In this document: positions 1 through 64,000 of the stretch, one piece after another | How positions within the stretch are numbered: position 1 is the stretch's first letter | Layout of the letters: each line of letters begins with the position of its first letter | Assembly: GCA_016219325.1 (NCBI GenBank) | Contig: JACRNH010000024.1 | Coordinates: 1,789-65,788, forward strand | Direction of reading: 5' to 3' | Length of the DNA stretch: 64,000 nucleotides | Source: Candidatus Collierbacteria bacterium | GTDB lineage: Bacteria; Patescibacteriota; Microgenomatia; UBA1400; JACPES01 | Made by a program: the position numbers and the translations under genes | Notes under the pieces: model-generated | Databases searched by the model: none | Seen by the model: the letters and a program-made list of their open reading frames with translations, nothing else | What the model was told of the DNA's origin: nothing

Positions 1-2034
1 CAATCAGTTACTGTTTTAGATCCGGCGGCTGGAACGTTGACTTTTCCGGCTGAAGCAATCCGATTAGCAATCGAGGAATATAAAAGAAAATATGGCGATG
101 GAGGGGTGAACGGGTTAATTAAAAACCATATACTGAAGAATTTCTATGCCTTTGAGTTAATGATGGCTTCATATGCTATTGGGCATCTGAAAATCGGTTT
201 TGTTTTGAATGAATATGGCTATAAATTATCTGATAACGAAAGATTCAATCTGTTTTTGACAAACACGTTAGATTTTAATAAAGAAGATCCAAATGTACTT
301 CCCGGGATTATTGAGCGTGAAATTGCAAAAGAGTCAATAGAAGCACTTAGGGTAAAAGAGGAAATTCCCGTTATGGTGATTATGGGTAATCCCCCATATT
401 CTGTGAGTTCTACGAATGTAATAAAAGAAGGTTCCGAATTTAAGAAGTTTTATGAAACTTACAAGGAAAATGTTAGAAAAGAGGAGAGGAATATCCAACC
501 GCTTTCTGATGACTACATCAAATTTATTGCTTTCGCTCATTGGAAAATAAAACAGGCTGGTAAGGGTATTGTTGGTATGATTACGAATAATTCATATTTA
601 GATGGGTTGATACATAGGGATATGCGTAAAAAATTACTTGATGATTTTGGCGAAATTTATATTTTAAATTTACATGGCAGTACTAAACGTCAGGAGAAAA
701 CACCCGATGGTAAAAGTGATGAAAATGTATTTGACATTCAACAAGGAGTAAGCATTATTTTGTTAATAAAAAATGAAAGTCAAAAAAGTTTGGTGAAATA
801 TGCAGATATTTGGGGATCAAGAGAATCAAAGTATAATTATTTAAAAAAGAATGATATATACGATACTAGATGGGAAAATATAATATCTCAAGAACCGCAT
901 AATTTTTTCACAATTAAAAATTTCGAGTGGTTCGAACTCTATGAACGTTTTATCTCGCTTGAAAAAATATTCAAACAATTTAATGCAGGTATAGCAACGG
1001 GAAAAGATAATTTACTTGTCAGTTTTAGCAAAGATGATTTGATAAGTAGACTCTCGATAGCCGAGAAATCATTATTCAATATTTCAATGCAAAGTTATAA
1101 AGTGTCGCAAGTCTTGGCCGACAGATTATTTGAACAACTTAATAAGTTAAAGGTTGGCAATAGCGTGATGCCATATAGTTATCGCCCATTTGATTCACGC
1201 TATACCATTTACGATAAACAAATTTTACAAAGGGCAAGAGATATTATCATGGGAAGTTTTTTGAAATCAAATTTGGGACTGGTAACGACAAAACAGCTTT
1301 CAACTGAGGAATTTAGGCACGCATGGGTTACAGAAACGATTTCTGATAGATGCTTAATTTCTCTACAAACGAGAGAAGTTTCATATGTTTTTCCTCTTTA
1401 TCTTTATAATGATTCTAAACAGCAAGATTTATTTGATAGTGAGAAAAAATATCAGAATATACAATGGGAAAATCTACCTATTTCTTGTTCAACTTTGCAG
1501 GGTTTTACTTCAAGAGCGACTGGTAATTTTATTCCGCCAGCAGAACAAATTTTTTATTATATCTATGCAATTCTTTATTCCGATATTTATCGTCAAAAAT
1601 ATAAGGAGTTTTTGAAAATTAATTTTCCGAGAATTCCATTTACCAAAAATTACGAGTTATTTAAGTTATTGGTGGAGTTGGGTGAACAATTAGTTAAATT
1701 GCATCTACTTAAATCGAAGGAGTTAGAGTACCCAATCGCAAAGTATTACGGCGAAGGAGTCGGAAATGTAGAAAAGCTGGAATATGTTGAAGATAGAAAA
1801 CGCGTTTATATAAACAAAACTCAATATTTTGAAGGAATAAAACCGAATCTTTGGAATTATTATATTGGTGGGTATCATGTGATAGACAAATGGCTAAAAG
1901 ATAGAAAGGGGAGATATTTGTCAGCTGAAGATATTCGTCACTATTGCCGAATGGTCACTGCTTTTTCTAGGACAATTGAAGTACAGGAAAGAATTGATAA
2001 ATTGTATTTAAGAGTAGAAAAGAGTTTAAATTAA
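1..2034 (+). CDS. N6-adenine DNA methyltransferase domain of a Type IIG restriction-modification / BREX PglX-like enzyme (5'-truncated by the window edge)
   Basis: The reading frame is open from nt 1. Motif I-like 'VLDPAAGTLTF' lies at nt 16-48 and motif IV 'GNPPYS' at about nt 391-408. A long C-terminal region (WNYYIGGYHVIDKWLKDRKGRYLS) resembles the TaqI-C/MmeI/PglX-type specificity and helper domain. Confidence 0.7.
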   Translation, partial: QSVTVLDPAAGTLTFPAEAIRLAIEEYKRKYGDGGVNGLIKNHILKNFYAFELMMASYAIGHLKIGFVLNEYGYKLSDNERFNLFLTNTLDFNKEDPNVLPGIIEREIAKESIEALRVKEEIPVMVIMGNPPYSVSSTNVIKEGSEFKKFYETYKENVRKEERNIQPLSDDYIKFIAFAHWKIKQAGKGIVGMITNNSYLDGLIHRDMRKKLLDDFGEIYILNLHGSTKRQEKTPDGKSDENVFDIQQGVSIILLIKNESQKSLVKYADIWGSRESKYNYLKKNDIYDTRWENIISQEPHNFFTIKNFEWFELYERFISLEKIFKQFNAGIATGKDNLLVSFSKDDLISRLSIAEKSLFNISMQSYKVSQVLADRLFEQLNKLKVGNSVMPYSYRPFDSRYTIYDKQILQRARDIIMGSFLKSNLGLVTTKQLSTEEFRHAWVTETISDRCLISLQTREVSYVFPLYLYNDSKQQDLFDSEKKYQNIQWENLPISCSTLQGFTSRATGNFIPPAEQIFYYIYAILYSDIYRQKYKEFLKINFPRIPFTKNYELFKLLVELGEQLVKLHLLKSKELEYPIAKYYGEGVGNVEKLEYVEDRKRVYINKTQYFEGIKPNLWNYYIGGYHVIDKWLKDRKGRYLSAEDIRHYCRMVTAFSRTIEVQERIDKLYLRVEKSLN

Positions 2035-2251
2035 AAGTAAATATTAAAAGTGAGCAGGAAGAAATAGGAAGAACATAAGCTAAAGAGTTTTAATGAAACT
2101 GTAAGATGGTTTGATAAATTTAGCGAAATTAAATAAATTTATAAGTTCTACGGCCTCACGCCAGCCTACCCAGAGCTTGGTCGAAGGAAGAATATGAGAA
2201 TGAATTAAGGTCTTCAGACGGTGAGAATTTTGATGTAAAATAATTTATTAA

Positions 2252-2524
2252 ATGAAACCATTTCCAAAACCAATCAAGATTCAAATTATTTATGACAAGG
2301 ATCTGCAGAAAATAACCGGAGTGGCAAGCGAAGAGGCGGTAGTCTCCGAAGGATTAAATTTTTTGATGATGCTCAAATTTATATTTGACTCATATCCGAA
2401 GATATTCAGGCAATATCCACCCGGCAGCATGAGTTTATCGCTCAATGGCAAGCGGCCCACAGAATTTGAAATTCTTAGCGATGGAGATGAGATAAAATTA
2501 TCAGTGAATTATCAGGTCAATTAA
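2252..2524 (+). CDS. Hypothetical small protein, MoaD/ThiS-like (beta-grasp); no C-terminal GG
   Basis: A 90-aa ORF whose '...SLSLNGKRPTEFEILSDGDEIKL' resembles ThiS/MoaD. It has no GG terminus. The call is weak. Confidence 0.3.
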   Translation: MKPFPKPIKIQIIYDKDLQKITGVASEEAVVSEGLNFLMMLKFIFDSYPKIFRQYPPGSMSLSLNGKRPTEFEILSDGDEIKLSVNYQVN

Positions 2525-2605
2525 CTAAAATTTTATTAATGTCGTCCAAACATTCTCAAATTCTTGAGAATATGAAAAATATGGATAAGGGTTGAATTTT
2601 CGTTC

Positions 2606-2634
2606 TTGACATTAAGCGTTTGTCAGGTATACTA
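2606..2634 (+). promoter_or_regulatory. Sigma70-like promoter (TTGACA-17 nt-TATACT) upstream of rpoB
   Basis: TTGACA at 2606-2611, a 17-nt spacer, then TATACT at 2629-2634. Confidence 0.5.
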
Positions 2635-2670
2635 CTCACTAGCTTAGGCACAAACCGTTCAACGGTAAAT

Positions 2671-2706
2671 TGTTTGGTGCCGTTTGCGCCTTCTAAAAGA
2701 AGGCGG
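2671..2706 (+). terminator. Intrinsic-terminator-like hairpin (attenuator?) in the rpoB leader
   Basis: The sequence gcgccttc-taaaa-gaaggcgg is followed by gttttttg. It lies between the promoter and the rpoB ATG at 2737. A second upstream hairpin is ggcacaaac...gtttggtgcc. Confidence 0.4.
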
Positions 2707-2736
2707 TTTTTTGTCATCACATAATTTAAGGCTTAA

Positions 2737-5700
2737 ATGTTTCGCACTCTACCAACAAGACAGTACTGGGGCAAAACTAATTTGCCCTTACCAGATTTAG
2801 ATTTATTGTCAGTTCAAAAAGAGTCTTATCAACACTTTTTAACTGAAGGAATTTCTTGGGCCCTTTCGGAGGCTTCTCCAATTACCGATCCTTCAAAAAA
2901 AATGTGGCAGTTGATTTTTGGGAAACATCAGTTGGGAAAACCAAAAATTACGGTTGAAGAAGCACTGACAAAAGGCTTGACTTACGATGCGCCATTAACT
3001 GCAGAAGCTACTTTAACTAATATAAAGACTAATGAGACTTTGATAGAAGAAGTCTTTTTGGGGGACATCCCGGTAATGACGGATATTGGTACTTTTGTGA
3101 TTGCCGGAGTAGAGCGCTGTGTTGTTAATCAATTAGTCAGATCTCCTGGTGTGTTTTTTACCAGTGATGTTGACCAACCTTCCGGTCGAAATTTATTCAT
3201 TGCGGAATTAAGGCCGATTAGGGGATCATGGTTGGAATTTAGCGTTAGCCGAAATGATGTGATTACCGTAAAAGTTGATAGAGGAAGGAAAATTCCGGTC
3301 ACTGTATTACTAAAATCTATGGGCTATGTTGCTGATGAGCAGATCACGGGATTATTTAAAGATGTTGATATCGATCCTGACCATCATTATATTTTTAGCA
3401 CCATTAGCAGAGATCAGACAAAAACGAAGGAAGAAGCTCTAGTCGAATTTTATGAAAAAATCAGACCTGGGGAACCGGCTGTTTTAGAAAATGCCAGATC
3501 GCTTTTTTATGAATCTTTCTTTGATCCTAAAAGATATGATATTGGTGAAGTTGGTAGGTATAAATTAAACCGCCGTCTTGGCTTATCTCAGCCATTGACA
3601 CGAGATTATTGGGTATTAACTCCGGACGATTTTATCGCGGTTATTAAAACTTTAATTAAACTCCAAAGGGGGATCGGGGTGGCAGATGACATAGACCATT
3701 TAGCCAATAGAAGAGTTAGAAGGGTTGGAGAATTGGTTCACCAGACTGCTTTTAGAGTTGGTCTATTGAGATTAGAAAGATCAATTTCAGAAAAGATGGC
3801 ATTTGCAAAACCAGGAGAACTTCCAGGTCCGGCTGCATTGGTTAATGCTAGACCTATAATTGCCGTAGTCTCCGAATTTTTTAAGAGGAATCGATTATCT
3901 ACAATATTAGATCAAACCAATCCTCTTTCTGAAATTGATAATTTAAGAAGATTGTCAGTAATGGGGCCAGGTGGAGTAACAAAGGAAAGGGCCAGTTTTT
4001 CAATGAGAGATATAAACTCGAGTCAGTATTCCAGGATTTGTCCGGTTAGATCACCGGAAGGACCAAACATAGGATTGGTCACCTATTTGGCAATTTATGC
4101 CAGAATCAATAAATATGGCTTTATTGAGGCCCCTTATAGAAAAGTCGAAAAAATTACCAAAAATGGTAAAATCAAAATGAAACTAACCAACGAAGTGGTT
4201 TATCTTCAGGCTGACGATGAAGAAAAATATAAGATTACTCATGCCGAAATTCCCATAGATAAACATGGTTGTATTGATGCAGATTGGCTTCCGATCCGCT
4301 ATATGCGTCAATTTACAGAAGGCCCGGTTGAGGAAATTGAATTAGTTGACATAGTTAGTCGTCAAGCGGTGGGCACTTCGGCCAATCTAATTCCTTTTTT
4401 GGCCCATGATGAGGCAAATAGAGCTTTAATGGGAACTCATATGCAATGTCAGGCAGTGCCTTTGGTAAAGACAGAATCTCCTGTTATAGGAACTGGGCTA
4501 GAAGATGTTGTAATTAAGCAGATGAGAAGAGCAATTTATGCAGAAGAAGATGGAGAGATTTTATCTGTTGATGCTTCAGGAGTTGAGTTTAGAGCTAAGA
4601 GTGAAATAAAACATTACACTATTGAGAAATTCAAGCGTTCTTCACAATCAACTTGTTATTCCCAGAAACCAGTTGTTAGGGCTGGCAGCAAAGTTAAGAA
4701 TGGAGATTTATTAATTGATGGTCCGGCTTCAAATAATGGTGAGTTAGCCTTAGGTAAGAATTTAGTAATTGCCTATTCTAATTTTGAAGGTTTGGGATAT
4801 GAAGACGCAATTATTATTTCGGATAAATTAGTTAAGGAAGATTTGCTGACCTCCATACACATAAATGAATATGAGGCCCAATTAATGGATACAAAATTAG
4901 GGCCTGAAGAGTTTACAAAAGATATTCCTAATGTTGGAGAGTCAGAATTAGCCAATCTTGGAGAAGACGGTATTGTAGTGGTCGGAGCTAATGTTAGTCC
5001 AAACGATATTTTGGTTGGCAAGATTGCCCCCAAGGGCGAAACAGAACTAACTGCAGAAGAAAGGTTATTGAGGGCAATATTTGGAGAAAAAGCCAGAGAA
5101 GTCCGTGACACTTCATTAAGAATGCCTCATGGAGAGCAAGGGACTGTTATAGACATTAAAATTTTAGATAGAGAGAAGGAAGATGAGCTAGAACCGGGAG
5201 TTCTTAAGAAGGTTATAGTTAAAGTTGCACAATTGCGTAAAGTGACAGTAGGAGACAAATTGGCTGGACGTCACGGAAATAAAGGCGTTATTAGCAAAGT
5301 CGTTCCTGTCGCCGATATGCCATATTTGTCTGACGGAACAGCAGTAGATATTATTATTAGCCCACTGTCTGTTTTGCAAAGAATGAATGTTGGTCAGTTA
5401 TTAGAAGCGCATTTAGGTTGGGCAGCTAAAATGAAAAATATCAGAATTGCAATTCCGGTTTTCGAATCAATTTCTGAAGATAAAATTTCATCCGAAATGG
5501 AATCTTCAGGTCTTCCTGTTTCAGGAAAAGTCAGATTGATTGACGGAAGGACAGGAGAGCTCTTTAAAGAAGAGACTGTTGTCGGCGTTGCTTACATTAT
5601 GAAATTATCTCATATGGTAGAAGATAAGCTTCATGCTAGGTCAACTGGTCCATACTCTCTAGTTACCCAGCAACCTTTGGGCGGAAAAGCCCAAATGGGA

Positions 5701-6126
5701 GGACAGAGATTAGGAGAAATGGAAGTTTGGGCTTTGGAAGCTCATCGCGCTGCCCATACTTTACAGGAAATGCTAACCATTAAGTCGGATGACGTTGTTG
5801 GGAGAGCCAAGGCTTTTGAAGCTATCGTTAAAGGAGAAGAAATTCCTGAGGCAATGATTCCGGAATCATTTAAAGTCTTAATGAAAGAACTAAATTCTTT
5901 GGTTTTAAATGTCGTTCCGACAAGAATAATTGAAGCTGTTAGCCCTATTACGCCGCAATCTGGAGGGCCAAAAGCTTTACCGATAACTGATGATCAGGCA
6001 GCTGGAGTAACCGATGATTCAATAAGTGTAAGTTTAAATGACAATAGCAACGATAGCTCTGTAAAAAATAAAAAAAAGCAGGATAAAGAGGATAAAAAAG
6101 AAGATAAAAAGGAGACGGTAAAATGA
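2737..6126 (+). CDS. rpoB: DNA-directed RNA polymerase subunit beta
   Basis: Hallmark RpoB segments are present ([10 protein letters not shown]...[10 protein letters not shown], the rifampicin-region motif). The protein is 1129 aa with an unusual K/E/D-rich low-complexity C-terminal tail. Confidence 0.97.
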
Positions 6127-9100
6127 AAACAATGGTTGATTTTCGCGGGTTAAAATTGGAATTGGCATCATCCGAAGTTATCCGGTCGTGGTCTCATGGA
6201 GAAGTAACTAAACCAGAAACAATTAATTACCGGACCTTAAAGCCGGAAAAAGACGGTTTGTTTTGCGAAAGGATATTCGGTCCTACCAGAGACTACGAAT
6301 GTTATTGCGGAAAATACAAGAGGATAAGATTCCGCGGAATCGTCTGCGATAAATGCGGCGTTGAAGTCACACAATCCAGAGTCAGGCGGGAAAGAATGGC
6401 TCATATCAATTTAGCGTCTCCGGTTGTTCATGTTTGGTACTTCAAAGGAGCTCCAAGTCAGCTTTCTCTTTTATTAAATATTTCTCCGAAGAGTCTTACC
6501 AGGGTTATTTATTTTGCCCAATATGTAGTTCTGGACGTTGATAAAAAAGTTGAAGAGCAGGTAATAAAAGATTTAAAAGAAGGTTTGAACAAAAAGCATA
6601 AAGAAATGGATGAAAAAGCCGAAAAAGAAATAGAAGAAGTCAAATCAGCCGGCGAAAAAGAAATTGCGGCTGAAATAAAGAATAATAACGGAGGAAAAGA
6701 ACAATTGGAACTGAAAACTAGAGAAACCCAATTTAGAGTAAAACAGGAAATTGCCAGAATTAGAGAATTGTTAGTTAAAGAGAAAGATACGGCTGCCGAA
6801 GTATTTAAAGCAGTCTTGAATTTGTCCTCCAGGCTGGAAAGAAGATCTTTGCTGACAGAAGACGAATATTTGAAATTGTTAGAATATAACGCTACCGATC
6901 ACTTAAAATTAGGGATGGGAGCAGAGGCTGTAGAAGAGCTTTTGTCGGATTTGAATTTAGTGGCAATCCGCGATCAGCTCCGTCAGGAATTGATTACGGC
7001 TACAGGCGCTGCTAAAACCAAAAAATCAAAACGATTAAGATTAATAGACGGACTAATTGAAGCTAAGATTGACCCCCGCTGGTCTTTGGTAAGAGTTTTA
7101 CCGGTTTTGCCGCCGGACTTGCGGCCAATGGTCCAATTATCCGGAGGCAGATTTGCTACTTCAGACCTTAACGATTTATACCGCCGCGTAATCAACAGGA
7201 ATAATCGTTTAAAGCATCTCATTGATCTGGGCGCTCCGGAAATTATTTTAAGAAATGAAAAAAGAATGCTTCAGGAAGCAGTTGATTCGCTAATTGATTC
7301 TCCGCAATCTCGGACTACCAGACGGCAAACTTTACGCCGCGAGTTGAAGTCCTTGTCAGAAATGTTGCGCGGAAAACAAGGCCGGTTTAGGCAAAATCTT
7401 TTAGGAAAAAGAGTTGATTATTCAGGCCGTTCCGTGATTGTGGTTGGTCCTGAATTAAAACTTAATCAATGCGGTTTGCCAAAAGATATGGCGCTAGAAA
7501 TGTTTAAGCCTTTCGTTTTAAGAGAATTAATTTCTCAAGGGATAAGTCCTAATGTCCGTTCGGCTAAGGCGGCTTTGGAAAGAAGGAGTCCGGAAGTTTA
7601 TGACATATTAGAAAAAATTACTAAAGATCATCCTGTTTTGCTTAACCGCGCTCCGACTTTGCATAAATTAGGAATTCAAGCCTTCTATCCGATTTTAATT
7701 GAAGGCAGCGCTATCAGAATTCACCCCTGTGTTTGTTCGGGCTATAACGCAGATTTTGACGGTGATCAAATGGCCGTTCATGTTCCCCTGTCGGTTCATG
7801 CTCAAGAAGAAGCCGCATCCATTATGATGCCGGAGCGTAATTTATTAAAGCCTTCCAGCGGGACCCCGATTACCGTTCCGAATAAGGAAATGGCGATGGG
7901 ATGTTATTATTTGACGTCTTATGACCCTGCTCTAAAATTAAGCAACACTGTTTTCTCCGGTAAAGAAGAAGTAATGACGGCTTTGCAAAATAACTTTATT
8001 GAGTATCGTCAGCCGATCATGGTCAGAATTGAAGGAAAAATTATTGAAACTACCGCCGGAAGGATTATTTTTAACCGCGCTTTGCCGGACAACGTGCCGT
8101 TTATGAACCGGGCGATTACCGCCGGAGCGATTCAGGATTTGGTCAGAGAAGCCATTGGCAAATTTAGTATTGAAGATACGGTTAAAATTATTGATTCCAT
8201 TAAAGAAGTCGGATTTAACGCCGCCACCATTTCCGGATTATCGGTTTCCGTAAGCGATTGTGTGATTATTCCCGGAAAAGATGATCTTATTAATGACGCT
8301 AATCAACGGGCTGTTCAAATTGAGCAGAATTTTGATACCGGATTGATTACTAATGAAGAACGCCGCAGGCTGACCAATCAGTTGTGGATGGAAACTACGG
8401 ATGATATTGCCGAAAAGACATGGAATTCGTTGGGTGAAAATAATGCGGTTAAAATTATCATTGATTCAGGCGGTACCAGGGCTAGCCGGGATCAGGTTAA
8501 ACAACTTTCGGCTATGAGAGGACTGGTGGTTGATCCGCTAGGCAACATCGTGGAACTGCCGACAAAATCCAATTTCAGACAGGGGTTGTCGGTGTTTGAA
8601 TATGTCACCAGTACCAGGGGATCCAGAAAGGGTTTAACAGATTCAGCTCTGAAGACTGCCGATGCCGGTTATTTGACCCGGAGATTGGTTGACGTTACCC
8701 ATGACGTAATTGTCAGAAGCGATGATTGCGGTACCGAGGGCGGCCTAACAATTTCCAAAACCAACCGCCGCGGGGACCAGTTTATTAAAAGAACTATAGG
8801 CCGGGTTTTAGCTGAAGATGTGCAGGACGGTAAAAAAATAATTGCCAAACGCGGTGATTTAATCGACGAACAAGTCCAGAAATTGTTATTGGGAGTTGGA
8901 GTGGAATCAATAGTTGTTAGGTCACCGTTGACCTGCGTTTTGCCTTACGGAATTTGCAAAATGTGTTACGGTTGGGATTTCGGACAAAGAAAACTGGCGG
9001 AGTTAGGTTTCCCGGCCGGAGTAGTTGCCGCCCAATCAATCGGAGAACCGGGAACTCAATTGACAATGCGGATTAAGCATACCGGAGGTATCGTCGGTTT

Positions 9101-9815
9101 GGACGTTACCCAAGGCTTGCCCCGGGTTGAAGAATTGTTTGAAGCCAGAACTCCCAAAATGTTGGCCCCGATTGCCGGAATCGCCGGAAAGGTTGAAATT
9201 AAAGAAATTGACCGTGGAATTATGATTAAAATTTCCGGTAAAGACGGGATTGAAGAAAAGCACTTGGTTTCGGCCACTGCCCAACTTCAGATTCAGAACG
9301 GCCAGCAGGTTCCGGCCGGCTGGCAAATGGCCACAGGCACTTTGGATGTTGATCAACTGGTAGAGATTAAAGGTGTCCGTGAAGCCCAGGAATATCTGAT
9401 TCACGAAATTCAAACAGTTTACGAATCTCAAGGAATTCCGATTAACGACAAGCATTTTGAAGTTATAGTCAGAAAAATGAGCGATAAGGCCAGAATAACC
9501 GATCCGGGATCCACCGCCTTTTTGCACGGCGAATTAGTCGATTCGGTGACTTTGAATACCACTAATGCTCAAGTGATGGCTTCAGGCGGAAAACCTGCAG
9601 CAGTCACTCAAGTGATTTTGGGGATTACCCGGGCCAGCCTTTATACCCATTCATGGTTATCGGCGGCCTCATTTATTGAAACCACCAAAGTCTTAACCGA
9701 AGCCGCATTGGAAGGCAAGGAAGACCCGCTATTGGGATTAAAAGAAAACGTGATTATCGGCAGGCTGATTCCTACTTCCGAAGACCGCGCCGCCATCCCC
9801 GCGTCCCAGGGTTGA
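6123..9815 (+). CDS. rpoC: DNA-directed RNA polymerase subunit beta'
   Basis: The catalytic motif [14 protein letters not shown] and the zinc-binding cysteines [18 protein letters not shown] are present. The start overlaps the rpoB stop (ATGA). Confidence 0.97.
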
Positions 9816-9848
9816 CAGTTATCTTTTTACCAGATACAGTTGTAAGCA

Positions 9849-10514
9849 ATGAAAAATCCATTTTTTTGGGGACTGATTTTAATGGGAATAGTTTTTGCAA
9901 TATCATCCAAAACAATTTATGCCGTTGCAAAGCCACGTTTATATCTTGACCCGGCTGCGGATAGCGTTGAATCCGGATCGCAATTAACGCTTAATTTATC
10001 AATAGATGCCGGGGCTAAATCGGTAGTTGCTGCAGACGCAAAAATTTCTTTTCCGAAAGCCAAGCTGGAAGTTGTTTCTGTTAAAGTCGGAACATATTTT
10101 GATTCCATCAGTAAAATTATCGGAAATCAAACCGGGAATCTGGAAATTCACGCGTACAGTAAAGCTCAAGGCGAAACAAAAACAGGAGCAGGCGTCTTGG
10201 CTGTAATAACTTTTAAATCTTTATCTCCGGGTTCGGCAATCATTGATTTAATTTGTGTTGACGGAAGCACCACCGATAGCAATATCGCGGATGCGTCCGG
10301 AAACGATATTATTGATTGTTCACAAACCGCCGGGTCTGAAATTGTGGTTGTTCAAGCCGGAGCTGAAGCGGCCGTTGCCGCGACTCCGACGCCTAAACCT
10401 ACTAGTCTGCCGAAAGCCGGAAATATGACTCCATCTTTAATGCTGATGGCGGTTGGATCTTTAAGCCTGATTATTGGTTTTTCCGTCCTAGCTTTTCAAA
10501 AAGAACCGGCATGA
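9849..10514 (+). CDS. Secreted/anchored surface protein with a cohesin-like beta-sandwich domain and a C-terminal LPKAG + TM sorting-signal-like tail
   Basis: It has an N-terminal signal/TM segment. The middle segment shows a cohesin-like pattern (ISFPKAKLEVVSVKVGTYFD...GVLAVITFKSL). The C-terminus is 'SLPKAGN' + hydrophobic segment + QKEPA. Confidence 0.45.
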   Translation: MKNPFFWGLILMGIVFAISSKTIYAVAKPRLYLDPAADSVESGSQLTLNLSIDAGAKSVVAADAKISFPKAKLEVVSVKVGTYFDSISKIIGNQTGNLEIHAYSKAQGETKTGAGVLAVITFKSLSPGSAIIDLICVDGSTTDSNIADASGNDIIDCSQTAGSEIVVVQAGAEAAVAATPTPKPTSLPKAGNMTPSLMLMAVGSLSLIIGFSVLAFQKEPA

Positions 10515-10825
10515 AAAGAAAACAAATATCTGCAGTCGCGTTGTTATCTTTATTATTGGGAGCTGGTCTGGCCGGCGGGCTATATGTGATTAATACCCCG
10601 ACGAAAATCGCCCCTAGAGCCGTATCTCCTGCTCTAATTAACCAATTATCTCCGGCTAAACCAACAACGGAATCTTCTCCTTCGCCGGCAGTAACTTCTG
10701 TTAAATCCCGGTTATCGGAGCAGGCCATAATTGACGCTTTCGGAACGGCCGCAACAGAATACGATCTCAACCAGGACGGCATCGTTAATACCCTAGATTT
10801 ATCTGAATTCAGGAAAAACCATTAA
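10511..10825 (+). CDS. Small secreted protein with a single dockerin-type calcium-binding repeat
   Basis: It has a signal peptide and an S/P-rich linker. The C-terminal 'DLNQDGIVNTLDLSEF' matches the dockerin repeat consensus DxNxDGxVNxxDxxxL. It overlaps the upstream gene by 4 nt. Confidence 0.45.
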   Translation: MKRKQISAVALLSLLLGAGLAGGLYVINTPTKIAPRAVSPALINQLSPAKPTTESSPSPAVTSVKSRLSEQAIIDAFGTAATEYDLNQDGIVNTLDLSEFRKNH

Positions 10826-10849
10826 TTCGCCTCTAAAATATTTCTTCTT

Positions 10850-10885
10850 TGTCATTCCGTGCTTGACACGGAATCTATACAAATA
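10850..10885. repeat. Family-A hairpin repeat (TGTCATTCC-stem-loop-GGAATCTATACAAATA)
   Basis: tgtcattccGTGCTTGACACggaatctatacaaata lies between the convergent genes 10511(+) and 10909(-). Eleven or more related copies occur in the window. Confidence 0.8.
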
Positions 10886-10908
10886 TTTATCTAGATTCTA
10901 GAATTACT

Positions 10909-11931
10909 TTATTTGAGTAGTTCCGGTTGGTCAATTTCCTGAAAAGAAACCGTAGAAGTTATTTTTTGTCCCAATCTTTGAGTATGGCCGGAAACATCGC
11001 TGAATTTATTATAAGCGTTATTTATATGCCCGCCTAAAATATTTAACGAATCTTCCAATTGGCCGTAATCTTTTTCCACCGCCCGCAGTAAATTTAAAAT
11101 CTGCCTTGATCTGGAGGCGAATTGTTTGCCCTGAAATGCCCGCATAATTATTGATAAAGTGGCGTACATGGTATTCGGGCTGACCGGATAGATTCTTGAA
11201 TTTCTGGAGTAATCCATTAAATCCGGATTGGTGGCAATTTCGTAATATACCGATTCGCTGGGGATATACATCATGGCAAAATCGGTGGTGCCTTCATCAG
11301 GTAAAATATATTTTGAGGAGATGGTTCGAATGTGTTTTTTAACATCGTTGACGAATTCTTTGCCGGCTTTTTCCCGTTCCGACTTTTCCTCCGCTTTATT
11401 CATCCTTTGAAAATTTTCCATCGGAAACTTGCTATCGATCGGTAAAATTCCGGCGTCGGTTTTTATGGCCGCGTCCACCTTATCTCCGGATAAAAATTGA
11501 TGTTGCAGAAAAAACGAATTTTGGGGAATCATTTGGGCGATTAGATCGTTTAGGACTTGCTCGCCGATATTTCCCCGCAACTTCGGGCTTTTTAAAAATT
11601 CGTGCAGCTCTTTCATTGACCGCCCGATTTCGGAAAAACTTCCGGCCTCGCGTTTTAATTCGCCGATCACTTCGGCGGCTTTGGTCAGCCGCTCGTGGAT
11701 ATCGTGGGTTTGTTTGGTTAATGATTCCGATAAATGGCGGGTTGAATCAGACAAAGTTTCATTAAGAACTTTTTTGGTGTCCGAAATATCCCGGCTCATG
11801 GTCTTTAGCCATTCGGTCATGGTCTCATCGGTTTTGGGTTTTTTCAACTCTTGAATTTGGCGGTTAAGATACCAGGTAATGCTGGCTAAAATCGCGATTA
11901 AGATTGCAGCGGCTAAATATAATTCCGGCAT
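10909..11931 (-). CDS. rmuC: DNA recombination protein RmuC
   Basis: It has an N-terminal TM, a coiled coil and a C-terminal RmuC-type region (DFAMMYIPSESVYYEI). Confidence 0.65.
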   Translation of the reverse strand: MPELYLAAAILIAILASITWYLNRQIQELKKPKTDETMTEWLKTMSRDISDTKKVLNETLSDSTRHLSESLTKQTHDIHERLTKAAEVIGELKREAGSFSEIGRSMKELHEFLKSPKLRGNIGEQVLNDLIAQMIPQNSFFLQHQFLSGDKVDAAIKTDAGILPIDSKFPMENFQRMNKAEEKSEREKAGKEFVNDVKKHIRTISSKYILPDEGTTDFAMMYIPSESVYYEIATNPDLMDYSRNSRIYPVSPNTMYATLSIIMRAFQGKQFASRSRQILNLLRAVEKDYGQLEDSLNILGGHINNAYNKFSDVSGHTQRLGQKITSTVSFQEIDQPELLK

Positions 11932-11960
11932 ATAAATTCTATGATAACATTATTTTCGTT

Positions 11961-11994
11961 TGTCATTCCCGCGAAAGCGGGAATCTATATAAAT
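11961..11994. repeat. Family-A hairpin repeat
   Basis: tgtcattccCGCGAAAGCGggaatctatataaata. Confidence 0.8.
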
Positions 11995-11999
11995 AAATC

Positions 12000-12338
12000 A
12001 TGGAACAAATCTATAAAATCCTGGCTCAGATAATCGCCGATACTTCATCTACGGATGAAGCTCAAGCATTAATATCAGACTTATTGTCCGAAACCGAAAG
12101 GCAAGGAATTGCCAAAAGATTGGCCGTAGTTTTGATGTTGGCAAACGGGAAAAGTTACAACGAAATAAAAAAGCAATTAGGCGTCAGTTCGTCCACTATC
12201 GCCAGAATTCAGGAATCGCTGGATAAGCCGGGAATAAAAATCGCTATTTCAAAAGTCAGAACCGACGAGTGGGCCGGAAAACTGGCCACCAAATTCGCCG
12301 GAGCATTGGACAAACTTCTCCCCAAATCAACCCCATAG
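12000..12338 (+). CDS. TrpR/YerC-like helix-turn-helix regulator
   Basis: It is 112 aa. 'GKSYNEIKKQLGVSSSTIARI' is a TrpR-family HTH. Confidence 0.5.
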   Translation: MEQIYKILAQIIADTSSTDEAQALISDLLSETERQGIAKRLAVVLMLANGKSYNEIKKQLGVSSSTIARIQESLDKPGIKIAISKVRTDEWAGKLATKFAGALDKLLPKSTP

Positions 12339-12382
12339 AACCCTTTACTATCCTCTAAACTCCTTTAAGGTAAAATATCCTT

Positions 12383-13816
12383 ATGTCTAAATTCTATCTG
12401 ACTACGGCCATACCTTACGTTAACGCCAAGCCTCATATCGGTCACGCTTTGGAGTATATTCAGGCTGATGTTATCCGCCGATATTATCAGGAAAAATTAG
12501 GGAAAGAAAACGTTTTTTTAGTATCTGGGGCTGACGAAAACGCTCTGAAGAATGTTCAGGCGGCTGAAAAAACAGGGATAGATATCCAGGAATTTTTAGA
12601 TATAAATTCTAATGTTTTTAAAAAATTTTATCAGGATTTGGGCATTGAGCTTTCTGAATTCCGCCGCGGGACTGATCAAAAAAAACATTGGCCCGGAGTT
12701 CAGAAATTGTGGGATTTATGTCAAAAAAATGGCGATATATACAAGAAATTTTATAAAGGCCTTTATTGCGTCGGTTGCGAGCAATTCTATTTATCCAAGG
12801 ATTTAAAAGAAGGGAAGTGCCCTAACCATTTAAAAGAACCGGAAGAAATTGAAGAAGAGAATTATTTTTTTAAATTGTCTAAATATCAGGATGCTTTAGA
12901 AAAATTAATTGTGTCAGACAAATTAAAGATAATTCCTGTTCAGCGAAAAAATGAAATATTAAGTTTTATCAGGCAAGGTCTGGAAGATTTTAGTATTTCA
13001 AGGAGCAATGTCAGAGCTAAGGGGATAGGGGTGCCGGTTCCCGGAGACGAAACTCAAAAAATATACGTTTGGTTTGACGCTTTAAATATTTATATGACTG
13101 CTGTCGGTTTTGGATATGATCAAAAATTATGGGAAAGGTGGTGGCCGGCGGACTTACATATTGTCGGCAAGGATATTATCCGTTTTCACTGCGTTTATTG
13201 GCCGGCAATGCTATTGTCTGCCGGATTATCGCTTCCCAAAGCAGTATTTTCTCATGGATTTATCACCAGCGGCGGACAAAAGATGAGTAAAACTCTGGGA
13301 AATGTAATCGATCCCTACGAACTGGCAGAGAAATTTGGCTTTGAAGCTCTAAGATATTTTTTATTAAAAGAGATTCCTCCGTTTGACGACGGAGATATTA
13401 CTGAAGAAAAATTCGCCAAAACCTATCAGGCGGATCTCGCCAACGGCTTGGGAAATCTGGTTCAGCGGGTGGCGAAACTCTGCGAGCTAAAGCATTTTGT
13501 TTTATCTCCCCCTAATCCTTCCGATCCTTCTTTTCCATCTATTTCCTCCCGCCTTGAAAACTTCGAATTTAATTTAGCCTTGGAGGAGTTGTGGAAAGAC
13601 TTCGGCGACCTGGACGCGAAAATCAATATCGACAAACCTTGGGAAAAATCCGATAAAGAAGCTAAAAATGCTTTGAAAATTTATGTTGAAGAAATTCTGA
13701 AATTGACGTTGCCGCTGAGTATCTTTCTCCCCCAAACCGCCGCCAGAATCCGGCAGATTTTCAAAGGCCCAAAAATTTCCGCCCCATCTACTCCCTTATT
13801 CCCCAGATTACCATAA
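12383..13816 (+). CDS. metG: Methionyl-tRNA synthetase (short form)
   Basis: The HIGH motif (PYVNAKPHIGHA), the KMSKS motif (KMSKTLGN) and a Cys knuckle (CVGCEQ...CPNH) are present. Confidence 0.9.
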   Translation: MSKFYLTTAIPYVNAKPHIGHALEYIQADVIRRYYQEKLGKENVFLVSGADENALKNVQAAEKTGIDIQEFLDINSNVFKKFYQDLGIELSEFRRGTDQKKHWPGVQKLWDLCQKNGDIYKKFYKGLYCVGCEQFYLSKDLKEGKCPNHLKEPEEIEEENYFFKLSKYQDALEKLIVSDKLKIIPVQRKNEILSFIRQGLEDFSISRSNVRAKGIGVPVPGDETQKIYVWFDALNIYMTAVGFGYDQKLWERWWPADLHIVGKDIIRFHCVYWPAMLLSAGLSLPKAVFSHGFITSGGQKMSKTLGNVIDPYELAEKFGFEALRYFLLKEIPPFDDGDITEEKFAKTYQADLANGLGNLVQRVAKLCELKHFVLSPPNPSDPSFPSISSRLENFEFNLALEELWKDFGDLDAKINIDKPWEKSDKEAKNALKIYVEEILKLTLPLSIFLPQTAARIRQIFKGPKISAPSTPLFPRLP

Positions 13817-13844
13817 TTTTCCCCTCCTAAGGTAAAATATACCT

Positions 13845-15347
13845 ATGAACTCATTAAAACGCTATTTTCTCCGCCACCCGATCCGGACCCGGCGGGCTTT
13901 GGAAATCCTGCCCGGATCAGTCAGCTGGTTTTTAATTTTGTTTCCTCTGTGGGGGTCGCTGCTGATTCCTGAAGTTGTCGCCGTCTATATTATCGCCTTC
14001 ACGGTTTATTGGTTATATAAATCCTTGTCTGTGGCAGTGTTTTCATTGATCGGGCATTTCAGGCTGGAGGCCAGCCAAAAATTTGACTGGATGGAGGATG
14101 TGGCGGTGTTTCCGGATTGGGAAAAAATTCATCATATCGTGGTTATTCCGACTTTTAAAGAACCGGAGGGAACCTTAATTAAAACTCTGGAGGCTTTGTC
14201 TTCCCAGACATATCCTTTGAAAAAAATTCACATTATATTATCTTTTGAAGAACGCGAGGGGGGGGCCGGCAAACAAAAAGCCAAAAATTTAACCAGTGAA
14301 TTCGGGAAAAAGTTTGGGACTTTCCACACCACTTTTCACCCCGATCTTGCGGGCGAAGTTAAGGGCAAATCCAGTAACTCGGCTTGGGCGGCTAAAGCGA
14401 TGGTCGAGCCGGAATTAATTAAAAAAGGCATTGTCGATGTCCGCTATGCCAGTATCACCAGCCATGACGCCGACGCCAGACTACACCCGAATTATTTCGC
14501 GGCTTTAGCTTATTATTTTTTGGATAATCCCCACCGCTACCGCCGTTTCTGGCAACCGGCTGTTATGTTCTATAACAATATTTGGCGGGTTCCGGCGCCG
14601 ATCAGGGCCTTGGCGACCGTGTGGAGCGTAGTCCATTTATATATCCTATGCCGCCGCGACCGCCTGGTTAATTTTTCCACTTATTCTACTTCTTTGAAAT
14701 TATTAAAATCGGTGGGTTACTGGGATACGGATGTTATTCCGGAAGATTACCGGATTTTCTTTAAAACCTACTTTGCGACAAAAGGGAAAGTTTCGGTAGA
14801 TCCGATTTATCTGTCGGCAACAATGGACGCCGCCCAATCGTCAACTTTTTGGAAAACCATGCTGAACCAGTATGAACAAGTGAAGCGGTGGGCGTGGGGA
14901 GTAGCTGACGATCAATTTGTGATCCGTCAGGCAGTATTGGTCGACGGAATCCCTCTTAAGGATAATATTTTAAGAATATTAAGATTAATGGAGGATCATT
15001 TTTTGTGGCCGGTAAATTGGTTTGCTTTGACGTTGGGGGCTTTGCTTCCGCCTTTATTGAATCCGACTTTTTCGCGGACTGTCATCGGTAAAACTCTGCC
15101 TCAAGTCAGTTCCGGAATTTTAACAATCTCGCTGGTTGCAATTTTAATAGTCTTATTTGTTGATGCCAAACGCCGCCCAAAAAGCCCCAAGAAAATTTCC
15201 CTGATGGGGAAAATCATTCAGCCGTTTGAATTGTTGCTGTTGCCGGTGGTTGGATTTTTCTTCAACGCCCTCCCCGGCCTCGACGCCCACACCCGTCTGA
15301 TGTTAGGAAGATATTTAGAATATAGAGTTACAGAAAAGGTGGAATAA
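13845..15347 (+). CDS. Processive family-2 glycosyltransferase (cellulose/chitin-synthase-like, QxxRW motif) with TM segments
   Basis: An N-terminal TM is followed by GT2 motifs (IPTFKEPEGTL, DAD) and the 'QYEQVKRWAWG' QxxRW motif. C-terminal TMs follow. Confidence 0.75.
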   Translation: MNSLKRYFLRHPIRTRRALEILPGSVSWFLILFPLWGSLLIPEVVAVYIIAFTVYWLYKSLSVAVFSLIGHFRLEASQKFDWMEDVAVFPDWEKIHHIVVIPTFKEPEGTLIKTLEALSSQTYPLKKIHIILSFEEREGGAGKQKAKNLTSEFGKKFGTFHTTFHPDLAGEVKGKSSNSAWAAKAMVEPELIKKGIVDVRYASITSHDADARLHPNYFAALAYYFLDNPHRYRRFWQPAVMFYNNIWRVPAPIRALATVWSVVHLYILCRRDRLVNFSTYSTSLKLLKSVGYWDTDVIPEDYRIFFKTYFATKGKVSVDPIYLSATMDAAQSSTFWKTMLNQYEQVKRWAWGVADDQFVIRQAVLVDGIPLKDNILRILRLMEDHFLWPVNWFALTLGALLPPLLNPTFSRTVIGKTLPQVSSGILTISLVAILIVLFVDAKRRPKSPKKISLMGKIIQPFELLLLPVVGFFFNALPGLDAHTRLMLGRYLEYRVTEKVE

Positions 15348-15380
15348 TAAAACGGTTCCAAATTTTTTGTCATTGTCAAT

Positions 15381-15456
15381 TGTCATTCCCGCGCCCGCCT
15401 GCATCAGCTATGCCGAAAGCATTGCGGGCAGGAAAGCGGGAATCTATATAAAATAA
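15381..15456. repeat. Composite family-A repeat carrying a GC-rich core related to the 19.0/20.1 kb inverted repeats
   Basis: tgtcattccc...cgcctgcatcagctatgccgaaagcattgcgggcagg...gggaatctatataaaataa. Confidence 0.7.
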
Positions 15457-15510
15457 ATTTAATCTCCCGAACCTAATCTCCCTATTTAACGGATAGTGTA
15501 TAATATATCT

Positions 15511-15728
15511 TTACAGTTTAAGAAATCCGTATTAGCAGAGTCGCGATCTGTTAGGAGCGAAGCAAAATTTTCGACGCCGGAAGCCCGTTAAAGCTTCAGA
15601 CTCTTAATTCAAGAGTCATTAAGGTTTCGATGGCAACATCGAAATAAAAAAGGATGGTACAGTGGTTCTCCAAGAATCGCCCCTTTGGTTACTAATAAAA
15701 ATTGGTAATCACAGGGGCTATTTTTATG
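15511..15728 (+). ncRNA. Candidate structured small RNA ending in an intrinsic terminator (identity unknown)
   Basis: An extended -10 (TGTATAAT, 15497-15504) lies upstream. The region has multiple perfect 7-bp hairpins (GACUCUU/AAGAGUC; UUCGAUG/CAUCGAA). A terminal GCCCC...GGGGC stem plus U-tract lies at 15679-15728. There is no ORF of 60 aa or more on this strand. Confidence 0.25.
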
Positions 15729-15879
15729 GTATAAAATGAGGGCGGTGGCGATTATTTAATTTCGGGCCCGTCGCTTTCCGTCCACCGGACCTGGATAGGC
15801 CATAATAACGACAATTAAAGCCATAATAAGAAGAATAATCAGAGATAATAAAAAAATGATATTAAACGACATAGTAATT

Positions 15880-16101
15880 TTATCTTTTTCTCGCCAGCCA
15901 AACACTAATAGACCAAAGGAAAATGGCAACGATTATGCTTAATATTATGACTGTTAAATTGGGGTTGTCAACGTTACCTACTATTGGAGAAACTACGGCA
16001 ACGCCAAAAACTACCTGTCCGGCGCTGTCAATGATATTAGACAACCGATTCAATTGGTTGGTTGTAAATACAGGTTTTCTAGTTCTAAGAAAATTTTTCA
16101 T
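15880..16101 (-). CDS. Hypothetical small membrane protein
   Basis: A 73-aa ORF with two hydrophobic segments. A 38-aa hydrophobic ORF (about 15879..15763, minus) follows immediately. The call is weak. Confidence 0.3.
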   Translation of the reverse strand: MKNFLRTRKPVFTTNQLNRLSNIIDSAGQVVFGVAVVSPIVGNVDNPNLTVIILSIIVAIFLWSISVWLARKR

Positions 16102-16133
16102 TAATTAGTGTCATAATATTACCATTACTTATC

Positions 16134-17975
16134 ATGAAATTAACCGCAGATAGTATTATCAAAACCGCGATTAAAAAAACTCTTAACGATCTCGGATTTC
16201 CGGAAGTTCAAATATCTCTCGAGCACCCTGCCGTCGAATCCCACGGCGACTGGAGCTCAAATATCGCCCTAACTTTATTTCCTCTTACAAAATCCCCTAA
16301 ATTCCCTAATCTCCCTAATCTCCCTGATCTTTCCTCCCCCCGCCAAATAGCCGAAACCATCGTCGTCAGACTTTCTACTGATAAAGAACTTAAAAAGGTT
16401 GTTGCCAAAATCGACGTCGCCGGTCCGGGATTTATAAATTTTCATTTAACTCAAAATACACTCTTTGATGAATTAGAAAGAATTGATAAAAAGAAGAATA
16501 AATTTGGCAGCGGTGATTCGTTGAGCGGGAAAAAGATCATGGTAGAGTTTACCGACCCGAATCCGTTTAAGGAGTTTCACATTGGACATCTGTTTAGTAA
16601 TGTTGTTGGAGAAGCGCTGTCTCGATTACTTGCGTCGCAGGGCGCAATAGTAAAGCGAGCCAATTACCAAGGTGATGTAGGAATGCATGTTGCCAAGGCG
16701 GTTTGGGGGATGATACAAAAAATCAAAAATCAAAAATCAAAGATCAAAGAATTAGAAAAACTTCCGTTAAATGAGAAAGCTAAGTTTTTGGGAAAAGCTT
16801 ACGCGTTTGGGGCGACAAAATTCGAGGAAGACGAGAAAGTAAAAAAGGAAATAACTGAACTCAATAAGAAAATTTATGATAAATATCCAGAGGTAATGGA
16901 ACTATATAGCATAGGTCGGAAGTGGAGTCTGGATTATTTTGAAACCATTTACAAGCGGCTCGGGACGAAATTCGACTATTACTACTTTGAATCAGTTGCC
17001 GGGGAAGTGGGTTTGGAATTTGTCAGAGAAAATCTCAAGAAGGGAATTTTCCAAGAAAGCCAAGGGGCGATTGTTTTCCCCGGAGAAAAACATGGGCTGC
17101 ACACCCGTGTGTTTGTTAATTCCCTCGGTCTTCCGACCTATGAAGCTAAAGACTTAGGACTTGCCCCGACAAAATACAAAGATTTTAAATATGATGAATC
17201 GGTCATTGTGACCGGTAATGAAATTAATGAATATTTCAAAGTTCTGATTACGGCTCTAAAACAGATTAACCCGGGACTAGGCAAGAAAGCCCATCATATT
17301 TCTCATGGAATGGTGCGACTGCCGGAAGGCAAAATGAGCAGCAGAACAGGAAAAGTTTTGACGGGAGAATGGCTTCTTGACGAAGTGAAAAAAACAATAT
17401 TAAAACTGATGGCTAAAGCAGATTCTCCATTTTCTGTTTCAGACCGGGAAGAAATTGCGGAGAAAATTGCGGTTGGATCTATCAAATACGCGTTATTGAA
17501 GGCAGGAACCGGCCATGATGTCATTTTTGATTTCGAAAAATCTATTTCGGTCGACGGCAACTCCGGCCCTTACCTCCAATATACCTACGCTAGATGTCAA
17601 AGCGTTCTTGCGAAGGCAACTATTCCCGACACCGAACGCCTAAACCAACAACTAATAACTAATAACCAATTCAATCCAGAGGAATTGTCTATTCTCCGTT
17701 TCATCTATCGTTTCCCCGAAGTGGTCCAAACCGCCGCCACCCAATATTCGCCCAACTTAATCTGCACTTTTCTTTACGAACTGGCCCAGCGGTTTAATAC
17801 TTTCTACAATAAACATAGGATATTAGAAAGTAATGAGGAGAAAGTAATGAGTAATGAACAAAAAACAAAAAACAAAGAGCAAATTCAATTTAGGCTGTCA
17901 TTAACGTCAGCCGTTTCTCAAGTACTCAAAAACGGTCTAAACCTCCTTGGTATTCAAGCCCCGGAAAAGATGTGA
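16134..17975 (+). CDS. argS: Arginyl-tRNA synthetase
   Basis: The HIGH region (PNPFKEFHIGH), a KMSSR-like motif and a DALR-type C-terminal domain (QYTYARCQSV) are present. Two repeat-derived in-frame insertions (NLPNLPDLSSP; SNEEKVMSNEQKTKNKEQ) are also present. Confidence 0.9.
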   Translation: MKLTADSIIKTAIKKTLNDLGFPEVQISLEHPAVESHGDWSSNIALTLFPLTKSPKFPNLPNLPDLSSPRQIAETIVVRLSTDKELKKVVAKIDVAGPGFINFHLTQNTLFDELERIDKKKNKFGSGDSLSGKKIMVEFTDPNPFKEFHIGHLFSNVVGEALSRLLASQGAIVKRANYQGDVGMHVAKAVWGMIQKIKNQKSKIKELEKLPLNEKAKFLGKAYAFGATKFEEDEKVKKEITELNKKIYDKYPEVMELYSIGRKWSLDYFETIYKRLGTKFDYYYFESVAGEVGLEFVRENLKKGIFQESQGAIVFPGEKHGLHTRVFVNSLGLPTYEAKDLGLAPTKYKDFKYDESVIVTGNEINEYFKVLITALKQINPGLGKKAHHISHGMVRLPEGKMSSRTGKVLTGEWLLDEVKKTILKLMAKADSPFSVSDREEIAEKIAVGSIKYALLKAGTGHDVIFDFEKSISVDGNSGPYLQYTYARCQSVLAKATIPDTERLNQQLITNNQFNPEELSILRFIYRFPEVVQTAATQYSPNLICTFLYELAQRFNTFYNKHRILESNEEKVMSNEQKTKNKEQIQFRLSLTSAVSQVLKNGLNLLGIQAPEKM

Positions 17976-18069
17976 TGTTTTACGTCATCCCGAGCGAAGT
18001 CGAGAGATCTTTTTTTCTCCAAATCGCATGCTTGACAATCGATATCTTTAGCCCCTATACTGAATCCAG

Positions 18070-18984
18070 ATGAAATTGCGTTTTACCACATTTCTACTTC
18101 TTCAATTTTTATTTCTTTTTATTCTTGTCCCTAAAGTTCAAGCATTATGGTTAGTTGATCCATCCGGCCGATTGATAAAAATGGATTCCAATGGTCAGGT
18201 TTTGGGTGATGAAGATCAGGGTCAAAGATCAGTTGGAAGAAATGAAGTCAGAAGCGAAACAAAAATGGAAGTCAGAAATGAAGAGAAAAGAACAGAAGTT
18301 AAATCTTTGGACGCCAACAAGGAAAAGATTGAAATAAAATCAGGTGAAAACAAAAGAGAGTTTGAAAGTAAGGGCATGAAAATAAAGCTTGATCAGAAAA
18401 ATGGCGAGTTGAAGATGAAAACAAAAAATGAATTGACCGGCGAGGAGACCGAAATAGAGACTAAGATGGAGAAAAGGGGAAAACCGGAATTGCCGGAAGT
18501 TGAAAACGAAGTTAATGATAAGACTGAAACCGAAGTTCTGAAAATCAAGGACCGGGAAGATAAGGATGAAATTAAGATTAAAACCAAAAACGGAGAATTC
18601 GTCATTGATAGAAATAGGGTCGGAGCCACCACAAATTTTCCGCTATCGGTGGATTCTTCAACAAATATTTTGACTGTGACCACTCCGGCCGGAGAGAAAC
18701 AGGTAACGGTTTTGCCGGATCAGGCAGTTCAAAATATGCTATCGAGGAACATTATTGACCAAGTTTCCGGCCAGGATGCTATCGATTTATCCAGCCGGGT
18801 GAAGATGAGCCAGAAATCAGACGGATCATTGGTTTATGAAGTAGAAGGCGAAAAGCAGGAAAAACTATTCGGCCTGATGCCGTTGAAATTCAAGAAAACC
18901 GCGGTAGTGTCAGTCGAAACCGGAGAGCTTCTAGAAACTAAGGAATCCTTCACCGACAAACTCCTTGGCCTGATTTCGTTCTAA
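18070..18984 (+). CDS. Secreted K/E-rich low-complexity protein (hypothetical)
   Basis: It has a signal peptide, repetitive KxEVxxE blocks and a C-terminal globular part. Confidence 0.5.
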   Translation: MKLRFTTFLLLQFLFLFILVPKVQALWLVDPSGRLIKMDSNGQVLGDEDQGQRSVGRNEVRSETKMEVRNEEKRTEVKSLDANKEKIEIKSGENKREFESKGMKIKLDQKNGELKMKTKNELTGEETEIETKMEKRGKPELPEVENEVNDKTETEVLKIKDREDKDEIKIKTKNGEFVIDRNRVGATTNFPLSVDSSTNILTVTTPAGEKQVTVLPDQAVQNMLSRNIIDQVSGQDAIDLSSRVKMSQKSDGSLVYEVEGEKQEKLFGLMPLKFKKTAVVSVETGELLETKESFTDKLLGLISF

Positions 18985-19038
18985 ATCTTAAGCTTGATAG
19001 TTGGCCGTTTACAAAAAATGTCGAACTTCATTTGGTTA

Positions 19039-19132
19039 GCTCGGCCTTCGGCCTCGCTTACTCCGGCGCGGCGCCCCCCGCCTGCTATCGCTTTGCGAAG
19101 CATTGCGGGCAGGCCACCCGCCGCGCCTCCGC
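19039..19132. repeat. GC-rich inverted repeat, left copy
   Basis: The 62-nt core gcgcggcgccccccgcctgctatcgctttgcgaagcattgcgggcaggccacccgccgcgc is identical (as reverse complement) to 20098-20195. Confidence 0.85.
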
Positions 19133-19220
19133 TATTTTTTGCGCGCGCGATTTTCTCGCCCTTCGGGCGATGACGAAGAAACTTTAATAATTCTCATTAA
19201 CTTAATAATGTACAAATATA

Positions 19221-19562
19221 TTACCAAGGAATTTTGTGTTCGACTTCTTCTCTGATTGAATGAATTTTTTCGCGTTGTGCTTGAGAGAGTTGGTACCAAC
19301 CACTAAAGTATGCGCGAGATAAAATTTTTATGAATTTTTCCATTTTCCCATCCTTATCGTCTCCCTCTTCATTTCCCAATTCCGTTATTGTTATACCTGC
19401 TTTTTCAAGTCTACTTATTCGTTTTTTTATTCCCTCAAGAAGTAATATTTGTTCTTGAAGTAAAGCTATTGTTTTTTGTAGTTCTTTCAATTCTTTATTT
19501 TTGCCGTGAAGATAAATAATATACACGATCGCAAAAATAAGTAAAAATGATGATCTGTACAT
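19221..19562 (-). CDS. Hypothetical membrane-anchored coiled-coil protein
   Basis: It is 113 aa with an N-terminal TM and a coiled coil. It lies inside the inverted-repeat-flanked segment. Confidence 0.45.
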   Translation of the reverse strand: MYRSSFLLIFAIVYIIYLHGKNKELKELQKTIALLQEQILLLEGIKKRISRLEKAGITITELGNEEGDDKDGKMEKFIKILSRAYFSGWYQLSQAQREKIHSIREEVEHKIPW

Positions 19563-19566
19563 AGAA

Positions 19567-19845
19567 TTATTCTAACAAGTTTTCATCTATGCCCGTTTTG
19601 ATACTTCCAATAACTTTATATACTTGGAAGTTTAACCTTTGACTATATTGAGGGCTTCCTACAGACATAGTATTATATGAAAATTTTTCAGAGTAAATTA
19701 TTTTATAAATTTTATCATCTTTAACGACCTCAAAGATAACAAGTAAATCTCTTCTTTCCTTTCTGGGAATTGTAAGCACCACTAAATCTCCAACACAGAT
19801 TTTTTGTTTGTTTTGATCGTAAAGCTTTGTAAATTCTTTTACCAT
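19567..19845 (-). CDS. Hypothetical small protein (weak PemK/MazF-like or SH3-like resemblance)
   Basis: It is 92 aa. 'VGDLVVLTIPRKERRDLLVIFEV' vaguely resembles the MazF N-terminus. A 17-bp palindrome CGACATctattATGTCG sits just upstream of its start. Confidence 0.4.
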   Translation of the reverse strand: MVKEFTKLYDQNKQKICVGDLVVLTIPRKERRDLLVIFEVVKDDKIYKIIYSEKFSYNTMSVGSPQYSQRLNFQVYKVIGSIKTGIDENLLE

Positions 19846-20033
19846 ACGACATCTATTATGTCGCTTTTCAAAACTTATTTTTATTTGTTATTTAACTCAT
19901 AAATTAGTATATTATAATTTGACTTAACTTTTATCGATTGCTATTTTTAATAGCGTATTCGAACAATTCAAGCAATCGGGTTGAGTCTACAGGATACGCC
20001 ATTTGAGATTTATAAAAAGTTCTTTAAAATTTT

Positions 20034-20195
20034 TTGCGTCAAGCTCAGCTTGACAATTGCCCCGCTAAGCGGGGCGTTTTTGTTCGAGTCGACTTTTTCG
20101 GAAGCGCGGCGGGTGGCCTGCCCGCAATGCTTCGCAAAGCGATAGCAGGCGGGGGGCGCCGCGCTCACCTTGCGAGCCGAGCGGAGCGAGGCGAG
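20034..20195. repeat. GC-rich inverted repeat, right copy (extended, with an internal terminator-like hairpin)
   Basis: Reverse-complement copy of 19039-19132. It also carries the palindrome GTCAAGCTcAGCTTGAC and ccccgcttagcgggg + TTTTT at 20060-20083. Confidence 0.85.
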
Positions 20196-20241
20196 CTAAC
20201 ACGATTCTTTGAAATGAGTTCGAATTTTGTCAAAAACGTTC

Positions 20242-20514
20242 CTAAAGGTATTTATATTCTAATTCTTTTAGGATTTCTTTAAGTTGAATTTTAAGCTCTC
20301 CTCGTCCATTCCCACCCTTTAAGTATTTTTCCCGTCGTTTGGCATCTAGCTCTTTCTCATATGCTTCATAATAAATCAGTTTAAGTGGCCGTCTATGTTT
20401 GGTCGCCTTAACAAATCCGTTGCTATGTGCCTTAAAACGAGATTTCAAGTCTGGAGAAAATCCGGTATATAACTCTTTGTCCTTTTCTGAAAAAAGAATA
20501 TAGACGTAATACAT
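20242..20514 (-). CDS. GIY-YIG nuclease-superfamily protein (YhbQ/UPF0213-like)
   Basis: MYYVYILFSEKDKELYTGFSPDLKSRFKAHSNG...RREKYLK is the canonical GIY-YIG pattern. Confidence 0.8.
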   Translation of the reverse strand: MYYVYILFSEKDKELYTGFSPDLKSRFKAHSNGFVKATKHRRPLKLIYYEAYEKELDAKRREKYLKGGNGRGELKIQLKEILKELEYKYL

Positions 20515-20535
20515 CTATATCTAGTGTAGCAAAAA

Positions 20536-20578
20536 TAAACGTATGGTGATCGAGCTGAGCTCGATAATCACCAAGCTA
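20536..20578 (-). terminator. Hairpin + T-tract downstream of tRNA-Glu (minus strand)
   Basis: The minus-strand reading ggtgattatcgagctcagctcgatcacc is followed by atacgtttatttttg. Confidence 0.4.
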
Positions 20579-20582
20579 AGCT

Positions 20583-20657
20583 TGGTGACCCCACCGGGAG
20601 TCGAACCCGAGTTTACAGGATGAGAACCTGCCGTCCTAGCCATTAGACGATGGGGCC
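20583..20657 (-). tRNA. tRNA-Glu (anticodon CUC), CCA encoded
   Basis: Manual fold: acceptor GGCCCCA/TGGGGTC, D-arm GTCT-AATGGCTA-GGAC, anticodon loop TTCTCAT, T-loop TTCGACT. The sequence has the tRNA-Glu-like CCCCaTCGTCTAatGGCtAGGAC signature. Confidence 0.8.
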
Positions 20658-20736
20658 TGTTTCTAAACTATGCAGAATTATATCAATCCCTAGGTTATAA
20701 TTCTTATTGTCTTTATAATGTTTATCGCTTATAAAC

Positions 20737-20807
20737 TGCGGGATCTGCTAATGGTAGGCAAGCTGGCTCTGAACCAGTAAATCTAGGTTCGATTCCTAGT
20801 CCCGCAA
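20737..20807 (+). tRNA. tRNA-Gln (anticodon CUG), U1-A72, no encoded CCA
   Basis: Manual fold: acceptor TGCGGGA/TCCCGCA, anticodon stem GCTGG/CCAGT, loop CTCTGAA, T-arm CTAGG-TTCGATT-CCTAG. Confidence 0.8.
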
Positions 20808-20820
20808 CAAATCTTTTATT

Positions 20821-22110
20821 ATGTTTCCCAAACTTAAAAAATTCTTCAAAAATTTGGGTCCCGGATTAATTACCGGCGCGGCCGACGATGACCCGTCTGG
20901 AATTGCCACATATTCCCAGACCGGAGCCCAATTTGGCTACGGAATGTTGTGGACGGCAATATTTATGCTGCCTTTTCAGGCCGGAGTTCAAGAGGCGGCG
21001 GCAAGGATTGGGGCGGTAACAGGAAGAGGAATTGCCGCTAATATCAAGCAGATCTTTGGTAAAAAAATTCTTTATCCGGTGGTGTTTCTATTAGTGGTAG
21101 CCAATACTATTAATATCGGAGCGGACATCGGGGCCATGGCCGCGGCCGCGGATTTAATTTTTCCAATCGGTTTTATTCCTTTTGCTCTGGTATTTACATC
21201 AATAATCTTGCTTTTGGAAATTTTTACTTCTTACAAAGTCTATTCAAAGATCTTGAAATGGTCGGTGGTAACTCTTTTAGCATATCCGGTTACAGTTTTT
21301 ATGATCAATCAGCCTTGGAAAACGGTTTTGGCGGCGACTTTCATCCCTCATCTTGAATTTAGTTTTCAATTTTTGTTTATCATAACCGGAGTTTTAGGGA
21401 CTACTATTTCTCCTTATATGTTTTTTTGGCAGGCATCAACAGAGGTTGAAGAAGAAAAGCAAGCCGGGTTTTTAAAATATGACGGAAGACCATGGATGAA
21501 CAATCAGTTTATGCGTAATTTAAGGCTGGATAATTTTGTGGGGATGTTATCTTCAGAAATCGGAACTTGGGCAATTATATTAGTGGCGGCAACAGTTCTT
21601 AATTCGCATGGAATAACCGATATTAAAACAGCTGCCGATGCCGCCCGCGCCTTGGAACCGTTAGTTAATACTTTCCCTAATGCCGGATATTTAGCTAAAG
21701 CGATATTTGCGGTAGGAATTATGGGCTTGGGGTTTTTGTCCATTCCGGTATTGGCCGGTTCGGCCGCTTATGCTGTCGCGGAAACGTTTAATTTTAAAGA
21801 AGGTTTAAACTTAAAATTCAAGAAAGCCCCGGGATTTTACGGGATTATTATCGTTTCTATGTTGATAGGATTGCTAATAAATTTTATCGGGGTTGATCCG
21901 ACTAAAGCTTTGGTTTATACAGCGGTAATCAACGGAGTAGTGGCAGTTCCCTTGATTTTTGTGATCGCCAAAATCGCAAACGACGGATCGGTTTTAGGCC
22001 AATATAAAAGCGGCAAGCTTAGTAATTTTTTAATCGGGATTGCGTTTACTGGTCTTGCCTTAGCCGCTCTCGGAATGTTGCTAAGCCTTGCATTGTCATT
22101 CCGGGCGTAG
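20821..22110 (+). CDS. mntH: NRAMP-family divalent metal (Mn2+/Fe2+) transporter
   Basis: The GPGLITGAADDDPSGIATYSQTGA NRAMP signature is present in a polytopic protein. The last 7 codons and the stop are supplied by a family-A repeat. Confidence 0.85.
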   Translation: MFPKLKKFFKNLGPGLITGAADDDPSGIATYSQTGAQFGYGMLWTAIFMLPFQAGVQEAAARIGAVTGRGIAANIKQIFGKKILYPVVFLLVVANTINIGADIGAMAAAADLIFPIGFIPFALVFTSIILLLEIFTSYKVYSKILKWSVVTLLAYPVTVFMINQPWKTVLAATFIPHLEFSFQFLFIITGVLGTTISPYMFFWQASTEVEEEKQAGFLKYDGRPWMNNQFMRNLRLDNFVGMLSSEIGTWAIILVAATVLNSHGITDIKTAADAARALEPLVNTFPNAGYLAKAIFAVGIMGLGFLSIPVLAGSAAYAVAETFNFKEGLNLKFKKAPGFYGIIIVSMLIGLLINFIGVDPTKALVYTAVINGVVAVPLIFVIAKIANDGSVLGQYKSGKLSNFLIGIAFTGLALAALGMLLSLALSFRA

Positions 22111-22128
22111 ACCCGGAATCTATATAAA
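22094..22128. repeat. Family-A hairpin repeat (overlaps the mntH 3' end)
   Basis: tgtcattccGGGCGTAGACCCggaatctatataaatt. A related copy lies at 22208-22248 (cgtcgttgcgaggagcttgcgacgtggcaatctatata). Confidence 0.8.
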
Positions 22129-22265
22129 TTTATTTTCAACGTCTAATTTCCTCTAAATTCTTTTAGAATCCTATAAAACTATTCAAAAATTCTGTTTAAT
22201 TCGGTTTCGTCGTTGCGAGGAGCTTGCGACGTGGCAATCTATATATTATCTGGCATTAATTTTAA

Positions 22266-22967
22266 TTGTTGTTTAAAATAGAATCACTTATGCCCAAATT
22301 TCCATCCCGTCTTTTTCCTTTAATTCTTCTCTTCCTTCTTTTTCCCTCTTTAATTCTCAACGCGTTTTTACTCCAAAGAACAAATAAGGCAGAAGAGGGG
22401 ATTAAGGTTTTAGGCGTAATTGACGGAGACACTCTGGTTTTGGACGGAAAAGTCAGATTAAGGCTAAGAAGCGTTGACGCTCCGGAGCTGGATTTTTGCG
22501 GCGGCCCCGAAGCCAAGCAGGAATTGGAACGGCTAGTTTCAGAAAAAAAAGTGGCGGTAAAGGAACAAATTATTGATCAGAGAGGCCGGCCGATGGGTTT
22601 AGTTTATGCAGATGGGAAATCGGTGAATGAGCAGATATTGACTTCCGGGTGGGGACGGTTCCATAGCGATATTACGGATGAGAAGGAAAATTTAAAAGCA
22701 GCCTACGAAAAAGCTAAAGAACAAAAATTAGGGATTTGGGGTCCAAAATGTCAACAAACTGAAAATACGGATAATCCTAAATGTAATATCAAAGGTAATA
22801 TCGATAAAAATTCCGACCGTAGAAATTATTATTTCCCCGGATGCGCTCAATACAACTTTACGATTGTGGAGAAAGATATGGGAGAGGGTTGGTTTTGCTC
22901 CGAAAAAGAAGCTCAAAAAGCCGGTTACACCCGTTCCAAAACTTGCTTCACCCCTTATGTCCCTTAA
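22266..22967 (+). CDS. Secreted thermonuclease (SNase-like) with a C-terminal Cys-rich domain
   Basis: It has a signal peptide. 'GVIDGDTLVLDGKVRLRLRSVDAPE' is the SNase active-site region. The C-terminus is CNIKGNID...PGCAQY...C. Confidence 0.7.
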   Translation: MLFKIESLMPKFPSRLFPLILLFLLFPSLILNAFLLQRTNKAEEGIKVLGVIDGDTLVLDGKVRLRLRSVDAPELDFCGGPEAKQELERLVSEKKVAVKEQIIDQRGRPMGLVYADGKSVNEQILTSGWGRFHSDITDEKENLKAAYEKAKEQKLGIWGPKCQQTENTDNPKCNIKGNIDKNSDRRNYYFPGCAQYNFTIVEKDMGEGWFCSEKEAQKAGYTRSKTCFTPYVP

Positions 22968-22999
22968 TCTCTTAAATTCCCCTAATCCCCCTTATCTCC

Positions 23000-23821
23000 C
23001 TAATCTCTCTTACTTATTTTTATAAACCTTTTCCTTCCAAATTGATCTTTTATGATTTTTGCCCTGAAGTTTTTCGGAAGTTCCAAATCTTTAATTCTAT
23101 GTGTCTCGTCAATCTCCAAAAGTAAAACACCTTTAGATTTTAGCCTTGCCTGCGATTGAGCAATTAATTTATTGATCAATTTTAACCCATCCGGCCTGCC
23201 GTCGAGAGCTAAACGCGGTTCAAAATCTTTAACGGACTTCGGTAGTTTTGAAATTCTGGCAGAGGGAATATATGGAAGGTTGGCAATAATTAGATCAAAC
23301 CTTAAGTCTTTTGGGTAGCTATCAAACAAATCGCTTTCTAACCACACTAGCCACAAAAGGCCAGGCCTTTTTAAAAAGGCCTGGCCTTTTGTGGCTCTTA
23401 TGAGTCTTGAAATGTTTTCTTCCGCCACTTTCAACGCTTCTTCGGAAATATCAGACATATATATAGTAGGTTGAATTTCTAATTTAACTAATTCCAGATA
23501 TAGAGTAATCCCAATGCATCCGCATCCAGTTCCAAGGTCGGCGATGATTGGGGAGTAAGGAGTAGAAAGTAAAGAGCAAGAGCTAAGAATTTTTATGGCT
23601 TCGTCAATGAGCTGTTCGGTCTCAATCCGCGGGATTAAAACGTGTTTATTAACCTTAAAATCCCGACCGTAAAACTCCGCCCATCCGGTAATATATTCCA
23701 CCGGCATTTCACCATACTTTTTTAATTGTGAAGTTTGTCCTGCTAAGCAGGATCCTGCTCCGCAGGACGAAACTTTCCATTTCGCTAGCCAATTTATCTC
23801 CCTAGGGGAAAATTGCCTCAT
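23000..23821 (-). CDS. prmC: Release-factor glutamine N5-methyltransferase (HemK/PrmC)
   Basis: DLGTGCGCIGITL (motif I) and IIANLPY (the NPPY variant) are present. It carries a 15-aa in-frame insertion encoded by a perfect 44-nt palindrome. Confidence 0.85.
   Translation of the reverse strand: MRQFSPREINWLAKWKVSSCGAGSCLAGQTSQLKKYGEMPVEYITGWAEFYGRDFKVNKHVLIPRIETEQLIDEAIKILSSCSLLSTPYSPIIADLGTGCGCIGITLYLELVKLEIQPTIYMSDISEEALKVAEENISRLIRATKGQAFLKRPGLLWLVWLESDLFDSYPKDLRFDLIIANLPYIPSARISKLPKSVKDFEPRLALDGRPDGLKLINKLIAQSQARLKSKGVLLLEIDETHRIKDLELPKNFRAKIIKDQFGRKRFIKISKRD
23351..23394. repeat. Family-B palindromic element inserted in frame in prmC
   Basis: ccacaaaaggccaggcctttttaaaaaggcctggccttttgtgg (a perfect palindrome) encodes ..KGQAFLKRPGLLW... 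Confidence 0.85.
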
Positions 23822-24591
23822 TTTATGAAGTTCCAGAAAGCGATTGCCAAAACGATCCGGTAGATTCCAAATGCGGCCAGTGAGTGCTTTTTCATAAACT
23901 TAATCAGCCATTTAACCGTGATTTTGGCGGCTATAAATGAAACTATAAAACCGATAATCAATAGTTTAACGTCGCTGGCAGAGAAATATTTGTACGATTT
24001 GATTAAATCCAAGCCGGTAGCCGCTGCCATCGTTGGGACGGCAAGAAGAAAAGAAAATTCAACCGCGCTTGAACGTGATAATCCAACAGACATTCCCCCA
24101 ATGATTGTGGCTGCGGCTCTGGAAACACCCGGAATCATTGAAATGGCTTGTGATAGTCCTATCAATAAACATGGCTTTAAGTTTAGTTCCTCAAACGTTA
24201 AATCATTTTTAATTTTTATTTTAGCCAAAATTTTTTCTAAAATGATCAATAAAATTCCTCCGATAAAAAGTGAGACTAAAACAATCCGCGGATCACCAAT
24301 TAAATATTGTTTAATAAATTTGTACAGAATAAATCCGATTATCGCCGAAGGCAGGAAAGCGGCCAATATTTTCGGATACAATTTTTTATTATCAAGAAGT
24401 TTTTTAAAATAAAGGACAACAACAGCCATTGTCGCTCCAAACTGAATAATAATTTCAAAACTTTTGACAAACCCCGTTTGGGCGATATTTAACAATTTGG
24501 ACGCCAAGATTAAATGGCCTGTTGACGAAATCGGTAAGAATTCGGTTATACCCTCAACGATGGATAAAACTAGAGTTTGGATTAAATTCAT
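23818..24591 (-). CDS. uppP: Undecaprenyl-diphosphatase
   Basis: EGITEFLPISSTGHL is the BacA/UppP signature. The protein has 8 TM segments. Confidence 0.9.
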   Translation of the reverse strand: MNLIQTLVLSIVEGITEFLPISSTGHLILASKLLNIAQTGFVKSFEIIIQFGATMAVVVLYFKKLLDNKKLYPKILAAFLPSAIIGFILYKFIKQYLIGDPRIVLVSLFIGGILLIILEKILAKIKIKNDLTFEELNLKPCLLIGLSQAISMIPGVSRAAATIIGGMSVGLSRSSAVEFSFLLAVPTMAAATGLDLIKSYKYFSASDVKLLIIGFIVSFIAAKITVKWLIKFMKKHSLAAFGIYRIVLAIAFWNFIK

Positions 24592-24607
24592 TGTTAATAG
24601 GTCAATT

Positions 24608-24695
24608 TTGTCATTCCGAGCGATCCGCCAACCGGCGGAGAGCGTGGGAATCTCTTGTCAGATTGCCACGTCACTACGTTTCTCGCAATGACAAC
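24608..24695. repeat. Composite family-A-like nested palindrome
   Basis: ttgtcattccgagcg...gggaatctcttgtcagattgccacgtcactacgtttctcgcaatgacaa. The ORF-track start of the next gene runs through it. Confidence 0.6.
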
Positions 24696-24726
24696 TACAA
24701 AACTTGTTTATGTTATCATTTCCCTT

Positions 24727-26019
24727 ATGACCATCGGGGTAGTCGGAGTCGGTTTCGTCGGTTTAGTAACTGCGGCTGTTTTTTCCAAATTCGGAAATAC
24801 AGTTTGGGCGGTTAACAGAGATAAACAAAAATCAGATGACCTAAAAAATGGCAAGATTCCTTTTTTTGAACCCGGGTTGGAGGAATTGGTAAAAGAAAGC
24901 GTTGAGGCTGGCAGGCTTAAATTTACCACACAGTATTCAGACGCTATTTCAGATGCTGATGTAGTAATGATCGCCGTTGGCACTCCATCGGCTCCGGATG
25001 GAACTGCTGATTTATCCGCGGTTTTTGGGGCTGCTAAATCTTTGGCTCCGTATATCAAAACAGGGGCGATTGTTATTGTTAAGTCTACTGTTCCTCCCGG
25101 GACCAACGATAAAGTTAGGGAAATTATTGGAACCGTTACTAAAAAGCAGTTTTATACCGCTTCCGTTCCGGAATTTCTACGTGAAGGAACCGCGGTTGAC
25201 GATACTCTTCATCCCGACAGAATTCTGATCGGTTCCAATGAGCCGGCGGTGATTAAAAAACTTCTAGAATTGCACCGGCCCTTAAACGGTGAAACCGTGA
25301 TTATGCGCCCGGAATCTGCCCAGCTGACCAAGTACTCATCCAATGCTTATCTGGCAAACCGGATTGTGTTTATTAACCAAATTTCCGATCTGGCCGAAAA
25401 AACCGGAGCCGACGTCCAGGAAATTATCCGCGGAATGGGATTGGACAGCAGAATAGGATTGCATTATTGGTGGCCGGGATTGCAATATGGGGGTAGTTGC
25501 TTCCCTAAAGACGTTAAGGAATTGGCAGCTTATGCCAGGCGAGTTGGTGAGGGCGACGGATTATTTGAAAAAATAGATCAGCTTAATGAAAACCGGTTAT
25601 TAAAATTACTAACCAGATTTGAAAAAGCCGTTGGTGGGTGGAACGGTAAAACAGTTGCGGTTTTGGGATTGTCCTTTAAACCGAATACTGATGACATGCG
25701 GGAAGCGCCTTCAATGAAAGTCATTCCGTTGTTAACTGCCGCCGGAGCCGCAGTTTACGTCTATGATCCACAGGCATCAGGCCATGCTAAAAAAATATTG
25801 GGCGATAGTGTGGCAAAATATGCAGTTAATCCTTATGAAGCCGTAAAAGGAGCAACCGCGTTAATGATTTTGGTGGAATGGGATGAGTTTAAATCTTTGG
25901 ATTTGCCAAAGATAAAAAAGAATATGACCCCGGGCGCGGTTTTCATCGATACCAGAAATTTATACGATCCTCAAATAATCAAAGAAGCAGGATTGAAATA
26001 CGTTGGAATCGGGAGGTAA
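24727..26019 (+). CDS. ugd: UDP-glucose 6-dehydrogenase / nucleotide-sugar dehydrogenase
   Basis: GVVGVGFVGL (a Rossmann fold at the N-terminus) and the GGSCFPKDV active-site signature are present. The start was chosen at the internal ATG (MTIGVV...) downstream of the repeat. The ORF-track start is 24655. Confidence 0.8.
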   Translation: MTIGVVGVGFVGLVTAAVFSKFGNTVWAVNRDKQKSDDLKNGKIPFFEPGLEELVKESVEAGRLKFTTQYSDAISDADVVMIAVGTPSAPDGTADLSAVFGAAKSLAPYIKTGAIVIVKSTVPPGTNDKVREIIGTVTKKQFYTASVPEFLREGTAVDDTLHPDRILIGSNEPAVIKKLLELHRPLNGETVIMRPESAQLTKYSSNAYLANRIVFINQISDLAEKTGADVQEIIRGMGLDSRIGLHYWWPGLQYGGSCFPKDVKELAAYARRVGEGDGLFEKIDQLNENRLLKLLTRFEKAVGGWNGKTVAVLGLSFKPNTDDMREAPSMKVIPLLTAAGAAVYVYDPQASGHAKKILGDSVAKYAVNPYEAVKGATALMILVEWDEFKSLDLPKIKKNMTPGAVFIDTRNLYDPQIIKEAGLKYVGIGR

Positions 26020-26023
26020 TATC

Positions 26024-26103
26024 ATGTGAACATGGGAACATGAGAGCATTAATAAATTCATAAAAATGCTCCAATGTTCTAATGTTCCAATGCTCAAATG
26101 AAC
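26024..26103. repeat. Intercistronic imperfect palindrome (AATG-rich)
   Basis: gaacatgggaacatgagagcatt...aatgctccaatgttctaatgttccaatgctcaaatgaacatt lies between ugd and the next gene. Confidence 0.6.
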
Positions 26104-26982
26104 ATTCTAGTCACAGGCTCTTCCGGTTTTGCCGGCCGCCATTTAACCAAGTATCTTCAGGTCAAAGGCCATACTGCCTTGATTCCGGAAATTGATTTAT
26201 TAAATGCCACCGAAACGGAAGTAGTCATTTCAAAGCAAAAATTCGATGCGGTTGTCCATTTGGCGGCAATGGCTGAAGTCGGAACAAGCATGATTTCTCC
26301 GGCTAAAATTCTGCGGAATAATATTTTCGCCCAATTGAATTTATTGGAAGCCCTAAGACGGAGAAATTCTAAAGCTAGAGTTTTAATAATCTGTAGCGCC
26401 GACGAATATGGCGGAAGTCAGGAAGGGTCCATTGATGAAAATGCTCAGTTTATGCCGGCCAGTCCTTACGCTGTTTCCAAGATAGCCCAGGATTTTTTAG
26501 GTCTGCAATATTTTTTATCTTACGGATTAAACATTATCCGGTTAAGGCCGTTTAATCACATCGGCGAAGGTCAGCGGATTGGTTTCGTGGTCCCGGATTT
26601 TGTTAAGCAGATCGTGGAGATAGAGAAAAGCGGTCAATCAGGCGAAATAATAGTCGGCAATTTAGAGGCTGTCCGCGACTTTACCGATGTTCTTGATATG
26701 GTTTCGGCTTATGAATTGGCTTTGATAAAAGGCCAGGCAGGTGAAGTTTATAACGTTGGTTCCGGCAAGGGGGTTAAAATTTCTTATTTATTAAACCAGC
26801 TTGTCAAAATGTCTAAGGCTAAAATAAAAATTACGGTTGATGAATCAAGATTTCGTCCCGGGGAACCTTCGCAACTAATATGTAATTCGGAGAAATTTAT
26901 GAAAGCCACCGGCTGGAAACCTGAAATCCCTTTGGAAAAAACTTTAGAAAGAGTGCTAGAATGGTGGAGGAAGACTAGGTAA
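26098..26982 (+). CDS. NAD-dependent epimerase/dehydratase (SDR), likely GDP-4-keto-6-deoxy-D-mannose reductase (Rmd-like)
   Basis: VTGSSGFAGRHL is a Rossmann motif and YAVSK is the catalytic YxxxK. It sits adjacent to gmd. Confidence 0.55.
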   Translation: MNILVTGSSGFAGRHLTKYLQVKGHTALIPEIDLLNATETEVVISKQKFDAVVHLAAMAEVGTSMISPAKILRNNIFAQLNLLEALRRRNSKARVLIICSADEYGGSQEGSIDENAQFMPASPYAVSKIAQDFLGLQYFLSYGLNIIRLRPFNHIGEGQRIGFVVPDFVKQIVEIEKSGQSGEIIVGNLEAVRDFTDVLDMVSAYELALIKGQAGEVYNVGSGKGVKISYLLNQLVKMSKAKIKITVDESRFRPGEPSQLICNSEKFMKATGWKPEIPLEKTLERVLEWWRKTR

Positions 26983-27057
26983 GAAAATAATGAGTAAGAA
27001 GTAATGAGTAATGAATTTTTTGATCATTATTTCTTACTTTCTACTCATTACTCATTA
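26981..27057. repeat. Family-D 'GTAATGA' palindrome at a cistron junction
   Basis: aatgagtaagaagtaatgagtaatgaa ... tcattatttcttactttctactcattactcatta. It supplies the stop of the upstream gene and a spurious N-terminal extension of gmd. Confidence 0.8.
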
Positions 27058-28089
27058 ATGTCACGAAAAGCATTTATCACCGGCATTACCGGCCAGGACG
27101 GAAGTTATTTAGCGGAATTTCTTTTGGATAAGGGTTATGAAGTTTATGGCTTGATCCGCCGGACTTCAACGGTATCAACTGAACGAGTCTCTCATCTTTT
27201 GCATAAAATTTCAGTAGTCGACGGCGACTTAACCGATCAGCATTCGTTAACGCAGGCCATCCGCGACGTCCAGCCGGATGAAATTTATAATTTGGCGGCT
27301 CAATCTTTTGTTCCGACTTCGTTTAAGCAGCCGGTTTTAACCAGCGAAGCTACGGCTTTAGGGGTTACCAGAATGTTGGAGGCTATTCGCATCGCCAAGC
27401 CGGATACTAAATTTTATCAGGCGAGTTCTTCGGAAATGTTCGGTAAAGCGGTTGAAGTTCCGCAGTCGGAAACAACTCCATTTTATCCCCGTAGTCCTTA
27501 TGGTGTAGCCAAGGTCTACGGTCATTGGATCACGGTTAATTACCGGGAGTCATATAATCTTTTTGCCTGTTCAGGGATACTTTTTAATCATGAATCACCC
27601 CGCCGCGGTTTGACTTTTATTACCCGTAAAATCTCCATGAGCGTGGCTTGTCTGGCTACGGATTTGAAATGGGTGCCTCAAAATGAGATTGGCGAACCTT
27701 TAGTCGGACAGGATAAAAAAATCGCCATTGGCAATCTTGAATCTAAACGCGATTGGGGATTTGCCGGAGATTATGTTGAGGCGATGTGGTTGATGCTGCA
27801 GCAGTTAAAACCGGATGATTTTGTGATCGGAACAGGGGAAACCCATTCTGTCAGAGATTTTCTGGAGGCGGCTTTTGAGGTAGTTCAAATTAAAGATTGG
27901 GAAAAGCATATTAAAGTTGACAAGCGCTTTTACCGTCCGGCTGAAGTAGATCTATTGATTGCCGATCCTTCCAAGGCAAACCGGAAACTAAATTGGAAGC
28001 CAAAAACAAGTTTTAAGGATTTAGTAAAAATGATGGTGGAATATGATATAAAATTTGTGAAAAGGCAAATCGAAGGTAATCAAAAATGA
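27004..28089 (+). CDS. gmd: GDP-mannose 4,6-dehydratase
   Basis: [32 protein letters not shown] is near-canonical Gmd. The true start is probably the internal ATG at about 27058 (MSRKAF...). Confidence 0.9.
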
Positions 28090-29237
28090 CAGACCAATCG
28101 AAAAAACAAATTGTGGTCATGGTGATTCCCACCTACGATGAAAAGGGAAATATCGGACGGGCCATAGATGAGCTTCAAACAGTTTTCATGAAAGTCCCTG
28201 ACAATTACGAAATGCATATATTGGTTGTTGACGATTCTTCTCCTGACGGAACGGCAGATGAGGTCAGAGAAAAGATGAAAAAGCTGAAAAATGTTCATCT
28301 TTTAATAAATAAAAAAAAGATGGGATTGGGCGGAGCTTATTTATCCGGAATGAAGTATGCCGTTGAAAAATTAAACCCGGATATTTTTTTTGAATTTGAC
28401 GCCGACCTATCGCATGACCCTAAATTAGTCCCTCAATTTTTAGCCAAACTGGAAGAAGGATACGATCTGGTGCTGGGCAGCCGTTATATAAAGGGCGGAG
28501 CCATCCCTGATAATTGGGGACTTAAAAGAAAGTTCTACAGCGTTGTCGGGAATATGATTATCATGTTTGTTCTGACCGATTTCAGTATCCGCGACTGGAC
28601 CACCGGTTACCGAGCCATCCGCCGTTATGTTTACGATAAAGTCCATCCTTTGCTGGGAGAAGAGCGTTTTTTCGGATATACCTTTCAAATCGGTTTTCTG
28701 CATAAAGCCGTCAGGGCAGGATTTAAAGCCGGAGAAGTACCGTTAAAATTCGTAGACCGGACTCTGGGTCGCAGCAAACTCGGTGCCGAATACATCAAAA
28801 ACACCCTGATTTACATCTTTAAGGCCCGGTTTTTTGAACTCTTGCGATTCTTCAAGTTCGTCGCCGTCGGCTCTTTGGGGCTGGTAATCCAAACCGCCAT
28901 TTATTGGCTGTTAGGGTTCGGATTAAAATTATTTTCTCCGGCCATCGCCACCATTCTCGGCGGCCAAGTCGCCATTCTCTCCAATTTTATCCTGAACAAC
29001 GTCTGGACATTCGGCGACCGGAAAATTACTTCAACAACAAAATTGTTTCAGAAATTGATTGCTTTTTATACTACTTCAAATATTGCGGTTCTCCTGATTC
29101 AAGGCGGAATTATGAAAGCAGGCGAGATGTTGGTGGGAAAAGAGAATATTTTAATTCACGGATTTTATGTTGCTGCCTTAGTCTTAACACTCATCTTTAA
29201 TTTCACGGTTTACAATAAATATATTTGGAAGAAGTGA
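28086..29237 (+). CDS. Polyprenol-phosphate glycosyltransferase (GT2, DPM1-like) fused to a GtrA-family membrane domain
   Basis: [11 protein letters not shown]...[10 protein letters not shown] is the DPM-type GT2 region. The C-terminal 4-TM GtrA-like domain contains [10 protein letters not shown]. Confidence 0.8.
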
Positions 29238-29294
29238 AACTCCATACCGTCCACCAGTTAGCGAACTGGTACTGGGGTAAGCTATACTAGCTTC

Positions 29295-31469
29295 ATGTCT
29301 CCGATAAAAACCCTTTCTGTTTTCTTTCCTGCCTATAACGAAGAAGAAAATATAGTTAACACAGTCTCTCGAGCAATTAACGTTCTTAAGTCTTTAGATC
29401 TTTTCGATTATGAAGTTATTGTGGTTGATGACGGTTCTACCGATAACACCGCCGCCGCGGTGCAAAATATGATTGTTAAGAACTCAAAAATCCGGCTTAT
29501 CCGCCATAGCCGTAATCGAGGTTATGGCGCTGCCCTCAAAACTGGATTTTCTTCTGCCAAGTTCGACTGGATTGCCTTTACCGACTCCGACGGTCAGTTT
29601 GACTTCCGGGAAATAAATAAATTTCTGACCTATGTTCCTAATTACCAAGTCGTCGCCGGCTACCGGGAAAAACGCTCCGACAGTAAATTCCGCCGGATGA
29701 TGGCACGACTTCTGCGAATCTGGGACACCGTCTTATTCGGACTCAATCTGAAAGACGTTGACTGCGGCTTCAAGTTAATCAAAAAATCGGTGATTGATCA
29801 AGTTTTCCCCTTAGTCACCGAAAGCGCCATCACCGAAACCGAAATGATGGCCAAAATTTATCGCGCCGGCTTTCCTATTAAGCAAGTCGGCGTCGCCCAC
29901 CACTCTCGGACCAAAGGCGTCCAAACCGGCGGGAATTACCAGGTTATTTTCAAGGCGATTATTGAAAGCTTCAAACTATTTCTTCATCTTAATCCGTTTT
30001 TTCTCATCCTGACTGTTATTTTGCTAGTTGCGGCTTTCTTGCGCCTATATCGTATAAGGGACTATATTGTTTTTTTAGGCGATGAAGGCCGCGACGCTTT
30101 GGTTTGGCATGACATGGTAGTAAACGGGGAATTTACTTTTTTGGGGCCGACGGCCTCTGTTGGCGGATTTTACTTGGGGCCGATTTATTATTATTTCGCC
30201 CTGCCTTTCTATTTTATTTTTAGGGACCCGGTCGGGCCGGCAATTTTCGTGGCTTTATTGGGGGTAGCCACGGTTTGGCTGGTTTATTTCGTGACCAAAA
30301 GTTGGTTTGGAAAAACTTCGGGACTATTTGCTTCCGGAATATACGCGGTTTCCTCTTTGATCGTCCGTTACTCCAGGGCATCCTGGAATCCGAATCCGGT
30401 GCCATTTTTCTCTTTATTGGGCGTGTATCTGGCCGCAACCGGCGCTAAAGAAAATAAATGGTGGAAGTTGATCGGAGCCGGAATCTGTCTTGGAATTTTG
30501 TGGCAACTTCATTATCTGACTTTACTGATGACGCCCGTTCTTTTTGTAATAATCCTGATATATGGCAATATTGAAGGTCTGACCTTCAATCGCACGATAC
30601 GTCAATCATTTTTATTATTAATAGGTTGGGTTGTTGGTTTTTTTCCGTTTTTGGCATTTGAAATTTATCATAATTTTCCCAATACCAGAACTGTTTTGGA
30701 ATTCGTATCCCGCCCTAACGGTTCTGTTTTTAACTGGGAACTGTTGGGATTATTTAGGTCAGTTTTCCGTAATACTAACCGGCTGACTTTTACAATTTTT
30801 AGTTGGCAGAACGGTCTGGTGACTACATTTACGACTTTGGGGTGGGCGCTGGGAGGAAGCTTAATGATTATTTTTAATAAAAGTGTTCGGGGAAAATTTT
30901 TGTTGAGCCAATCTTTATTGTGGTGGTTTTGGCTGGGGATAACTATTTTTTCACTATATCAAGGAAGCATTTCTGATTATTATTTTGGGTTTCTGTTTCC
31001 GGTTCCGGCCATCTTGCTTGGGGCGGTGGCAGGCTACTTATTTGAAAAAAAATTGTTTGGGAAATTGTTAGTTGGATTTGCGGCCATATGGTTAATTTAT
31101 GATCAGTCCGGCAGACTGTTTTTACGGTTTGAACCCAATAGGCTGCTGCAGCAAACTGAAGCGGTTTCCCACCAGGTTATTACTTTATCCGGAAATGAAC
31201 CTTATAATTTTGCCCTGATAACTTCCGGAAACAGCGATCATGCCTATAGATATTTTTTGGAAAAGTTTAATAGGGGTCCGGTAAAACTCCAGGATTCAAT
31301 TACAGGTCAATTGATAGCGGTTTGCGAGAAACCGGTAGCAGATTGCAATCCATTGGGAAATCCGTTATGGGAAATAGCCGGTTTTGGCCGGGCTGAAGTA
31401 GTAGACTCAAAAATTGTTCCCCCGGGGATTACAATTTACAGGTTAACGCATTATTTCGGTCCGGATTAA
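29295..31469 (+). CDS. Bifunctional-looking protein: N-terminal DPM1-like GT2 + large C-terminal polytopic (GT-C-like) membrane domain
   Basis: VFFPAYNEEENI...VVDDGSTDNT at the N-terminus. The C-terminal domain shares the 'GP..G..GP.YYY' block with ORFs 33240, 36300 and 56797. Confidence 0.7.
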   Translation: MSPIKTLSVFFPAYNEEENIVNTVSRAINVLKSLDLFDYEVIVVDDGSTDNTAAAVQNMIVKNSKIRLIRHSRNRGYGAALKTGFSSAKFDWIAFTDSDGQFDFREINKFLTYVPNYQVVAGYREKRSDSKFRRMMARLLRIWDTVLFGLNLKDVDCGFKLIKKSVIDQVFPLVTESAITETEMMAKIYRAGFPIKQVGVAHHSRTKGVQTGGNYQVIFKAIIESFKLFLHLNPFFLILTVILLVAAFLRLYRIRDYIVFLGDEGRDALVWHDMVVNGEFTFLGPTASVGGFYLGPIYYYFALPFYFIFRDPVGPAIFVALLGVATVWLVYFVTKSWFGKTSGLFASGIYAVSSLIVRYSRASWNPNPVPFFSLLGVYLAATGAKENKWWKLIGAGICLGILWQLHYLTLLMTPVLFVIILIYGNIEGLTFNRTIRQSFLLLIGWVVGFFPFLAFEIYHNFPNTRTVLEFVSRPNGSVFNWELLGLFRSVFRNTNRLTFTIFSWQNGLVTTFTTLGWALGGSLMIIFNKSVRGKFLLSQSLLWWFWLGITIFSLYQGSISDYYFGFLFPVPAILLGAVAGYLFEKKLFGKLLVGFAAIWLIYDQSGRLFLRFEPNRLLQQTEAVSHQVITLSGNEPYNFALITSGNSDHAYRYFLEKFNRGPVKLQDSITGQLIAVCEKPVADCNPLGNPLWEIAGFGRAEVVDSKIVPPGITIYRLTHYFGPD

Positions 31470-31471
31470 TT

Positions 31472-32217
31472 ATGCAGCCATTTTTATCTATTGTCATTCC
31501 TTCTTTTAACGAATCTGAAAATATATCCAAAGGAGTATTGGACGAAGTGGAAAATTATTTATCGGACCAAAAATATGAGTGGGAAATAATTTTGGTGGAT
31601 GACGGCTCAACTGACGGAACTTTTGAAAATTTGCAAAGAATAGTTAAAGGAAAAAAGAATTGGAGATTAGTAAAAAGTCTTCATCAGGGTAAAGCCCAAA
31701 CGGTAAAAGCGGGAGTTATGGAAGCAGTGGGAAATCTTGTTTTGTTTACCGATTTTGATCAGGCTACACCATTATCGGAAGTGGAAAAATTGCTGCCGTT
31801 TATGCAAAAAGGTTATGACGTGGCGATAGGGTCGCGGGAAGTGAAGGGGAGCGAACGGTTAAAAGAGCCATGGTACCGGCATTTAATGGGAAAAGTATTT
31901 AACCGGGTGGTCCAAATGTTCGCTATCCGGGGGATATCAGACACCCAATGCGGTTTTAAGCTTTTTGCAAATCATGTTGCTAAAGAATTATTCAATAGTT
32001 TAGTTGTTTATTCTAAAGGATCAGAAACAACTGCTTTTACAGGCGCGTTTGATGTAGAGCTTCTGTATATTTCCCAGAAAAGAGGATATAGGATAGCCGA
32101 AGTTCCGGTTTCCTGGAAATATGTCACAACCGTCAGAGTAAATCCCATCCGCGATTCAGTCAAGATGTTTTTGGATGTTCTCCGTATTCGGATAACTGAT
32201 TTATTCGGAGGCTACAG

Positions 32218-32221
<4 letters not shown>
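31472..32221 (+). CDS. Polyprenol-phosphate glycosyltransferase (GT2, ArnC/DPM1-like)
   Basis: IVIPSFNESENI...LVDDGSTDGT. Confidence 0.8.
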
Positions 32222-33239
<1,018 letters not shown>

Positions 33240-33264
<25 letters not shown>

Positions 33265-34814
33265 TTTCCATCGCCGTACTTTTATCGCTGACCTTGCCGT
33301 CAATTATTTCCGGTAATTTTACTTTTGTTTTTGATATGGGCCGGGATCAACTCTGGACCAGAAATATGGTGGAACTGAAACGTCCGACCCTAATTGGACC
33401 GTGGGGATCAATCGCCGGAGTCTTTTTCGGCCCACTTTGGTTTTATCTTTTATCAATTCCTTATTTGATTTTTAACGGCGATCCCCGGGCAGCGGTTTTA
33501 CTTCCATTAGTGTCTAATTTGGCGGCAATGATTATCGGTTGGAAAATCCTGCGTAAATATAATCATCCTCTGGCGGCGGATTTTTTCGCGGTTCTATTTG
33601 GCGTTTCTCCCGCGATTGTTGGTTTATCGTCTTTTGCCTTCCACGCTAATTTGTTACCTTTAGCGACATTGTTATTTTTCATTGGTCTGTTTAACTTTCA
33701 CCAACAACCAACAACCAATAACCAACAACTTCTGACAGGCCTCCCCCTTTCCGCCCTCATGGCCAGTTTGTCATTCCATCTTGAGCCCGTCGCCGGAGTG
33801 ATGCTGACAGGATTCTTAACATTGTTTATTCTTGGACGGACCCACTTGCTTAAACTTCGCGTTTTAGTTCTTGCGTTTTTTCTGTTTTCCCTACCTTTCC
33901 TCCCTCAACTCATCTTTGAATTCCGTCACGACTTTATTCAAACAAAATCGTTAACTGCTTATTTTCAGGGGAAGAATCCCAGTTTAATGGGCGAACTGGC
34001 TTTAGACCAAAGAGTAACTGAAAGAATTACCAAATTAGCCGGAACCTTGGCTCATTCTCTTTTTCCGACGGAATTTACATCCGGAAAGTGGATAATATTC
34101 TCGGCATTTATCTTATTGACTGTCGTTTTTCTCAAGAATAAAACTAAGCCTAATGACGATTTTTCCCATTACTCATTACTGTTTACTCTTTACTTCTTAC
34201 TCTTTCATTATTTCGCCTACACCTTTTTATTTCCGGCCGAACTGAAAAATTGGTATTTGTCCGGTTTTATTCCGTTATATATTCTGTCAATGTCGCTGAT
34301 ACTTGAAAATATAAAATTAAAATCAAGGGCGCATGGAGCTTTAATAATTATTTTTACGGTGGTAATCGTTTCAATCAGCATTAACCCCGTCGATAGATTT
34401 TTTGAGATAAAGAAACCAATGCCTCCGGAAACTCTTGGCGCCCAAATGGAAGTAGTCGATTGGATTTATACAAATGCCGTTGCCAAATCCCAACCGTTTG
34501 CGGTCTATACTTATACCCCTCCGGTTTATGATTATCATTATGAATATCTTTTATGGTGGAGGGGAACGAGAAAATATAATTTATTACCGGCTGAATTTAG
34601 TTATCGTCCCGGAGAAACATCTTATTCTCAATATAAAACGGAATTTATGTCAAAACAGTGGAAACCGGAAGACGCCAAACTTATATATTTAATTATTGAG
34701 CCGGATAGTTTGGAAAAAAGATTAACCGGCTGGATGGGAAATTTTCCAAAAGCTACGCAATCGGAAACAAAAGAATTTCCTTCTAAAGTCAAAGTATTGT
34801 TTGGGTCTATATAA
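33240..34814 (+). CDS. Polytopic membrane protein, GT-C-like (paralog family 2)
   Basis: GNFTFVFDMGRDQLW...GPWGSIAGVFFGPLWFYL is shared with three other ORFs. Confidence 0.5.
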
Positions 34815-34821
34815 TTAAGAT

Positions 34822-36303
34822 ATGTGGAAACGCAGAGCGTTAATCATTACCGCGATAATAATTCTGTTTTTTTCTTCAAGATTGATTAATTTAACATTAA
34901 TTCCGATTTTTACGGATGAAGCCATTTACATCCGTTGGGGGCAAATTGCGCTTCAGGATCCGGTTCACAGGTTTATTTCTTTGGAAGACGGCAAGCAGCC
35001 GATGTTTGTATGGTTGATGTTGCCGGCATTAAAATGGATTTCAGATCCTTTGATGGCAGGAAGATTAGTATCAGTATTTTCCGGGGCTTTAACTTTAGCG
35101 GGGTTGGTATTATTGTCCTGGAAACTATTCGGCGAAAAAATCGGTTGGTTTACCGGATTTATATACATTATTTCACCGTTTTTTCTTCTTTACGACCGGT
35201 TGGCACTTTATGATTCTTTAACTACGGCCCTGATGGTTTGGGCGCTTTTTCTAACTATCTTATTGGTGGATTTATTAAGGCTGGATATAGCCTTACTTTT
35301 GGGCATGACCATCGGAGCCGGATTTTTAACAAAATCGTCAGCCCAGTTCGCTTTGATTTTGCTTCCTTCAACCTTTTTATTATTTGATTGGAAAACAAAA
35401 GAGAGAAGAAAAAGGCTATTGAAATTAGCAGGACTGGGGATTGTGGTCACATTGTTATCTAAAGGAATCGAGTTGATTCTTAGATTGGCTCCCTTATCTC
35501 ATATGATTGGGTTGAAAGATCATACTTTTATCGTTACAAATCAAGAATTTATTGCCCATCCGTTTGAACGGCTGTTTGGGAATCTGGGCGGCTTATGGAG
35601 CTGGATTCAGTCTTATGCTACTTATCCCTTAATGGTACTTTTTATTGTAGGGATGATATACGGATTGAAAAAACATAGAGTCAAAACGTTATTTTTAAGC
35701 TTATGGTTTTTGGTCCCATTTTTAGCCTTGGCATCATTCGGCAAAGTCCTCTATCCGCGTTATCTATTATTTATGCTCGCTCCTCTCATCCCGATTAGCG
35801 TGTTGGGAATAAAGTATTTATTCATCCTTATTCGTAATTATTCGTATTTATTCGTATTTATTTTATTTATATATCCTGCTTACTTCTCTTATAAAATCAT
35901 TTATGATCCTATCTCTGCCCCGCTTCCTTTAGTTGACAGGTTTCAATTATTGGACGATTGGCCATCAGGTTACGGAATAAGAGAAGTTATTGATTATATT
36001 AATCAAAGATCCAAAACTGAAAAGATTTTTGTCGGGACGGAAGGCACTTTTGGTTTAACGCCGGCTGCTTTGGATATTTACCTTAAAGACAATAAAAACG
36101 TGGAAGTTAAAGGATATTGGCCGGTAGACACCAGTATTCAGGAGCTGACGGAAATTGCCTTAACCGGAAAACCGACCTTTTTATTGTTAAAAGATACTCA
36201 AGTGCCCAAACCTGAATGGCCGGTGGATATAGTCGGAAAATGGCGCAAGGGTAAAGGCGAGGTCTATTCAATATTATTGCAATTTAAATCCGGCGGCCAA
36301 TGA
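34822..36303 (+). CDS. ArnT/PMT-like (GT39/GT83) polyprenol-phosphate-sugar-dependent glycosyltransferase
   Basis: The first-loop 'FTDEAIYIRWG' DE motif is present in a multi-TM protein. Confidence 0.6.
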   Translation: MWKRRALIITAIIILFFSSRLINLTLIPIFTDEAIYIRWGQIALQDPVHRFISLEDGKQPMFVWLMLPALKWISDPLMAGRLVSVFSGALTLAGLVLLSWKLFGEKIGWFTGFIYIISPFFLLYDRLALYDSLTTALMVWALFLTILLVDLLRLDIALLLGMTIGAGFLTKSSAQFALILLPSTFLLFDWKTKERRKRLLKLAGLGIVVTLLSKGIELILRLAPLSHMIGLKDHTFIVTNQEFIAHPFERLFGNLGGLWSWIQSYATYPLMVLFIVGMIYGLKKHRVKTLFLSLWFLVPFLALASFGKVLYPRYLLFMLAPLIPISVLGIKYLFILIRNYSYLFVFILFIYPAYFSYKIIYDPISAPLPLVDRFQLLDDWPSGYGIREVIDYINQRSKTEKIFVGTEGTFGLTPAALDIYLKDNKNVEVKGYWPVDTSIQELTEIALTGKPTFLLLKDTQVPKPEWPVDIVGKWRKGKGEVYSILLQFKSGGQ

Positions 36304-37583
36304 TAACAGCGCTTTTTTTTCTGTTAGCTGCGCTAATTAAGAATTTTACTCAAATTCCGGCCTCTCTTTTTGAGTCGGATCAGGAGACTTTGACAATTGC
36401 CGCCAAGAATATTCTAGGCGGACATTTTAGCCTGATTGGCGCTCCGACCAGCGTCGGGGGAATGTTTATCGCGCCTTTATATAATTATTTTGTCGCCATT
36501 TGGTTATGGATTTTCCGCGGCAGCCCTTATACGGTATCAATTTTAGGAGCAATATGGCTGTCGTTATTGATTCCGGCTATTTATCTGGTAGGAAAAAAAA
36601 TCTATTCTGGGTCAGTAGGAGTTTTCGCGGCGATTATTGCTCTATTGAGCATAAACTTTGTTAACTTTGATCAGGTTCCGCCATTATTATTTCCCCTGCC
36701 CCTGCTTACCGTAATTTTAATTTATGTTTTGGAAACTGAGCCGGCCACTAAATTCAGGAAAGCCATTATCGGCGCGGTCATAGGATTAACTTTAAATCTT
36801 CATTTTTCCGGAGTGTTTTTAGCCCCCTTACTGCTGATTTCCGGAATTTGGGGAAGTTTGGCATTGTTGATTTTGGTTTCGCCGTTAATTTTGTTTGATA
36901 TCCGCCATCAGTGGTGGAACATAGGTCACGCGGTGGAATTTTTAAGTAAAAGCGGAGCGGTAACTTCCCTGTGGTTTCGCCTGGATACTTTTCTGGTATC
37001 GTTCGCGGTTATTTTCGAAGCCGCAGCCGGAGCTGGAATGTTGGTAAAAACCGCGATGGGAGCTGTAATCGTTTGGGGATTTCTGTTCACAAGCCGCAAT
37101 TGGCCAAAAGTAATTTTGGGATTAACGTTTATCTTTTTCATGATTTATGGCGGGAGTCTTATTCCTTATTATGGAATCATTTCCTGGGTGCCGTTTATTT
37201 TGATTGCCGGATGCGGTTTGGAGAGACTGTGGGCGAAAGGGAATTTTATTAAATCAATAATTGTTTTGACGGGAGTGTTTTTCTTAATAATGAATTTTAA
37301 GGCCTTAAGTAACCGTTCGGCGAGTAGGGGGTTGGACAAAAAAATTGCCGCCCTGGAGTTTATTAAAAATGATTTTATAGGCCGGGAAATGTATCTTTCA
37401 ATAAATATGGATCCGGCGGCAAACTTCGGATTTACATATTTAACCGGATATGTTGGGATTAAATCCACTCCGTTTCCGGTTAAGCCTACTTATACTTTGC
37501 TTGCTCCTTACGATTGGTTGAAAGTTAATCCTGATAAGTCGTTTGGGGATTTCGGGGTGTTGATGTCTAGAAGTAATGAGTAA
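36300..37583 (+). CDS. Polytopic membrane protein, GT-C-like (paralog family 2)
   Basis: LIGAPTSVGGMFIAPLYNYFVAIWLW. Confidence 0.5.
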   Translation: MITALFFLLAALIKNFTQIPASLFESDQETLTIAAKNILGGHFSLIGAPTSVGGMFIAPLYNYFVAIWLWIFRGSPYTVSILGAIWLSLLIPAIYLVGKKIYSGSVGVFAAIIALLSINFVNFDQVPPLLFPLPLLTVILIYVLETEPATKFRKAIIGAVIGLTLNLHFSGVFLAPLLLISGIWGSLALLILVSPLILFDIRHQWWNIGHAVEFLSKSGAVTSLWFRLDTFLVSFAVIFEAAAGAGMLVKTAMGAVIVWGFLFTSRNWPKVILGLTFIFFMIYGGSLIPYYGIISWVPFILIAGCGLERLWAKGNFIKSIIVLTGVFFLIMNFKALSNRSASRGLDKKIAALEFIKNDFIGREMYLSINMDPAANFGFTYLTGYVGIKSTPFPVKPTYTLLAPYDWLKVNPDKSFGDFGVLMSRSNE

Positions 37584-37651
37584 TGAGTAGAAAGTAATGA
37601 GTAATGAATCGTAGGGTTCATTATTTATTACTTTCTATTTTCTACTCATTG
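37570..37651. repeat. Family-D 'GTAATGA' palindrome at a cistron junction
   Basis: agaagtaatgagtaatgagtagaaagtaatgagtaatgaa...ttcattatttattactttctattttctactcatt. Confidence 0.8.
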
Positions 37652-39118
37652 TTTATGAAATCGGATAAAACAATGAACTTTCTGACTATAGCTTTTATAA
37701 CCTTTATATCCTTTATCCTGTTTTTTTTCCGGTTGGGGAACACGGCATTAACCAATTGGGACGAGGCCTGGTTTGGCTCGGTAGCCCAGAATATGGCGGA
37801 ATCCGGAAACATTTTGGCCGGCAAGTGGAATGGGCAAATCTTTTTTTATGAACCGCCGCTTTTGGTTTGGTTGTTGAAGGCAACGATTAAACTTTTCGGC
37901 GAAAGCGAATTTTGGTTGAGGTCTGTTAGCGCCATTTCCGGGGTTTTTACAGTCATAGGATGTTATATTCTGGCCAAACAAATCTCTAAGTCAAAACTGG
38001 CGGGGATATTAGCAAGTTTAGTAATTTTGTCTGACATAGAAATTCTATTTCGGAGCCGGCAAATTAATGTTGAAATTCTTCTGACTGTTTTACTGCTGTG
38101 GTCAATTATATTCGCGGTTAAAGCCTATGAAGCAAAAAAAATCATCTGGATAATATCGTCAGCAATTTGTTTGGGTCTGGCATTTTTAACTAAACGGGCA
38201 AGTCCGTTATTAGCTCTTCCGGCAATAGGCTATTTATTCTTTTCGTCATTGACCCGTGAAGCGGGATCCCGCTCTGCGGGACGAGTCCCTTTGTTTATAT
38301 TCTTTATAACATTTACAATAGTTATTTCTCCTTGGTATTTATTAAGTTATTTAAAATGGGGAGACCAATTTATCAATGAATTTTTTATCGGATACACATT
38401 TAATAAAATTAAATCAGTCAATGCCAGTGTCGGAACTTCGCCATTTTTCTATTTAAATTCCCTTAAACACGCTTTTAAACTCTGGACTTTGTTAATTCCG
38501 CTGGCAGCAGTTTGGGGTACGTTAAAAGCTTTTCGTGACCGTAAGATTGCCGGATTGATGATTTTTATTTTAACCTTTCTGATACTCTTGACCGCCGCCC
38601 CGATAAAATCTTCCTGGTTCTTGCTCCCCATCCATCCGATAATTGCCGTAATCTTGGGAATATTCTTGTACAGCTGTCTGAAAAGGCCCGGCCTTGCATC
38701 GCAAGGCCGGGCCTTATTAAACAAATATCTCGTTTTTGCGGGATTATCTTTAATATTCGTTATCGCAACTTATCAACTTTATCACTATCGTCGCGACTAT
38801 ATTGTTCCTGACACTACAAATAATCAGGCCGTGATTTCGAGATTGGCAGGGTCGCTTTCAGAAAACGGAAAGTCAATTTATCTGGATGATGAGTATCTGC
38901 CGGTCGCGGTTTTTTATAGCCGTAAGAACGTTATTCCGTTAAGGTTTAGCCGGACCGAAAATCGGATTCCTAGTTTGGTTGATATCCCCGAAGGAAGTCT
39001 TGTATTGACTAATCTTGGAACATATCCGGTTTTAAAATCAGCTACGGGAATTATTTTTGAGGATATGTTCGCTGTCGGAGACATGTTGTTGGTCAGGTCT
39101 TTGGGCATAAGAATTTAA
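37604..39118 (+). CDS. ArnT-family (GT83-like) glycosyltransferase
   Basis: The 'NWDEAWFGSVAQNM' DE motif is present. The true start is probably an internal ATG (37655 or 37673). It carries family-B and family-C insertions. Confidence 0.6.
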   Translation: MNRRVHYLLLSIFYSLFMKSDKTMNFLTIAFITFISFILFFFRLGNTALTNWDEAWFGSVAQNMAESGNILAGKWNGQIFFYEPPLLVWLLKATIKLFGESEFWLRSVSAISGVFTVIGCYILAKQISKSKLAGILASLVILSDIEILFRSRQINVEILLTVLLLWSIIFAVKAYEAKKIIWIISSAICLGLAFLTKRASPLLALPAIGYLFFSSLTREAGSRSAGRVPLFIFFITFTIVISPWYLLSYLKWGDQFINEFFIGYTFNKIKSVNASVGTSPFFYLNSLKHAFKLWTLLIPLAAVWGTLKAFRDRKIAGLMIFILTFLILLTAAPIKSSWFLLPIHPIIAVILGIFLYSCLKRPGLASQGRALLNKYLVFAGLSLIFVIATYQLYHYRRDYIVPDTTNNQAVISRLAGSLSENGKSIYLDDEYLPVAVFYSRKNVIPLRFSRTENRIPSLVDIPEGSLVLTNLGTYPVLKSATGIIFEDMFAVGDMLLVRSLGIRI

Positions 39119-40282
39119 AATCATAAATAAGACGGCAGTAGTTAAAAAATGGCTGGATAGAAGCGGATTAAGACGTAACGGGAGATAAGAGTCTTTGAAA
39201 TAAAAGATAAGCAGAAAATAAGCCAATCCGGAAATTGCCAAATCCAGCATTTTTTTAGTTTTAATCAATTTTGCGACTAGAATTACCCAAAGAGGAATTA
39301 GAAAGACGTAATGGTGTTGCCACACAAACACCGGTAAAAATAACATTGTTATTACAGTTAAATTCCAAAAAGAGATAAAATCTTTTATTCCTTTTGTCAC
39401 TCCTGTCATTCCGGGCTTGACCCGGAATCTATACAAATAATCATTTAAAAAGAAGACCCCCAGGATCCCGCTAATCCCCAATCTTGTTATCGAATTCAAT
39501 TCCCCAAAAATTCCGAATTTCCCCAATAAGGCCGTAACCGATTGATTCATATAGCTTCCATTGAGAGTGGTACGAGTATTTTCGTTCATTAATTGCGGAA
39601 TGGTTTTAAAATAATAATAATAGGTTAAATCCCAACCGAATACGGAAATTCCGGCTATGGTTAATATTCCAATCGTAACCATAAACCACCAAACTGTTCT
39701 CCATCTTTTTCTAAATAAGAAATAAATTAGCAATGGGGCTGGCGTTAATTTTAAAATAGCCGCTAGCCCAAATAATATCCCTGATAAAGCCTCAAAAGGC
39801 CGGACCTTGCTTCGCAAAGTCCGGCCTTTATAAATTTCACAAAAATAATAACTTCCCACGATCAATCCTAAAATAATTAAATTAATTTGTCCCAGCGCCA
39901 GAGTTAATTTAGATGGGTAAGTCTTTAGAGCTAAAACAAAAATTAACCAAAAAATGGATGGGGATAATTTAATTTTTAACAATTCAAAAATCATTTTTAT
40001 GGTGAGCAGTAAGGAAAAAGCCGAAATTGCGGTAAATAAAAATTCGGCCGTATTTTCGGGAATTAAAGTCAACGGAATAAAAAATAGGGTAGCTGCGGGA
40101 GAATAATTGAATCGATCAAAAAACCTTAATTGATACGGGTTAGCCCCACTGAGAGCCGATTTAGTTCCGTCTAAATAAACACTAAAGTCGTTGAGACGGA
40201 AGTTCATGATTAATTGCCCAATGGGAATTACTTGTCTCCAAAGAATTATTGCTACAATCAAGAGTATTAATTTATTAACCAT
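39038..40282 (-). CDS. Polytopic membrane protein (GT-C-like)
   Basis: Multi-TM protein. The start was chosen at the ATG whose codon overlaps the divergent YfhO start (shared CATG at 40280-40283). It contains a family-B insertion. Confidence 0.45.
   Translation of the reverse strand: MVNKLILLIVAIILWRQVIPIGQLIMNFRLNDFSVYLDGTKSALSGANPYQLRFFDRFNYSPAATLFFIPLTLIPENTAEFLFTAISAFSLLLTIKMIFELLKIKLSPSIFWLIFVLALKTYPSKLTLALGQINLIILGLIVGSYYFCEIYKGRTLRSKVRPFEALSGILFGLAAILKLTPAPLLIYFLFRKRWRTVWWFMVTIGILTIAGISVFGWDLTYYYYFKTIPQLMNENTRTTLNGSYMNQSVTALLGKFGIFGELNSITRLGISGILGVFFLNDYLYRFRVKPGMTGVTKGIKDFISFWNLTVITMLFLPVFVWQHHYVFLIPLWVILVAKLIKTKKMLDLAISGLAYFLLIFYFKDSYLPLRLNPLLSSHFLTTAVLFMILNSYAQRPDQQHVSDSEHILKNNSRS
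39404..39439. repeat. Family-A hairpin repeat (inside the minus-strand membrane-protein gene region)
   Basis: tgtcattccGGGCTTGACCCggaatctatacaaata. Confidence 0.75.
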
Positions 40283-42488
40283 GAAATTTTTCAGCCGCTT
40301 ACCTATTCTAACCATTTTAACCATTTCAATAATTTCTTTATTTTACTTCAAACCAATTTGGAAAGACCGTTTAATTCCGTTTCCGGGGAATTTGCTGATT
40401 TCTTATTTTAGCCCATGGAAAGAAGAAAGTTGGCCGGGATATCCGACCGGAGTTCCGCGCAAAGGCTTATTGGGATTTGATACGGTCCGGATGATGGGCC
40501 CATGGCGAAATTTTATTACCAAAGAACTCAAGTCGAGTCGTTTCCCATCCTGGAATCCGCATCAGTTTGGAGGCACGCCGATGTCAGCCAATTACCAGTC
40601 AGCTCTTTTTTTTCCTCCCAATTTAATTTATCTTATCCTGCCTTTTTACGTCGCTTGGACGATTTTAATCATCTCTCAACCAATCCTCGCTGCGACCGGA
40701 ATGTATTTGTTGCTTAAAGCATTATTTAATGTTTCTCTATCAACGCATCAACGCATTAACGCATTAACTATTACGTTTCTTTCTTTTATGTACGGTTTCT
40801 CCGCCTGGATGTCAGTTTGGATTGAGTGGAATATTCACGGTTTTGTCTATGCGTTACTTCCGTTCGGGCTGCTTTTTATCCATAAAAGAAAAACTATCTT
40901 AACCATCTTAACTATTTCATTTATTATCTTTGCCGGTCACCCCCAAATGGCCCTGATCGGAATTTCGGCTTTGGCAATATTCGTCATGATTGGGAAAAAG
41001 TTTAAATGGTTTATAACAGTTATGTCAGTTGTTTTGTTGATTACTTCAGTCCAATGGTTCCCGTCTTTGAAATACTACCAACAAGCTAGCCGCGAAAAAC
41101 AATCAAGCGAATTTGTGTACGAAAATACTCTTTTGCCATGGAAACAGTTGTCTCAATTGATCGTCCCTAATTTTTTCGGAAATCCGGCCACGGGTAATTT
41201 TTCCGGTAAACTGGATTTTTTGGAATCCACGGCATATTCAGGAATAGCGATATTAGGGCTTGCGATGATTGGATTGTTGGCAAAAAACAAAAAATCCCGC
41301 GGAGCGGGATCCCGCTCTGCGGGACAAGAAACAAGAAACTTTGCGATTATTCTCTTAGTGTTGATTTCGGTTTTGGTCCTCCCGAACCCAATTTCGCTCT
41401 TGATCGGTAAACTTAATATTCCGATTTTGTCGACTTCTGTTGCCAGCCGTTGGCTGATGCTTTTGCCTCTGGGGCTAACATTGCTTGCTGCTGTTGGTAT
41501 CACCGAATTTTTTTCAAATAAAGCCTGGCCTCGCGAAGCAAGGCCAGGCCTTTATACGCCATCAATACTTCTGATTTCAATTATCGGTCTCTGGATATAC
41601 GCTTTATTTTTTCCCCCGGAATTCCGTTCTGTTTCATTCAGAAATTTGATAATCCCCACCGTTATTGCCGGATTGTTTTTCTTAACATTTTTATTCAAGT
41701 TTGCCGATCGGCAGTCTGGGATGAAAGTTTTCTTATTAACTTTGTATATTTTATCTATCGGGGAGCTGATTTTATTCGGTTGGAAAACAATGCCCTATAC
41801 CGAAAAACGGTTTATTTATCCGGTAACGCCAGTTTTGGAAAAATTACAGGAGTTTTCCCGCGATGGCAGTCGTTTTGCCGCGACAGATGGCAGCGTGATT
41901 GACTCTAATTTTGCCACTTATTATGGGTTGTACGATTTATCGGGTTATGACGCCTTATACCCGAGGAAAATAGGCGAGTTGGTTTGGTCGGCCGCCAACA
42001 ATGGAAAGCCCGTCAAAGATTTTTCCAGATCAACAGTAGTAGTTCCCACAAAACAATCAGACGCCAGAAATAATCTGTGGAATTTAAGCGGTGTCCGCTG
42101 GATCATCAATAAGGATGATATGTTGGCTGAACATCCGGGTCAAAGATCCAGCGATTTGTCTTCTGATTTCGAACTTATCTGGGAAGAGGGGAAGTGGCAA
42201 ATTTATAAAAACACTAAAGTGTATTCTCGTGCATTTTTTACTACTGACATCTCCCAAATCCCCCCAATCTCCTTAATCACCCCGGCTGAAATAGTTTCCT
42301 CTCAATCAAATCTTGTAGAAATAACAGTCGATGCCCCAAGTGACGGATATCTGGTTTTAACGGATACTTTTTATCCGGGATGGAAAGCAACGGTTGACGG
42401 CAATGCTGTGGAAATTATACCGGCTTTTAGAGCTTTCAGGGCTGTTCAAGTTTTAAGGGGTAGCCATGCTGTAAGATTTAATTTATGA
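40281..42488 (+). CDS. YfhO-family membrane protein (GT-C-type glycosyltransferase)
   Basis: FPGNLLISYFSPWKEESWPG...WNPHQFGGTPMSANYQSALFFPPN is the YfhO N-terminal pattern. Start at MKFFSRLP. It carries family-B and family-C insertions. Confidence 0.65.
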   Translation: MKFFSRLPILTILTISIISLFYFKPIWKDRLIPFPGNLLISYFSPWKEESWPGYPTGVPRKGLLGFDTVRMMGPWRNFITKELKSSRFPSWNPHQFGGTPMSANYQSALFFPPNLIYLILPFYVAWTILIISQPILAATGMYLLLKALFNVSLSTHQRINALTITFLSFMYGFSAWMSVWIEWNIHGFVYALLPFGLLFIHKRKTILTILTISFIIFAGHPQMALIGISALAIFVMIGKKFKWFITVMSVVLLITSVQWFPSLKYYQQASREKQSSEFVYENTLLPWKQLSQLIVPNFFGNPATGNFSGKLDFLESTAYSGIAILGLAMIGLLAKNKKSRGAGSRSAGQETRNFAIILLVLISVLVLPNPISLLIGKLNIPILSTSVASRWLMLLPLGLTLLAAVGITEFFSNKAWPREARPGLYTPSILLISIIGLWIYALFFPPEFRSVSFRNLIIPTVIAGLFFLTFLFKFADRQSGMKVFLLTLYILSIGELILFGWKTMPYTEKRFIYPVTPVLEKLQEFSRDGSRFAATDGSVIDSNFATYYGLYDLSGYDALYPRKIGELVWSAANNGKPVKDFSRSTVVVPTKQSDARNNLWNLSGVRWIINKDDMLAEHPGQRSSDLSSDFELIWEEGKWQIYKNTKVYSRAFFTTDISQIPPISLITPAEIVSSQSNLVEITVDAPSDGYLVLTDTFYPGWKATVDGNAVEIIPAFRAFRAVQVLRGSHAVRFNL

Positions 42489-43183
42489 AAATTTCAATTA
42501 TTATTCCGGTATTTAACGAAGAAAAAACAATCGCCAAAATCATCAGACAGATTAATAATGTAATCGGATTCCGGAAAGAAATTATAGTTGTTGATGATGC
42601 TTCGGTTGATGGAACATCTGGAGTTATAAAAGATATCCTTCGACTTCGCTCAGGACAAGTAAAGGATATAACTGTTATTAAACATAAAATTAATCAGGGC
42701 AAGGGCGCTGCGATTAGAACCGGAATTGCTAAAGCTACCGGCGATTATGTTTTGGTTCAGGATGCTGATTTGGAATACGATCCGCAGGATATTTTATCAA
42801 TGATCAAACCTATTAGCCAGGGGAAAGCGGAGGTCGTCTACGGTTCGCGGTTTACAGGACCGAGACGGAATATGTTTTTTTGGCATTGGATGGGAAATCA
42901 ATTATTGACACTTATAACCAATATTCTTTACAACACAACACTTTCAGATATGGAAACTTGTTATAAATTAATTCCCTTAAGATTAATTAAGTCTTTAAAT
43001 TTGAAAGCTCAAAGGTTTGAATTTGAACCTGAAGTAACCGCTAAAATTTTAAAAAGAAATATCAGAATTTGGGAAGTTCCGATTTCTTACGCCGGACGCG
43101 AATATCATGAGGGCAAAAAAATTACCTGGAAAGACGGGATACCGGCCCTGTGGACATTGATAAAGGAACGGATAACTCCGTAA
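42485..43183 (+). CDS. Polyprenol-phosphate glycosyltransferase (GT2, DPM1-like)
   Basis: ISIIIPVFNEEKTI...VVDDASVDGT. Confidence 0.8.
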   Translation: MKISIIIPVFNEEKTIAKIIRQINNVIGFRKEIIVVDDASVDGTSGVIKDILRLRSGQVKDITVIKHKINQGKGAAIRTGIAKATGDYVLVQDADLEYDPQDILSMIKPISQGKAEVVYGSRFTGPRRNMFFWHWMGNQLLTLITNILYNTTLSDMETCYKLIPLRLIKSLNLKAQRFEFEPEVTAKILKRNIRIWEVPISYAGREYHEGKKITWKDGIPALWTLIKERITP

Positions 43184-43275
43184 TGAGTAAGAAGTAAGGA
43201 GTAATGAGTAATGAAAAGCACAAAAATAAATATCCAATCATTATTTTCTACTCATTATTTCTTACTCATTATTTT
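43180..43275. repeat. Family-D 'GTAATGA' palindrome at a cistron junction
   Basis: gtaatgagtaagaagtaaggagtaatgagtaatgaa...tcattattttctactcattatttcttactcattatt. Confidence 0.8.
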
Positions 43276-44623
43276 TTCTTTTCCCCTCCTCTTCAACCTC
43301 TTCCGTCCCGGCTTCTATTCTTCCGACGACGGCCAATGGATGGCAATCAGATTAACCGCCTTCCATGAGTCTTTCCGTTCAGGTCAAATTCCGGTCAGAT
43401 GGATGTCCAGATTGAATCATGAGTACGGTTATCCGGTGACAAACTTTTTATACCCATTGCCATTTTACTTGGCGGAACCTTTTTACGTTTTATCCGGAGA
43501 TCCGGTATTGGCTATTAAAATCATTATGGGCTTGTCTGTGATCAGCATGGCTTTTGGATCATTTGTCTTATTTAAAAGATGGGGAACGATTGCCGGAGCC
43601 GCCGGAGCTTTAGCTTATGTTTATTCTCCGTATATCGCTTACAATCTTTATACCCGCGGTTCATTGGGAGAATTGGCGGCCTTAGGAATTGTGCCGTGGA
43701 TCTTTTGGGCGCTTTCCCATAACCGATTTCTTTTATCGTCTATTTTTATCGCTGGTTTGATTACTGCTCATAATGTAGTCGCCGCGGTCTTTTTGCCCCT
43801 TATAGTCTTTTATAATATTTATAACAATTATCCTGCGAAGCAGGACCCTGCTCTGCGGGGTAAAAATTATAAAATACAAGCGGTATCTTCATTAATTTTG
43901 GCCTTAGTTTTAAGTTCCTTCTTCTGGCTTCCTGCTCTCTATGAATACCGTTTTGTCAGAGCTTCTCAAATTTCAGTCTCAGATTTCGGCAACGAATATC
44001 TCTCTTTGCAAAAAGCATTTCAGCGGACTGGTCCGGTTTCAGTTTTAGCCAATTTTGGATTACCGTTATTTTTTCTAACGGAGAATTCCAAATGGTTTTG
44101 GGACTTATTTAAGCCTTTGCAGATAATCCAATTCCCGTGGCGGTTTTTAAGCCTATTCGCCTTTTCCTCTTCAACGGTCGTAGCATTATTGATTTATGTA
44201 TCAAGAAAAAATAGGTTTACGCAGTATAGCTTTATAACCTTTATAATCTTTATTTCTGCTTCCTCTTTTTTATCCCCCAAGTCTTTTATCGATCTCCCTC
44301 CAAGTTACTATCAAACCAACGATGATAGCACCACAGTCAGAAGCGAATACACTCCGGTTTGGGTAAAAAATTTACCCCTTAACCGTTCTGAATTTCCGGT
44401 TAAACATTTTTATCCGGGATTAAAGCTGTTTGTTAATGGGATTGAACAACCGGCAAATTTAAATTCAGATAACGGAGAATTAAAGCCTTTAGATTCAAGA
44501 GATAATAACAGGATTAAATTTATTTGGAGTGAAGCGCCCTTGAGAGTGATAGCGGATCTGATATCGGTTACAGGACTACTTACTGTCCTGTTTTTGTTTA
44601 AGCGACAACAGTATAAATATTAA
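43211..44623 (+). CDS. Polytopic membrane protein, 'FPVRW' paralog family (copy 1)
   Basis: GQIPVRWMSRLNHEYGYPVTNFLYPL. It carries a family-C insertion (AKQDPALRGK). Confidence 0.55.
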   Translation: MKSTKINIQSLFSTHYFLLIIFSFPLLFNLFRPGFYSSDDGQWMAIRLTAFHESFRSGQIPVRWMSRLNHEYGYPVTNFLYPLPFYLAEPFYVLSGDPVLAIKIIMGLSVISMAFGSFVLFKRWGTIAGAAGALAYVYSPYIAYNLYTRGSLGELAALGIVPWIFWALSHNRFLLSSIFIAGLITAHNVVAAVFLPLIVFYNIYNNYPAKQDPALRGKNYKIQAVSSLILALVLSSFFWLPALYEYRFVRASQISVSDFGNEYLSLQKAFQRTGPVSVLANFGLPLFFLTENSKWFWDLFKPLQIIQFPWRFLSLFAFSSSTVVALLIYVSRKNRFTQYSFITFIIFISASSFLSPKSFIDLPPSYYQTNDDSTTVRSEYTPVWVKNLPLNRSEFPVKHFYPGLKLFVNGIEQPANLNSDNGELKPLDSRDNNRIKFIWSEAPLRVIADLISVTGLLTVLFLFKRQQYKY

Positions 44624-46264
44624 GGCAAAAATTGAGATAGCATCAGCAGCATTTCTTAGTAGCGTTTCCGACCAATGGATTTGTAGAATATGTTCTCCGG
44701 GAGGAATATTAACGCTTATCAGTCCGAATTTATTGTCAGGATTTTGTTTTACGGGAATGGATAAAGGATAAAAATTGTTGTCAACATAAATTTTCCAGCC
44801 GGGATAGTAGATAGTGTTAATTTTGACGCCGTATGTTTGTTTGGTTTTATTGTAAATCCTGAATTTATAATTTCGGTTTTCCAGGGACAATTCTTCAATT
44901 TTAATATTAGGGCAAGACATGTTATCTTTCGGCAATAGGACTTGGGCTTTTTTCTCATATTCAGGCGGTAAATTTTCACTCCAAATAGGAGTTACTTCAT
45001 TGGATGGATTGCCGACTCCAAACAGCAGTTGATAAAATCCGGTAATATCATTGTCGTAATATCTGTCAAAAACTGCCGGCCGGAAATGATTCCGGTTGCC
45101 GTATATGGCCAGGATTATTAATCCTGATCCCGCCAGCCATTTTAGCCAGCCAAGTTTAAGTTTAGGCAGAATTTCTATCGAGAAAGCGCCCGTCACCGCG
45201 GCCCCGAAAACAAGAATTGCGGTTAACCGGTTTGGGAATTGAATGGTTTTCATTAAGGGGATCCAGTTCCAAATCGGAATTGAGATTTTAAGCATCAGAA
45301 AAAAAGTAATAAATGAGATTATGGTCAGAATTTTTGCCGGAAAATAAAGTTTTTTATTGAATAAAACAAAAATTGCGGATAATAATAAGGCAATGATTTG
45401 AGCAAACCCGATCATGGGCGAGACTCCGTCTTTAGTTCCGTTCAAGGAAAACCCATATCCCCATGCCTGATATAAATATGATTTCAGCGGCGGGAAATTA
45501 TTAACTGCGTCATAGACCGGTTGTTGGCCCTGATGCGTCCATCTGGTTTCATACACTGCCGGCAACCAAAAATATGCCGAGATAGCCAGTCCTCCGATGA
45601 ACATTAAAATTATGTGTTTTAAGGAAGCCTGTTTTTTTGAAAGATATGTCCATAAAAATAAAATTGGAGTGAATAATAAAGAGGTGACATTATGAGCGAT
45701 AATCAGCGTTCCATAGGCTAATGATCCAAGCAGTAAATGCCGTTTTTGACCGGAAATTCCCGCTTTAGCGGCTGCCAAAAATGCGACCGGAAGAGCCAAA
45801 AAGACAAGAGATTCCGCCCACCTTCCTGTTACGAACATTGAAACGAACCTAAACGGAGCATATATATATAGTATGGATCCGGCAATAGCACTGAATTGGC
45901 CAACCCAAAGCCTCAAAAATAAGTACATAACAATTCCTGATCCAACGAAAGCCAATCCTAAAACCAGTTTCATGGAATCAACTAATGTAAAATCCATTAG
46001 GTGGAAAAATTCCCCGGAGTAATAAAGCAAGGGATAATAGAAATTAAAAATAGGGTATCCATAGCGGTGATTGGCGGTTTCGCTCCATCTGACCGGAAAT
46101 TGGCCGGACATTAATTCCTGATCAAACCAATGGAGTCGGATGACGTGCAGCCGGCCGTCGTGAGCTTCAAATAGCCCCGGTTTAATCAAAGTTTGTAAAG
46201 GCGGCAGGGAAATCAGTACAATAAGCAGAATGGCGAAGAGACTTATCTTATTTATACTTTTCAT
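44576..46264 (-). CDS. Polytopic membrane protein, 'FPVRW' paralog family (copy 2, inverted)
   Basis: GQFPVRWSETANHRYGYPIFNFYYPL. Its 3' end overlaps copy 1 by 48 nt and its 5' end overlaps copy 3 by 35 nt. Confidence 0.55.
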   Translation of the reverse strand: MKSINKISLFAILLIVLISLPPLQTLIKPGLFEAHDGRLHVIRLHWFDQELMSGQFPVRWSETANHRYGYPIFNFYYPLLYYSGEFFHLMDFTLVDSMKLVLGLAFVGSGIVMYLFLRLWVGQFSAIAGSILYIYAPFRFVSMFVTGRWAESLVFLALPVAFLAAAKAGISGQKRHLLLGSLAYGTLIIAHNVTSLLFTPILFLWTYLSKKQASLKHIILMFIGGLAISAYFWLPAVYETRWTHQGQQPVYDAVNNFPPLKSYLYQAWGYGFSLNGTKDGVSPMIGFAQIIALLLSAIFVLFNKKLYFPAKILTIISFITFFLMLKISIPIWNWIPLMKTIQFPNRLTAILVFGAAVTGAFSIEILPKLKLGWLKWLAGSGLIILAIYGNRNHFRPAVFDRYYDNDITGFYQLLFGVGNPSNEVTPIWSENLPPEYEKKAQVLLPKDNMSCPNIKIEELSLENRNYKFRIYNKTKQTYGVKINTIYYPGWKIYVDNNFYPLSIPVKQNPDNKFGLISVNIPPGEHILQIHWSETLLRNAADAISIFALIFILLSLKQKQDSK

Positions 46265-47792
46265 TCTTTTATTGAGTATACCAGCGGTTTGGCCGATAGT
46301 CGCCCCCGGATTTTTTCCGGTTCATGATGACGCGCAGGCCGCCAGGGTTCAGCAAATGTATGTGGCTTTACGGGGCGGGCAGTTTCCGGTCAGATGGGTG
46401 CCTGATTTGGGATACGGGTATGGATATCCGATTTTTAATTTCTATAATCCCCTGCCATATTATTTCGGAGCCGGTTTTATGTTTATTGGATTTAATGTTT
46501 TAACGGCTACGAAGTTAATGTATGTTTTTCCGGTTTTTTTATCCGGGATAACAATGTTTATTTTTTCAAGACTTGTATTGTCTAACGCTGCTTCCGCCTT
46601 GGCCGGGATTCTTTATGTCTATGCTCCATATCACGCGGTCCAAATTTATGTCAGGGGATCGGTAGCCGAGTATTGGGCTTACGCCATACTGCCTTTGGTT
46701 TTTTATGCTCTTTGGAAAAGAAAAATTATTATCGGTTCTTTGTCATTGGCGGCTTTGATTCTATCTCACAATTTAACCGCGTTTATGTCAATCCCTTTTG
46801 TAGTATTGTTATTCTTCATCTCTTTTCGTCATTGCGAGGAGCGTAGCGACGCGGCAATCTCAAAATCAAAGACGGAATTGCCATATTCTCTTTTGATATT
46901 TGTAGTGACTATTGCGTTAGGGATTGGTCTTAGTGTTTTTTTCTGGCTGCCGGCAACCATAGAAATTGGTAAAACTCAAGTATCGCAAATGGTATTTGAA
47001 AAATTTGACCCGCCTTCAAAACATGTGGCTTATCCGCTGCAGCTCTGGTCTGGCGTTTGGGGCTATGGCGGATCTTCGCCGGGCATTGACGATGGATTAT
47101 CTTTTCAAGTTGGGAAAATCCACTTAATTGGTAGTTTGACCGCATTTTTAATATATCTAGGATATATTCTTAAAAAGATAACCAATCATTCCAGTCTTTT
47201 TAGCCTTTCTAACCTTTTTAACCATTTTAACCATTTAATCTTCTTTTCCATCGTCGGCCTCGTCTTTTCTATTTTCATGCTACTGCCGCCGTCCCGACCA
47301 ATTTGGGATGCGTTTCCGGTTCTTTCTTATATCCAATTTCCGTGGCGTTTCCTGACATTCGCCTCTCTATTTAGTTCTTTATTAACAGCTTGGGCTATAG
47401 ATGCGTTCGCAATTCGCAATTCGCGACCCGTAATCCGTTATTCACTACTTACTGCTTACTGCTTACTGCTTACTGCTTACTCCCTCCCTTTTTTCCAGCC
47501 CAAATTTAAATTTCCCATTACGGTTGATCAGCTAATCTCCCGCGAAAAATTAATCTGGGATTATTCTAAAATTTCCGACGAGTATTTGCCGAAAGGCTTT
47601 GCTCCGCCTGTAAACGCCGAAGTCGCTTTAAGAATTGACAATCAGCAAAATAAATTGTTGGTTGACGAGCTAAAAGCGCTAACGCCTGTTAGGCAAACGG
47701 CAAATTTAATAAGTTTATTTTCAGTTTTAACTTTTATAACCTTTATAATTGTCATTTCAATAAAAAAACATGGACAAAATATTTCAGGTTAA
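46230..47792 (+). CDS. Polytopic membrane protein, 'FPVRW' paralog family (copy 3)
   Basis: GQFPVRWVPDLGYGYGYPIFNFYNPL. It contains an in-frame family-A insertion (SFRHCEERSDAAISKSK) and a CTTACTG heptamer array. Confidence 0.55.
   Translation: MAKRLILFILFILLLSIPAVWPIVAPGFFPVHDDAQAARVQQMYVALRGGQFPVRWVPDLGYGYGYPIFNFYNPLPYYFGAGFMFIGFNVLTATKLMYVFPVFLSGITMFIFSRLVLSNAASALAGILYVYAPYHAVQIYVRGSVAEYWAYAILPLVFYALWKRKIIIGSLSLAALILSHNLTAFMSIPFVVLLFFISFRHCEERSDAAISKSKTELPYSLLIFVVTIALGIGLSVFFWLPATIEIGKTQVSQMVFEKFDPPSKHVAYPLQLWSGVWGYGGSSPGIDDGLSFQVGKIHLIGSLTAFLIYLGYILKKITNHSSLFSLSNLFNHFNHLIFFSIVGLVFSIFMLLPPSRPIWDAFPVLSYIQFPWRFLTFASLFSSLLTAWAIDAFAIRNSRPVIRYSLLTAYCLLLTAYSLPFFQPKFKFPITVDQLISREKLIWDYSKISDEYLPKGFAPPVNAEVALRIDNQQNKLLVDELKALTPVRQTANLISLFSVLTFITFIIVISIKKHGQNISG
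46827..46860. repeat. Family-A variant inserted in frame inside a CDS
   Basis: cgtcattgcgaggagcgtagcgacgcggcaatct. Confidence 0.75.
47444..47482. repeat. Heptanucleotide tandem array (CTTACTG)x5 inside a CDS
   Basis: cttactgcttactgcttactgcttactgcttactc encodes LLTAYCLLLTAY. A (GCAATTC) x2-3 array also lies at 47405-47425. Confidence 0.8.
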
Positions 47793-49239
47793 GCAAAAAA
47801 CAGTTAAAGGGTTGATAGCTTTGACCGTCAGGACGGGCTTATTGCAAGTGATAGCAGTTGTTGCCACTTTTGTTTTGACGGTATTTCTGGATCCGGCCCA
47901 GTTCGGAGTTTTCGCGATAGTTGCCGCCGCTGTGGATATTTTGGTGTATTTTTCTGATATTGGATTAGCCGGAGCTTTGATCCAAAAACAGGAGGTAAAT
48001 GATGAAGACCTAGCGACAACATTTACGATTCAGCAAACATTAAGTTTAGTTTTGTTAGGGATTGGGTTTATAGCCGGCAGTTTGGTTGCCAATATTTATT
48101 CTCTGTCTGCCGCCGGCATTTGGTTATTTAGGGCATTATTGATTTCGGTTTTTTTATCAGGTTTAAAAACTATCCCCAGCGTTTTATTGGAAAGAAAACT
48201 GGACTTTGTCAAAGTAGCCACAGTCCAAATAATCGAAACCGTAATTTTTTACGGGTTAGCGGTGATTTTGGCCTGGAGAGGTTTTGGGATTAGCAGTTTT
48301 ACCGCTGCGGTATTAGTAAGGAGTTTAATCGGGCTGATAATGATTTATCTTTTGGCGCCATGGAAGCCTAAAATAGGGTTCAACAAAGTATCTTTCAAAA
48401 AATTAGCATCTTTCGGAATGCCGTTTCAGCTCAATAGTCTTTTAGGATTAGTTAAAGACAGAATGCTCGTCGCTTATTATGGGGCAATCCTATCTCCTTC
48501 TAATGTAGGATATTTGCAGTGGGCGGAAAGGTGGTCATTGTTTCCGTTAAGGATGGTGGTAGACAATGTGTCTAAAGTCACGTTTCCGGCCTATTCCAGA
48601 CTGCAGGAGGAACGTGATCATTTAGCTAAAGCGATTGAAAAGTCTATTTTCTTTACCGCGCTGTTTATCTTTCCGATTTTAATCGGATTATTGGTTTTTG
48701 CCCCGGTCGCTTTAATGGTGATTCCAAGATATCAAAAATGGCAGCCGGCGCTTTTAGCGCTGGGCCTATTTTCAATTAATGCCATGTGGTCTTCGGTTTC
48801 AACCACAATAACAAACGCCTTCGCGGCTATGGGAAAGATTAAAATTAATCTTAAATTGATGTTAATGTGGACGGCGTTGACATGGATTTTGACTCCGTTG
48901 CTGATGTCAAAATACGGTTACAACGGTGTTGCTTTGGCTTCGGCCATAGTTGCTTCGTCTTCAATAATCCCTATGATAATCCTTCAGAAAATGTTGCCGG
49001 TAAAATTGCTATCTAACATCTGGCCGCAGTTAGTCAGCGCCCTAACAATGGGGTTAGTAATCCGTTACGTTAATCTAAATTTACCATTTACTATTTACTA
49101 TTTACTATTTACCGTTCTCCTCGGTGCTATACTTTATGGAGCTTTTCTGATGATGTTAATTCCTAAAAAGGTGGTTGCGGAAATAAGGTCTGTCAAAAAG
49201 ATGTTGCGTCATTCCGGACTTGATCCGGAATCTATATAG
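47770..49239 (+). CDS. Wzx-like oligosaccharide/polysaccharide flippase (MOP superfamily)
   Basis: It is about 490 aa with 12 or more TM segments and the polysaccharide-biosynthesis-protein pattern. The C-terminus is supplied by a family-A repeat. It also contains a TTTACTA x4 array. Confidence 0.65.
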   Translation: MDKIFQVKQKTVKGLIALTVRTGLLQVIAVVATFVLTVFLDPAQFGVFAIVAAAVDILVYFSDIGLAGALIQKQEVNDEDLATTFTIQQTLSLVLLGIGFIAGSLVANIYSLSAAGIWLFRALLISVFLSGLKTIPSVLLERKLDFVKVATVQIIETVIFYGLAVILAWRGFGISSFTAAVLVRSLIGLIMIYLLAPWKPKIGFNKVSFKKLASFGMPFQLNSLLGLVKDRMLVAYYGAILSPSNVGYLQWAERWSLFPLRMVVDNVSKVTFPAYSRLQEERDHLAKAIEKSIFFTALFIFPILIGLLVFAPVALMVIPRYQKWQPALLALGLFSINAMWSSVSTTITNAFAAMGKIKINLKLMLMWTALTWILTPLLMSKYGYNGVALASAIVASSSIIPMIILQKMLPVKLLSNIWPQLVSALTMGLVIRYVNLNLPFTIYYLLFTVLLGAILYGAFLMMLIPKKVVAEIRSVKKMLRHSGLDPESI

Positions 49240-49243
49240 ATAA
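49207..49243. repeat. Family-A hairpin repeat (forms the 3' end of the flippase gene)
   Basis: cgtcattccGGACTTGATCCggaatctatatagataa. Confidence 0.8.
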
Positions 49244-49250
49244 TTTTTCT

Positions 49251-50198
49251 ATGAAACAAGCACTTTCTGTAGTTTTTTCTGTCCACAACGAAGAAAAGCT
49301 GATCGAGGAAGCCCTGAAATCAGTCAGCCGGATAGCGGATGAAATTATTGTTGTAGATAATGAATCAACTGATAAAACAATTCAAATAGCTAAAAAGTAC
49401 ACAAAAAATATCTATGTACACAAAAATACCCCAAATTCTTTGAATACTCCTAAAAATTACGGTTTTTCCAAAGCGAAAGGTGATTGGATTTTGTCTTTGG
49501 ACGCCGACGAGCGCGTTTCCCCCGATCTTGCAGAGGAAATTATGGGAAGTTTGCGAAACTTCCCACAATCAACTGGCGTTTCGCAAACTTCTGTTAACGG
49601 GTATTGGATGCCGAGAAAAAATATTGTTTTTGGTAAGTGGATACAGCACGGGATTTGGTATCCGGATAAACAGTTGAGATTATTCCGTCGCGGGAAAGGT
49701 AAATTTCCGGAGAAACATAATCATGAATATTTAGAAGTAACTGATGGATTGGGTGAATTAAAAAATCATTTGATCCATCAAAACTATCAAACAATAGTCC
49801 AGTTTGTGGATAAAATGAATCATGCGTATACGGATAATGAGGCAGAGGTTTTGCTGGCTTCCGGTAAAAAATTAGAATGGCTTGACGCTATCAGAATGCC
49901 TGTTTCTGATTTCATTCTTAACTTTTTCCGCCGCCAGTCGTATAAAGATGGGCTTCACGGTTTGATCTTATCTTCACTTCAGGCTTTTTATGCTCTTCTG
50001 GTATTTGCAAAAGCATGGGAGCGGCAGGGGTTTTGGGAATACGACTCAAAAGATTTTGCCCGTGATGTCAAGATTGAGTTAAAAAATAAGGGGCAAGAAT
50101 TTTCCTGGTGGTACACTAAAGAAATTATTCCTTGGTTTTTAAAACCAAAACAAATTGCGAAGAAACTAATTAATCAAATAAGGCCTGGCCTTGCCTAG
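49251..50198 (+). CDS. Family-2 glycosyltransferase
   Basis: LSVVFSVHNEEKLI...VVDNESTDKT and the DAD motif are present. The stop lies inside a family-B palindrome. Confidence 0.75.
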   Translation: MKQALSVVFSVHNEEKLIEEALKSVSRIADEIIVVDNESTDKTIQIAKKYTKNIYVHKNTPNSLNTPKNYGFSKAKGDWILSLDADERVSPDLAEEIMGSLRNFPQSTGVSQTSVNGYWMPRKNIVFGKWIQHGIWYPDKQLRLFRRGKGKFPEKHNHEYLEVTDGLGELKNHLIHQNYQTIVQFVDKMNHAYTDNEAEVLLASGKKLEWLDAIRMPVSDFILNFFRRQSYKDGLHGLILSSLQAFYALLVFAKAWERQGFWEYDSKDFARDVKIELKNKGQEFSWWYTKEIIPWFLKPKQIAKKLINQIRPGLA

Positions 50199-50214
50199 CA
50201 AGGCCAGGCCTTTA
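50180..50214. repeat. Family-B palindromic element
   Basis: aaggcctggccttgcctagcaaggccaggccttta. Confidence 0.85.
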
Positions 50215-50235
50215 TAAACACATTTAAACACATTT

Positions 50236-51267
50236 ATGAATATATTTATTACAGGCGGAGCCGGATTTATCGGGGTCCATACTGCAAATTACTATTTGTC
50301 TAAAGGAGACAAAATAACAATATTTGACAATTTTTTCCGCAATGGGACAAGAGAAAATATGGAATGGCTGGAGAAGAAGTGTGGAGTAAAGAGTATTGAG
50401 GTAATTGAAGGAGATGTCCGGGATTTTGAAAAGCTAAAAAAATCGATTCTAGGCCATGACGTTATAATTCATCTGGCTGGACAAGTGGCAGTGACAACTT
50501 CTGTTGTTAATCCGCGTGAAGATTTTGAAATTAATGCGCTTGGGACTTTCAATGTTTTGGAAGCGGTTCGGCTCTATATTCCCAACTCCATACTCCTATT
50601 TGCTTCAACTAATAAAGTTTATGGAGGGATGGAAGAAATTAAGATTATCAAAAAAGGAAAAAAATATATTTACCGCGATTTACCGGGTGGAATTGCCGAA
50701 TCCCAGAATTTAGATTTCCACTCTCCGTACGGATGCAGCAAGGGGACCGCGGATCAATATGTCCGCGATTATCACAGGATTTACGGATTAAAAACCGTGG
50801 TTTTCCGCCAGTCCTGTATTTACGGAACTCATCAGTTCGGAATTGAAGATCAGGGGTGGGTGAGTTGGTTTACTATTGCTGCGGTTTTAGGAAAACCGAT
50901 AACTGTTTACGGAGACGGAATGCAGGTCCGGGATGTTCTGTTCGTTGAAGATTTGGTCAGAGCCTATGATACGGCTGTTACTAATATAGATAAAGCAGCC
51001 GGAAAAATCTATAATGTCGGCGGCGGGCCGGAGTTTACTCTTTCGTTGTTGGAATTGTTGGCATTACTTGAAAAAAAATTGGATAGGAAAATTCCCTATG
51101 CTTTTGCCGACTGGCGTCCCGGCGATCAGCCGGTTTATGTCAGCAATATTTCCAAAATAAAAAAAGAGCTTGGTTGGGATCCCAAAATTGACGTTGCCGA
51201 AGGAACTTCACGGATGATTGATTGGATTGTGAAGGAAAAAGATTTAATCGAAAAAGTCTTAAAATAA
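50236..51267 (+). CDS. NAD-dependent epimerase/dehydratase (SDR; CDP-paratose-epimerase/UDP-sugar-epimerase-like)
   Basis: ITGGAGFIGVHTANYYL and the catalytic YGCSK (YxxxK) are present. Confidence 0.7.
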   Translation: MNIFITGGAGFIGVHTANYYLSKGDKITIFDNFFRNGTRENMEWLEKKCGVKSIEVIEGDVRDFEKLKKSILGHDVIIHLAGQVAVTTSVVNPREDFEINALGTFNVLEAVRLYIPNSILLFASTNKVYGGMEEIKIIKKGKKYIYRDLPGGIAESQNLDFHSPYGCSKGTADQYVRDYHRIYGLKTVVFRQSCIYGTHQFGIEDQGWVSWFTIAAVLGKPITVYGDGMQVRDVLFVEDLVRAYDTAVTNIDKAAGKIYNVGGGPEFTLSLLELLALLEKKLDRKIPYAFADWRPGDQPVYVSNISKIKKELGWDPKIDVAEGTSRMIDWIVKEKDLIEKVLK

Positions 51268-51779
51268 ACAAAGGTTTTTATGTCTTTTCCATATAGCTTC
51301 AAATTTTATCAATTAAGAGTATTCTCTTCTTGGTTTACCAATTTATCAGCCGGATTTCTTGGATCAATATTCTTCTTAATCAGCGAACGAGTTTTGTTGA
51401 CTTTCAGCGTTTTGTTATCTATACTATTCTTATATCTGTCAATCATTATTGAAAAGTATTTGGATAATCCATGAATATAACTGATATTAATCTTACCAAT
51501 ACAGTAGCTAATGCCCAACTGATTGGCGCCTTAATCGCCATTGCATTTTTATTAGCTTTCATTGCTTCTACAAGATCTAATAGAAAAGCATCTAGGTAAA
51601 AGTTGACAAGATCGGCCCAATAACTACCGATTCAATAGCTGATTCGGTTCACACAAAAATTATTAATCAAATTTCTTTACTGCCTTTATAGACATTTATA
51701 AATTCCTCTAAATTCCTCTAATTTCCTTTAATTTCCTCTAATCTCTTCTAAGTATGTTAAACTAACAACTCAATAAATT

Positions 51780-52334
51780 ATGCAAACAGCACCTGTGGGC
51801 TTATTGTCGCAGCCGAAATTATTATCTTTTACCCAAGCCCGGTTTTATTTAGCATCAACCTTTTTAATTGCCGGGAACGTTTTATTGCCGATGATGTTAC
51901 ACCAATTCGGAAATGCCGGGCAGATTTTTTTACCATTGTATTTTTTTTCTTTGCTTGGTGGTTTGCTTTATGGCTGGAAAGTCGGTTTAACGGTTGGTTT
52001 GCTTAGCCCGTTAGTAAGTTTTTTATCTACCCATATGCCTCCAATGCCAATACTCAATTTTGTAATCCTTAAATCTGTGATACTCGGCATAGGGGCGGGA
52101 GCATTAAGCAGAATATTTTCTGGAAAAGGGTTATATTTATCAAGCTTTTTGGCATTAGGTCTAATGCAGATTACAGGAATAATCGCGATATTTTACTTAA
52201 CTAATAATTTTAAAATGGCTATTGCCGATTTGACAATCGGCTATCCTGGATTGATGCTTATGTTCTTGGCAGGGCCAATTATTGCAGGGAAATTAGGAGC
52301 TAATGGAAGTAAAATCTCTGACGGAAATAATTGA
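51780..52334 (+). CDS. Small polytopic membrane protein (ECF-transporter S-component-like)
   Basis: It is 184 aa with 5-6 TM segments. The call is weak. Confidence 0.3.
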   Translation: MQTAPVGLLSQPKLLSFTQARFYLASTFLIAGNVLLPMMLHQFGNAGQIFLPLYFFSLLGGLLYGWKVGLTVGLLSPLVSFLSTHMPPMPILNFVILKSVILGIGAGALSRIFSGKGLYLSSFLALGLMQITGIIAIFYLTNNFKMAIADLTIGYPGLMLMFLAGPIIAGKLGANGSKISDGNN

Positions 52335-52701
52335 TGAGCTTAAGAAGCTTAACCTCAAAGATAAATTTGATTTGATTGTTGGAATTAGCCGTGGCGGCGT
52401 TATTCCGGCGGTAATGATATCTTCATATCTAAAATTGCCTCTTGAAATTATAAAATTGAATTTCAGAGGCGATTTTCAAGATCCCAAGTACCCGGTTCCA
52501 AAACTGGTAGACCCGATTGATTTTAATTTCGAAGGTCAACGAGTGTTATTGGTTGATGACAGATCTAATTCCGGAGCTACTTTAATAACCGCCAAAAAAT
52601 TATTGGCAAAAGCAAAATCGGTTAAAACTCTGGTAATTAACGGCAAGGCCGATTACTCATTGTTTGAGGCAGACTGCTTCAAAATGCCGTGGGAGATTTA
52701 A
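52303..52701 (+). CDS. Phosphoribosyltransferase-domain protein
   Basis: 'VLLVDDRSNSGATL' is the PRPP-binding motif. Confidence 0.6.
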   Translation: MEVKSLTEIIDELKKLNLKDKFDLIVGISRGGVIPAVMISSYLKLPLEIIKLNFRGDFQDPKYPVPKLVDPIDFNFEGQRVLLVDDRSNSGATLITAKKLLAKAKSVKTLVINGKADYSLFEADCFKMPWEI

Positions 52702-53758
52702 GATATCTTTCTTTCCACATTATCCCATAATTTGTTTTCATCATTTTTTCTACGTGTTTTATTCCGACTAGTTTGTACCACAGGTCGTAATAAATTTTAG
52801 CTGCCCAGCGCAGTAACAGTAAAAATGGCGATTTGGCGTCGAACATCAGCCATTCCATCCATTTTCCGCGGTGCCTCAACCACATTTCTGTCGCCATGAC
52901 GATATTTGATTGATTGGCTTGCTCAAATTTGAATTGCGGTAATTTGTCTCCTACTATTTCAGCTTTCATTGACCCGACTCCTACTTGCTCCGCAAAAGTA
53001 ATATGCTTTACTGTTTTTGGATTTATCCCCATTACCTTTGAAGCTGCAGTATCCAGAGCTACCCGGTCGGGAGAGGCAAAGATATATCCGACTTTGCGCG
53101 GACTGCCGGTTTTCGGTCCCTTGCCTTCCATTCCGAATAATCCATCCATTAAGGCAAAAGTAATTTTTCCCTTGAAAAAATTATTAACATCGGCTATAGC
53201 CTGATGTAAAACCATGTGGAAATTATGCCGCAGATCGTGGATACACCCCCACTGATTTTTCAAAGCGCCTGTCATTGAGGAATATGAATGAGTTTTCAAA
53301 ACCGGCATGGTAATAATCGTATCGGCCTCCAAAAGCACCCGGCTGATTTTTAATTTATGCAGAACTAAGGCTTGGGCAAAAGGAACCAGCCGGAATTCGG
53401 TGTGGCTTAAATTAACAACGGTAGCCCCGTATTTTTTAGCCAATTCTTCAATCCCCTGAACTTTGAAAGAAATATTTGCCCGCATAATCGCGGCAGTATC
53501 CGTATCGGCAATGGTTATCTTTTCCGGACGATAAATTTTGGACGACTTGATAACTTTTAAAACTCCTTCAATCACCATTGGAGTAGTGGTACAGGATGGA
53601 TAAATTGTATCCCAGACAACGTTTACTTTGAGGACTAAATTTTTCCCCTTTACATATTTTTCCCAACGAGCCAATTCCATTGCTTTGCGGACGGCTTTAA
53701 AAACAACTTCAGGATTGGTGGATTTTTGATCGACTTTGATGCAGCTAACAATACTCAT
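52679..53758 (-). CDS. DUF362-family protein
   Basis: DUF362-like sequence. Start at the internal Met (MSIVSCIK). The upstream ORF-track extension runs through an (AACTAACAAA)n tandem repeat at 53760-53830. Confidence 0.45.
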   Translation of the reverse strand: MSIVSCIKVDQKSTNPEVVFKAVRKAMELARWEKYVKGKNLVLKVNVVWDTIYPSCTTTPMVIEGVLKVIKSSKIYRPEKITIADTDTAAIMRANISFKVQGIEELAKKYGATVVNLSHTEFRLVPFAQALVLHKLKISRVLLEADTIITMPVLKTHSYSSMTGALKNQWGCIHDLRHNFHMVLHQAIADVNNFFKGKITFALMDGLFGMEGKGPKTGSPRKVGYIFASPDRVALDTAASKVMGINPKTVKHITFAEQVGVGSMKAEIVGDKLPQFKFEQANQSNIVMATEMWLRHRGKWMEWLMFDAKSPFLLLLRWAAKIYYDLWYKLVGIKHVEKMMKTNYGIMWKERYLKSPTAF

Positions 53759-53851
53759 AATATAAACTAACAAACTTACAAAATTACAAACTAACAAAAA
53801 AAACTAACAAACAGAAAAACTAAAAAACTCTAATCCTGGTTCAGTTTATTT

Positions 53852-54613
53852 TCACGGTTTATTTGTCCGTTTGTCGTTTTTATATTCAGGATGGCTTGCC
53901 AGTTTTTTCATTCTTTCGGTAATCATAATTCCCAAGTATTTCGGAACGGATTGGAAAATTGTCAATTTTGATTGACCTTCGCCGCGGCGTTCATATCGAA
54001 TAGGGATTTCGCCAACCTTGTATCCGTGAAGATGGAATTTCACCGGAATTTCGGTATGAATCTCAAACCAACCGCTTTGTAAGTTCAATTTTCGGAGAGC
54101 AGATGCTCTCATAATTCTGTAGCCGCTGCTGGCGTCGTGGAGGGGATATCCGGTGATTAATTTGGCTGCGAAAGCGCACGATTGAGAAAGAAGTAAACGA
54201 AAAGCCGGGCCGTCCATTGACCCGCCTGACACAAACCGGCTGCCGATTACCATATCGAATCCTTTATTCGCGGCAGCGATAAAATCAGGAATTTCTTCCG
54301 GCCGGTGCGAGAGATCGCTGTCCAGAGTAATAATCCATTTTCCGCGGGCAACTGCGAATCCGGCTCTTTCAGCGTTTCCCGGACCGTTTTTGGAAAAGCG
54401 GTGGATAACCCTGATTTGCGGAAATTTATCCGAGAGCTTATCCAATAATTTCCCGGTGTTATCCGAGCTGACATCATCTATGGCAATCACTTCATAAGAA
54501 AGCCGGTTGGCGGTAGCCATTTTTACAATTCTGGCTACAAACGGAAGGATGTTTCCCTCTTCATTATGGGCCGGAATAACAATTGAATATTCAGGATTTT
54601 TGCTATTTGTCAT
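53852..54613 (-). CDS. Polyprenol-phosphate glycosyltransferase (GT2, DPM1/ArnC-like)
   Basis: YSIVIPAHNEEGNI...AIDDVSSDNT. Confidence 0.8.
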   Translation of the reverse strand: MTNSKNPEYSIVIPAHNEEGNILPFVARIVKMATANRLSYEVIAIDDVSSDNTGKLLDKLSDKFPQIRVIHRFSKNGPGNAERAGFAVARGKWIITLDSDLSHRPEEIPDFIAAANKGFDMVIGSRFVSGGSMDGPAFRLLLSQSCAFAAKLITGYPLHDASSGYRIMRASALRKLNLQSGWFEIHTEIPVKFHLHGYKVGEIPIRYERRGEGQSKLTIFQSVPKYLGIMITERMKKLASHPEYKNDKRTNKP

Positions 54614-54631
54614 AATAAAACATAGTCTATC

Positions 54632-55906
54632 ATGAAAACCCGCTTAATCACAGTTATAAGTTTAGTTTTACCGTTTATTTTATGGGGAAAATTAATCCCG
54701 TTTTCTTTGGCGCAGGATGATTATTATCTGATTTCTCAAGCAGCTTTTAATTCCGTGCGCCAACAGGTTTTGTCTTCGTTACCGAATACGAATTCAATAT
54801 TTTTTCGCCCTTTAGGAATGCAGGCGTATTTTTATCTGGCAGTTAGGTTGTTTTGGATAACCGCTTGGAAATATCGGATTGTTGCCGTATTGATTCATGG
54901 AATTAATTCCATTTTAGTCTATAAGATAAGCCAAAAAATAATTAAATCCGGAGCTATATTTGTCTGGTTAATGTATTTGGCAGCCCCCTGGCAATTTGCG
55001 GCAATTGGCTGGATTGTAAATATTTCATATTTATCCGGCGCAATGTTTGCATTTTTATCTATTCTATCGGCTCTTGAAAAGAGGCTTTATCTTCCGATTT
55101 TATTCTTTACTATGGGAATTTTGACAAATGAATTGGTTGCGGTAGTTCCGCTGCTGATGATATTGCTGTGCATTCCCCGGAAAAGACGTTTAATAATCCC
55201 GATATTTATGATTTTGGGATTATACGGACTTGTTAGATTAAAATTTCCCTCCGCTTCAACCGGCGATTATGGATTTATGATCGGATCTAATGTTATTCAA
55301 AATATCCGTTGGCTATTGACATGGGCATTGGGTTGGCCGGAAACATATAAAGACCAATTTATTTCATTTTTCAATATTAATAAGTCGTTTCTATCAACTT
55401 TCCCCGGAGAAACTTTTATTTTTGCCGTAACGTCAATTGTGATTTTGGAAGTTGTCTTAATAACAGCACAGAACATTAGGCGGATATTGTTTGGAATATC
55501 TTGGTTTGCGGTTGCCTTGTCTCCGGTGATTTTTTTCACCAGTCACATTTATCCGCATTATGCTGTTATCGCCGTTGTTGGCCTATATTTGATTATTGCC
55601 GATGCTCTGTCTCAATCTTCACGGAAGTTGACGGCAGTGTTTATTATTTTGTGGATTATGCAATTTGTAGCTGGATTGAAAATAAATTTAGTTACTCATT
55701 GGTGGCCAAGACATGCTTTAGAAGCCGGTAATCTGATTTCAAAAATAACGAACAATCATCCATTTCTGCCCGGGGATAAAAGATTATTTCTTGAAACCTG
55801 TAACTCGGTACAGACTAAATTAGTTCTTTCAGGGGATAATGCCGTAAAACTTATATATAATGATCCAGATGCTAAACTCAATCTCAATTGTAATCCCCAG
55901 TTATAA
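54632..55906 (+). CDS. Polytopic membrane protein (GT-C-like)
   Basis: Multi-TM protein in the glycosylation locus. Confidence 0.45.
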   Translation: MKTRLITVISLVLPFILWGKLIPFSLAQDDYYLISQAAFNSVRQQVLSSLPNTNSIFFRPLGMQAYFYLAVRLFWITAWKYRIVAVLIHGINSILVYKISQKIIKSGAIFVWLMYLAAPWQFAAIGWIVNISYLSGAMFAFLSILSALEKRLYLPILFFTMGILTNELVAVVPLLMILLCIPRKRRLIIPIFMILGLYGLVRLKFPSASTGDYGFMIGSNVIQNIRWLLTWALGWPETYKDQFISFFNINKSFLSTFPGETFIFAVTSIVILEVVLITAQNIRRILFGISWFAVALSPVIFFTSHIYPHYAVIAVVGLYLIIADALSQSSRKLTAVFIILWIMQFVAGLKINLVTHWWPRHALEAGNLISKITNNHPFLPGDKRLFLETCNSVQTKLVLSGDNAVKLIYNDPDAKLNLNCNPQL

Positions 55907-56831
55907 CGGTAAATTACTGCTGGAAAAAAATTTGCCGGCGGTTATATATTCCTTGAGGCGTCTGGAAAGGCCTGGCCCTGCGAAGCAGGGCCAGGCCTTT
56001 ATTGATTCCGAAATAATAGTTGTGGACGATGCTTCTTCGGATAGCACAGAAAAATGGTTAACGGCAGAATATCCGGAAGTAAAGTTAATAAAAAATAAAA
56101 ACAATTTGCGTTTTGCTCGTTCATGTAACCGCGGGGTAAATGCTGCCAAGGGAGAGATTGTGGTTTTATTAAATAATGATGTCAGTCCCAGTCCTGACTT
56201 TTTGTCTTATGTGATCCCGCATTTTGGAGACGAAAAAGTATTCGCGGTCGGCTTCGGAGAAATAAACTCGGTTGACGGAAAAATTATTCACGGAGGAAGA
56301 GGTGTATCCAAATTTGAGCGGGGACTGGTTATGCATTGGCGCCCAATAGACCAAAAAAGTCCGGTGGTAACATGGCTTTCCGGCGGCAGTATGGCTTTCA
56401 ACAAAAGTATTTGGGAAAGGCTGGGGGGATTTGATGAGTTATTTAGACCGGCTTATGAGGAAGACCGGGATTTATGTTGGCAGGCTTTAAAATCAGGCTA
56501 TAAAATAGTTTTTGAGCAGAAAGCTGTTGTTGAACATTTTCACGAATCCACTAATTTAAAATTATTCGGAAAGACAAAAATATCTATGTACTCGTTAAAA
56601 AATCAGCTTCTTTTTGTTTGGAAAAATATATCTTCTCCAAAATACTTGTTGAGCCATTTAATTTGGTTTCCGTATCATTTAATTTTAACTACAATAAGGA
56701 CTAAGGGAATATTTTTGGCAGCATTTTGCTGGGCTTTGACGCAGTTGCCGGAGACTTTGATATCCAGAAAAAGCGCTTCAAAACTTTGGAGAATAGATGA
56801 TGAAGAAATTTTTAAATTGGCTGAAAAATAA
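55860..56831 (+). CDS. Family-2 glycosyltransferase
   Basis: ISIVIPSYNGK...VVDDASSDST and LLNNDV are present. It contains a family-B insertion (ERPGPAKQGQAF). Confidence 0.75.
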   Translation: MIQMLNSISIVIPSYNGKLLLEKNLPAVIYSLRRLERPGPAKQGQAFIDSEIIVVDDASSDSTEKWLTAEYPEVKLIKNKNNLRFARSCNRGVNAAKGEIVVLLNNDVSPSPDFLSYVIPHFGDEKVFAVGFGEINSVDGKIIHGGRGVSKFERGLVMHWRPIDQKSPVVTWLSGGSMAFNKSIWERLGGFDELFRPAYEEDRDLCWQALKSGYKIVFEQKAVVEHFHESTNLKLFGKTKISMYSLKNQLLFVWKNISSPKYLLSHLIWFPYHLILTTIRTKGIFLAAFCWALTQLPETLISRKSASKLWRIDDEEIFKLAEK

Positions 56832-58380
56832 TTGGCTGTTTCTGCTGGTTGTAATAATCGGCGGGCTCTTAAGATTTTACCGTTTGCAGGATTTAGCAAC
56901 ATTCGGTGGGGATCAGGGGGTTGATTATCAAAATGTTGCCAGAATGATTGCGGAAAGAAAGTTGTCGCTGTTGGGACCAATAACTCACGTAGGAATATTT
57001 TTAGGACCGCTATATTATTATTTATTAATTCCTTTTTTCCTGATCTTCAATTTTGATCCGATTGCCGCTCCGGTGATGTTTGCGCTTTTCGGAACTGCCA
57101 CCGTGGGATTGGTTTATATACTGGCTATAAAGTTTTTTTCTTTCATCCATCATCCATCATCCCGCCGGGCAGAGTCTCTGGGCGGCGCCATCATCCATCA
57201 TTACCAAGAATTCGCTTTTCTAACCGCTCTTTTCTATGCCGTTTCTCCCGTCATTCTTGAATCCAGCCGGGCGCCGTCTCAACCGCACCTGATTCCTTTT
57301 TTTGCAACTTTGCTATTAATTTCAATCTTCCGCATTGTTGAGAAAACAGATAAATGGTGGGATTGGGTGGGGCTTGGGATTGCATCGGGAAGTTTGATTC
57401 AACTTCACTTTTTAACATTTCCGATATATATATTTTTCCTGATCATTTTGTCTTTGGTTGTTGCCGCCAAACGGATACAAATTTCATTGTTTCCTGTTTC
57501 CTGTTTCTTGTTTTCTGTTTTGCTTTTATTTCCCTGGCTCCTTTTTGAACTTCGCCATAACTTCTTTATCACCAATCAGGTTATTGCTTATCTCCGTTCA
57601 GGAGAGGTTTCGTTTTCTCCGGCAAATTATTTTGAAAGAGTTCTTGATTTGATTTGGTTTTCGTTTGACCGCTTAATCGGCCAGGGGAATCAGGCTATAA
57701 CTATTATTGCAATTATTTTAAGTTTGACTGGTATTATTTCTAATAAGGTTACACCTTGTCGTACGCTAAGGTGTAACCTTTTGAGCCCTACAGGAATAAT
57801 CGTGTTTTATTTCTTGATAAATATCTTAGGAATCGCTCTTTACAAATTCCCTCTTTCAAATCATTATATATCAGCTTTATACACGGTAATTATTTTATTT
57901 TTTTCGCTAGGAATTGTTAAAATTCTGCCGAAATCATTGTCTTTTATCGTATTTATTATGTTTATAACCTTTATTTCTTCCCAAAATAATTTAGACTCAA
58001 ATCACGGGTATACCATGCCGGAGTGGGTTAACGCCAGTTTGATTGAAAAGGCCGCAAATATAATCTCATCAGATATCAAAAATAGGCCAGGAACTTATAA
58101 CGTAGTAAACACATTGGACGGCGATACCCGGGCTAATCCTTACCGCTATGTCCTAACTTACAGAAATAAAGTTCCGCCGTTGGGAGTCGAAAAATATTCA
58201 GAAGCGGACTATTTATATATTGTTTCCAGAGGTGCCAGAAATGAGCTTTTGGAAGATAAACGTTGGGAATTATTAAGTTTTCCGGTTGGGAATATTGAAT
58301 CCTTGGGAACGATCGGAGGAGATATAAAATTGTACAGGTGGGATAATGGTAGAGCGGACAGAAAGGATTTAATGAAATGA
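56797..58380 (+). CDS. Polytopic membrane protein, GT-C-like (paralog family 2)
   Basis: FGGDQGVDYQNVARM...GPITHVGIFLGPLYYYLL. It contains a family-C-like insertion and repeat-derived 'VSCFLFSVLLLF'. Confidence 0.5.
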   Translation: MMKKFLNWLKNNWLFLLVVIIGGLLRFYRLQDLATFGGDQGVDYQNVARMIAERKLSLLGPITHVGIFLGPLYYYLLIPFFLIFNFDPIAAPVMFALFGTATVGLVYILAIKFFSFIHHPSSRRAESLGGAIIHHYQEFAFLTALFYAVSPVILESSRAPSQPHLIPFFATLLLISIFRIVEKTDKWWDWVGLGIASGSLIQLHFLTFPIYIFFLIILSLVVAAKRIQISLFPVSCFLFSVLLLFPWLLFELRHNFFITNQVIAYLRSGEVSFSPANYFERVLDLIWFSFDRLIGQGNQAITIIAIILSLTGIISNKVTPCRTLRCNLLSPTGIIVFYFLINILGIALYKFPLSNHYISALYTVIILFFSLGIVKILPKSLSFIVFIMFITFISSQNNLDSNHGYTMPEWVNASLIEKAANIISSDIKNRPGTYNVVNTLDGDTRANPYRYVLTYRNKVPPLGVEKYSEADYLYIVSRGARNELLEDKRWELLSFPVGNIESLGTIGGDIKLYRWDNGRADRKDLMK

Positions 58381-59216
58381 AAATAGCAACGGTCATTTTA
58401 GTTTACGGAAAAAGTCAAAATTTAGAAGAATGTTTGGCCAGTTTAAAAGTATCCAACAGTTCAGGGATAGATAATAAAATTATCGTTGTTGACAATTCAA
58501 AAGATAATGCCGGATATTCAGGAGGCAATAATAAAGGTATCCTTCAGGCTTTAGCAGGAGGGGCTGAGGCAGTGTTACTCCTGAATGATGACACCAAAGT
58601 TGATAAATCGGTCATGGTAGAGATGCTTGAAGCACTGAAAGATAAGCAAGTCGGAATGGTGTCCCCTAAAATTTATTTTTATCCCGGATTTGAATATCAT
58701 AAGGATAGATATAAGCCAAAAGACAAAGGAAAAGTTATCTGGTATGCCGGCGGGTTGATTGATTGGAATAATTGTCTGGGAATTCACCGTGGCGTTGATG
58801 AGGTTGACATAGGGCAGTATCAGAAAAAAGAAGAAACAGAGTTTGCCACAGGTTGCGCGGTTTTAGTAAAAAAAGAAGTTTTTGAAAAAATAGGCTTGTA
58901 TGACGAAAGATACTTTTTATATTTGGAAGATTTGGATCTTTCTGTAAGGGTAAAGAGGGCTGGATTTAAAATTATTTATCAGCCAAAAGCGGTAGTCTGG
59001 CATAAAAACGCCCAATCAAGCGGATCCGGGTCGGGATTGCACGATTATTTTTTTACCAGGAATAGGTTGTTGTTTGGACTTGAGAACGCGTCTTTCAAAA
59101 CAAAATTTGCCCTAGTCAGGGAAAGTATTGGAATTTTTTTGACAGGTAATAATTGGAAAAGAAGAGGTGTATTGGATTTCTATTTGAGAAAACTCGGTCG
59201 CGGTAGTTGGATTTGA
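58377..59216 (+). CDS. Family-2 glycosyltransferase (rhamnosyltransferase-like)
   Basis: VILVYGKSQNLEECLASL...LNDDTKV. Confidence 0.7.
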   Translation: MKIATVILVYGKSQNLEECLASLKVSNSSGIDNKIIVVDNSKDNAGYSGGNNKGILQALAGGAEAVLLLNDDTKVDKSVMVEMLEALKDKQVGMVSPKIYFYPGFEYHKDRYKPKDKGKVIWYAGGLIDWNNCLGIHRGVDEVDIGQYQKKEETEFATGCAVLVKKEVFEKIGLYDERYFLYLEDLDLSVRVKRAGFKIIYQPKAVVWHKNAQSSGSGSGLHDYFFTRNRLLFGLENASFKTKFALVRESIGIFLTGNNWKRRGVLDFYLRKLGRGSWI

Positions 59217-59229
59217 TACATGGTCTCAT

Positions 59230-59265
59230 TGTCATTCCTGCGAAAGCAGGAATCTATATAAATAT
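59230..59265. repeat. Family-A hairpin repeat
   Basis: ttgtcattccTGCGAAAGCAggaatctatataaata. Confidence 0.8.
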
Positions 59266-59284
59266 TATAATTTTGCTCACTACT

Positions 59285-60052
59285 ATGAAATTATCCGCAA
59301 TTGTAATCACTAAAAATGCTGCCGACAAAATCGAGGATTGTCTTGAATCTTTAAAATTCGCGGATGAAGTGATTGTGGTGGATTCAGGATCGACGGATGC
59401 AACAAAAGATATTGCGGTGAAAGCAGGAGCTAAATTTTTTAAAGTCGATAATATTGGTTACTCCCACAGCCGGAATGTCGGAGCCCAAAAAGCCAAAGGC
59501 GAATGGTTGCTTTATGTTGACGCGGACGAAAGAGTGACTGAAAATCTCCAAAAAGAAATCCTCCCTAATCTCCCCAAATCCCCTAATTTCCAAAGTTTCA
59601 AAATCTACCGCAAAAATATCATTCTCGGTCAATGGCTCCGCCACGGCGGCTGGTGGCCTGATCCGGTCCACAGGTTAATAAAAAAATCTGCTCTTAGAGA
59701 ATGGCAAGGCGAGTTGCACGAATATCCGGTGGTTGAGGGCGAAGCCGGGACTATAACTGAACCAATAGTCCATTATTCAAAGAATTCAATTTCAGAAATG
59801 GTTAAGAATTCCCGCCAATTTGCGCCGATTGAGGCTGAATTGAAATTGAAAGCCGGACATCCGCCGGTAAAAATTTATCATTTTATTTTAGCTATGTGGG
59901 GCGAATTTTGGACAAGAGGGATTTTAAAAGCAGGTTGGTTGGACGGAGTGGTCGGCATAATCGAAATTTTTTACCAAATGTTCCATCAATTTATGGTCTA
60001 TTCGATCCTTTGGCAAATGCAGCAGACAAAAAGAGTAAAGAGTAATGAGTAA
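59285..60052 (+). CDS. Family-2 glycosyltransferase (LPS-core-type)
   Basis: LSAIVITKNAADKI...VVDSGSTDAT. Start at the internal ATG after the repeat. The ORF-track start is 59207. It carries the family-E 'LPNLPKSPNF' insertion. Confidence 0.75.
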   Translation: MKLSAIVITKNAADKIEDCLESLKFADEVIVVDSGSTDATKDIAVKAGAKFFKVDNIGYSHSRNVGAQKAKGEWLLYVDADERVTENLQKEILPNLPKSPNFQSFKIYRKNIILGQWLRHGGWWPDPVHRLIKKSALREWQGELHEYPVVEGEAGTITEPIVHYSKNSISEMVKNSRQFAPIEAELKLKAGHPPVKIYHFILAMWGEFWTRGILKAGWLDGVVGIIEIFYQMFHQFMVYSILWQMQQTKRVKSNE

Positions 60053-60066
60053 AGAGTAATGAACCA
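60031..60066. repeat. Family-D 'AGTAATGAGTAA' element (half-site) at a cistron junction
   Basis: aagagtaaagagtaatgagtaaagagtaatgaacc supplies ...KRVKSNE* to the upstream gene. Confidence 0.7.
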
Positions 60067-60073
60067 ATAGACT

Positions 60074-61027
60074 ATGAATCAAAAATCACAAATAATTTTA
60101 TATCAGACACCCGACGGTCAGTTGAAAGTCCAAGTAACACTGGAGAAAGAAACCGTTTGGTTGAATCAAGACCAGATATCACAGCTTTTCCAAACAGATA
60201 GGACTAATGTTTTTAAACACATAAAAAATATTTTTGAGACTGGAGAATTAGATCAAACTACAACTTGTGCAAAATTTGCACAACATCTACCAGACGGAAG
60301 AGTTTATAGCGTACTTCATTACAATTTAGACGTAATAATTTCAGTTGGATATCGGGTAAATTCTTATCGCGGTACGCAATTTCGGATTTGGGCAACTAAA
60401 ACTTTAAAAGAATACATGATTAAAGGTTTCGTGATGGATGATGAAAGGTTATCTCAAGGAAAAACAGGAGATAGATTTAATTATTATGATGAACTTTTAG
60501 AACGTGTTCGGGCAATCAGAGCATCGGAAAAGAATTTATACGAAAAAGTAAAAGAAATTTTTGCCACCAGCGTGGACTATAACTCTAAAACAAAAGACGC
60601 CATTAGATTTTTCGCCACTGTCCAAAATAAGTTTCACTACGCGATTACCGGATACACCGCGGCGGAGCTAATTATTAAAAGAGCCAGCGGAAGGCAAAAA
60701 AACTTGGGAATGACTAATTGGAAGGGTAAAAGCATTGTCAAAAGTGACGCGTTAATTGCCAAAAATTACATGCTGGAGAGAGAACTCCGTCAACTGTATC
60801 TGTTAGTAGAGCAGTTTTTATCTTTTGCCGAACTTCAGATTGAGAGAGAAAGACCGATGTATATGAGCGATTGGAGAGAAGCGCTTGACGAGTTTTTAAC
60901 ATTAAATAGGTTGGAATTGCTGAAGGGAAAGGGTGGAATATCGCGTCAGAAGATGGAAAAGTTTATTAGGAATGAATTAAAGAAATATAAAAAAGTTTTA
61001 CGGTTGTCTTTAAGGAAAAGAATATGA
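60074..61027 (+). CDS. RhuM-family protein (virulence/defence-island associated, KilA-N-like DNA-binding)
   Basis: QIILYQTPDGQLKVQVTLEKETVWLNQDQISQLFQTDRTNVFKHIKNIFETGEL is the RhuM-family N-terminal pattern. Confidence 0.7.
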   Translation: MNQKSQIILYQTPDGQLKVQVTLEKETVWLNQDQISQLFQTDRTNVFKHIKNIFETGELDQTTTCAKFAQHLPDGRVYSVLHYNLDVIISVGYRVNSYRGTQFRIWATKTLKEYMIKGFVMDDERLSQGKTGDRFNYYDELLERVRAIRASEKNLYEKVKEIFATSVDYNSKTKDAIRFFATVQNKFHYAITGYTAAELIIKRASGRQKNLGMTNWKGKSIVKSDALIAKNYMLERELRQLYLLVEQFLSFAELQIERERPMYMSDWREALDEFLTLNRLELLKGKGGISRQKMEKFIRNELKKYKKVLRLSLRKRI

Positions 61028-61494
61028 ACATCGCAGCACATGGACTTTGGGGGGCGGCGCTAACCCCAAAAAAACAATCAAAAGAGTTAAAATGGTCGAC
61101 ATTCTGGAGCATATTTCCGGATCTGCCGTTTTTGACAGCATTTGTTCCTTACTCAATATGGAATAGTTTGTTTGTTTTTTCGGATTGGTCTGATTTACCA
61201 AAGATCATTTTTTATATTTACGGTATTTCCCACAGTTTGATAATTTGGGGAATAGTTGCGATTGTGTTGTTGCTGTCTAAAAAATGGCACTGGCCGATTA
61301 TATTTTGGCTATTTCATATCTTGGTCGATATTCTGGGTCACATATCTTTTCAAACCCCATTTTTATTTCCGATTTCAGAGATGTCGCTACGGGGAATTTT
61401 CAGTTGGGACAATTATGCGATAAGCACTTTATCTTATTTAATTCCTCTAATAATAATCGTTTCAAAGTTTTCTTTAAAGCCAAAAAATGATTAA
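61024..61494 (+). CDS. Small membrane protein, DUF457/YdjM-like (putative membrane-bound metal-dependent hydrolase)
   Basis: H/D-containing loops between 4 TM segments. It is translationally coupled to RhuM (ATGA). The call is weak. Confidence 0.35.
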   Translation: MNIAAHGLWGAALTPKKQSKELKWSTFWSIFPDLPFLTAFVPYSIWNSLFVFSDWSDLPKIIFYIYGISHSLIIWGIVAIVLLLSKKWHWPIIFWLFHILVDILGHISFQTPFLFPISEMSLRGIFSWDNYAISTLSYLIPLIIIVSKFSLKPKND

Positions 61495-63520
61495 GAGGCA
61501 ATTGTTTCAATTAATTAATTGGAGAGAAATTAAACCATATCTGGTATTTTCTTTAATCTGGCTGATTTTTTCCTACCCCTTCTTTTTCCGGGGCCGGATT
61601 CCGGCCCCGTTGGATTTTTTGGTAGATTTTTATTCTCCTTGGGAGCAGTACTATAATCTTCCGGTCAAAAATTCATCACTTTCAGACGTAGTCTCGCAAA
61701 TTATTCCCTGGAAATTATTTAACGCCCAAGAACTGAAAGCTGGCAGAATCCCTATTTGGAATTCATATAATCTTGGCGGAACCCCACAACTTGGAAATTG
61801 GCAAAGCGGAGTATTCTATCCGACCACGCTGTTATTTTTAGTTTTGCCTGAAACGATGGCTTGGTCATTTCATATTCTGCTTCAACCTTTGTTAGCCGGA
61901 CTATTTATGCTTTTATTCCTGCGTTCTCTATCTCTATCTCCAATCTCAAGTCTGCTTGGTGCGATTGTATTTTCCTATGGCGGTTTTATGACATCGTGGT
62001 TTGAGTGGGGAACTCTTGGTCATGCGATTCTATGGTTGCCGTTGGCGTTGTATGGAATAGACAGAGTAAAAAGTAAAGAGCAAAGAGTAAAAAGCAATGA
62101 AACTAACGTTAAGATTTCTCTTTTGACAATTATCGCGATAACAATGTCGTTACTGGCCGGCCACCCACAGACTTCGATATACCTTATGATTACGATTATT
62201 GGATACTTTTTGTATAGAAATTGGTCTTTAAACAAATTTAGATTGTTACTATTTACTAATTACTATTTACTAATTCCTATTTTCCTCGCTGCCCCTCAAG
62301 TTTTTCCTTCAATCCAAGTGTATATGGAGTCGGCTAAAAACCTGATAGACGGCTCCGGCTGGGCCAGGGCATTCTTGATTAAACCGGAAAATTTACTAAC
62401 GTTCTTCTCTCCTGATTTTTTCGGAAATCCGGTAACCAGAAATAATTGGGGAAGTTTCTCTTATGTTGAGATGGGTGGATATATAGGAATAGCATCCCTG
62501 TTTTTAGCGATAACGGGAATGTTCATGACTTTTAGAAAAACTAAATTTTATATCTTATTGATTTTTGCCGCGTTGATTTTTTCGGTTGATAGTCCCGTCA
62601 GCAGATTGTTAATTGAACTTAGAATTCCGGTAATTTCCAGTTCCAGTCCTTCAAGATTAATTGGAATTGTCGATTTCGGCTTGGCGGTTCTGGCGGCGTT
62701 TGGTCTGAATTATATTTCTGAAATATCCAAAAAGAAACAAATAAAATTATTAGTCAAAATTATTATTGCCATAACTTTAGTTTTTTCCGGAATGTGGATT
62801 TGGACTTATATTTCAAATAATCCTAACGTTCCGGTAACCAGAAGGAATTTAATTTTCCCCTCTATAATATTCAGTGCTGCCATTGCAATAATCGTTAATT
62901 TATTCTTTTCCCCCAAAAGAGTACGTTCATTACTCATTATTTTCTACTCATTACTTTCTATTCTCGACCTTTTCCGCTTTTATCTTAAATTTAATCCTTT
63001 TGCGCTGTCTCAATATTGGTATCCGGATGTTCCGGTGCTGTCGGAATTACGCAAAAGAACGGGCAGAGTTTTCGGCGGGTTTGAAGGAAATATGAATATT
63101 CAGTATCAGATTAAAACAATAGAGGGATATGATCCTTTGATTAACAAAGAAATTGTCAGGATGACGTATACTCCGGAAGAGCTTTCGAAAAAAAACCGTA
63201 TAGTCAGCCCGGATTTCCCTAAAGGCGATCCGGCGACAATTGAGCTACTAAATAAAATGGGAGTCAAGTGGATTGTGGACTATTCGGTTCCGGGAAATGG
63301 GCCTTGGGATTTAAGATTGTGGAATTACGGAGACCAGTTCAGGATTGATTGGAAAGATGCCAGCTACCAGATTCTTTACAATACAAAAGCGGTGGCAGAG
63401 GAGTTTGAGCCTATAATTAAAATGAAAGATTCGCAATATTTTCTATTTAAATTAGGATTGGCAGTTTCCGCAGTTGCCTGTTTTGGTATTCTATTTGGAT
63501 ATAAAAAATATGTTAAGTAA
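61487..63520 (+). CDS. YfhO-family membrane protein (second copy)
   Basis: FFFRGRIPAPLDFLVDFYSPW...IWNSYNLGGTPQLGNWQSGVFYP. It contains family-D-derived 'DRVKSKEQRVKSNETN' and a TTACTAA heptamer array. Confidence 0.6.
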   Translation: MIKRQLFQLINWREIKPYLVFSLIWLIFSYPFFFRGRIPAPLDFLVDFYSPWEQYYNLPVKNSSLSDVVSQIIPWKLFNAQELKAGRIPIWNSYNLGGTPQLGNWQSGVFYPTTLLFLVLPETMAWSFHILLQPLLAGLFMLLFLRSLSLSPISSLLGAIVFSYGGFMTSWFEWGTLGHAILWLPLALYGIDRVKSKEQRVKSNETNVKISLLTIIAITMSLLAGHPQTSIYLMITIIGYFLYRNWSLNKFRLLLFTNYYLLIPIFLAAPQVFPSIQVYMESAKNLIDGSGWARAFLIKPENLLTFFSPDFFGNPVTRNNWGSFSYVEMGGYIGIASLFLAITGMFMTFRKTKFYILLIFAALIFSVDSPVSRLLIELRIPVISSSSPSRLIGIVDFGLAVLAAFGLNYISEISKKKQIKLLVKIIIAITLVFSGMWIWTYISNNPNVPVTRRNLIFPSIIFSAAIAIIVNLFFSPKRVRSLLIIFYSLLSILDLFRFYLKFNPFALSQYWYPDVPVLSELRKRTGRVFGGFEGNMNIQYQIKTIEGYDPLINKEIVRMTYTPEELSKKNRIVSPDFPKGDPATIELLNKMGVKWIVDYSVPGNGPWDLRLWNYGDQFRIDWKDASYQILYNTKAVAEEFEPIIKMKDSQYFLFKLGLAVSAVACFGILFGYKKYVK

Positions 63521-64000
63521 ATATTTATTGCCCCCGGATGTTTTTATCCGCCATTGGTTAGTGGCTAGAGAAATAAAAAGCAATTTGAGTTCGAGAACAG
63601 CTTCAATTTTAGACGTTGGCGGATCATTGGGCGAAATGAGAAAATTTTTGCCTAATTTAAAAGTCGTGACTACTGATGTGGTAGCAGGAGCAGACGTCCT
63701 TTATGACGGCCATAAGCTCCCATTTCAGAAAGGGGAATACGATTATGTAGTTTCTGTTGACACTCTTGAGCATATTCCTGCTGGCAGAAGATTAAATTTG
63801 CTTTCTCAAATGAATAATATCTCTTTAAAAAAAGTGATCGCAATTGCCCCTTTTGCTTCAAAAGAACACGAAAAATATGAAGATGAATTGGTTAGAAGAT
63901 TTACTAAGGCAAATCAGCCTGTCCCTCCGTATCTTGCCGAACACCGGAAATTTGGATTATTGACATTGGATCAGCTTGAAGATGCCGTGAAGAAACATAA
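63510..64000 (+). CDS. Class I SAM-dependent methyltransferase (3'-truncated by the window edge)
   Basis: The manual translation is MLSKYLLPPD...ILDVGGSLGE (motif I)...YDYVVSVDTLEHIP (motif II/III). It is not in the ORF track because no stop occurs before the window end. It overlaps the previous stop. Confidence 0.5.
   Translation, partial: MLSKYLLPPDVFIRHWLVAREIKSNLSSRTASILDVGGSLGEMRKFLPNLKVVTTDVVAGADVLYDGHKLPFQKGEYDYVVSVDTLEHIPAGRRLNLLSQMNNISLKKVIAIAPFASKEHEKYEDELVRRFTKANQPVPPYLAEHRKFGLLTLDQLEDAVKKH

Follow-up and report, generated by a model that had tools for sequence, protein, structure and literature searches.

Two small genes lie between rpoC and rmuC in the 64-kb window, by which we mean the whole stretch of Candidatus Collierbacteria DNA that was analysed. 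Gene A (9849..10514, + strand; MBI5356949.1, HZB78_05080) encodes a protein of 221 aa and gene B (10511..10825, + strand; MBI5356950.1, HZB78_05085) a protein of 104 aa, both with the NCBI name 'hypothetical protein'. The rpoC gene occupies 6123..9815 and ends 33 nt before A, and the stop codon of A and the start codon of B share 4 nt (ATGA). The ORFs thereby confirm the coordinates, the position next to rpoC and the 4-nt overlap that a first-pass annotation of this DNA had reported. Homologue clusters (38 for A, 32 for B), together with domain-like patterns of conservation, indicate that A and B are real genes. An antisense ORF at 10471..10782 was rejected as a gene, as it lies opposite the conserved frame of B.

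The rmuC gene is located downstream of B and is convergent with it. Between the two lies a perfect 8-bp hairpin, ATTCCGTG-CTTGA-CACGGAAT (10854..10874, not assigned to either strand), and the surrounding 10820-10905 region folds with -13.8 kcal/mol (z -2.24). This hairpin is a possible bidirectional terminator of B and rmuC; a consensus terminator scan found none here, the hairpin itself not being called because it has no T-run. A promoter-like TTGACA-17-TACAGT sequence was observed at 9812-9840. It would leave almost no leader and was therefore not relied on.

Protein A: signal peptide, cohesin domain and LPxAG tail

From its sequence and its structural model, A is predicted to be an exported single-cohesin protein ending in a sortase-type sorting signal. 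The Sec-type signal peptide proposed by the first-pass annotation is indeed readable, by inspection only, in residues 1-26 (9849..9926, + strand), where an MK n-region is followed by a 14-residue hydrophobic core, FFWGLILMGIVFAI, and by AVA|K; a helix is predicted at residues 4-22. Ordinary signal peptides are poorly conserved, and so is this segment, with a mean majority-residue fraction of 0.49 versus 0.70 for the cohesin domain.

A cohesin beta-sandwich is predicted over residues 29-168 (9933..10352, + strand). The Pfam Cohesin profile PF00963 matches residues 39-144 with 35.5 bits (E 1.4e-8), above the gathering score of 24.1, and precomputed PF00963 matches exist for homologues of A as well. 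The AlphaFold2 model has pLDDT values above 90 over residues 30-170 and is all-beta, in keeping with the nine-stranded jelly-roll of cohesins. With this model Foldseek returned 90 PDB matches at E <=1e-3, of which the best 50 were all cohesins. The top match was 6kgf_C (E 3e-10, target-normalised TM-score 0.74), and the target-normalised TM-scores against the closest single-domain cohesins were 0.7-0.76. Sequence identity to any solved cohesin in the Foldseek alignments is 11-19%, and a profile of A homologues matched no PDB sequence at E up to 1, so that the cohesin assignment, made already in the first-pass annotation, rests on the Pfam match and on the fold. Within the domain, AADAK, H101, Y103, the Cys136/Cys157 pair and the loop GSTTDSNIA..G.D are invariant among homologues. 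The Ala/Pro/Thr-rich linker that follows (residues 169-186; 10353..10406, + strand) has low pLDDT and a conserved TPTPxP sequence, and is a putative wall-spanning segment.

The pentapeptide LPKAG (residues 187-191; 10407..10421, + strand) is found 30 residues from the end of A. L187, P188, A190 and G191 are invariant in 24/24 homologues, down to 38% identity, the variable position being K, Q, V, A or R, and in these homologues the motif stands between a PT linker and a transmembrane helix. In A itself, residues 192-221 (10422..10511, + strand) comprise a 24-residue hydrophobic, putatively transmembrane stretch (192-215; predicted helix 195-216) and the tail QKEPA, which is barely positive, with one Lys and one Glu. 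The NCBIfam LPXTG_anchor model TIGR01167 gave 12.1 bits (cutoff 15.9). LPxAG aligns residue for residue with the [IL]PVTG motif and transmembrane segment of a 30%-identical sister family of cohesins (BLASTP 2e-23), which ends without any charged tail. This alignment and the invariance of LPxAG argue for a sortase-type signal, as originally suggested. The motif had been called non-canonical, a description that we drop since LPxAG is a documented sortase-A variant, accepted in Staphylococcus aureus (PMC3436756) and Streptococcus uberis (PMC2657157). The substrates of these two species resemble A in having LPxAG followed by a hydrophobic segment, but they have a clearly positive tail, as opposed to QKEPA, and a known cognate sortase. 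A tail of the exosortase, archaeosortase or rhombosortase type was rejected, only LPXTG-type models being present among the NCBIfam matches.

Among all six-frame ORFs of at least 60 aa in the window, the tail of A is the only one with LPx[TA]G followed by a transmembrane segment. We found no [TS]LxTC sortase motif in the same set of ORFs and no sortase family by Pfam among 49 window ORFs, in agreement with the first-pass annotation. The 64-kb window and the flanking regions of 14 loci contained neither a sortase nor further proteins with an LPxAG-type motif. A homology search with the 52-residue sorting-signal tail of A returned nothing, no candidate sharing three 5-residue words with it. A sortase is encoded by Ch65, a Microgenomates genome described in a paper that often discusses Collierbacteria (PMC7143001).

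Protein B: one calcium loop behind a conserved N-terminus

The C-terminal module of B (residues 68-104; 10712..10822, + strand) consists of a helix (SEQAIIDAFGT), a spacer, the calcium loop DLNQDGIVNTLD (residues 85-96; 10763..10798, + strand) and an exit helix. The loop has the 12-residue arrangement of type I dockerins (PF00404), with D1, N3, D5, N9 and D12 in place, and positions 1, 3, 5, 9 and 12 are those that coordinate calcium in dockerins (PMC4582956). In 20 B homologues, D85, N87, D89, G90, N93 and D96 each show at least 90% conservation, and the five calcium ligands among them are invariant in a further alignment. The helix that follows the loop also resembles that of type I dockerins, having S/T at position 10 and R-K at 17-18, and the segment before the loop can be aligned with the last part of helix 1 and the linker between the repeats. 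No other dockerin-type loop is present in six-frame window ORFs of at least 60 aa.

The first-pass annotation had described this module as a canonical dockerin repeat. The single calcium repeat stands, whereas the canonical character does not. Of the two Pfam families named there, Cohesin is matched above its threshold in A, but Dockerin_1 (PF00404) gave 17.1 bits with B (E 0.0064), below its gathering score of 22.9, and covered profile positions 29-51 of 57, that is, one repeat only. Two tandem repeats are not found in any of the B homologues, 20/20 having one calcium loop only. A profile of the 20 homologues nevertheless returned dockerins as its top 12 sequence matches in the PDB (best E 1.2e-5). 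EF-hand proteins had E above 1 in this search versus 1e-5 for dockerins, and a canonical EF-hand was rejected on this basis. With hhalign, B modules matched canonical two-repeat dockerins with a probability of 97.3% (E 2e-11), B columns 11-41 falling on template columns 20-53 of 60. The B module is the counterpart of the last part of dockerin helix 1, the linker and repeat 2, calcium loop 1 being absent; against solved dockerins its single unit can be aligned with either repeat, 1 or 2, equally well. Given the sub-threshold Pfam score and the missing first calcium loop, we describe it as a one-calcium mini-dockerin, not as a canonical dockerin. The AlphaFold2 model of B reached a pLDDT of 57, a quality insufficient for searching by fold.

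The mini-dockerin consensus is L[TS]xExhhxAhG[TS]x5DhNxDGxVNxxDL, about 37 residues instead of the roughly 60 of a type I dockerin. As opposed to type I dockerins, it occupies the C-terminus of a protein whose remainder is an anchor-like segment and a linker only. The same unit is also strung 3-4 times on linkers of about 50 residues in a separate protein family.

Residues 1-37 of B (10511..10621, + strand) comprise MKRKQ, a 22-residue Gly-rich hydrophobic helix, LLSLLLGAGLAGGLYVI, and the juxtamembrane sequence NTPTKIAPRA. The hydrophobic run has the length of a transmembrane helix, and a helix is predicted at residues 3-22. This is the most conserved part of B, with a mean majority-residue fraction of 0.84 as compared to 0.77 for the C-terminal module and 0.47 for the variable Ser/Pro/Thr linker between them (residues 38-67; 10622..10711, + strand), which has a 15-residue insertion in some homologues. 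G17, G19, G22, G23, Y25, T29, P30, P35 and A37 are invariant. The segment had been read as a signal peptide, and an N-terminal hydrophobic segment is indeed present, but its conservation is far above that of a plain signal peptide and B may instead have an uncleaved membrane anchor. Conversely, several unrelated exported proteins have N-termini that resemble that of B and end in P[KR]A, so that this region may be a cleaved signal typical of the clade and not an anchor. Among the related loci scanned, the B-type N-terminal motif was found in B orthologues only. A type IV pilin signal was rejected, no G|FTLIE-like motif being present.

Recurrence of the pair and comparison with known systems

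Gene A is followed by gene B in 8/8 related loci. These fall into five contexts: the pair follows rpoC, dnaJ or an AhpC/thioredoxin-like gene, stands beside PIN/nusA, or is located on a 588-kb Collierbacteria contig with unannotated flanks. The two genes overlap by ATGA in four lineages and by 8 nt in a fifth. A contig search with the alignment of A homologues found one locus, on the 588-kb contig; it says little on distribution because the back-translated patterns are very specific. A metagenome search found six loci, none with a full-length B, and these yielded variant cassettes. In three of them (L009, L010 and L012), an [IL]PVTG-cohesin gene precedes a gene for a protein composed of an N-terminal anchor, an FN3 domain, a linker and a mini-dockerin, followed by a GH39 gene; no dockerin was found on this GH39. 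In L011, an N-anchored cohesin precedes a 105-aa B-like protein. Adjacency across several unrelated contexts and in variant cassettes strengthens the earlier proposal that A and B form a functional pair.

The B profile also retrieved metagenome relatives with a B-like N-terminus, large proteins bearing canonical dockerins and cohesin-like segments; two of them, P0182 (965 aa) and P0189 (370 aa), gave Dockerin_1 scores of 34.8-49.3 bits. These relatives apparently belong to other candidate-phyla bacteria. Cohesin and dockerin modules being common among them, their presence in a reduced genome is less unusual than the first-pass annotation had claimed. In the clade where RK in the mini-dockerin helix is replaced by D(Q/L), the cohesin is net +3 more positive. 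This may be a weak hint of charge co-variation between A and B, and comes from one evolutionary event, out of 11 charge changes that became fixed.

The closest parallel to A in domain order is ScaE of Ruminococcus flavefaciens, a cell-surface anchoring scaffoldin whose cohesin is held covalently on peptidoglycan (PMC3821032). ScaE has a signal peptide, a single cohesin, a stalk rich in Thr and Pro and a signal for sortase, the order of parts that is predicted for A, and the ScaE cohesin 2zf9 is a significant fold match to A (E 3e-7; other ScaE cohesin structures are 4iu2 and 4iu3). However, ScaE carries a type III cohesin that binds the X-dockerin modules of large scaffoldins and of CttA in a plant-fibre-degrading cellulosome, whereas type I cohesins and the non-cellulosomal ones of archaea (6kgf, 2xdh, 2vn5) are nearest in fold to A. 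A further differs from ScaE in its LPxAG motif, in the lack of cellulosomal enzymes beside it, and in being linked to a 104-aa partner without cargo. No dockerin-bearing enzyme was found in the 64-kb window and B has no catalytic domain, so the locus does not qualify as a cellulosome.

Non-cellulosomal cohesin and dockerin modules were reportedly surveyed by Peer et al. in 2009. Modules without a cellulosome, as here, are those of Archaeoglobus fulgidus (2xdh) and Clostridium perfringens (2jh2, 2vo8, 2w1n), and the cohesin of A. fulgidus ranks fourth among the fold matches to A (E 4.8e-9). In these organisms the modules sit inside larger enzymes, toxins and multi-domain proteins, whereas A and B make up a dedicated, translationally coupled two-gene cassette. 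Judged by its predicted domains, A/B is a reduced version of a known docking system, of the non-cellulosomal kind.

A candidate membrane-to-wall module and its rivals

We propose that A and B are expressed together as the two parts of an envelope module in which B, as a membrane anchor, bridges in a calcium-dependent manner to the cohesin of wall-linked A, a reading that we regard as having an even chance of being correct. The host would be a monoderm-type candidate-phyla bacterium. A would be exported by Sec and its ordinary signal peptide removed; a sortase encoded elsewhere in the genome would then recognise the LPxAG and transmembrane tail and link the single cohesin, on its Pro/Thr stalk, to peptidoglycan. 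The ATGA overlap would keep synthesis of B in step with that of A. B would enter the membrane by its conserved Gly-rich N-terminal helix, which would most likely be retained as an anchor, and the flexible Ser/Pro linker of B would present the mini-dockerin of about 37 residues for calcium-dependent docking on the cohesin of A. The product would be a non-covalent bridge between cytoplasmic membrane and cell wall, or a surface docking point. It is the linkage of the genes that suggests contact between A and B, and the A-B complex would itself be the product because B has no cargo domain. Should the N-terminus of B be cleaved, the membrane-to-wall bridge fails.

A could alternatively be an anchoring scaffoldin that receives canonical two-repeat dockerins on enzymes or adhesins encoded elsewhere, as ScaE does, B being a competitor, a cap or an unrelated co-transcribed calcium-binding membrane peptide. 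Canonical dockerins do exist on P0182 and P0189, and a GH39 enzyme adjoins the variant cassette. However, that enzyme lacks a dockerin, B is the only dockerin-bearing protein in the 64-kb window, and the mini-dockerin gene is the constant neighbour of the cohesin gene in five contexts and three cassette types, often overlapping it. We consider such a scaffoldin unlikely. Very unlikely, in our view, is that B acts as a homodimer, its transmembrane helices pairing through a Gly-zipper (GxGxxGG) and two single F-hands forming one two-calcium dockerin-like unit that would bind one or two cohesins. EF-hand-type loops normally occur in pairs, the transmembrane helix of B is unusually conserved with invariant small-xxx-small glycines, and the unit shows no preference between dockerin repeats 1 and 2. 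Yet the equivalent of helix 1 is kept before the loop, so that the module may fold alone as a two-helix mini-dockerin, and its occurrence as beads on long linkers in other proteins suggests autonomy. In work of Karpol et al. from 2008, an engineered dockerin without calcium loop 1 reportedly still binds cohesin.

Slightly less likely still, we think, is that A is an adhesin for host cells or substrates, its cohesin-like Ig fold binding something other than a dockerin, with B functionally unrelated and placed next to it by operon packing in a small genome. Bacteria of the candidate phyla live as episymbionts and require adhesins, and non-cellulosomal dockerins have been proposed as adhesins (PMC10066038). 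Nevertheless, the adjacency of A and B has outlasted at least four rearrangements of the surrounding genes, and the pairing of domains recurs in diverged cassettes, a recurrence that chance packing would not predict.

The proposed calcium-dependent bridge between B and wall-linked A also allows a broader suggestion, which we offer tentatively and hold to be rather unlikely. The unit of about 37 residues may be an autonomous one-calcium mini-dockerin class and not a decayed dockerin; together with a dedicated sortase-anchored cohesin, in Collierbacteria and related candidate-phyla bacteria, it would form a minimal calcium-dependent membrane-to-wall strut through the Gly-zipper anchor of B, organising the envelope and carrying no enzyme cargo.

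The best-known cohesin-dockerin pairs are those of cellulosomes, and such pairs have found wide use as engineering parts. The locus offers a candidate natural minimal pair in which a cohesin of 140 residues and a one-calcium dockerin of 37 are encoded by coupled genes, in an ultra-small bacterium without a cellulosome. If A and B do not bind each other, they are one further occurrence of non-cellulosomal cohesin and dockerin modules. If they do, the dockerin of B would become the smallest working example known in nature, and calcium loop 1 would be dispensable in nature, beyond mutants. The envelope and attachment biology of candidate phyla is poorly understood, and the genes concerned are mostly annotated like A and B, as hypothetical proteins. 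Binding between the two would hint at a structural role of this docking system in candidate-phyla bacteria, as a membrane-wall tie or a surface docking site.

Gene layout and the cohesin of protein A

ORF A (9849-10514, + strand, 221 aa) begins 33 nt after the end of rpoC (6123-9815), which itself follows rpoB (2737-6126). The start codon of ORF B (10511-10825, + strand, 104 aa) lies within the stop codon of A, so that the 4-nt overlap reported by the first-pass annotation corresponds to an ATGA junction. rmuC is found on the opposite strand, convergent with B. Both products are annotated as hypothetical proteins, MBI5356949.1 (HZB78_05080) being 100% identical to A and MBI5356950.1 (HZB78_05085) 100% identical to B, and both records lie on one 124,693-bp contig of a Candidatus Collierbacteria MAG. 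In a six-frame translation, the window contains a single dockerin-type loop, that of B, and a single LPx[TA]G motif followed by a transmembrane tail, that of A. A promoter-like sequence (TTGACA-17-TACAGT, 9812-9840) overlaps the rpoC stop just 5' of A, and a perfect 8-bp hairpin lacking a T-run (10854-10874, z -2.24) separates B from rmuC. Directly 5' of rpoB, the ORF at the very start of the window (37-2034) matches both a Type ISP restriction-modification C-terminal specificity domain (253 bits) and an Eco57I methylase; the window edge probably truncates a larger Type ISP R-M gene here, leaving its 3' part.

A belongs to the cohesins, as the first-pass annotation had proposed for part of the protein: it scores 35.5 bits against Pfam Cohesin (gathering score 24.1, E 1.4e-8), and its AlphaFold2 model, built with 24 homologues, shows a beta-sandwich at residues 30-170 with pLDDT >90. 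All of the top 50 PDB matches found by Foldseek are cohesins (50/50), including CohA2 of C. acetobutylicum (6kgf_C, E 3e-10, target-normalised TM-score 0.74), the non-cellulosomal A. fulgidus 2xdh and the sortase-anchored ScaE 2zf9. Identity with solved cohesins is 11-19%, and no PDB chain matches the sequence profile of A, whose family is therefore remote from any solved cohesin. The protein starts with an ordinary signal peptide of low conservation ending AVA|K. Its homologues invariably keep Cys 136, Cys 157 and the loop GSTTDSNIA..G.D. The Asp/Asn/Ser-rich segment at residues 139-158 (GSTTDSNIAD..GNDIIDC, 10263-10322), bracketed by the two cysteines, is confidently modelled with little regular secondary structure, and looks like a metal- or ligand-binding site.

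Putative sorting signal of A and mini-dockerin of B

The C-terminus of A consists of a PT-linker, LPKAG, a hydrophobic helix and QKEPA. All 24 homologues, with identities down to 38%, keep L, P, A and G in this pentapeptide (x being K, Q, V, A or R). In a sister family of cohesins 30% identical to A, [IL]PVTG and a hydrophobic helix occupy exactly the aligned positions of LPKAG and the helix after it (BLASTP 2e-23). Since LPxAG is also among the accepted variants of the sortase-A motif (PMC3436756, PMC2657157), we read this tail as a putative sortase-type signal. The caveats are that QKEPA is barely basic and that TIGR01167 gives 12.1 bits for a cutoff of 15.9. The earlier description of a sortase-type tail is supported, its pentapeptide is not really "non-canonical", and its statement that the window has no sortase gene was correct: neither a [TS]LxTC motif in the window ORFs nor a sortase family among the 49 ORFs scanned with Pfam was detected, and the readable flanks of related loci have no sortase either. 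Outside the window, the one supporting observation is that Ch65, a Microgenomates genome from a paper with repeated discussion of Collierbacteria (PMC7143001), encodes a sortase.

B comprises an N-terminal helix with a juxtamembrane motif (residues 1-37, mean majority-residue fraction 0.84), a Ser/Pro/Thr linker (38-67, 0.47) and a C-terminal module (68-101, 0.77). The N-terminal segment, MKRKQ followed by a Gly-rich hydrophobic helix of 22 residues and NTPTKIAPRA, is far more conserved than the signal peptide of A (0.49). Similar N-termini, also ending in P[KR]A, are shared by further exported proteins from related organisms in metagenomes (P0118, P0151, P0182, P0187 and P0189, retrieved by the profile of B). 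This segment may be a clade-typical signal or an uncleaved membrane anchor; its length and conservation make the anchor more likely.

By its sequence, the C-terminal module is dockerin-derived. The top 12 PDB sequence matches of the B profile are dockerins (best E 1.2e-5), and the single unit of B matches both repeats in each of the three best-scoring chains. With hhalign, the module aligns to canonical dockerins at 97.3% probability (E 2e-11, columns 11-41 on template columns 20-53/60). 'SEQAIIDAFGT' aligns to the end of helix 1 ('SFIYASWGT') of two-repeat dockerins and the loop and helix to repeat 2, calcium loop 1 being absent. The C. thermocellum dockerin studied by Karpol et al. in 2008 reportedly still binds cohesin without its first calcium loop; if so, B would be the natural counterpart of that construct. 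The ligands D1, N3, D5, N9 and D12 are conserved in B, at the calcium-coordinating positions 1, 3, 5, 9 and 12 of dockerin loops (PMC4582956). The calcium repeat announced by the first-pass annotation is therefore present as a single unit with its ligands, but the label "canonical" fails: Pfam Dockerin_1 matches below threshold and over one repeat only. As B lacks these two defining features while retaining homology and ligands, it is dockerin-derived but does not belong among the canonical type I dockerins.

Recurrence of the pair and of the mini-dockerin unit

A is followed by B in 8/8 related loci read: after rpoC (L001, L002), after dnaJ (L003-L005), beside PIN/nusA (L006), after an AhpC/thioredoxin-like gene (L007) and in a 588-kb Collierbacteria contig with unannotated flanks (L008). 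Across lineages the junction is an ATGA overlap in four cases, an 8-nt overlap in one and a 75-nt gap in one. A metagenome scan with the profile of B retrieved diverged cassettes. In L009 (8-2634), L010 (124-2801) and L012 (113-3362), an [IL]PVTG-cohesin with a signal peptide and a TM tail lacking the charged end precedes an N-anchor-FN3-PT-linker-mini-dockerin protein and a secreted GH39, and murJ lies further downstream on the other strand; L012 also has, upstream, a second cohesin gene, which is N-anchored. In L011 (221-1296), a 240-aa N-anchored cohesin (Pfam 29.6 bits) carrying its own C-terminal single F-hand (GDFNNDNTVDLLDFEIF) precedes a 105-aa B-like protein, so that cohesin and mini-dockerin meet both within one chain and in adjacent genes. 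Because these diverged cassettes follow the same logic, the adjacency is a recurring unit and no accident of the window locus.

An exhaustive HMM search with the B profile gave 256 representative proteins (E <=1e-3), about ten of them true B-like small proteins. Many of the others are 300-550 aa long, with 3-4 copies of 'LTxEGLxxAWGTDxxxYDLNGDGTVNxxDLLxxL' on linkers of ~50 residues, an arrangement which points to an autonomous module. A family of such proteins with low-complexity linkers (P0073, P0074, P0078, P0079 and P0081) shares a C-terminal domain ending '...RYPDGLG(L/V)(D/N)V(I/M)G', has no signal-peptide-like N-terminus and gives only Dockerin_1 and EF-hand with Pfam.

Envelope context and candidate roles of the pair

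Genes for envelope glycans or protein glycosylation dominate about 40 kb of the window (23818-63520), a very large proportion for so small a genome. Among them are BacA, UDP-glucose dehydrogenase, two GDP-mannose dehydratase/epimerase genes, at least 10 GT2, four PMT_2-type GT-C enzymes (29295, 34822, 36300 and 37604), GT87, three 'PTPS_related' membrane proteins, a Polysacc_synt_3 flippase and a YfhO-like protein. O-glycosylation of A and B on their Ser/Pro/Thr linkers would be plausible, if speculative. Amid the glycosyltransferases lies a RhuM-family 'virulence protein' gene (60074-61027, 324 bits), possibly a mobile or defence gene that inserted there; the next ORF (156 aa) has no family. 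A 304-aa protein (18070-18984) with a signal peptide, a long repetitive, highly charged Lys/Glu-rich middle (KMEVRNEEKRTEVK...) and no Pfam match is possibly a further protein that is secreted or exposed at the surface. A small GIY-YIG nuclease gene (89 aa, 20242-20808) adjoins divergent tRNA-Glu(CTC) and tRNA-Gln(CTG).

The layout of A resembles that of ScaE of R. flavefaciens; no cellulosomal components are present. Non-cellulosomal cohesin and dockerin modules, LPxAG signals and single-repeat dockerins, such as Clocl_2271 (PMC4582956), are each already known. In the literature searched, we found no description of a dedicated cassette of two coupled genes in which a one-loop dockerin carries no cargo.

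That A docks canonical dockerin proteins other than B seems unlikely to us; that B homodimerises, its single loops rebuilding a two-loop dockerin, is appreciably less probable, and that A acts as an adhesin with no link to B slightly less so again. In the clade whose mini-dockerins carry D-(Q/L) in place of R-K at positions 17-18, five acidic residues of the cohesin, D85 among them, are lost and K51 and K86 are acquired (net +3). This co-variation faintly hints at direct contact between A and B; being a single evolutionary event, it counts as a lead rather than as evidence. We give roughly an even chance to calcium-dependent docking between a wall-anchored A and a membrane-anchored B. A sortase would attach A to the wall, the linker of B would let it reach A from the membrane, and its mini-dockerin would dock on the cohesin with calcium. 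As B carries no cargo, the A-B complex itself would be the product, either bridging membrane and wall or acting as a docking point.

Follow-up and report, generated by a model that had tools for sequence, protein, structure and literature searches.

What kind of element do two GC-rich inverted repeats form when they enclose a pair of small genes beside two tRNA genes, as they do in a genome of the Collierbacteria: a cassette that moves, a segment that is flipped in place, or structural repeats that happen to surround these genes? We address this question for one stretch of 64 kb (64,000 nucleotides), referred to here as the window, and for related loci elsewhere. At a probability of roughly 55%, we read the segment between about 19003 and 20243 as an orphan, recombinase-less and non-autonomous member of a family of gene cassettes that is associated with large serine recombinases (LSRs) in Microgenomates. 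A search of the full-text literature found no description of this cassette system.

The inverted repeat and its end modules

Comparison of the window with itself returns an inverted repeat with 66-nt arms at 19066-19131 and 20099-20164, 98% complementary, which encloses two minus-strand ORFs as the preliminary description had it; a core match arose in none of 100 shuffled windows. The 62-nt core, described there as fully identical, is exact at 19065-19126 on the plus strand and has one mismatch at 20104-20165 on the minus strand, and the repeat length of about 95 bp given with it holds for the full module and not for the identity, as GTTAGCTCG and a small, diverged hairpin are all that the arms share outside the core. 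Both arms fold as GC-rich hairpins, and the conserved modules reach outward to 19003 on the left and 20243 on the right (Table 1). The architecture of the left module, copy A, recurs in L001, L002 and many metagenome loci. On the right, the short palindrome and the plus-oriented terminator that had been noted before were both recovered in the T2 tail, and the neighbouring GIY-YIG gene and tRNA pair were borne out by Pfam and ARAGORN. The third, partial copy placed at 15381-15456 corresponds to the nested inner hairpin alone; it sits in another hairpin family and is not a boundary module. Other GC-rich hairpin families are abundant in the window.

Table 1. Coordinates of the cassette, its end modules and its neighbours in the window.
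Feature	Position	Strand	Description or basis
Nested inner hairpin only, separate copy	15391..15441	+	CCCGCCTGC..GCGGGCAGG, inside the loop of another hairpin family
Left boundary module, copy A, T1 type	19003..19175	+	Sequence, repeat, fold and motif coordinates
Degenerate M-like site, copy A	19003-19034		GGCCGTTTACAAAAAATGTC / GAACTTCATTTG
Small GC hairpin, copy A	19035-19057
Core hairpin, copy A	19065-19128		Nested inner hairpin 19077-19113
T1 tail, copy A	19129-19175		TCCGCTATTTTTTGCGCGCGCGATTTT and hairpin CTCGCCCTTCGGGCGA
ORF2, 113 aa, cargo	19221..19562	-	N-terminal transmembrane segment and coiled coil
ORF1, 92 aa, cargo	19567..19845	-	ORF list; beta-rich, distantly phage YopX-like
Palindrome CGACAT-ctatt-ATGTCG	19847-19863		CGACATctattATGTCG; 6-bp arms, directly upstream of ORF1 start codon
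S motif, pseudoknotted structured RNA (P1, P2, P3)	19904..20011	+	Covariance model, covariation
-10-like box TATAAT	19913-19918		Precedes the S helices
T2 inner tail	20016..20098	-	P', hairpins, R (minus-strand reading)
R motif	20019-20040	-	GACGCAAAAAATTTTAAAGAAC
Mini-palindrome in T2 tail	20038-20054		GTCAAGCTCAGCTTGAC
Plus-strand terminator, T2 tail	20058-20086	+	Hairpin 20058-20076, then TTTTTG
P'	20082-20098	-	AAAAAGTCGACTCGAAC
Right boundary module, copy B, T2 type	20099..20243	-	Core hairpin 20104-20165, small GC hairpin, outer M
M in copy B, canonical	20218-20241		Reverse complement; abuts GIY-YIG stop codon
GIY-YIG (URI-domain) small gene	20242..20514	-	Pfam PF01541, E 7.5e-16
tRNA-Glu(CUC)	20583..20657	-	Same side and strand as the tRNA closing canonical loci
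tRNA-Gln	20737-20808	+

On the plus strand the GC-rich hairpin of copy A is followed by a T-run, TCCGCTATTTTTT, which is the form of an intrinsic (Rho-independent) terminator; a simple terminator scanner omitted it because its loop exceeds 8 nt. In a second role, the core hairpin of copy A and the TATTTTTT that follows it form an element resembling an intrinsic terminator of the 304-aa gene that lies upstream. Copy B has no T-run on the minus strand, and the hairpin that qualifies as a terminator on that side is the separate one of the plus strand. Several more familiar identities were rejected. Searched against Rfam 15, the repeat arms and S yielded nothing meaningful to E 10, the tRNAs alone reaching the gathering score, and ARAGORN found only the two tRNAs, which argues against a known RNA gene (SRP, 6S, RNase P, tmRNA, ribozymes) in the arms. 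The outer motif M is not a sigma-70 promoter, since the -10 part of the TTGACA-18-AAGAAT found in copy B varies among M variants, nor is it a true tRNA 3' half, its T-arm/acceptor geometry being wrong, its length 4 nt too great and T-stem pairing absent; it is possibly a mimic of such a half.

A family of composite modules in Microgenomates

Each end module consists of M (GTGAACGTTTT..AAATTCGAAC), an outer 36-bp imperfect palindrome centred on TTCGAA, of GC-rich hairpins (region C) and of an inner tail, T1 or T2. M is present in at least 120 metagenome contigs, so that the repeats are not unique to the window; all relatives are such contigs, many of which break at these repeats. The core 36-mer is exact in genomes of Shapirobacteria and Roizmanbacteria, and the family is found in Microgenomates (Patescibacteria). 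More than one M is carried by 19 loci, among which 14 of the 15 opposite-strand pairs are convergent, 1.0-2.5 kb apart, and one is divergent (binomial p = 0.001 for the convergent bias). The convergent pairs enclose varied cargo. All seven pairs compared by eye, of the 14, join one T1 end to one T2 end, as does the window pair, and motif maps concur wherever both tails were detected. Identity over M-C has a median of 0.98 within a pair as against 0.68 between loci.

A complete locus runs in the order M-C-T1, cargo, T2-C-M, LSR1 flanked by U, tRNA. In the window pair both ends carry M and the GC hairpins and are inverted relative to one another, T1 and T2 face the cargo and a tRNA lies on the T2 side; LSR1 and the U repeats do not adjoin its T2 end. 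Solo T1 modules are common as well, and resemble ordinary terminators placed after stop codons (e.g. L132). Unrelated ORFs terminate within the T1 tail, reading ..ENRARKK before the stop.

The connection with a serine recombinase

On the outer flank of 18 of the 33 T2 ends there stands a U repeat and then LSR1, a 508-aa protein with the domains Resolvase, Recombinase and Zn_ribbon_recom; at least 18 loci thus have LSR1 beside T2, and the tRNA comes after it. LSR1 is present at 80-94% identity in about 25 loci, and U is an inverted 130-nt repeat on either side of it. Groundwater samples of the Hainich and Rifle type are among those with LSR1 loci. The tails themselves derive from this gene, T1 and T2 being the two halves of its 3' end: the reverse complement of the T1 tail gives the LSR1 codons ..KIARAKNN, P' gives the codons KKVGSNFF, and R is a motif of the LSR1 5'-UTR. 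LSR1 homologues down to 62% identity keep the residues ..KIARAKNN..KKVGSNFF.., and their reading frame continues into the tRNA, antisense to it; on account of this retention we regard P, P' and U as genuine LSR1 3' sequence. A second recombinase, LSR2, ends in M, which forms its final 14 codons in L009 and L010 (matching codons 501-512).

Some loci have recombinant junctions. In L049 and L080 the core loop is where a truncated glycosyltransferase gene joins ..ACCCGCCGCGCTTCCG-P', and a similar fusion is found in L121. A deletion between direct repeats can convert the canonical arrangement into types II, III and IV. In L023 and L081 the T1 end adjoins U-LSR1, the reverse of at least 11 canonical loci, all of these being different genomes. 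LSR1 and LSR2 were also considered as known phage integrases, which was rejected on the lack of close relatives in IMG/VR and of M in viral contigs.

The S motif

S lies in a non-coding stretch of about 250 nt inside the cassette, with no recombinase downstream of it here, and its covariance-model match (89 bits, E 4e-17) is the only one in the window. In a MAFFT alignment its 24 pairs are 91.9% paired, 18 of them having changed on both sides, and the covariation score of 0.537 stands against 0.185 in shuffles (0 of 500); helix P1 covaries by itself too. Judged by this covariation, S is a structured RNA, and it is absent from Rfam. The strand was picked by G-U content and folding energy. Placement on the strand that runs from R to the cargo was rejected, as the opposite strand folds better in 32 of 33 sequences (G-U pairs 150 versus 52). 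Outside the window S is the 5' leader of LSR genes: in 14 of the 16 cases where the two occur together it precedes an LSR that shares its strand, it adjoins the start codon in at least two LSR families, and in 12 loci it lies 308-404 nt ahead of a same-strand LSR1, pointing away in L023. S is present with recombinase genes and also in recombinase-less cassettes. A small ORF and a riboswitch were both rejected as identities for S, the peptides not being conserved and the downstream genes being varied.

Cargo genes and orthologous slots

ORF1 has eight homologues at 49-100% identity. Its AlphaFold model (pLDDT 87.9) finds its best fold matches in phage YopX (BFVD probability 0.99-1.0, E ~0.01, TM-score 0.4-0.57; PDB 2p84), and it is to this phage protein that the weak signal goes which the preliminary description had taken as MazF/SH3-like. 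As those fold values are what they are, and as the score against Pfam YopX (PF09643; 13.5 bits, E 0.075) falls under the gathering cut-off of 22.4, we call the protein YopX-like and nothing more. A homologue at 57% identity was found in a phage-like context; a tie between this context and LSR2 was rejected, there being no genes in common. ORF2 is the transmembrane and coiled-coil protein that had been described, and its family matches are faint (e.g. Rz-like spanin phrog_739, E 0.007). Counterparts of ORF1 and ORF2, 88% and 80% identical, are adjacent in the same order in L003 and L004, where the context differs in that they adjoin a C-terminal remnant of LSR1, U and a tRNA-Leu. The 301-aa HTH_17 gene of L003 was rejected as a general cassette component, being confined to these two loci. 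The 17-bp palindrome was confirmed upstream of ORF1 and is possibly an operator; it is not conserved, because L003 has in its position two copies of a direct repeat, GTGATATATTAA. A PADLOC search for defence systems gave no match for ORF1, ORF2 or the GIY-YIG gene.

The GIY-YIG gene stands where complete loci have LSR1 flanked by U repeats, and the window keeps the canonical order of cassette and tRNA, but without the recombinase. A search by tblastn with LSR1, LSR2 and LSR3 returned no recombinase from the 64-kb window, and the 120 best LSR1 homologues include no protein of the window's genome. We have classed the copy as an orphan member because there is no LSR in the 64 kb and the GIY-YIG gene is in its place. 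In the slot that follows the 304-aa gene, L130 has a 439-aa gene, L128 a 273-aa gene and L132 a solo module without cargo, such that four Collierbacteria, that of the window included, have different content in one orthologous slot, a presence/absence polymorphism.

A model for cassette exchange

In the model that we favour, site-specific recombination by a serine recombinase at the end modules would build, exchange and move such cassettes, with a crossover at the loop of the core hairpin or close to it. Junction variants point to this loop and to the TCGA-centred M and P' sites as candidate crossover cores, the ends being inverted and not direct. Excision and integration, as cassette exchange, would be slightly preferred to inversion as the mode of recombination. 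It speaks against the model that simple attP x attB integration leaves no inverted end modules; integration would need a palindromic target. The window copy would be a non-autonomous derivative, mobile only when an LSR is supplied in trans, and otherwise a fossil. Also against it, at the pair ends inspected by eye (e.g. L017, L027) there is neither a target-site duplication nor a direct att repeat, and the collected loci contain neither an unoccupied site, in which M-C would directly face its own inverted copy, nor a circle junction with the GC core. The small non-autonomous mobile cassette of the preliminary description survives in this model, given a family with varied cargo, a variable slot and the same genes in a second context; what would have spoken against it, namely repeats unique to this locus, no sign of mobility and unconserved ORFs, is not what we found.

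More tentatively, these loci may constitute an undescribed LSR gene-cassette system of Microgenomates, in which composite inverted modules bound an interchangeable cargo, S as a dedicated leader controls or joins the expression of the recombinase, and the window copy is either still mobilisable or titrates the regulator. The modules of such a system would mimic the 3' end of the recombinase gene itself together with the 3' end of the tRNA, and the R motif in the leader of LSR1 might base-pair with the reverse complement of R, which in the cassettes comes after S.

Alternative explanations

We consider it unlikely that the cassette is an invertible segment, that is a phase switch in which an LSR or other serine recombinase flips the cassette through the inverted M-C units and of which the window copy is a frozen instance. 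With the S promoter and leader near the T2 end, one orientation would put S upstream of LSR1 and the other would uncouple the two, much as in switches of the fimS or Hin type, and this is consistent with inverted sites whose two copies are nearly identical, with LSR1 just outside one repeat, with the position of S relative to LSR1 in the 12 loci and in L023, and with the opposite of the canonical orientation in L023 and L081. However, both orientations occur only across different genomes, no inversion isomer was seen among 23 near-identical locus pairs (a low-power screen of contigs), and inversion alone leaves unexplained why the tails are LSR1 3' halves, why cargo differs per slot and why the same cargo is found elsewhere. 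Furthermore, integration and not inversion is the usual activity of large serine recombinases.

A similar degree of doubt attaches to structural repeats of the REP/BIME or Correia kind, which would act as terminators or insulators and propagate through gene conversion or by some other means, ORFs, recombinases included, merely reading into them and the LSR association being incidental. What we call the cassette would then amount to a pair of genes with a terminator on either side. The terminator-like hairpin of copy A directly after the plus-strand 304-aa gene, the frequent solo T1 modules right after stop codons, the unrelated ORFs that finish in the T1 tail and the richness of the window in other GC-rich hairpins would suit such repeats, but the preference for convergent pairs would not, as it aims the T-run terminators into the cargo and not away from it. 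Nor would structural repeats account for the union of a T1 with a T2 end in every compared pair, T2 having no T-run, for the U-LSR1-tRNA unit beside more than half of the T2 ends, for the conservation of LSR1 C-terminal residues at the protein level across P, P' and U, or for junctions inside the core loop.

A classical MITE or mobile insertion cassette, moved by cut-and-paste through its terminal inverted repeats by a DDE transposase encoded elsewhere, is highly improbable, and the MITE class given to the element earlier is wrong: the sharp conserved terminus at both ends (GT, then GAACG...), the transposase-less cargo and the many metagenome copies would fit, but the inspected pair ends show no target-site duplication, the cargo and flanks of about 130 loci contain no DDE transposase, their sole recurrent neighbour being a serine recombinase, and the termini are composite modules of 100-150 bp with asymmetric inner tails.

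Comparison with known systems

The staphylococcal SCC elements (SCCmec and the recombinase-less pseudo-SCC) are mobilised by the large serine recombinases CcrA/B; they integrate at the rlmH 3' end, and short direct repeats flank them. The present cassettes resemble them as accessory cassettes tied to an LSR and to one conserved landmark, with recombinase-less versions, arrays and a content that varies between close relatives, whereas here the 3' ends of genes for several tRNA species serve as the landmark rather than rlmH, the ends are inverted composite modules of 100-150 bp made of recombinase-gene 3' sequence, and the cassettes are much smaller, at 1-6 kb. Tn4451/Tn5397 (TnpX/TndX) and IS607 likewise combine mobility by a serine recombinase with the lack of a target-site duplication, and their circular intermediate sets a promoter beside the recombinase gene, which an S leader facing LSR1 would fit; in contrast, their recombinase is inside the element, they have no long inverted end modules and no tRNA association, and their circular junction has no observed counterpart here.

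Invertible switches (Hin/Gin/Cin/Pin, fimS, Bacteroides invertons, shufflons) share a promoter-containing segment between inverted repeats and an adjacent recombinase, but have repeats of 14-30 bp, small serine invertases or tyrosine recombinases, and a flipped promoter or alternative gene ends, as opposed to the repeats of about 100-150 bp, the large serine recombinase, the whole and varied genes and the absence of observed isomers here. Integrons are alike in their recombinase-adjacent slot and in interchangeable, mostly single-gene and varied cassettes, each with a structured covarying element; they differ in the tyrosine recombinase IntI, in attC folded as single-stranded DNA and in co-oriented cassettes without bounding inverted repeats, and neither IntI nor attC is present here. 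With MITEs, MICs and Correia/REP sequences the modules have in common that they are short, non-autonomous, intergenic and terminator-capable, with inverted symmetry, and from all of these the asymmetric T1/T2 tails and the origin in a recombinase gene set them apart, as does the lack of a DDE transposase and of a visible target-site duplication.

Implications

Should the model hold, it would mean that ultra-small CPR bacteria, whose mobile elements have barely been described so far, exchange accessory genes by means of a recombinase at hotspots beside tRNA genes. LSRs are sought after as enzymes for genome engineering, and the present family would add members conserved at 80-94%, with unusual composite sites and several tRNA targets. 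S has strong covariation, is absent from Rfam and offers a concrete case in which control of a serine recombinase by an RNA could be tested. The window taken alone has a modest yield, a decayed copy without recombinase and with two phage-like cargo genes. In related uncultured groundwater bacteria the cassettes of this widespread family usually adjoin an LSR gene and a tRNA gene.

Paired boundary modules of the cassette

We propose that the window cassette is an orphan, non-autonomous member of a serine-recombinase-associated cassette family, a reading to which we give a probability of about 0.55, with its inverted repeats acting as recombination and boundary modules. The inverted repeat reported in the preliminary description is present, its 66-nt arms being 98% complementary, as are the palindrome, the GTCAAGCTCAGCTTGAC motif, the terminator, the minus-strand ORF pair (recovered in the ORF list), and the GIY-YIG gene with its tRNA-Glu/tRNA-Gln pair. 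The 62-nt core occupies two sites only in the window, with a match in none of 100 shuffles, and both arms fold into a GC-rich hairpin with a nested inner hairpin. Only this inner hairpin matches in the third, partial core copy claimed near position 15400, where the rest of the core is absent and the host is another hairpin family.

One Shapirobacteria and one Roizmanbacteria genome contain an exact match to 36 nt of the core, and in both of them conservation reaches outward to a module, M (GTGAACGTTTTnnAnnAAATTCGAACnnATTTCAA), and inward to a tail of TATTTTTTGCGCGCGCGATTTT plus a hairpin. M is imperfectly palindromic around a central TTCGAA; a metagenome scan found it in at least 120 contigs, with no match in viral contigs. 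Among the matches listed, 19 loci hold more than one M, giving 14 convergent pairs spaced 1.0-2.5 kb apart, five same-strand pairs and one divergent adjacency, which lies between two neighbouring cassettes in L065 (convergent versus divergent 14:1, p = 0.001). Across M and the GC-rich hairpin region C, the two copies of a pair have a median identity of 0.98, against an average of 0.68 across different loci. The cargo within pairs is diverse (an ABC transporter, an EamA transporter with a racemase, MFS proteins, a JAB-like protein and small membrane proteins) and includes no transposase.

Tails and recombinases

All seven pairs compared by eye, and likewise the window pair, consist of one T1 and one T2 end, a pairing with which the motif maps are consistent wherever both tails were detected. 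In T1 the core hairpin is followed by TCCGTTATTTTTTGCGCGCGCGATTTT and a hairpin, and in T2 by TCCG-AAAAAGTCGGCTCGAAC (P'), hairpin h2 and GAAAAACGCAAAAATTTTAAAGAAC (R); in the window T1 marks the left boundary (copy A) and T2 the right boundary (copy B). On the outer side of 18 of the 33 T2 ends, a conserved 130-nt unit, U, is followed by a divergent 508-aa gene, whose product has Resolvase, Recombinase and Zn_ribbon_recom domains and which therefore encodes a large serine recombinase (LSR1). LSR1 was found in about 25 of the fetched loci at 80-94% identity, and its family has very many members in public data. Inverted copies of U lie on both sides of LSR1, the downstream copy abutting the CCA end of a tRNA gene (Leu, Glu, Lys, Arg and Met types were seen).

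Reverse-complemented, the T1 tail spells out the LSR1 codons ..CALQAQKIARAKNN; P' corresponds to the codons KKVGSNFF ten codons beyond these, and R is the motif immediately upstream of the LSR1 start codon. LSR1 homologues down to 62% identity keep the C-terminal stretch at the protein level, and in them the reading frame continues across U and into the tRNA T-arm on its antisense strand; the T1 and T2 tails are thus copied from the two halves of a genuine recombinase 3' end. As the LSR1 frame runs through P-O-P'-U in this way, the C-terminus overlaps the presumed attachment junction. In L027 and in proteins P0130-P0244 this ORF ends ..SISKIVTPxGFEP antisense within the adjacent tRNA T-arm. 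P' plus the start of U (AAAAAGTCGGCTC then GAACTTCTTTTT) is homologous to M, and the degenerate M of copy A resembles both. A second recombinase family, LSR2 (513 aa, 25% identical to LSR1), ends ..VNVFEKIRTYFK before its stop codon in L009 and L010, the codons there being M itself. Downstream of the LSR2-M-C-T1 unit, L009 carries a 311-aa ORF and a small membrane protein (..GFVKNKTIEKANHFKP..), the latter also cargo in L055, L110 and L115.

The main ordinary alternative, under which ORFs merely run into terminator-like repeats, is unlikely: the pair geometry, the T1/T2 rule, the neighbouring recombinase, and the fact that P, P' and U are conserved as protein sequence speak against it. The MITE-like reading of the preliminary description, taken as a DDE-type element, is highly improbable.

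A structured leader RNA

Most T2 tails are followed by an element of about 100 nt, S, whose three helices are arranged as a pseudoknot. The MAFFT alignments used to count covariation had not been adjusted to the structure: helix P1 alone is 91.5% paired (score 0.455 versus 0.115 in shuffles), and all 24 pairs are 91.9% paired, with both sides changed in 18 and a score of 0.537 versus 0.185 in shuffles (0/500 reach 0.537) and at most 0.175 with partners slid. For nine of ten representatives the fold is far more stable than in shuffles (z -3.3 to -6.2); the window copy folds weakly on the tested strand. In 32 of 33 sequences the better fold is that of the strand antisense to R-to-cargo, which has three times the G-U pairs and, 6-8 nt upstream of S, a box resembling a -10 element that is conserved as T(G)GTATA(G/T)T. 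A covariance model finds 49 copies in 48 loci, and Rfam holds no family related to S.

S abuts the start codon of LSR2 in L009 and, in L042, that of LSR3, a third recombinase family 45% identical to LSR1. In 12 loci it shares the LSR1 strand and precedes that gene by 308-404 nt, with the opposite direction in two only. S is therefore a 5' leader RNA, used by two or more families of large serine recombinases and retained by recombinase-less cassettes. In cassettes the reverse complement of R comes after S, and one may speculate that it could pair with the LSR1 leader.

Arrangements and mode of recombination

Motif maps of all loci give the canonical order +M +C -P (cargo) -R -h2 -P' -C -M; -U +R LSR1 +P +O +P' +U; tRNA(-). 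Type II (L003/L004) reads M C P' h2 R (HTH_17 gene, ORF1, ORF2) P O P' U tRNA-Leu, and type III reads tRNA, then reversed U, R, (cargo), P, C', M'; both are obtained by deleting the stretch between direct repeats in the canonical order, taken as it stands or inverted. In L114 LSR1 itself ends in P, C', M', and in L023 and L081 T1 adjoins U-LSR1. The + strand of the window reads copy A, ORF2, ORF1, S, reversed T2 tail, copy B, GIY-YIG (-), tRNA-Glu (-), which is the canonical cassette order with GIY-YIG in place of the U-LSR1-U unit; no recombinase gene of this type occurs in the 64-kb window. Small GIY-YIG genes recur at the outer edge of M, and the stop codon of the window gene touches M. Since their number and orientation vary among orthologous Collierbacteria slots, these genes may themselves be mobile.

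The slot after an orthologous 304-aa gene differs in content across four Collierbacteria: ORF1/ORF2 between inverted repeats in the window; a T1 tail, a 439-aa gene and an R/hairpin tail near-identical to that of the window, without M-C, in L130/L131; a T1 tail and a 273-aa gene in L128/L129; and a solo M-C module alone, then tRNA-Glu, in L132/L133. The ORF1/ORF2 pair also occurs in a different neighbourhood in L003/L004 (88% and 80% amino acid identity), where a remnant of the LSR1 C-terminus, U and a tRNA cluster come after it. In L003, whose cassette is the most closely related to that of the window, the stretch between the T2 tail and ORF1 encodes a 301-aa protein that bears an HTH_17 domain of the excisionase type and is found in L003/L004 only; in the window S takes this position. 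The protein is a candidate directionality factor or regulator.

In L049 and L080 a truncated glycosyltransferase gene is joined, within the core-hairpin loop, to ..ACCCGCCGCGCTTCCG-P', which looks like secondary-site recombination truncating a host gene, and L121 has a similar fusion to a U fragment; these fusions suggest that crossover takes place within the core loop or close to it. The cassettes may move by integration or exchange, which the circularly permuted tails (P' ... P), half-core junctions and varying slot content would support, or they may invert, in favour of which speak the inverted orientation and homogenisation of the sites and the occurrence of S in both orientations relative to LSR1. 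Neither an empty palindromic site nor a circle junction was found among the loci compared, and a screen of 23 near-identical contig pairs gave no inversion isomer. A full-text literature search found no description of this cassette system, which is weak evidence that it is new.

Coordinates of features in the window and in compared loci
Feature	Sequence	Position	Strand	Remark
Inverted repeat arms	window	19066-19131; 20099-20164		
Palindrome	window	19847-19863		
GTCAAGCTCAGCTTGAC	window	20038-20054		
Terminator	window	20058-20086	+	
S	window	19904-20011	+	single window match, 89 bits
S	L009	3745-3847	-	directly abuts LSR2 start
S	L042	838-943	+	abuts LSR3 start
LSR1 ORF end	L027	11994-12203		
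311-aa ORF	L009	213-1148	-	
Small membrane protein	L009	24-317	+	
HTH_17 gene	L003	3990-4895	-	
Glycosyltransferase 5' part/T2 tail fusion	L049	2468-2690		
Same fusion	L080	4037-4260		
GIY-YIG at M edge	window	20242-20244; 20241		
GIY-YIG at M edge	L027	8500-8751		
GIY-YIG at M edge	L132	7330-7590; 7978-8241		
Nested mini-hairpins	window	19077-19113; 20117-20153; 15391-15441		also L099, L105, L108, L020, L104
Other GC-rich hairpins (examples)	window	38677-38719, 41514-41556, 50174-50216, 55961-56003; 10850-10893, 39404-39447, 49207-49250; 38253-38285, 41296-41328		
AT-rich heptad-like tracts	window	17812-17883, 26982-27064, 32229-32289, 34160-34227, 37562-37658, 43176-43280, 60015-60077, 62041-62115, 62920-62974		
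Tandem 9-10-nt repeats	window	16280-16334, 22956-23019, 51697-51751		

Cargo proteins and other repeats

ORF1 is HZB78_05130 of Candidatus Collierbacteria bacterium (100% identity) and has eight homologues, one of them surrounded by phage-like genes. Its predicted structure is confident (pLDDT 87.9), and the best structural neighbours of this model are phage YopX proteins, with which a below-threshold Pfam match (YopX) agrees. ORF2 is a membrane-anchored coiled-coil protein with faint family matches only, and defence-system models matched neither protein.

The core-hairpin loops hold nested GC-rich mini-hairpins of several sequence types, such as CCCGCCTGC..GCGGGCAGG and TTTACACTGAGCTTGCCGAATGTGCCC, which also occur inside unrelated hairpin families and may be a separate small element invading hairpin loops. 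Several further GC-rich intergenic hairpin families (AAAGGCCTGGCC..GGCCAGGCCTTT, TGTCATTCCGGG..CCCGGAATCTATA and CCCGCGGAGCGGGATCCCGCTCTGCGGGAC) are scattered through the AT-rich window and are probably terminators. AT-rich heptad-like tracts (AGTAATGAGTAATGA / TCATTACTCATTACT) lie at many gene boundaries, often as closely spaced inverted pairs, and one extends into the 3' end of the ArgRS gene. Tandem repeats of 9-10 nt (CCCTAATCT-like) include one set within the ArgRS coding region (..KSPKFPNLPNLPDLS..) and another directly after an SNase-like gene.

What the first reader, a model, noticed from the sequence alone, without database searches (positions are those of the whole stretch)
23351..23394. 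Perfect 44-nt palindrome inserted in frame in the housekeeping gene prmC; six more copies of the same family sit in frame inside membrane-protein genes
Family B (AAAGGCCTGGCC..GGCCAGGCCTTT) occurs at seven sites. Every copy encodes 'RPGL/KGQAF'-type peptides without breaking the host ORF:
- 23351-23394 (prmC)
- 32944-32980
- 38682-38717
- 39794-39830 (minus gene)
- 41520-41554
- 50180-50214 (supplies a stop codon)
- 55967-56001

In PrmC the insert lies between the RLIRA region and the NPPY-type motif, where E. coli PrmC has no such segment. This matches the behaviour of Rickettsia palindromic elements (RPEs). It implies a mobile palindromic element whose insertions are tolerated or selected within proteins.
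Basis: seen in the sequence. Interest (0 to 1): 0.75.

Follow-up and report, generated by a model that had tools for sequence, protein, structure and literature searches.

The report
In-frame REP-like palindromes in CPR genes
The palindrome inside prmC is real and belongs to a family of tiny GC-rich hairpin repeats that, in these ultra-small (CPR) bacteria, sit mostly inside protein genes in frame, and that also flank a REP-type tyrosine transposase gene, so it is a REP/REPIN-like mobile element living in coding DNA.

Summary
A perfect 48-nt palindrome (23349-23396) sits in frame in prmC of a Candidatus Collierbacteria genome. Six canonical hairpins (AAGGCCNGGCCTT, a 5-11 nt spacer, AAGGCCNGGCCTT) and one variant (57745-57780) also lie in the window.

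In 146 further copies from CPR genomes and groundwater metagenomes:
- the two arms are complementary in 136/146;
- 82% lie in long ORFs, against 87% of all bases, so coding DNA is not avoided;
- the reading frame is kept in 101/104.

Hosts span 79 Pfam families, including PrmC, aminoacyl-tRNA synthetases, P-type ATPases and glycosyltransferases. Orthologues show empty sites, compensatory stem changes, a loop inversion, and other palindrome families at the same sites.

The decisive result concerns a Y1/HUH (IS200-like, RAYT-like) transposase gene. In Collierbacteria and Levybacteria it is flanked within about 100 nt by this same repeat. The L040 copy matches the prmC copy at 46/48 positions. 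One such gene (MBI5356389.1) probably belongs to the window's own genome. Other RAYT-like clades are flanked by other palindromes.

Family B is therefore a REP/REPIN-type element with a cognate RAYT-like gene. It is unusual in being mostly intragenic and presumably translated. Mobilisation itself is inferred, not shown. I class it as a new variant of a known kind.

The parts
23349..23396 (.). 48-nt perfect palindrome of the prmC-type subfamily: two AAGGCCWGGCCTT units, spacer TTTAAA, outer arms AGCCACAA/TTGTGGCT. It encodes PrmC residues A143-L158.
   Evidence: It matches the palindrome 47 nt upstream of the RAYT-like gene in L040 at 46/48 positions.
23000..23821 (-). Host gene prmC, the release-factor glutamine methyltransferase (NLPY motif).
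32945..32979 (.). Canonical family-B hairpin (spacer GCCGTCGGC), in frame in the MptA_B-like membrane protein ORF 32218-33264 (KGLALPSARPGL).
   Evidence: The L009 orthologue is 14 aa shorter and keeps only half a unit.
38683..38715 (.). Canonical hairpin (C/G variant, spacer GCATCGC), in frame in the PMT_2 glycosyltransferase ORF 37604-39118 (KRPGLASQGRAL).
39795..39829 (.). Diverged canonical hairpin (AAGGCCGGACCTT/AAAGTCCGGCCTT), in frame in the minus-strand GT87 ORF 39038-40324.
   Evidence: orthologous copy in L027
41520..41552 (.). Canonical hairpin with two mismatches, in frame in the 765-aa membrane protein ORF 40191-42488 (NKAWPREARPGL).
   Evidence: orthologous copy in L021
50180..50212 (.). 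Canonical hairpin at the 3' end of the GT2 gene 49251-50198. The spacer GCCTAGC supplies the TAG stop. It lies 23 nt before the next gene's start.
55967..55999 (.). Canonical hairpin (GGCCCTGC-GAA-GCAGGGCC), in frame in the GT2 ORF 55860-56831 (ERPGPAKQGQAF).
   Evidence: The orthologous copies in L013 and L026 differ by compensatory double changes.
57745..57780 (.). Variant member of the AAGG-N5-CCTT superfamily (AAGGTTACACCTT...AAGGTGTAACCTT), in frame in ORF 56797-58380.
   Evidence: (I10). The same variant flanks RAYT-like genes in L086 and L112.

Best explanation
Family B is a REP/REPIN-type repeat. It is a doublet of inverted 13-nt units (AAGGCCNGGCCTT) separated by a short spacer, and it folds as a hairpin in single-stranded DNA.

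Its cognate enzyme is a RAYT-like Y1 (HUH) tyrosine transposase of the IS200/IS605 superfamily, encoded once or a few times in these Microgenomates (CPR) genomes and itself flanked by the same repeats. The enzyme is proposed to copy the hairpins in trans through single-stranded DNA, leaving no target duplication.

In this lineage the hairpins land in coding DNA as often as anywhere else. The copies that persist keep the reading frame, contain no stop codon, and fall in permissive loops. They are read through and add roughly 5-15 residues, as in PrmC A143-L158. Afterwards the copies persist for long periods, and their two arms stay complementary at the DNA level.

Shown here: the family, its hairpin symmetry, its in-frame residence, presence/absence among orthologues, and the transposase gene flanked by the repeat.

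Inferred: that this enzyme mobilises the repeat, that the inserts are translated, and that they are neutral or nearly so.
For: Family and symmetry
- Seven sites plus one variant lie in 64 kb, far above chance.
- 146 distinct further copies were collected. The central bases of the two arms are complementary in 136/146 (T/A 55, C/G 49, A/T 29, G/C 3), and the spacers are mostly self-complementary.

Coding residence
- 116/141 copies lie wholly within an open stretch of at least 150 codons, against 87% of all bases in the same loci (p = 0.10).
- The frame is the same on both sides in 101/104 copies that have at least 60 open codons on each side, where chance would give one third.
- All three phases are used (56/50/14).
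- Hosts span 79 Pfam families.

Insertion
- Empty orthologous sites differ by multiples of three: L041 lacks 33 nt compared with L002/L127; L063 lacks 30 nt compared with L083; L032 lacks 30 nt compared with L074; three relatives lack 24 nt compared with L075.
- PrmC orthologues have 14-17 residues in this segment without the element and 20-26 with it.
- Solved PrmC, CopA and ArgRS homologues align with gaps at the element.
- AlphaFold places the PrmC insert in a loop with pLDDT about 70, against above 93 on either side.

Transposase link
- L040 ORF 6325-7017 matches Pfam Y1_Tnp above its cut-off (30.4 bits against 23) and NCBIfam REP_Tyr_transpos weakly.
- The HUH motif and the YIH tyrosine motif are conserved, and a profile of the family hits the ISDra2 TnpA structures.
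- The gene has the 48-nt prmC-type palindrome 47 nt upstream and a unit 6 nt after its stop codon.
- Homologues at 73-90% identity were fetched by protein alone (L134-136, L137-138, L139, L140). All are flanked by family-B units within about 100 nt.
- More distant homologues are flanked on both sides by other palindromes: AAGGTTACACCTT.. in L086 and L112, CTTCGCAAGG..CCTTGCGAAG in L141 and L142, TCAGGCCAGGCCTGA in L142.
- The L140 gene product is MBI5356389.1 from Candidatus Collierbacteria. Its accession lies within about 600 of the window's proteins (MBI5356947-6996, locus tag HZB78_05325), and it was recovered from the same sequencing run, SRR12113407. It is therefore probably from the window's own genome.

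Mechanism
- There is no target duplication and the boundary at AAGG..CCTT is sharp. IS200/IS605-type insertion likewise leaves no duplication; this last point rests on my own knowledge of that family.
Against: - No transposition event was observed.
- The conserved core has a length that is a multiple of three in only 39/116 coding copies. The core alone is therefore not the inserted unit, and junctions must vary or adjust.
- The same orthologous sites carry other palindrome families or heptamer tandem repeats in other genomes. Simple random insertion does not explain this.
- In PrmC the canonical element adds only 4-5 net residues rather than 11.
- The GTAG/CGTC tags of the classical REP superfamilies are absent.
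- The transposase scores far below the NCBIfam RAYT equivalog cut-off, 23.6 bits against 80.
- No RAYT-like gene lies in the window itself. Its assignment to the same genome rests on accession order and a shared sequencing run.
Confidence: 0.77

Rival explanations
1. The hairpins are host-selected RNA or DNA signals inside operons, such as intrinsic terminators or attenuators, mRNA stabilisers or processing sites. On this view they are not selfish repeats, and their coding position is incidental.
For: The hairpins are very stable. Orthologous copies keep perfect pairing through compensatory changes over 65-88% flank identity. An intergenic subfamily has the form CAAAAAAGGCC..GGCCTTTTTTG, like a bidirectional terminator (L039, L069, L087, L110). 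The 50180 copy sits between two genes.
Against: Intragenic copies lack a U-tract; the flank consensus is ...A.A. They occur in single essential genes of 79 families. Mismatches show no G:U excess on the sense strand, 9 G:U against 17 A:C. A loop inversion and unit flips point to DNA-level rather than RNA-level maintenance. No Rfam family matches. This view does not explain why the repeats flank RAYT-like genes.
Confidence: 0.1
2. The 13-nt palindromic unit is a double-stranded binding site for a dimeric protein, such as a DNA-uptake signal, a nucleoid or segregation protein, or a recombinase site of 13-8-13 design. On this view it spreads by selection rather than by transposition.
For: Each unit is itself a palindrome, and exact solo units occur. 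I count about 9 true solos in 0.97 Mb, where 0.1 would be expected by my estimate. The 13 + 7/8 + 13 layout resembles tyrosine-recombinase core sites; that comparison is from my own knowledge. Identical 34-mers occur in different CPR phyla.
Against: In variants the unit-level palindrome is lost while the arm-to-arm complementarity is kept (AAGGATACTCCTT/AAGGAGTATCCTT in L075; AAGGTTACACCTT/AAGGTGTAACCTT). The hairpin, not the unit, is therefore the conserved object. Spacers are variable and mostly self-complementary. Density is only about 1 per 9 kb. GGCC outside the elements is merely as depleted as other 4-nt palindromes, O/E 0.69.
Confidence: 0.06
3. The palindromes arise and are renewed in place, by template switching or quasi-palindrome correction at permissive loops. 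On this view there is no copying between loci, and the flanking of RAYT-like genes is secondary.
For: Sites persist while the sequence turns over. The arms are near-perfect, with few intermediates. Central-base mismatches are mostly same-base pairs (TT, CC, GG, AA; 7/10), as expected from flips rather than point mutation. Core length is unrelated to codon phase.
Against: Identical 33-34-mers at non-homologous genes and in different phyla cannot arise independently. Clean empty sites exist. This process may well act after insertion and explain how the arms stay complementary, but it does not explain the origin of the copies.
Confidence: 0.05
4. The elements are not translated. Instead they are bypassed by the ribosome or removed from the RNA, like the bypass elements of yeast mitochondria or phage T4 gene 60.
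For: None directly. They are GC-rich hairpins in AT-richer genes, as those elements are.
Against: The frame is preserved in 101/104 copies, and no stop codon lies in the host frame. A bypassed or excised element would not need either property.
Confidence: 0.02

Closest known systems
REP / REPIN elements with their RAYT transposases (Nunvar 2010; Bertels & Rainey 2011, PMC3116915)
   Same: Both are short GC-rich palindromic units arranged as inverted doublets that form a hairpin. In both the spacer is less conserved but changes in a compensatory way, singlets occur as remnants, and a Y1/HUH transposase gene is flanked by the same repeats.
   Different: The whole doublet here is 31-48 nt, not about 70-110 nt. 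82% of copies lie inside ORFs, in frame, rather than in extragenic space. There is no GTAG/CGTC tag. The transposase is only distantly related to proteobacterial RAYTs. The host is a CPR bacterium.
Intragenic REPs and the small Rickettsia elements RPE-4/RPE-6 (Di Nocera et al. 2013, PMC3733652)
   Same: These are REP-sized palindromes, often as dimers, inserted in ORFs and encoding 20-30 extra residues. Different REPs are found at about the same site in orthologous genes.
   Different: There the intragenic copies are a minority of a mainly extragenic family and carry GTAG or CGTC tags. Here intragenic copies are the rule and the tags are absent.
Rickettsia palindromic element RPE-1 (Ogata et al. 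2000; recalled from my own knowledge)
   Same: It is a palindromic repeat inserted in frame in many unrelated genes, including housekeeping genes, and it adds a surface segment.
   Different: RPE-1 is about 100-150 bp, is restricted to Rickettsia, and has no known transposase. No sequence comparison was made here.
Yeast mitochondrial GC clusters such as GC42 (PMC4478555)
   Same: They are roughly 40-nt GC-rich hairpins in an AT-rich genome, with stems more conserved than loops and merging or shuffling of palindromic modules.
   Different: They are organellar, mostly intergenic, have an AG target, and have no associated transposase.

Membership tests
REP/REPIN-RAYT system | A short (about 20-40 nt) GC-rich palindromic repeat present in many copies | tested here: met
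   There are 7 copies plus 1 variant in 64 kb, against fewer than 1 expected. More than 140 copies were found in CPR contigs.
REP/REPIN-RAYT system | Two inverted units plus a spacer form a hairpin, with compensatory change (the REPIN design) | tested here: met
   The central bases are complementary in 136/146 copies. Orthologous copies differ by double changes.
REP/REPIN-RAYT system | A Y1/HUH (RAYT) gene flanked by the same repeat (the REPtron arrangement) | tested here: met
   This holds in L040, L134-136, L137-138, L139, L140, L028, L130 and L131. The gene is not in the window. It is inferred to be in the same genome from accession order and the shared run SRR12113407.
REP/REPIN-RAYT system | Extragenic location | tested here: not met
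   82% of copies lie in long ORFs, no different from the 87% of bases that do. The frame is kept in 101/104.
REP/REPIN-RAYT system | A GTAG or CGTC tetranucleotide at one end (the Di Nocera superfamilies) | tested here: not met
   Only 4 of 139 copies have any such tag within 8 nt of an end.
REP/REPIN-RAYT system | The transposase meets the curated RAYT model | tested here: inconclusive
   NCBIfam REP_Tyr_transpos gives 23.6 bits against a cut-off of 80. Pfam Y1_Tnp gives 30.4 bits against a cut-off of 23. The HUH and Tyr motifs are conserved. A profile hits ISDra2 TnpA at E = 0.003.
REP/REPIN-RAYT system | The transposase mobilises the repeat | not testable with these tools
   This needs biochemistry or read-level detection of excision and insertion events.
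Rickettsia palindromic elements (RPE) | Membership of the Rickettsia RPE sequence families (about 100-150 bp for RPE-1) | tested here: not met
   The length here is 31-48 nt and the organism is Candidatus Collierbacteria. No alignment to RPE consensus sequences was made.
Rickettsia palindromic elements (RPE) | In-frame insertion into ORFs that adds a peptide segment | tested here: met
MITE | Terminal inverted repeats with a target-site duplication, derived from a DDE insertion sequence | tested here: not met
   Direct repeats do not exceed the shuffled control. No DDE transposase was found in the window.
Intrinsic terminator | A GC-rich hairpin followed by a U-tract | tested here: not met
   Intragenic copies do not meet this; their flank consensus is ...A.A. 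A few intergenic copies do.

The most novel reading that the evidence does not exclude
In Microgenomates/CPR bacteria, RAYT-REPIN systems have shifted their habitat from intergenic DNA into coding sequence. REPINs of several families occupy and replace each other at the same permissive protein loops. They are kept as perfect DNA palindromes by a hairpin-dependent process, and they act as a standing source of loop insertions across the proteome. Alternatively, they serve a DNA-level host function that selects for their retention inside genes.
Probability: 0.2. Interest if true: 0.8.

Novelty: new variant of a known kind. Interest (0 to 1): 0.6.

Why it matters
REPs are by name extragenic. RPEs, the classic in-frame palindromes, have no known mobilising enzyme.

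Here the two features meet in one family: a REPIN-like hairpin with a cognate RAYT-like gene whose copies show no avoidance of coding DNA and sit in frame in housekeeping enzymes. This gives:
- a testable enzyme-substrate pair for in-frame palindrome spread;
- an explanation for many short, low-confidence inserts in CPR proteins, which affects annotation, alignment and structure prediction for this large uncultured group;
- a system for asking how gene-dense small genomes tolerate, or use, selfish hairpins.

I found no paper in the searchable library that links RAYT or REPIN with CPR. That library is incomplete.

Tried and rejected
- IS200 search. A phmmer search of 0.97 Mb of loci, using an IS200 TnpA sequence recalled from memory, found nothing. 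This was a false negative. The RAYT-like genes turned up only when I inspected clusters of solo units in L040 and re-searched with that protein.
- RNA-level selection. The G:U versus A:C mismatch test gave no G:U excess, 9 against 17, on a small and noisy sample.
- Target-site duplication and GTAG/CGTC tags: none.
- Restriction avoidance. GGCC has O/E 0.69 outside the elements, similar to other 4-nt palindromes, so this is uninformative.
- Rfam: only two tRNAs matched.
- Viral contigs, phage records and plasmid records: no copy found.
- Codon length of the core. I tested whether the conserved core has codon-multiple length in coding copies. It does not (39/116).
- PDB search with the single RAYT-like protein: no hit. 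Only the profile search reached ISDra2 TnpA.
- Extending the window. Look-ups from its terminal genes returned only short contigs and no RAYT-like gene.
- The two 'Gammaproteobacteria' MAG contigs that carry the element (L003, L004) were not checked for mis-binning.

Full report
**What is there**

The window comes from a Candidatus Collierbacteria (CPR, Microgenomates) genome. The PrmC protein is 100% identical to NCBI MBI5356963.1, on a 124,693-bp contig. GC content is about 40%.

The prmC ORF (23000-23821, minus strand) contains a perfect 48-nt palindrome at 23349-23396, which encodes A143-L158.

Six other sites share one design: AAGGCCNGGCCTT, a 5-9 nt spacer, and the inverted unit. They are centred at about 32962, 38699, 39812, 41536, 50196 and 55983. 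A variant, AAGGTTACACCTT...AAGGTGTAACCTT, lies at 57745-57780.

The motif counts are far above those in shuffled sequence. The predicted hairpins have free energies of -23 to -49 kcal/mol. No Rfam family matches them.

Seven of the eight copies lie inside ORFs and leave the frame open, using all three frames. The eighth (50180) ends its gene by supplying the TAG stop.

**Is it an insertion?**

In an alignment of 33 PrmC orthologues, the segment between the invariant Asn136 and the following strand varies as follows:
- 14-17 residues in repeat-free sequences (P0016, P0017, P0030, P0033, P0048, P0063, P0109);
- 20-26 residues in sequences carrying family-B peptides (KGQAFLKRPGLL, KARPCEARPGLI, and similar);
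- 32-43 residues in four sequences that carry a different palindrome (DCHVAYAPRND).

At the DNA level, a 58%-identical orthologue (L013) has a canonical element at the same place: ATAAAGGCCCGGCCTTGC-GGA-GCAAGGCCGGGCCTTAT.

Solved PrmC/HemK structures align with a gap there. An AlphaFold model (mean pLDDT 87.7) places the insert in a loop between helix 127-144 and strand 158-162, with pLDDT about 70 against above 93 on either side.

**The family at large**

An exact-pattern scan of one genome per species found the element in only eight stretches. These came from Collierbacteria, Daviesbacteria, Jorgensenbacteria, Saccharibacteria and two MAGs binned as Gammaproteobacteria. Seven of the eight sit in ORFs of 339-608 codons, including a P-type ATPase, ArgRS and PheT. 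I identified these three hosts from their sequence motifs; PDB alignments confirmed the ATPase and ArgRS.

Viral contigs, phage records and plasmid records gave none.

Across 146 distinct copies:
- the central bases of the two arms are complementary in 136;
- the spacers are 5-11 nt, mostly self-complementary, with GCCGCGGC the commonest.

By the per-base mask, which counted 141 distinct copies, 116 (82%) lie wholly in an open stretch of at least 150 codons. That is no different from the 87% of all bases in the same loci that do (p = 0.10).

Among 104 copies with at least 60 open codons on each side, 101 keep the same frame.

Hosts fall in 79 Pfam families. GT4 is the most frequent (12 of 116). 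Others include PMT_2, UDP-GlcNAc 2-epimerase, GatA, class I aminoacyl-tRNA synthetases, pseudouridine synthase, TsaD, UppS and UvrB.

Solved CopA and ArgRS homologues are 6 and 9 residues shorter at the element.

**Comparisons between orthologues**

Most orthologous sites, with flanks 65-88% identical, keep a hairpin of the same family or superfamily, and the copies differ by compensatory double changes. For example, window 55967 has GGCCCTGC-GAA-GCAGGGCC where L013 has GGCCTTCCG-T-CGGAAGGCC.

Empty sites exist, and they differ by multiples of three:
- 33 nt (L041 compared with L002/L127);
- 30 nt (L063 compared with L083; L032 compared with L074);
- 24 nt (L101, L011 and the window compared with L075).

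Some orthologous sites hold a different palindrome family instead (CAGGAGTCTCCTG.., GTCATTGCGAGG..). Others hold heptamer tandem repeats: ATGGTTG four times in L085, and CATCCAT in the window at 57139-57207.

One orthologous pair (L064 and L092) differs only by inversion of the loop, AAA against TTT. Seven of the ten non-complementary central pairs are same-base pairs. That is what flipping one palindromic unit would give.

Mismatches show no G:U excess on the sense strand. Together these results point to maintenance at the DNA level rather than the RNA level.

**Anatomy of the ends**

The palindrome stops sharply at AAGG...CCTT in 108 of 139 copies. There is no target duplication and no GTAG/CGTC tag.

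The conserved core has codon-multiple length in only 39 of 116 coding copies. The core alone is therefore not the unit that was inserted.

**The enzyme**

Clusters of solo units led me to L040. Its ORF 6325-7017 is a 230-aa protein that matches Pfam Y1_Tnp above the cut-off and NCBIfam 'REP-associated tyrosine transposase' weakly. HUH (HFH) and YIH motifs are conserved across 11 homologues. A profile of that alignment hits the ISDra2 TnpA structures at E = 0.003.

This gene has the 48-nt prmC-type palindrome 47 nt upstream of its start, identical to the window's prmC copy at 46/48 positions. A further unit lies 6 nt after its stop.

The family has 5,101 members at E up to 1e-5. The named members are from Levy-, Gottesman-, Shapiro- and Collierbacteria, and JGI labels one of them RayT.

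Homologues fetched by protein alone are all flanked by family-B units, about 35-100 nt upstream and 1-15 nt downstream. They sit in a conserved neighbourhood: Rho, an M23 peptidase, tRNAs, the transposase gene, and a TPR protein.

Within the loci fetched by the DNA pattern alone, further RAYT-like genes abut family-B units (L028, L130, L131, L088). More distant clades are flanked on both sides by their own palindromes:
- AAGGTTACACCTT.. in L086 and L112, the variant present in the window at 57745;
- AAGGTTGGACCTT in L053;
- CTTCGCAAGG..CCTTGCGAAG in L141 and L142;
- TCAGGCCAGGCCTGA in L142.

The L140 gene product is MBI5356389.1, from Candidatus Collierbacteria. The window's proteins are MBI5356947-6996 (locus tag HZB78_05325). 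Both were recovered from run SRR12113407. The window's own genome therefore very probably encodes this transposase. This is an inference from accession order and sample.

**Interpretation**

Family B is a REP/REPIN-type element with a cognate RAYT-like gene.

The absence of a target duplication and the dependence on a hairpin fit IS200/IS605-type single-strand transposition; that comparison rests on my own knowledge of the family.

The in-frame state reflects survival of tolerated insertions. What is unusual is that the copies do not avoid coding DNA at all.

Three observations remain unexplained: persistence and turnover at the same sites, the variable core length, and how the arms stay perfectly complementary.

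**Literature**

Intragenic REPs and the small elements RPE-4/6 are described (PMC3733652), as are REPINs with RAYTs (PMC3116915) and the yeast mitochondrial GC42 hairpins (PMC4478555). I found nothing that links these to CPR bacteria.

**Verdict**

This is a new variant of a known kind. Interest 0.6.

Noticed in passing
window 23729-23773; 38249-38293; 41292-41336: A second in-frame palindrome family (GCGGGATCCCGC / GCAGGATCCTGC type) encodes 'SSCGAGSCLAGQ' in PrmC, 'EAGSRSAGR' and 'GAGSRSAGQ'. The PrmC copy has pLDDT below 50 in the model. Orthologues carry a different palindrome there (FAKPDSWREVSQ).
   Followed up: partly
window 46826-46860 (ORF 46230-47792): GTCATTGCGAGGAGCGTAGCGACGCGGCAATC, encoding 'RHCEERSDAAIS', belongs to the same family as the palindrome that occupies the prmC site in L011.
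   Followed up: partly
window 42635-42665; 49207-49233: Two further in-frame hairpins: ATCCTTCGACTTCGCTCAGGACAAGTAAAGGAT ('LRLRSGQV') in a GT2 gene, and ATTCCGGACTTGATCCGGAAT at the C-terminus of ORF 47770-49239.
   Followed up: no
window 57139-57207; 26983-27062; 37575-37650; 43181-43271: Heptamer tandem repeats: CATCCAT inside ORF 56797-58380, at a site where relatives carry family B, and AATGAGT-type inverted arrays between genes. Heptamer repeats also replace family B at orthologous sites in L085, L074 and L122.
   Followed up: partly
L098 1240-2880: A protein gene built of 21-nt tandem repeats (AAGGCCGGGCCTTGGGAACAC, giving the peptide KAGPWEH) contains the family-B 13-mer in direct orientation.
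   Followed up: no
L142 10498-10526: A copy of the palindrome that flanks the RAYT-like gene (AGCTTCGCAAGGGGACGCCTTGCGAAGCT) also lies inside that gene's own ORF. L142 carries two RAYT-like genes, each with a different flanking repeat.
   Followed up: no
L040 7140-7330; L134-L139 upstream regions: By eye, the RAYT-like gene sits next to tRNA-like sequences. In L040 a 27-nt direct repeat (CCACAAAAGGCCTGGCCTTTATTCTTA) brackets the gene together with these tRNA-like sequences. The tRNAs were not checked with a tRNA finder.
   Followed up: no
window 37-2034; 10909-11931; 60074-61027; 20586-20807: Other genes in the window: the C-terminal part of a Type ISP restriction-modification enzyme, an RmuC-family gene, a RhuM-family gene, and two divergent tRNA genes.
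   Followed up: no
window 23000-23821: PrmC here and in its close relatives has NLPY instead of the canonical NPPY catalytic motif.
   Followed up: no
L003, L004: Two contigs binned as 'uncultured Gammaproteobacteria' carry exact family-B hairpins, one of them in a 339-codon ORF. They may be mis-binned, or the element may extend beyond CPR.
   Followed up: no

Follow-up and report, generated by a model that had tools for sequence, protein, structure and literature searches.

Gene content of the locus

We analyzed a 64-kb window of DNA from a Candidatus Collierbacteria MAG (CPR, Microgenomates), running Pfam and NCBIfam profiles on all ORFs of the locus described here. The stretch from 24.7 to 60.05 kb was 97.6% coding and held genes for Ugd, Gmd, Rmd, a CDP-tyvelose-2-epimerase-like SDR, 9 GT2 enzymes, 13 polytopic proteins of GT-C type and a single flippase of the MOP/Wzx type. 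An earlier note had described a glycosylation super-locus of approximately 35 kb, and its ORFs and domains were found where it placed them. The limits it gave (24727-60052) were too narrow, as the locus runs past both (35-40 kb), to BacA/UppP on one side and to a YfhO-like gene downstream and a GT1 gene outside the window on the other.

The BacA/UppP undecaprenyl-diphosphate phosphatase (lipid-carrier recycling; 23818-24591, minus strand; Pfam BacA, 6.2e-70) is the divergent neighbor of ugd, an adjacency also found in GCA_020053545.1. The UDP-glucose 6-dehydrogenase Ugd (24655-26019, plus strand) contains three UDPG_MGDP_dh domains and scored 407 bits against TIGR03026 (cut-off 190); the ATG at 24727, residue 25 of the ORF opening at 24655, is its probable start. 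Next to it lie Rmd, a GDP-6-deoxy-D-lyxo-4-hexulose reductase (GDP-D-rhamnose; 26098-26982, plus) that matched PDB entries 2PK3 (1.6e-63) and 6X3B (1.7e-53) over their full length, and the GDP-mannose 4,6-dehydratase Gmd (27004-28089, plus; TIGR01472, 443 bits, cut-off 415), with a probable start at 27058 as read from the N-terminus. The matches to TIGR03026, TIGR01472 and 2PK3 bore out the sugar-nucleotide supply proposed earlier. An 'extra SDR epimerase' is indeed present (50236-51267, plus), but that label was too broad for an enzyme of the CDP-tyvelose-2-epimerase-like, NDP-hexose C2 epimerase type (9RL0, 4.5e-109, versus 1e-35 for the next class; 1ORR, 5.9e-92). Gmd alone among the enzymes of the locus reached an NCBIfam equivalog cut-off, and sugars were therefore not assigned.

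The nine GT2 enzymes comprise five of DPM1/ArnC type and four others, as previously counted. A profile built from the five (A8) matched DPMS (5MLZ, 2e-44), ArnC (2e-36) and GtrB (5e-31) across the whole catalytic domain, whereas other GT2 structures aligned with the N-terminal half only; these full-domain matches fit their designation as polyprenol-phosphate sugar synthases. The DPMS-type polyprenyl-phosphate glycosyltransferase at 28086-29237 (plus) has a GT2 domain (Pfam Glycos_transf_2) followed by a C-terminal GtrA/DPMS four-TM domain (GtrA_DPMS_TM). It had been recorded as a 'GtrA fusion'; the GtrA-like domain is present, but the architecture is the DPMS-type one of a GT2 with a GtrA/DPMS TM domain, and no stand-alone GtrA was found in the locus. 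At 29295-31469 (plus), a cytoplasmic DPMS/ArnC-type GT2 (aa 1-225) is fused to a PMT_2-type GT-C (aa ~226-724) with 'GDE' past its first TM segment and 'GPIYYY'; this fusion has >100 full-length homologues in Microgenomates. The other three are soluble, two of DPMS/ArnC type (31472-32221, plus; 53852-54613, minus) and one of DPMS/AglJ type (42485-43183, plus). Generic GT2 enzymes are encoded at 49251-50198, 55860-56831 (Glyco_tranf_2_3 type), 58377-59216 and 59207-60052, all on the plus strand.

The one Wzx flippase noted before was identified as a MOP/Wzx-type protein (47770-49239, plus; Polysacc_synt_3, 179.5 bits). The locus is not unbroken: at 51.3-53.8 kb, three genes without an evident glycosylation role encode an ECF-S-like protein, a small PRTase and, on the minus strand, a DUF362 protein (51780-53797, mixed strands), and the same trio occupies this place in one relative. 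Downstream (60074-63520, plus) lie genes for a RhuM-family protein, for a membrane protein of 156 aa and for the second of the YfhO-like GT-Cs (61487-63520); a 235-aa ORF and then the GT1 gene follow past the window end.

GT-C-type membrane proteins

The earlier note had counted twelve or more GT-C-type proteins and asked for HMM profiling. We found 13 within 24.7-60.05 kb and a 14th, the second YfhO-like protein, at 61.5-63.5 kb. At least five families are represented (PMT_2/ArnT-like, MptA_B, GT87, YfhO-like and PTPS_related), and acidic residues were read from the sequences in the loop past the first TM helix of each GT-C. Pfam gathering scores were passed by seven, namely the C-terminal part of 29295 and the proteins starting at 34822, 37604, 39038 (GT87), 43211, 44576 and 46230 (PTPS_related).

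The PMT_2/ArnT-like members include a PMT_2 protein with a 'TDE' motif past TM1 (34822-36303, plus; 40.4 bits) and an ArnT/PMT-like protein with 'WDE' (37604-39118, plus; PMT_2, 70.7 bits; PMT, 58.7 bits; ArnT 5EZM, 2.3e-14). Three further putative GT-Cs, with sub-threshold PMT_2 or no Pfam matches, were assigned from BLASTP paralogy. These are the PMT_2-like 'GPxxYYY' protein at 33240-34814 (plus; PMT_2, 18.4 bits, sub-threshold; 1e-10 to the 29295 C-terminal part and 4e-12 to 56797), a second at 36300-37583 (plus), which varies more than any other from genome to genome (39% identical to its counterpart in the related genome L002), and the 'GPLYYY' protein at 56797-58380 (plus; 2.9e-30 to the 29295 C-terminal part), whose orthologue has a weak PMT_2 match. 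The four-member 'GP..YYY' family proposed earlier is real, but the exact motif occurs in two members only. A divergent PMT_2-like GT-C (54632-55906, plus) has no Pfam match of its own and was placed through 1946 remote relatives, 10 of 64 of which match PMT_2, and through hhalign of its family (A5) against the PMT_2-like family (90.8%). Residues Q28-D29-D30 past TM1 are invariant in that family; the AF2 model had a pLDDT of 40.

Among the remaining members, a small MptA_B protein of 348 aa (32218-33264, plus) is of GT-C type by fold, with D29 past TM1 invariant in its family (A7), and the minus-strand gene at 39038-40324 encodes a PimE-like GT87 enzyme (Pfam GT87, 113 bits; PimE 9DM5, 2.4e-5). 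The protein at 40191-42488 (plus; probable start 40281) is predicted to be YfhO-like from its paralogy to 61487 (7e-58), itself a weak YfhO match, and from the YfhO match of its own orthologue; hhalign against the PTPS_related family gave 94.5%. Of the two YfhO-like proteins claimed earlier, 40191 alone lies inside the limits given, its paralogue being the one at 61487-63520. The PTPS_related (PF10131) trio (43211-44623, plus; 44576-46264, minus; 46230-47792, plus) matched the PMT_2-like family in hhalign (95%). It corresponds to the former 'FPVRW' family, a real one, although the exact motif occurs in two members and another has IPVRW.

Conservation in related genomes

Comparative genomics, likewise called for in the earlier note, showed the locus to be colinear with Collierbacteria JACPES01 and GCA_020053545.1. 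Core order was kept in Daviesbacteria CP066688 (an 820-kb complete genome) and Beckwithbacteria PEZT01, and the shared core consisted of the DPMS-type GT2, the GT2::PMT_2 fusion, a GT2, PMT_2 genes, PTPS_related and the Wzx-like gene, the last two being linked in these genomes also. Because this order is common to Microgenomates classes, it looks like core envelope biosynthesis and not an accessory system, and the present locus appears to be an enlarged form of an envelope-glycan locus that is conserved in Microgenomates. GT-C genes diverged faster than GT2 and cytoplasmic enzymes. In one relative the GT2 part of 29295 was replaced and unfused, and paralogue gain or loss was seen in the minus-strand PTPS_related copy (44576-46264), which is missing from L002.

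Heptamer tracts

Sixteen tracts of period 7 were counted versus 1-3 for periods 5, 6, 8, 9 and 10, confirming that heptamer tracts exist and are over-represented. The earlier note took them to suggest a variable surface-glycan system; heptanucleotide slippage in GT-C genes would then switch single transferases on and off. The period-7 excess and the concentration of tracts in polytopic genes favor this, as do arrays that evolve in concert, with different units at the same position in different genomes, and loop arrays that differ in frame by about three heptamers (~18-21 nt, 7 aa); from these last two observations, slippage occurs over evolutionary time. However, the tracts have 4-5 copies only and are found in ArgRS and intergenic spots as well, and 8 of the 12 coding tracts encode TM helices, any T-rich heptamer giving hydrophobic residues in all three frames. 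Tract lengths were conserved between orthologues and identical in TM segments, and two Logan contigs from run SRR12113407 were identical through five tracts. No frameshifted gene was seen in three genomes, and a scan able to detect a ±7-nt length class found none in 17 metagenomic homologues, where the single frameshift lay at a T6 run. On/off switching by these tracts is thus not supported, and we consider a phase-variable glycan system highly improbable.

Proposed function of the locus

The locus probably works like the Gtr/Arn/Ppm-type route, in which a lipid-linked monosaccharide is used by a GT-C. Lipid-linked monosaccharide donors for many GT-Cs, as proposed before, fit the five DPMS/ArnC/GtrB-type GT2s and 13-14 GT-Cs. 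From the observed gene content, family and fold assignments and synteny, we infer donor sugars, a flipping step and acceptors as follows. UDP-GlcA (Ugd), GDP-D-rhamnose (Gmd and Rmd) and a C2-epimerised NDP-hexose (TyvE-like SDR) would be supplied in the cytoplasm, and each of the five GT2s would transfer one sugar onto polyprenyl phosphate; the lack of a TM segment in three of the five and of a stand-alone GtrA counts against this explanation. Candidates for flipping the polyprenyl-P-sugars are the MOP/Wzx-like protein, the TM domain of GtrA/DPMS type and the GT-C modules themselves. The GT-Cs would spend the donors outside the cell, extending or decorating envelope glycoconjugates, and the adjoining BacA would recycle the carrier. 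The four conventional GT2s and the GT1 past the window would probably act at the cytoplasmic face to build a lipid-linked oligosaccharide or primer. Analogues are the GtrB/CsbB + GtcA + YfhO systems (PMC5836110, PMC7389260) and PgfS with a YfhO-type GT-C acting on proteins (PMC11092751), and in a three-component system the flippase that handles polyprenyl-P-monosaccharide donors can come from the MOP family (PMC11127046).

No match to Wzy, WaaL, EpsG or phosphoglycosyltransferase profiles was obtained for window ORFs of at least 80-100 aa, in keeping with the earlier remark that no polymerase or ligase is obvious; for then-unassigned proteins, Wzy_C, O-antigen-polymerase, EpsG, Bac_transf and Glycos_transf_4 gave none even at E<=10. 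The earlier inference of decoration is weakened, as the missing polymerase does not favor it over polymer synthesis: in Corynebacterineae, glycans are lengthened by GT-Cs themselves (MptA/B, GT87 and Emb types). The flippase and the four generic GT2s would also fit a Wzx/Wzy-dependent cluster of the conventional kind, making a repeat-unit polysaccharide (capsule- or O-antigen-like) with some polytopic protein as Wzy or ligase, and Wzy proteins are notoriously divergent. We nevertheless regard it as improbable: besides the profile results, 32218 is a GT-C by fold and 54632 through its PMT_2 link, and five polyprenyl-P-sugar synthases would be superfluous in a Wzy pathway. CPR bacteria are moreover thought to be without an outer membrane (PMC6744442), so the host is probably a monoderm and a classical O-antigen cluster is unlikely.

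The window yielded no acceptor, no LCP ligase and no initiating enzyme, and the pathway is therefore incomplete as seen; a literature search found no experimental information on any CPR glycan. A lipoglycan or a glycopolymer of the wall, built up step by step in the manner of LM/LAM, is a reasonable candidate acceptor, at somewhat less than even probability. Parallel O-glycosylation, in which each GT-C paralogue would add one monosaccharide to different surface proteins (S-layer, pilins or Ser/Thr-rich disordered regions), is a more doubtful candidate for the main activity. Proteins are modified in this way by actinobacterial Pmt and streptococcal PgfM1/PgtC2, and 2PK3, the closest solved Rmd, is presumably the Aneurinibacillus thermoaerophilus enzyme serving an S-layer glycan. 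PMT/PMT_2 and YfhO-type enzymes are present here, PgfS was the best NCBIfam match of three GT2s, and Firmicutes have enzymes of the YfhO family that glycosylate proteins (PMC11092751). Against mainly protein targets, the locus encodes no candidate acceptor protein, and the conserved Wzx-PTPS_related linkage with four cytoplasmic GT2s suggests an oligosaccharide or polymer intermediate. Characterised MptA_B and GT87 members act on lipoglycans, and we know of no precedent for thirteen parallel protein transferases. The remaining probability falls to both acceptor types together.

The enzyme types are all known, and the unusual feature is their number. Taken together, these data make it likely that the Candidatus Collierbacteria bacterium has its main envelope-glycan locus here, expanded from a core conserved in Microgenomates and not subject to on/off phase variation.

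Gene content of the locus and its surroundings

ORF mapping together with Pfam and NCBIfam scans reproduced the gene list of the earlier note, which had described a glycosylation locus at 24727-60052, including the ATG start of ugd at 24727 (genes are named below by their start coordinate). The window is a chromosomal segment that also carries rpoB, an unsplit rpoC, MetRS, ArgRS, two tRNAs and Nramp, and the nearest GTDB species representative found was a Collierbacteria MAG (JACPES010000003.1). The locus has a coding fraction of 97.6%, and genes for GT-C enzymes (polytopic membrane glycosyltransferases) make up 55% of its 35 kb. Among the sugar-nucleotide genes, Gmd scored above its NCBIfam equivalog cut-off and 26098 was identified as Rmd (2PK3, 1.6e-63). 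The gene previously listed as an extra SDR (50236) does belong to that family and is more specifically CDP-tyvelose-2-epimerase-like (9RL0, 4.5e-109).

The window opens, upstream of rpoB, with an ORF that joins an Eco57I-type methylase to a Type ISP restriction-enzyme C-terminal specificity domain (37-2034). A 221-aa cohesin-domain protein that may be a surface protein is encoded immediately after rpoC (9849-10514). Adjoining MetRS, 9 kb upstream of the locus, lies the tenth GT2 gene of the window (13845-15347); its 500-aa product is of the Glyco_trans_2_3 type and may be a membrane-embedded processive synthase. Mid-locus, at 51780-53797, genes for an ECF-S-like membrane protein and a 132-aa PRTase overlap, with DUF362 on the opposite strand. 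The ECF-S-like protein and the PRTase may form a nucleobase-salvage pair with no link to glycosylation; a role for the small PRTase (52303) in a polyprenyl-phosphoribose route was rejected, the protein being soluble and type-I purine-PRTase-like, not UbiA-type. At 60074-61494, between GT2 genes and the second YfhO-like gene, are a RhuM-family protein (Virulence_RhuM, 7.6e-97) and a 156-aa membrane protein, both kept in place in a related genome (L003, 15415-16802). In GCA_020053545.1 the genes for the ECF-S-like protein, PRTase and DUF362 occupy matching positions.

Cytoplasmic GT2 enzymes

The locus encodes nine GT2 domains, as counted previously, and the proposed DPM1/ArnC-type subclass of five (28086, the N-terminus of 29295, 31472, 42485 and 53852) is sound. 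A profile of these five (A8) spanned the entire catalytic domain of DPMS, ArnC and GtrB, aligning over positions 3-230 with Pyrococcus DPMS (5MLZ, 2e-44), three ArnC structures (2e-36 to 3e-33) and GtrB (5e-31). The remaining GT2 structures aligned at positions 1-120 only, the nucleotide-binding half. The DxD motif is present, and D37, D38, D93 and D95 are invariant in the profile. No GT2 reached the NCBIfam equivalog cut-off for ArnC, PgfS, AglJ, PpgS or Dol-P-hexose transferase (45-123 versus 325-529 bits), and the sugars therefore cannot be named.

The protein earlier called a GtrA fusion (28086) does carry a GtrA-type domain, in an architecture that is that of PfDPMS, a GT2 followed by a four-TM GtrA/DPMS domain. 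This domain would anchor 28086 in the membrane and 29295 would be anchored through its GT-C fusion, while 31472, 42485 and 53852 have no predicted TM segment and in this resemble human DPM1 and actinobacterial Ppm1, both of which need partner proteins. A stand-alone GtrA flippase was not found, PF04138 matching only the C-terminal domain of 28086 and the 156-aa ORF at 61024 giving no GtrA match. The system may work in a Gtr-like manner with a different flippase, such as the MOP protein (PMC11127046).

Membrane-embedded GT-C-type proteins

Thirteen GT-C-type proteins are encoded at 24727-60052 and a fourteenth at 61487-63520. Seven of the thirteen matched PMT_2, PMT, GT87 or PTPS_related at the Pfam gathering score (the C-terminal part of 29295, 34822, 37604, 39038, 43211, 44576 and 46230), and two matched solved structures (37604 to ArnT, 2.3e-14; 39038 to PimE, 2.4e-5). 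Three more, 33240, 36300 and 56797, are paralogues of the C-terminal part of 29295; 33240 and 36300 were sub-threshold in Pfam, and 56797, like 40191 and 54632, lacked a direct match and was tied in by paralogy, orthologues or hhalign. Thus 40191 is a paralogue of 61487, which has a weak YfhO match, and an orthologue of 40191 itself matches YfhO. For 54632, 13 close homologues and 1946 remote relatives were found; it has no Pfam match of its own, PMT_2 was matched by 10 of 64 relatives, a Q-D-D motif after TM1 is invariant, and hhalign (90.8%) placed the acidic motifs of this family in register with those of the PMT_2-like family. Other families were joined in the same way (YfhO-like to PTPS_related, 94.5%; PTPS_related to PMT_2-like, 95%). 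An AF2 model of 54632 built with 12 close homologues aligned gave a pLDDT of 40, too low for use, and PDB sequence searches with profiles of the 54632, GPxxYYY, PTPS and YfhO-like families returned nothing meaningful.

The protein encoded at 32218-33264 is unusually small for a GT-C (348 aa). It was placed in PF26314 (MptA_B) through precomputed matches; a Pfam scan at E<=10 returned nothing for 32218, 54632, 40191 or 56797, and hhalign of the 32218 family against a GT87 protein gave no signal. AF2 modelled 32218 as all-helical, with approximately 11 predicted membrane helices, and the C-terminus of the protein, YRYYPCVAIFSC, is invariant in 28/28 close homologues (alignment A6).

GT-C proteins were expected to have about 8-13 TM helices. 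A crude Kyte-Doolittle hydropathy scan, which undercounts, gave approximately 5-11 TM segments per candidate, and all candidates are polytopic. Every candidate also has an acidic motif (GDE, TDE, WDE, SDD, HDG, HDD, QDD, GDQ or QVD) 5-15 residues past TM1, with D29/D30 invariant in 64 relatives of 54632 and D29 in 90 relatives of 32218. The positive-inside rule, the sole basis for this orientation, suggests that the acidic first loop faces outward.

Conservation and rearrangement in related genomes

The JACPES01 MAG is colinear with the window over 29.9-51.3 kb, with the reverse-strand PTPS paralogue missing, and GCA_020053545.1 is colinear from the methyltransferase and BacA genes via ugd to the second YfhO-like gene and a GT1. 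Compared with GCA_020053545.1, the GT2s, SDR and Wzx are 82-93% identical and the GT-Cs 70-90%. At 29295, the GT-C part is 90% identical to its counterpart, whereas the GT2 that precedes it there is a separate gene with 23% identity. DNA similarity is lost exactly over 29234-30018 (6254-7134 in GCA_020053545.1) between flanking genes that are 90-93% identical; this is a clean swap of a donor-synthase module.

Full-length homologues of the fused GT2::GT-C (PMT_2-type) protein number more than 100 and come from Daviesbacteria, Beckwithbacteria and other Microgenomates. A core order recurs in the complete 820-kb genome of a Daviesbacteria member and in a Beckwithbacteria MAG, running from nucleotide-sugar genes through a DPMS-type GT2, the GT2::PMT_2 fusion, a further GT2 and PMT/PMT_2 genes to (MptA_B), PTPS_related and a Wzx-like gene. 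The nucleotide-sugar genes are RmlA/B/C-type in Daviesbacteria, and Ugd plus SDRs in Beckwithbacteria. The shared core order, the differing nucleotide-sugar genes and the module swap argue that the Collierbacteria locus is an expanded form of an old, conserved Microgenomates envelope locus whose nucleotide-sugar and donor modules are exchangeable.

Heptamer arrays

The strangest feature of the region is its heptamer arrays. Period-7 tandem tracts are strongly over-represented in the window (TRF), and most belong to one unit family, TTACT-type on the coding strand. Its reverse complement, the AGTAATG-type, holds a stop and a start codon and was found only between genes. Intergenic arrays are opposed, (AGTAATG/GTAAGAA)n followed by (TCATTAC/TTCTTAC)n exactly at gene junctions, and could form hairpins; those at 26979-27060, 37569-37625 and 43180-43275 are palindromes, and others lie at 60030-60062 and 17825-17876. 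Stops (TAA/TGA) and ATG starts come from the forward arm, and the reverse arm often codes for N-terminal hydrophobic residues of the next ORF. Arrays within coding sequences were located at 32242-32275, 32420-32455, 33700-33729, 34167-34205, 47444-47485, 49079-49116, 57486-57520, 62246-62282 and 62927-62960, with 8 of 12 coding tracts in predicted TM helices. Because the heptamer repeats resemble STRR, a cyanobacterial origin of the DNA was considered; it was rejected, since rpoC is unsplit and synteny indicates Collierbacteria. Tandem repeats of 8-10 nt, coding and intergenic, are also present (35814-35870, 40739-40768, 47196-47236, 51699-51751 and 53764-53829), and an array of 10-mers in 34822 falls where orthologues show an indel region of 18-19 aa.

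The earlier note had taken the tracts as the mark of a variable locus, a reading that the comparisons did not bear out. At orthologous sites in JACPES01 (L002), GCA_020053545.1 (L005) and further loci (L009-L022), array position and length are kept and the unit has often changed in all copies (TACTTTC vs ACTTGTT; ACCAACA vs TCATAAA vs CCATCAA; CTTTACT vs GTTTACT), a pattern of concerted evolution. Loop arrays differ by approximately 18-21 nt (7 aa, about three units) with the frame kept, and the tract-encoded TM1/TM2 of 32218 is hypervariable in sequence, fixed in length and bounded by invariant flanks. Two Logan contigs from run SRR12113407, possibly the MAG's own sample, were identical through five tracts. 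Metagenomes were scanned for frameshift alleles with anchors placed on either side of TM2 and TM3 in the 32218 family, which gave 17 true homologues; 16 were in frame (174, 180 or 186 nt), nine of these showed heptamer periodicity over at least 30 nt with differing units, and a ±7-nt length allele was found in 0/17. The single frameshift, in a distant homologue (L021, Ga0182022_1330402, ~400-440), lies at a T6 run after TM2; heptamer slippage was rejected as its cause since the site is a homopolymer outside any heptamer tract, and an assembly error or a pseudogene could account for it. Frame-shifting copy-number polymorphism, as expected of a phase-variable contingency locus, was thus absent from the orthologues, contigs and metagenomic homologues examined. 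The arrays are a real and dynamic feature at the DNA level, and no evidence of on/off gene switching was found. Coding capacity offers the simplest explanation for why they are concentrated in these genes: T-rich heptamers encode hydrophobic residues whichever of the three frames is used, and TM helices and loops under weak constraint can accommodate them. No description of heptanucleotide repeats in CPR bacteria or of concertedly evolving coding arrays was found in the literature searched.

Mechanism and comparison with known systems

The reading of the locus with the best support is a polyprenyl-P-monosaccharide plus GT-C route with multiple donors and multiple transferases. Directly shown are the families of the enzymes and one fold, the acidic motifs in the first loop, a neighbouring lipid-carrier phosphatase and synteny. 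The donor sugars, their flipping and the acceptors are inferred, and from the supply genes D-rhamnose, a uronic acid and hexoses are plausible loads. A conventional Wzx/Wzy cluster would share the Wzx flippase, which is present (Polysacc_synt_3, 179.5 bits). In agreement with the earlier remark that no polymerase or ligase was obvious, Pfam/NCBIfam scans of the window's ORFs gave no match to Wzy, O-antigen ligase (WaaL), EpsG, LCP, Bac_transf, Glycos_transf_4 or an initiating phosphoglycosyltransferase. The presence of one MOP/Wzx-type protein does not require an Und-PP-oligosaccharide; in a three-component system already characterised, a MOP-family flippase serves the polyprenyl-P-pentose donor (PMC11127046).

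The three-component systems considered were GtrA/GtrB/GtrV (Shigella, Salmonella), CsbB/GtcA/YfhO (Bacillus, Listeria), GacI/GacL and ArnC/ArnT. As in these systems, where a cytoplasmic GT2 makes a polyprenyl-P-monosaccharide and a GT-C with an outward acidic loop transfers the sugar outside, the locus has DPMS/ArnC/GtrB-type GT2s and ArnT-, YfhO- and PMT_2-type GT-Cs. However, they use one synthase and one GT-C each, whereas the locus has 5 synthases and 13-14 GT-Cs, lacks a stand-alone GtrA, has one synthase fused to a GT-C and stands in no LPS or known teichoic acid context. Streptococcal Pgf/GtrB-PgtC2 O-glycosylation (PMC11092751) shares a PgfS-like GT2, an epimerase, YfhO-type GT-Cs and a monoderm envelope; in contrast, the locus is far larger, its families are more diverse and no adhesin or acceptor genes lie inside it. 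Among archaeal dolichyl-phosphate components (DPMS 5MLZ, AglJ/AglD/Agl23), PfDPMS is the best structural match of A8 and shares the architecture of 28086, and the NCBIfam matches include AglJ and Agl23 models; however, all scores are far under equivalog cut-offs, the host is bacterial and no AglB/STT3 oligosaccharyltransferase is present.

The Corynebacterineae machinery for LM/LAM/PIM and protein mannosylation (Ppm1, PimE (GT87), MptA/MptB/MptC and Pmt) has the same logic of synthase(s) feeding many GT-Cs, which there act in series on the lipoglycan and on proteins, and the locus has MptA_B-family, GT87 and PMT-like members. It differs in being contiguous where the mycobacterial genes are dispersed, in low sequence similarity to the actinobacterial enzymes (PimE, 2.4e-5), in its added PTPS_related and YfhO-like families and in a nucleotide-sugar module that suggests rhamnose and uronate as well as mannose; PimA/PimB-type steps were not seen in the window. 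We slightly favour a lipoglycan or wall glycopolymer built step by step, perhaps alongside protein O-glycosylation, over purely parallel decoration, because lipoglycan-elongating (MptA_B, GT87) and decorating (ArnT/PMT, YfhO) families are combined in the locus and because even very small genomes retain the core. In actinobacteria, MptA_B and GT87 enzymes elongate lipoglycans. The ArnT/PMT and YfhO families decorate polymers or proteins (PMC5836110, PMC7389260, PMC11092751).

In the fusion, one polypeptide could make and transfer the donor, with the GT-C membrane module itself passing the polyprenyl-P-sugar across the membrane; if so, it would offer a handle on the long-unidentified polyprenyl/dolichyl-P-sugar flippase step. 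The concerted heptamer arrays could likewise be a built-in source of novelty in the TM and loop sequences of outward-facing glycosyltransferases, and would then diversify the surface glycans of these episymbiont-like bacteria. That the fusion is a make-flip-transfer machine and the arrays are also a generator of new glycosyltransferase sequence is, as a joint proposal, improbable in our judgement.

Significance for Microgenomates

Much of bacterial diversity falls within the CPR bacteria (Patescibacteria), whose surfaces are believed to serve in host attachment. Their envelope is thought to be Gram-positive-like, with no outer membrane (PMC6744442). All component families and the logic of the system are already known. 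What is new is the scale, a single locus in an ultra-small-genome lineage encoding 5 donor synthases and 13-14 GT-Cs, together with the conserved GT2::GT-C fusion and its natural module swap. The setting also appears new: searches for envelope glycans or glycosylation in CPR bacteria, Collierbacteria or Microgenomates, and for GT2-GT-C fusions, found nothing relevant, and CPR envelope glycobiology appears essentially unexplored in the literature searched. The locus provides a parts list (donor synthases, transferases and a conserved core order) for glycomics, lectin staining and heterologous reconstitution, and the fusion with its unfused, domain-swapped natural variant is a test bed for donor-transferase coupling. 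Taken together, the share of the locus given to GT-C genes and the presence of the core in a relative with a complete 820-kb genome indicate that extracytoplasmic glycan assembly is probably a major, conserved investment of Microgenomates.
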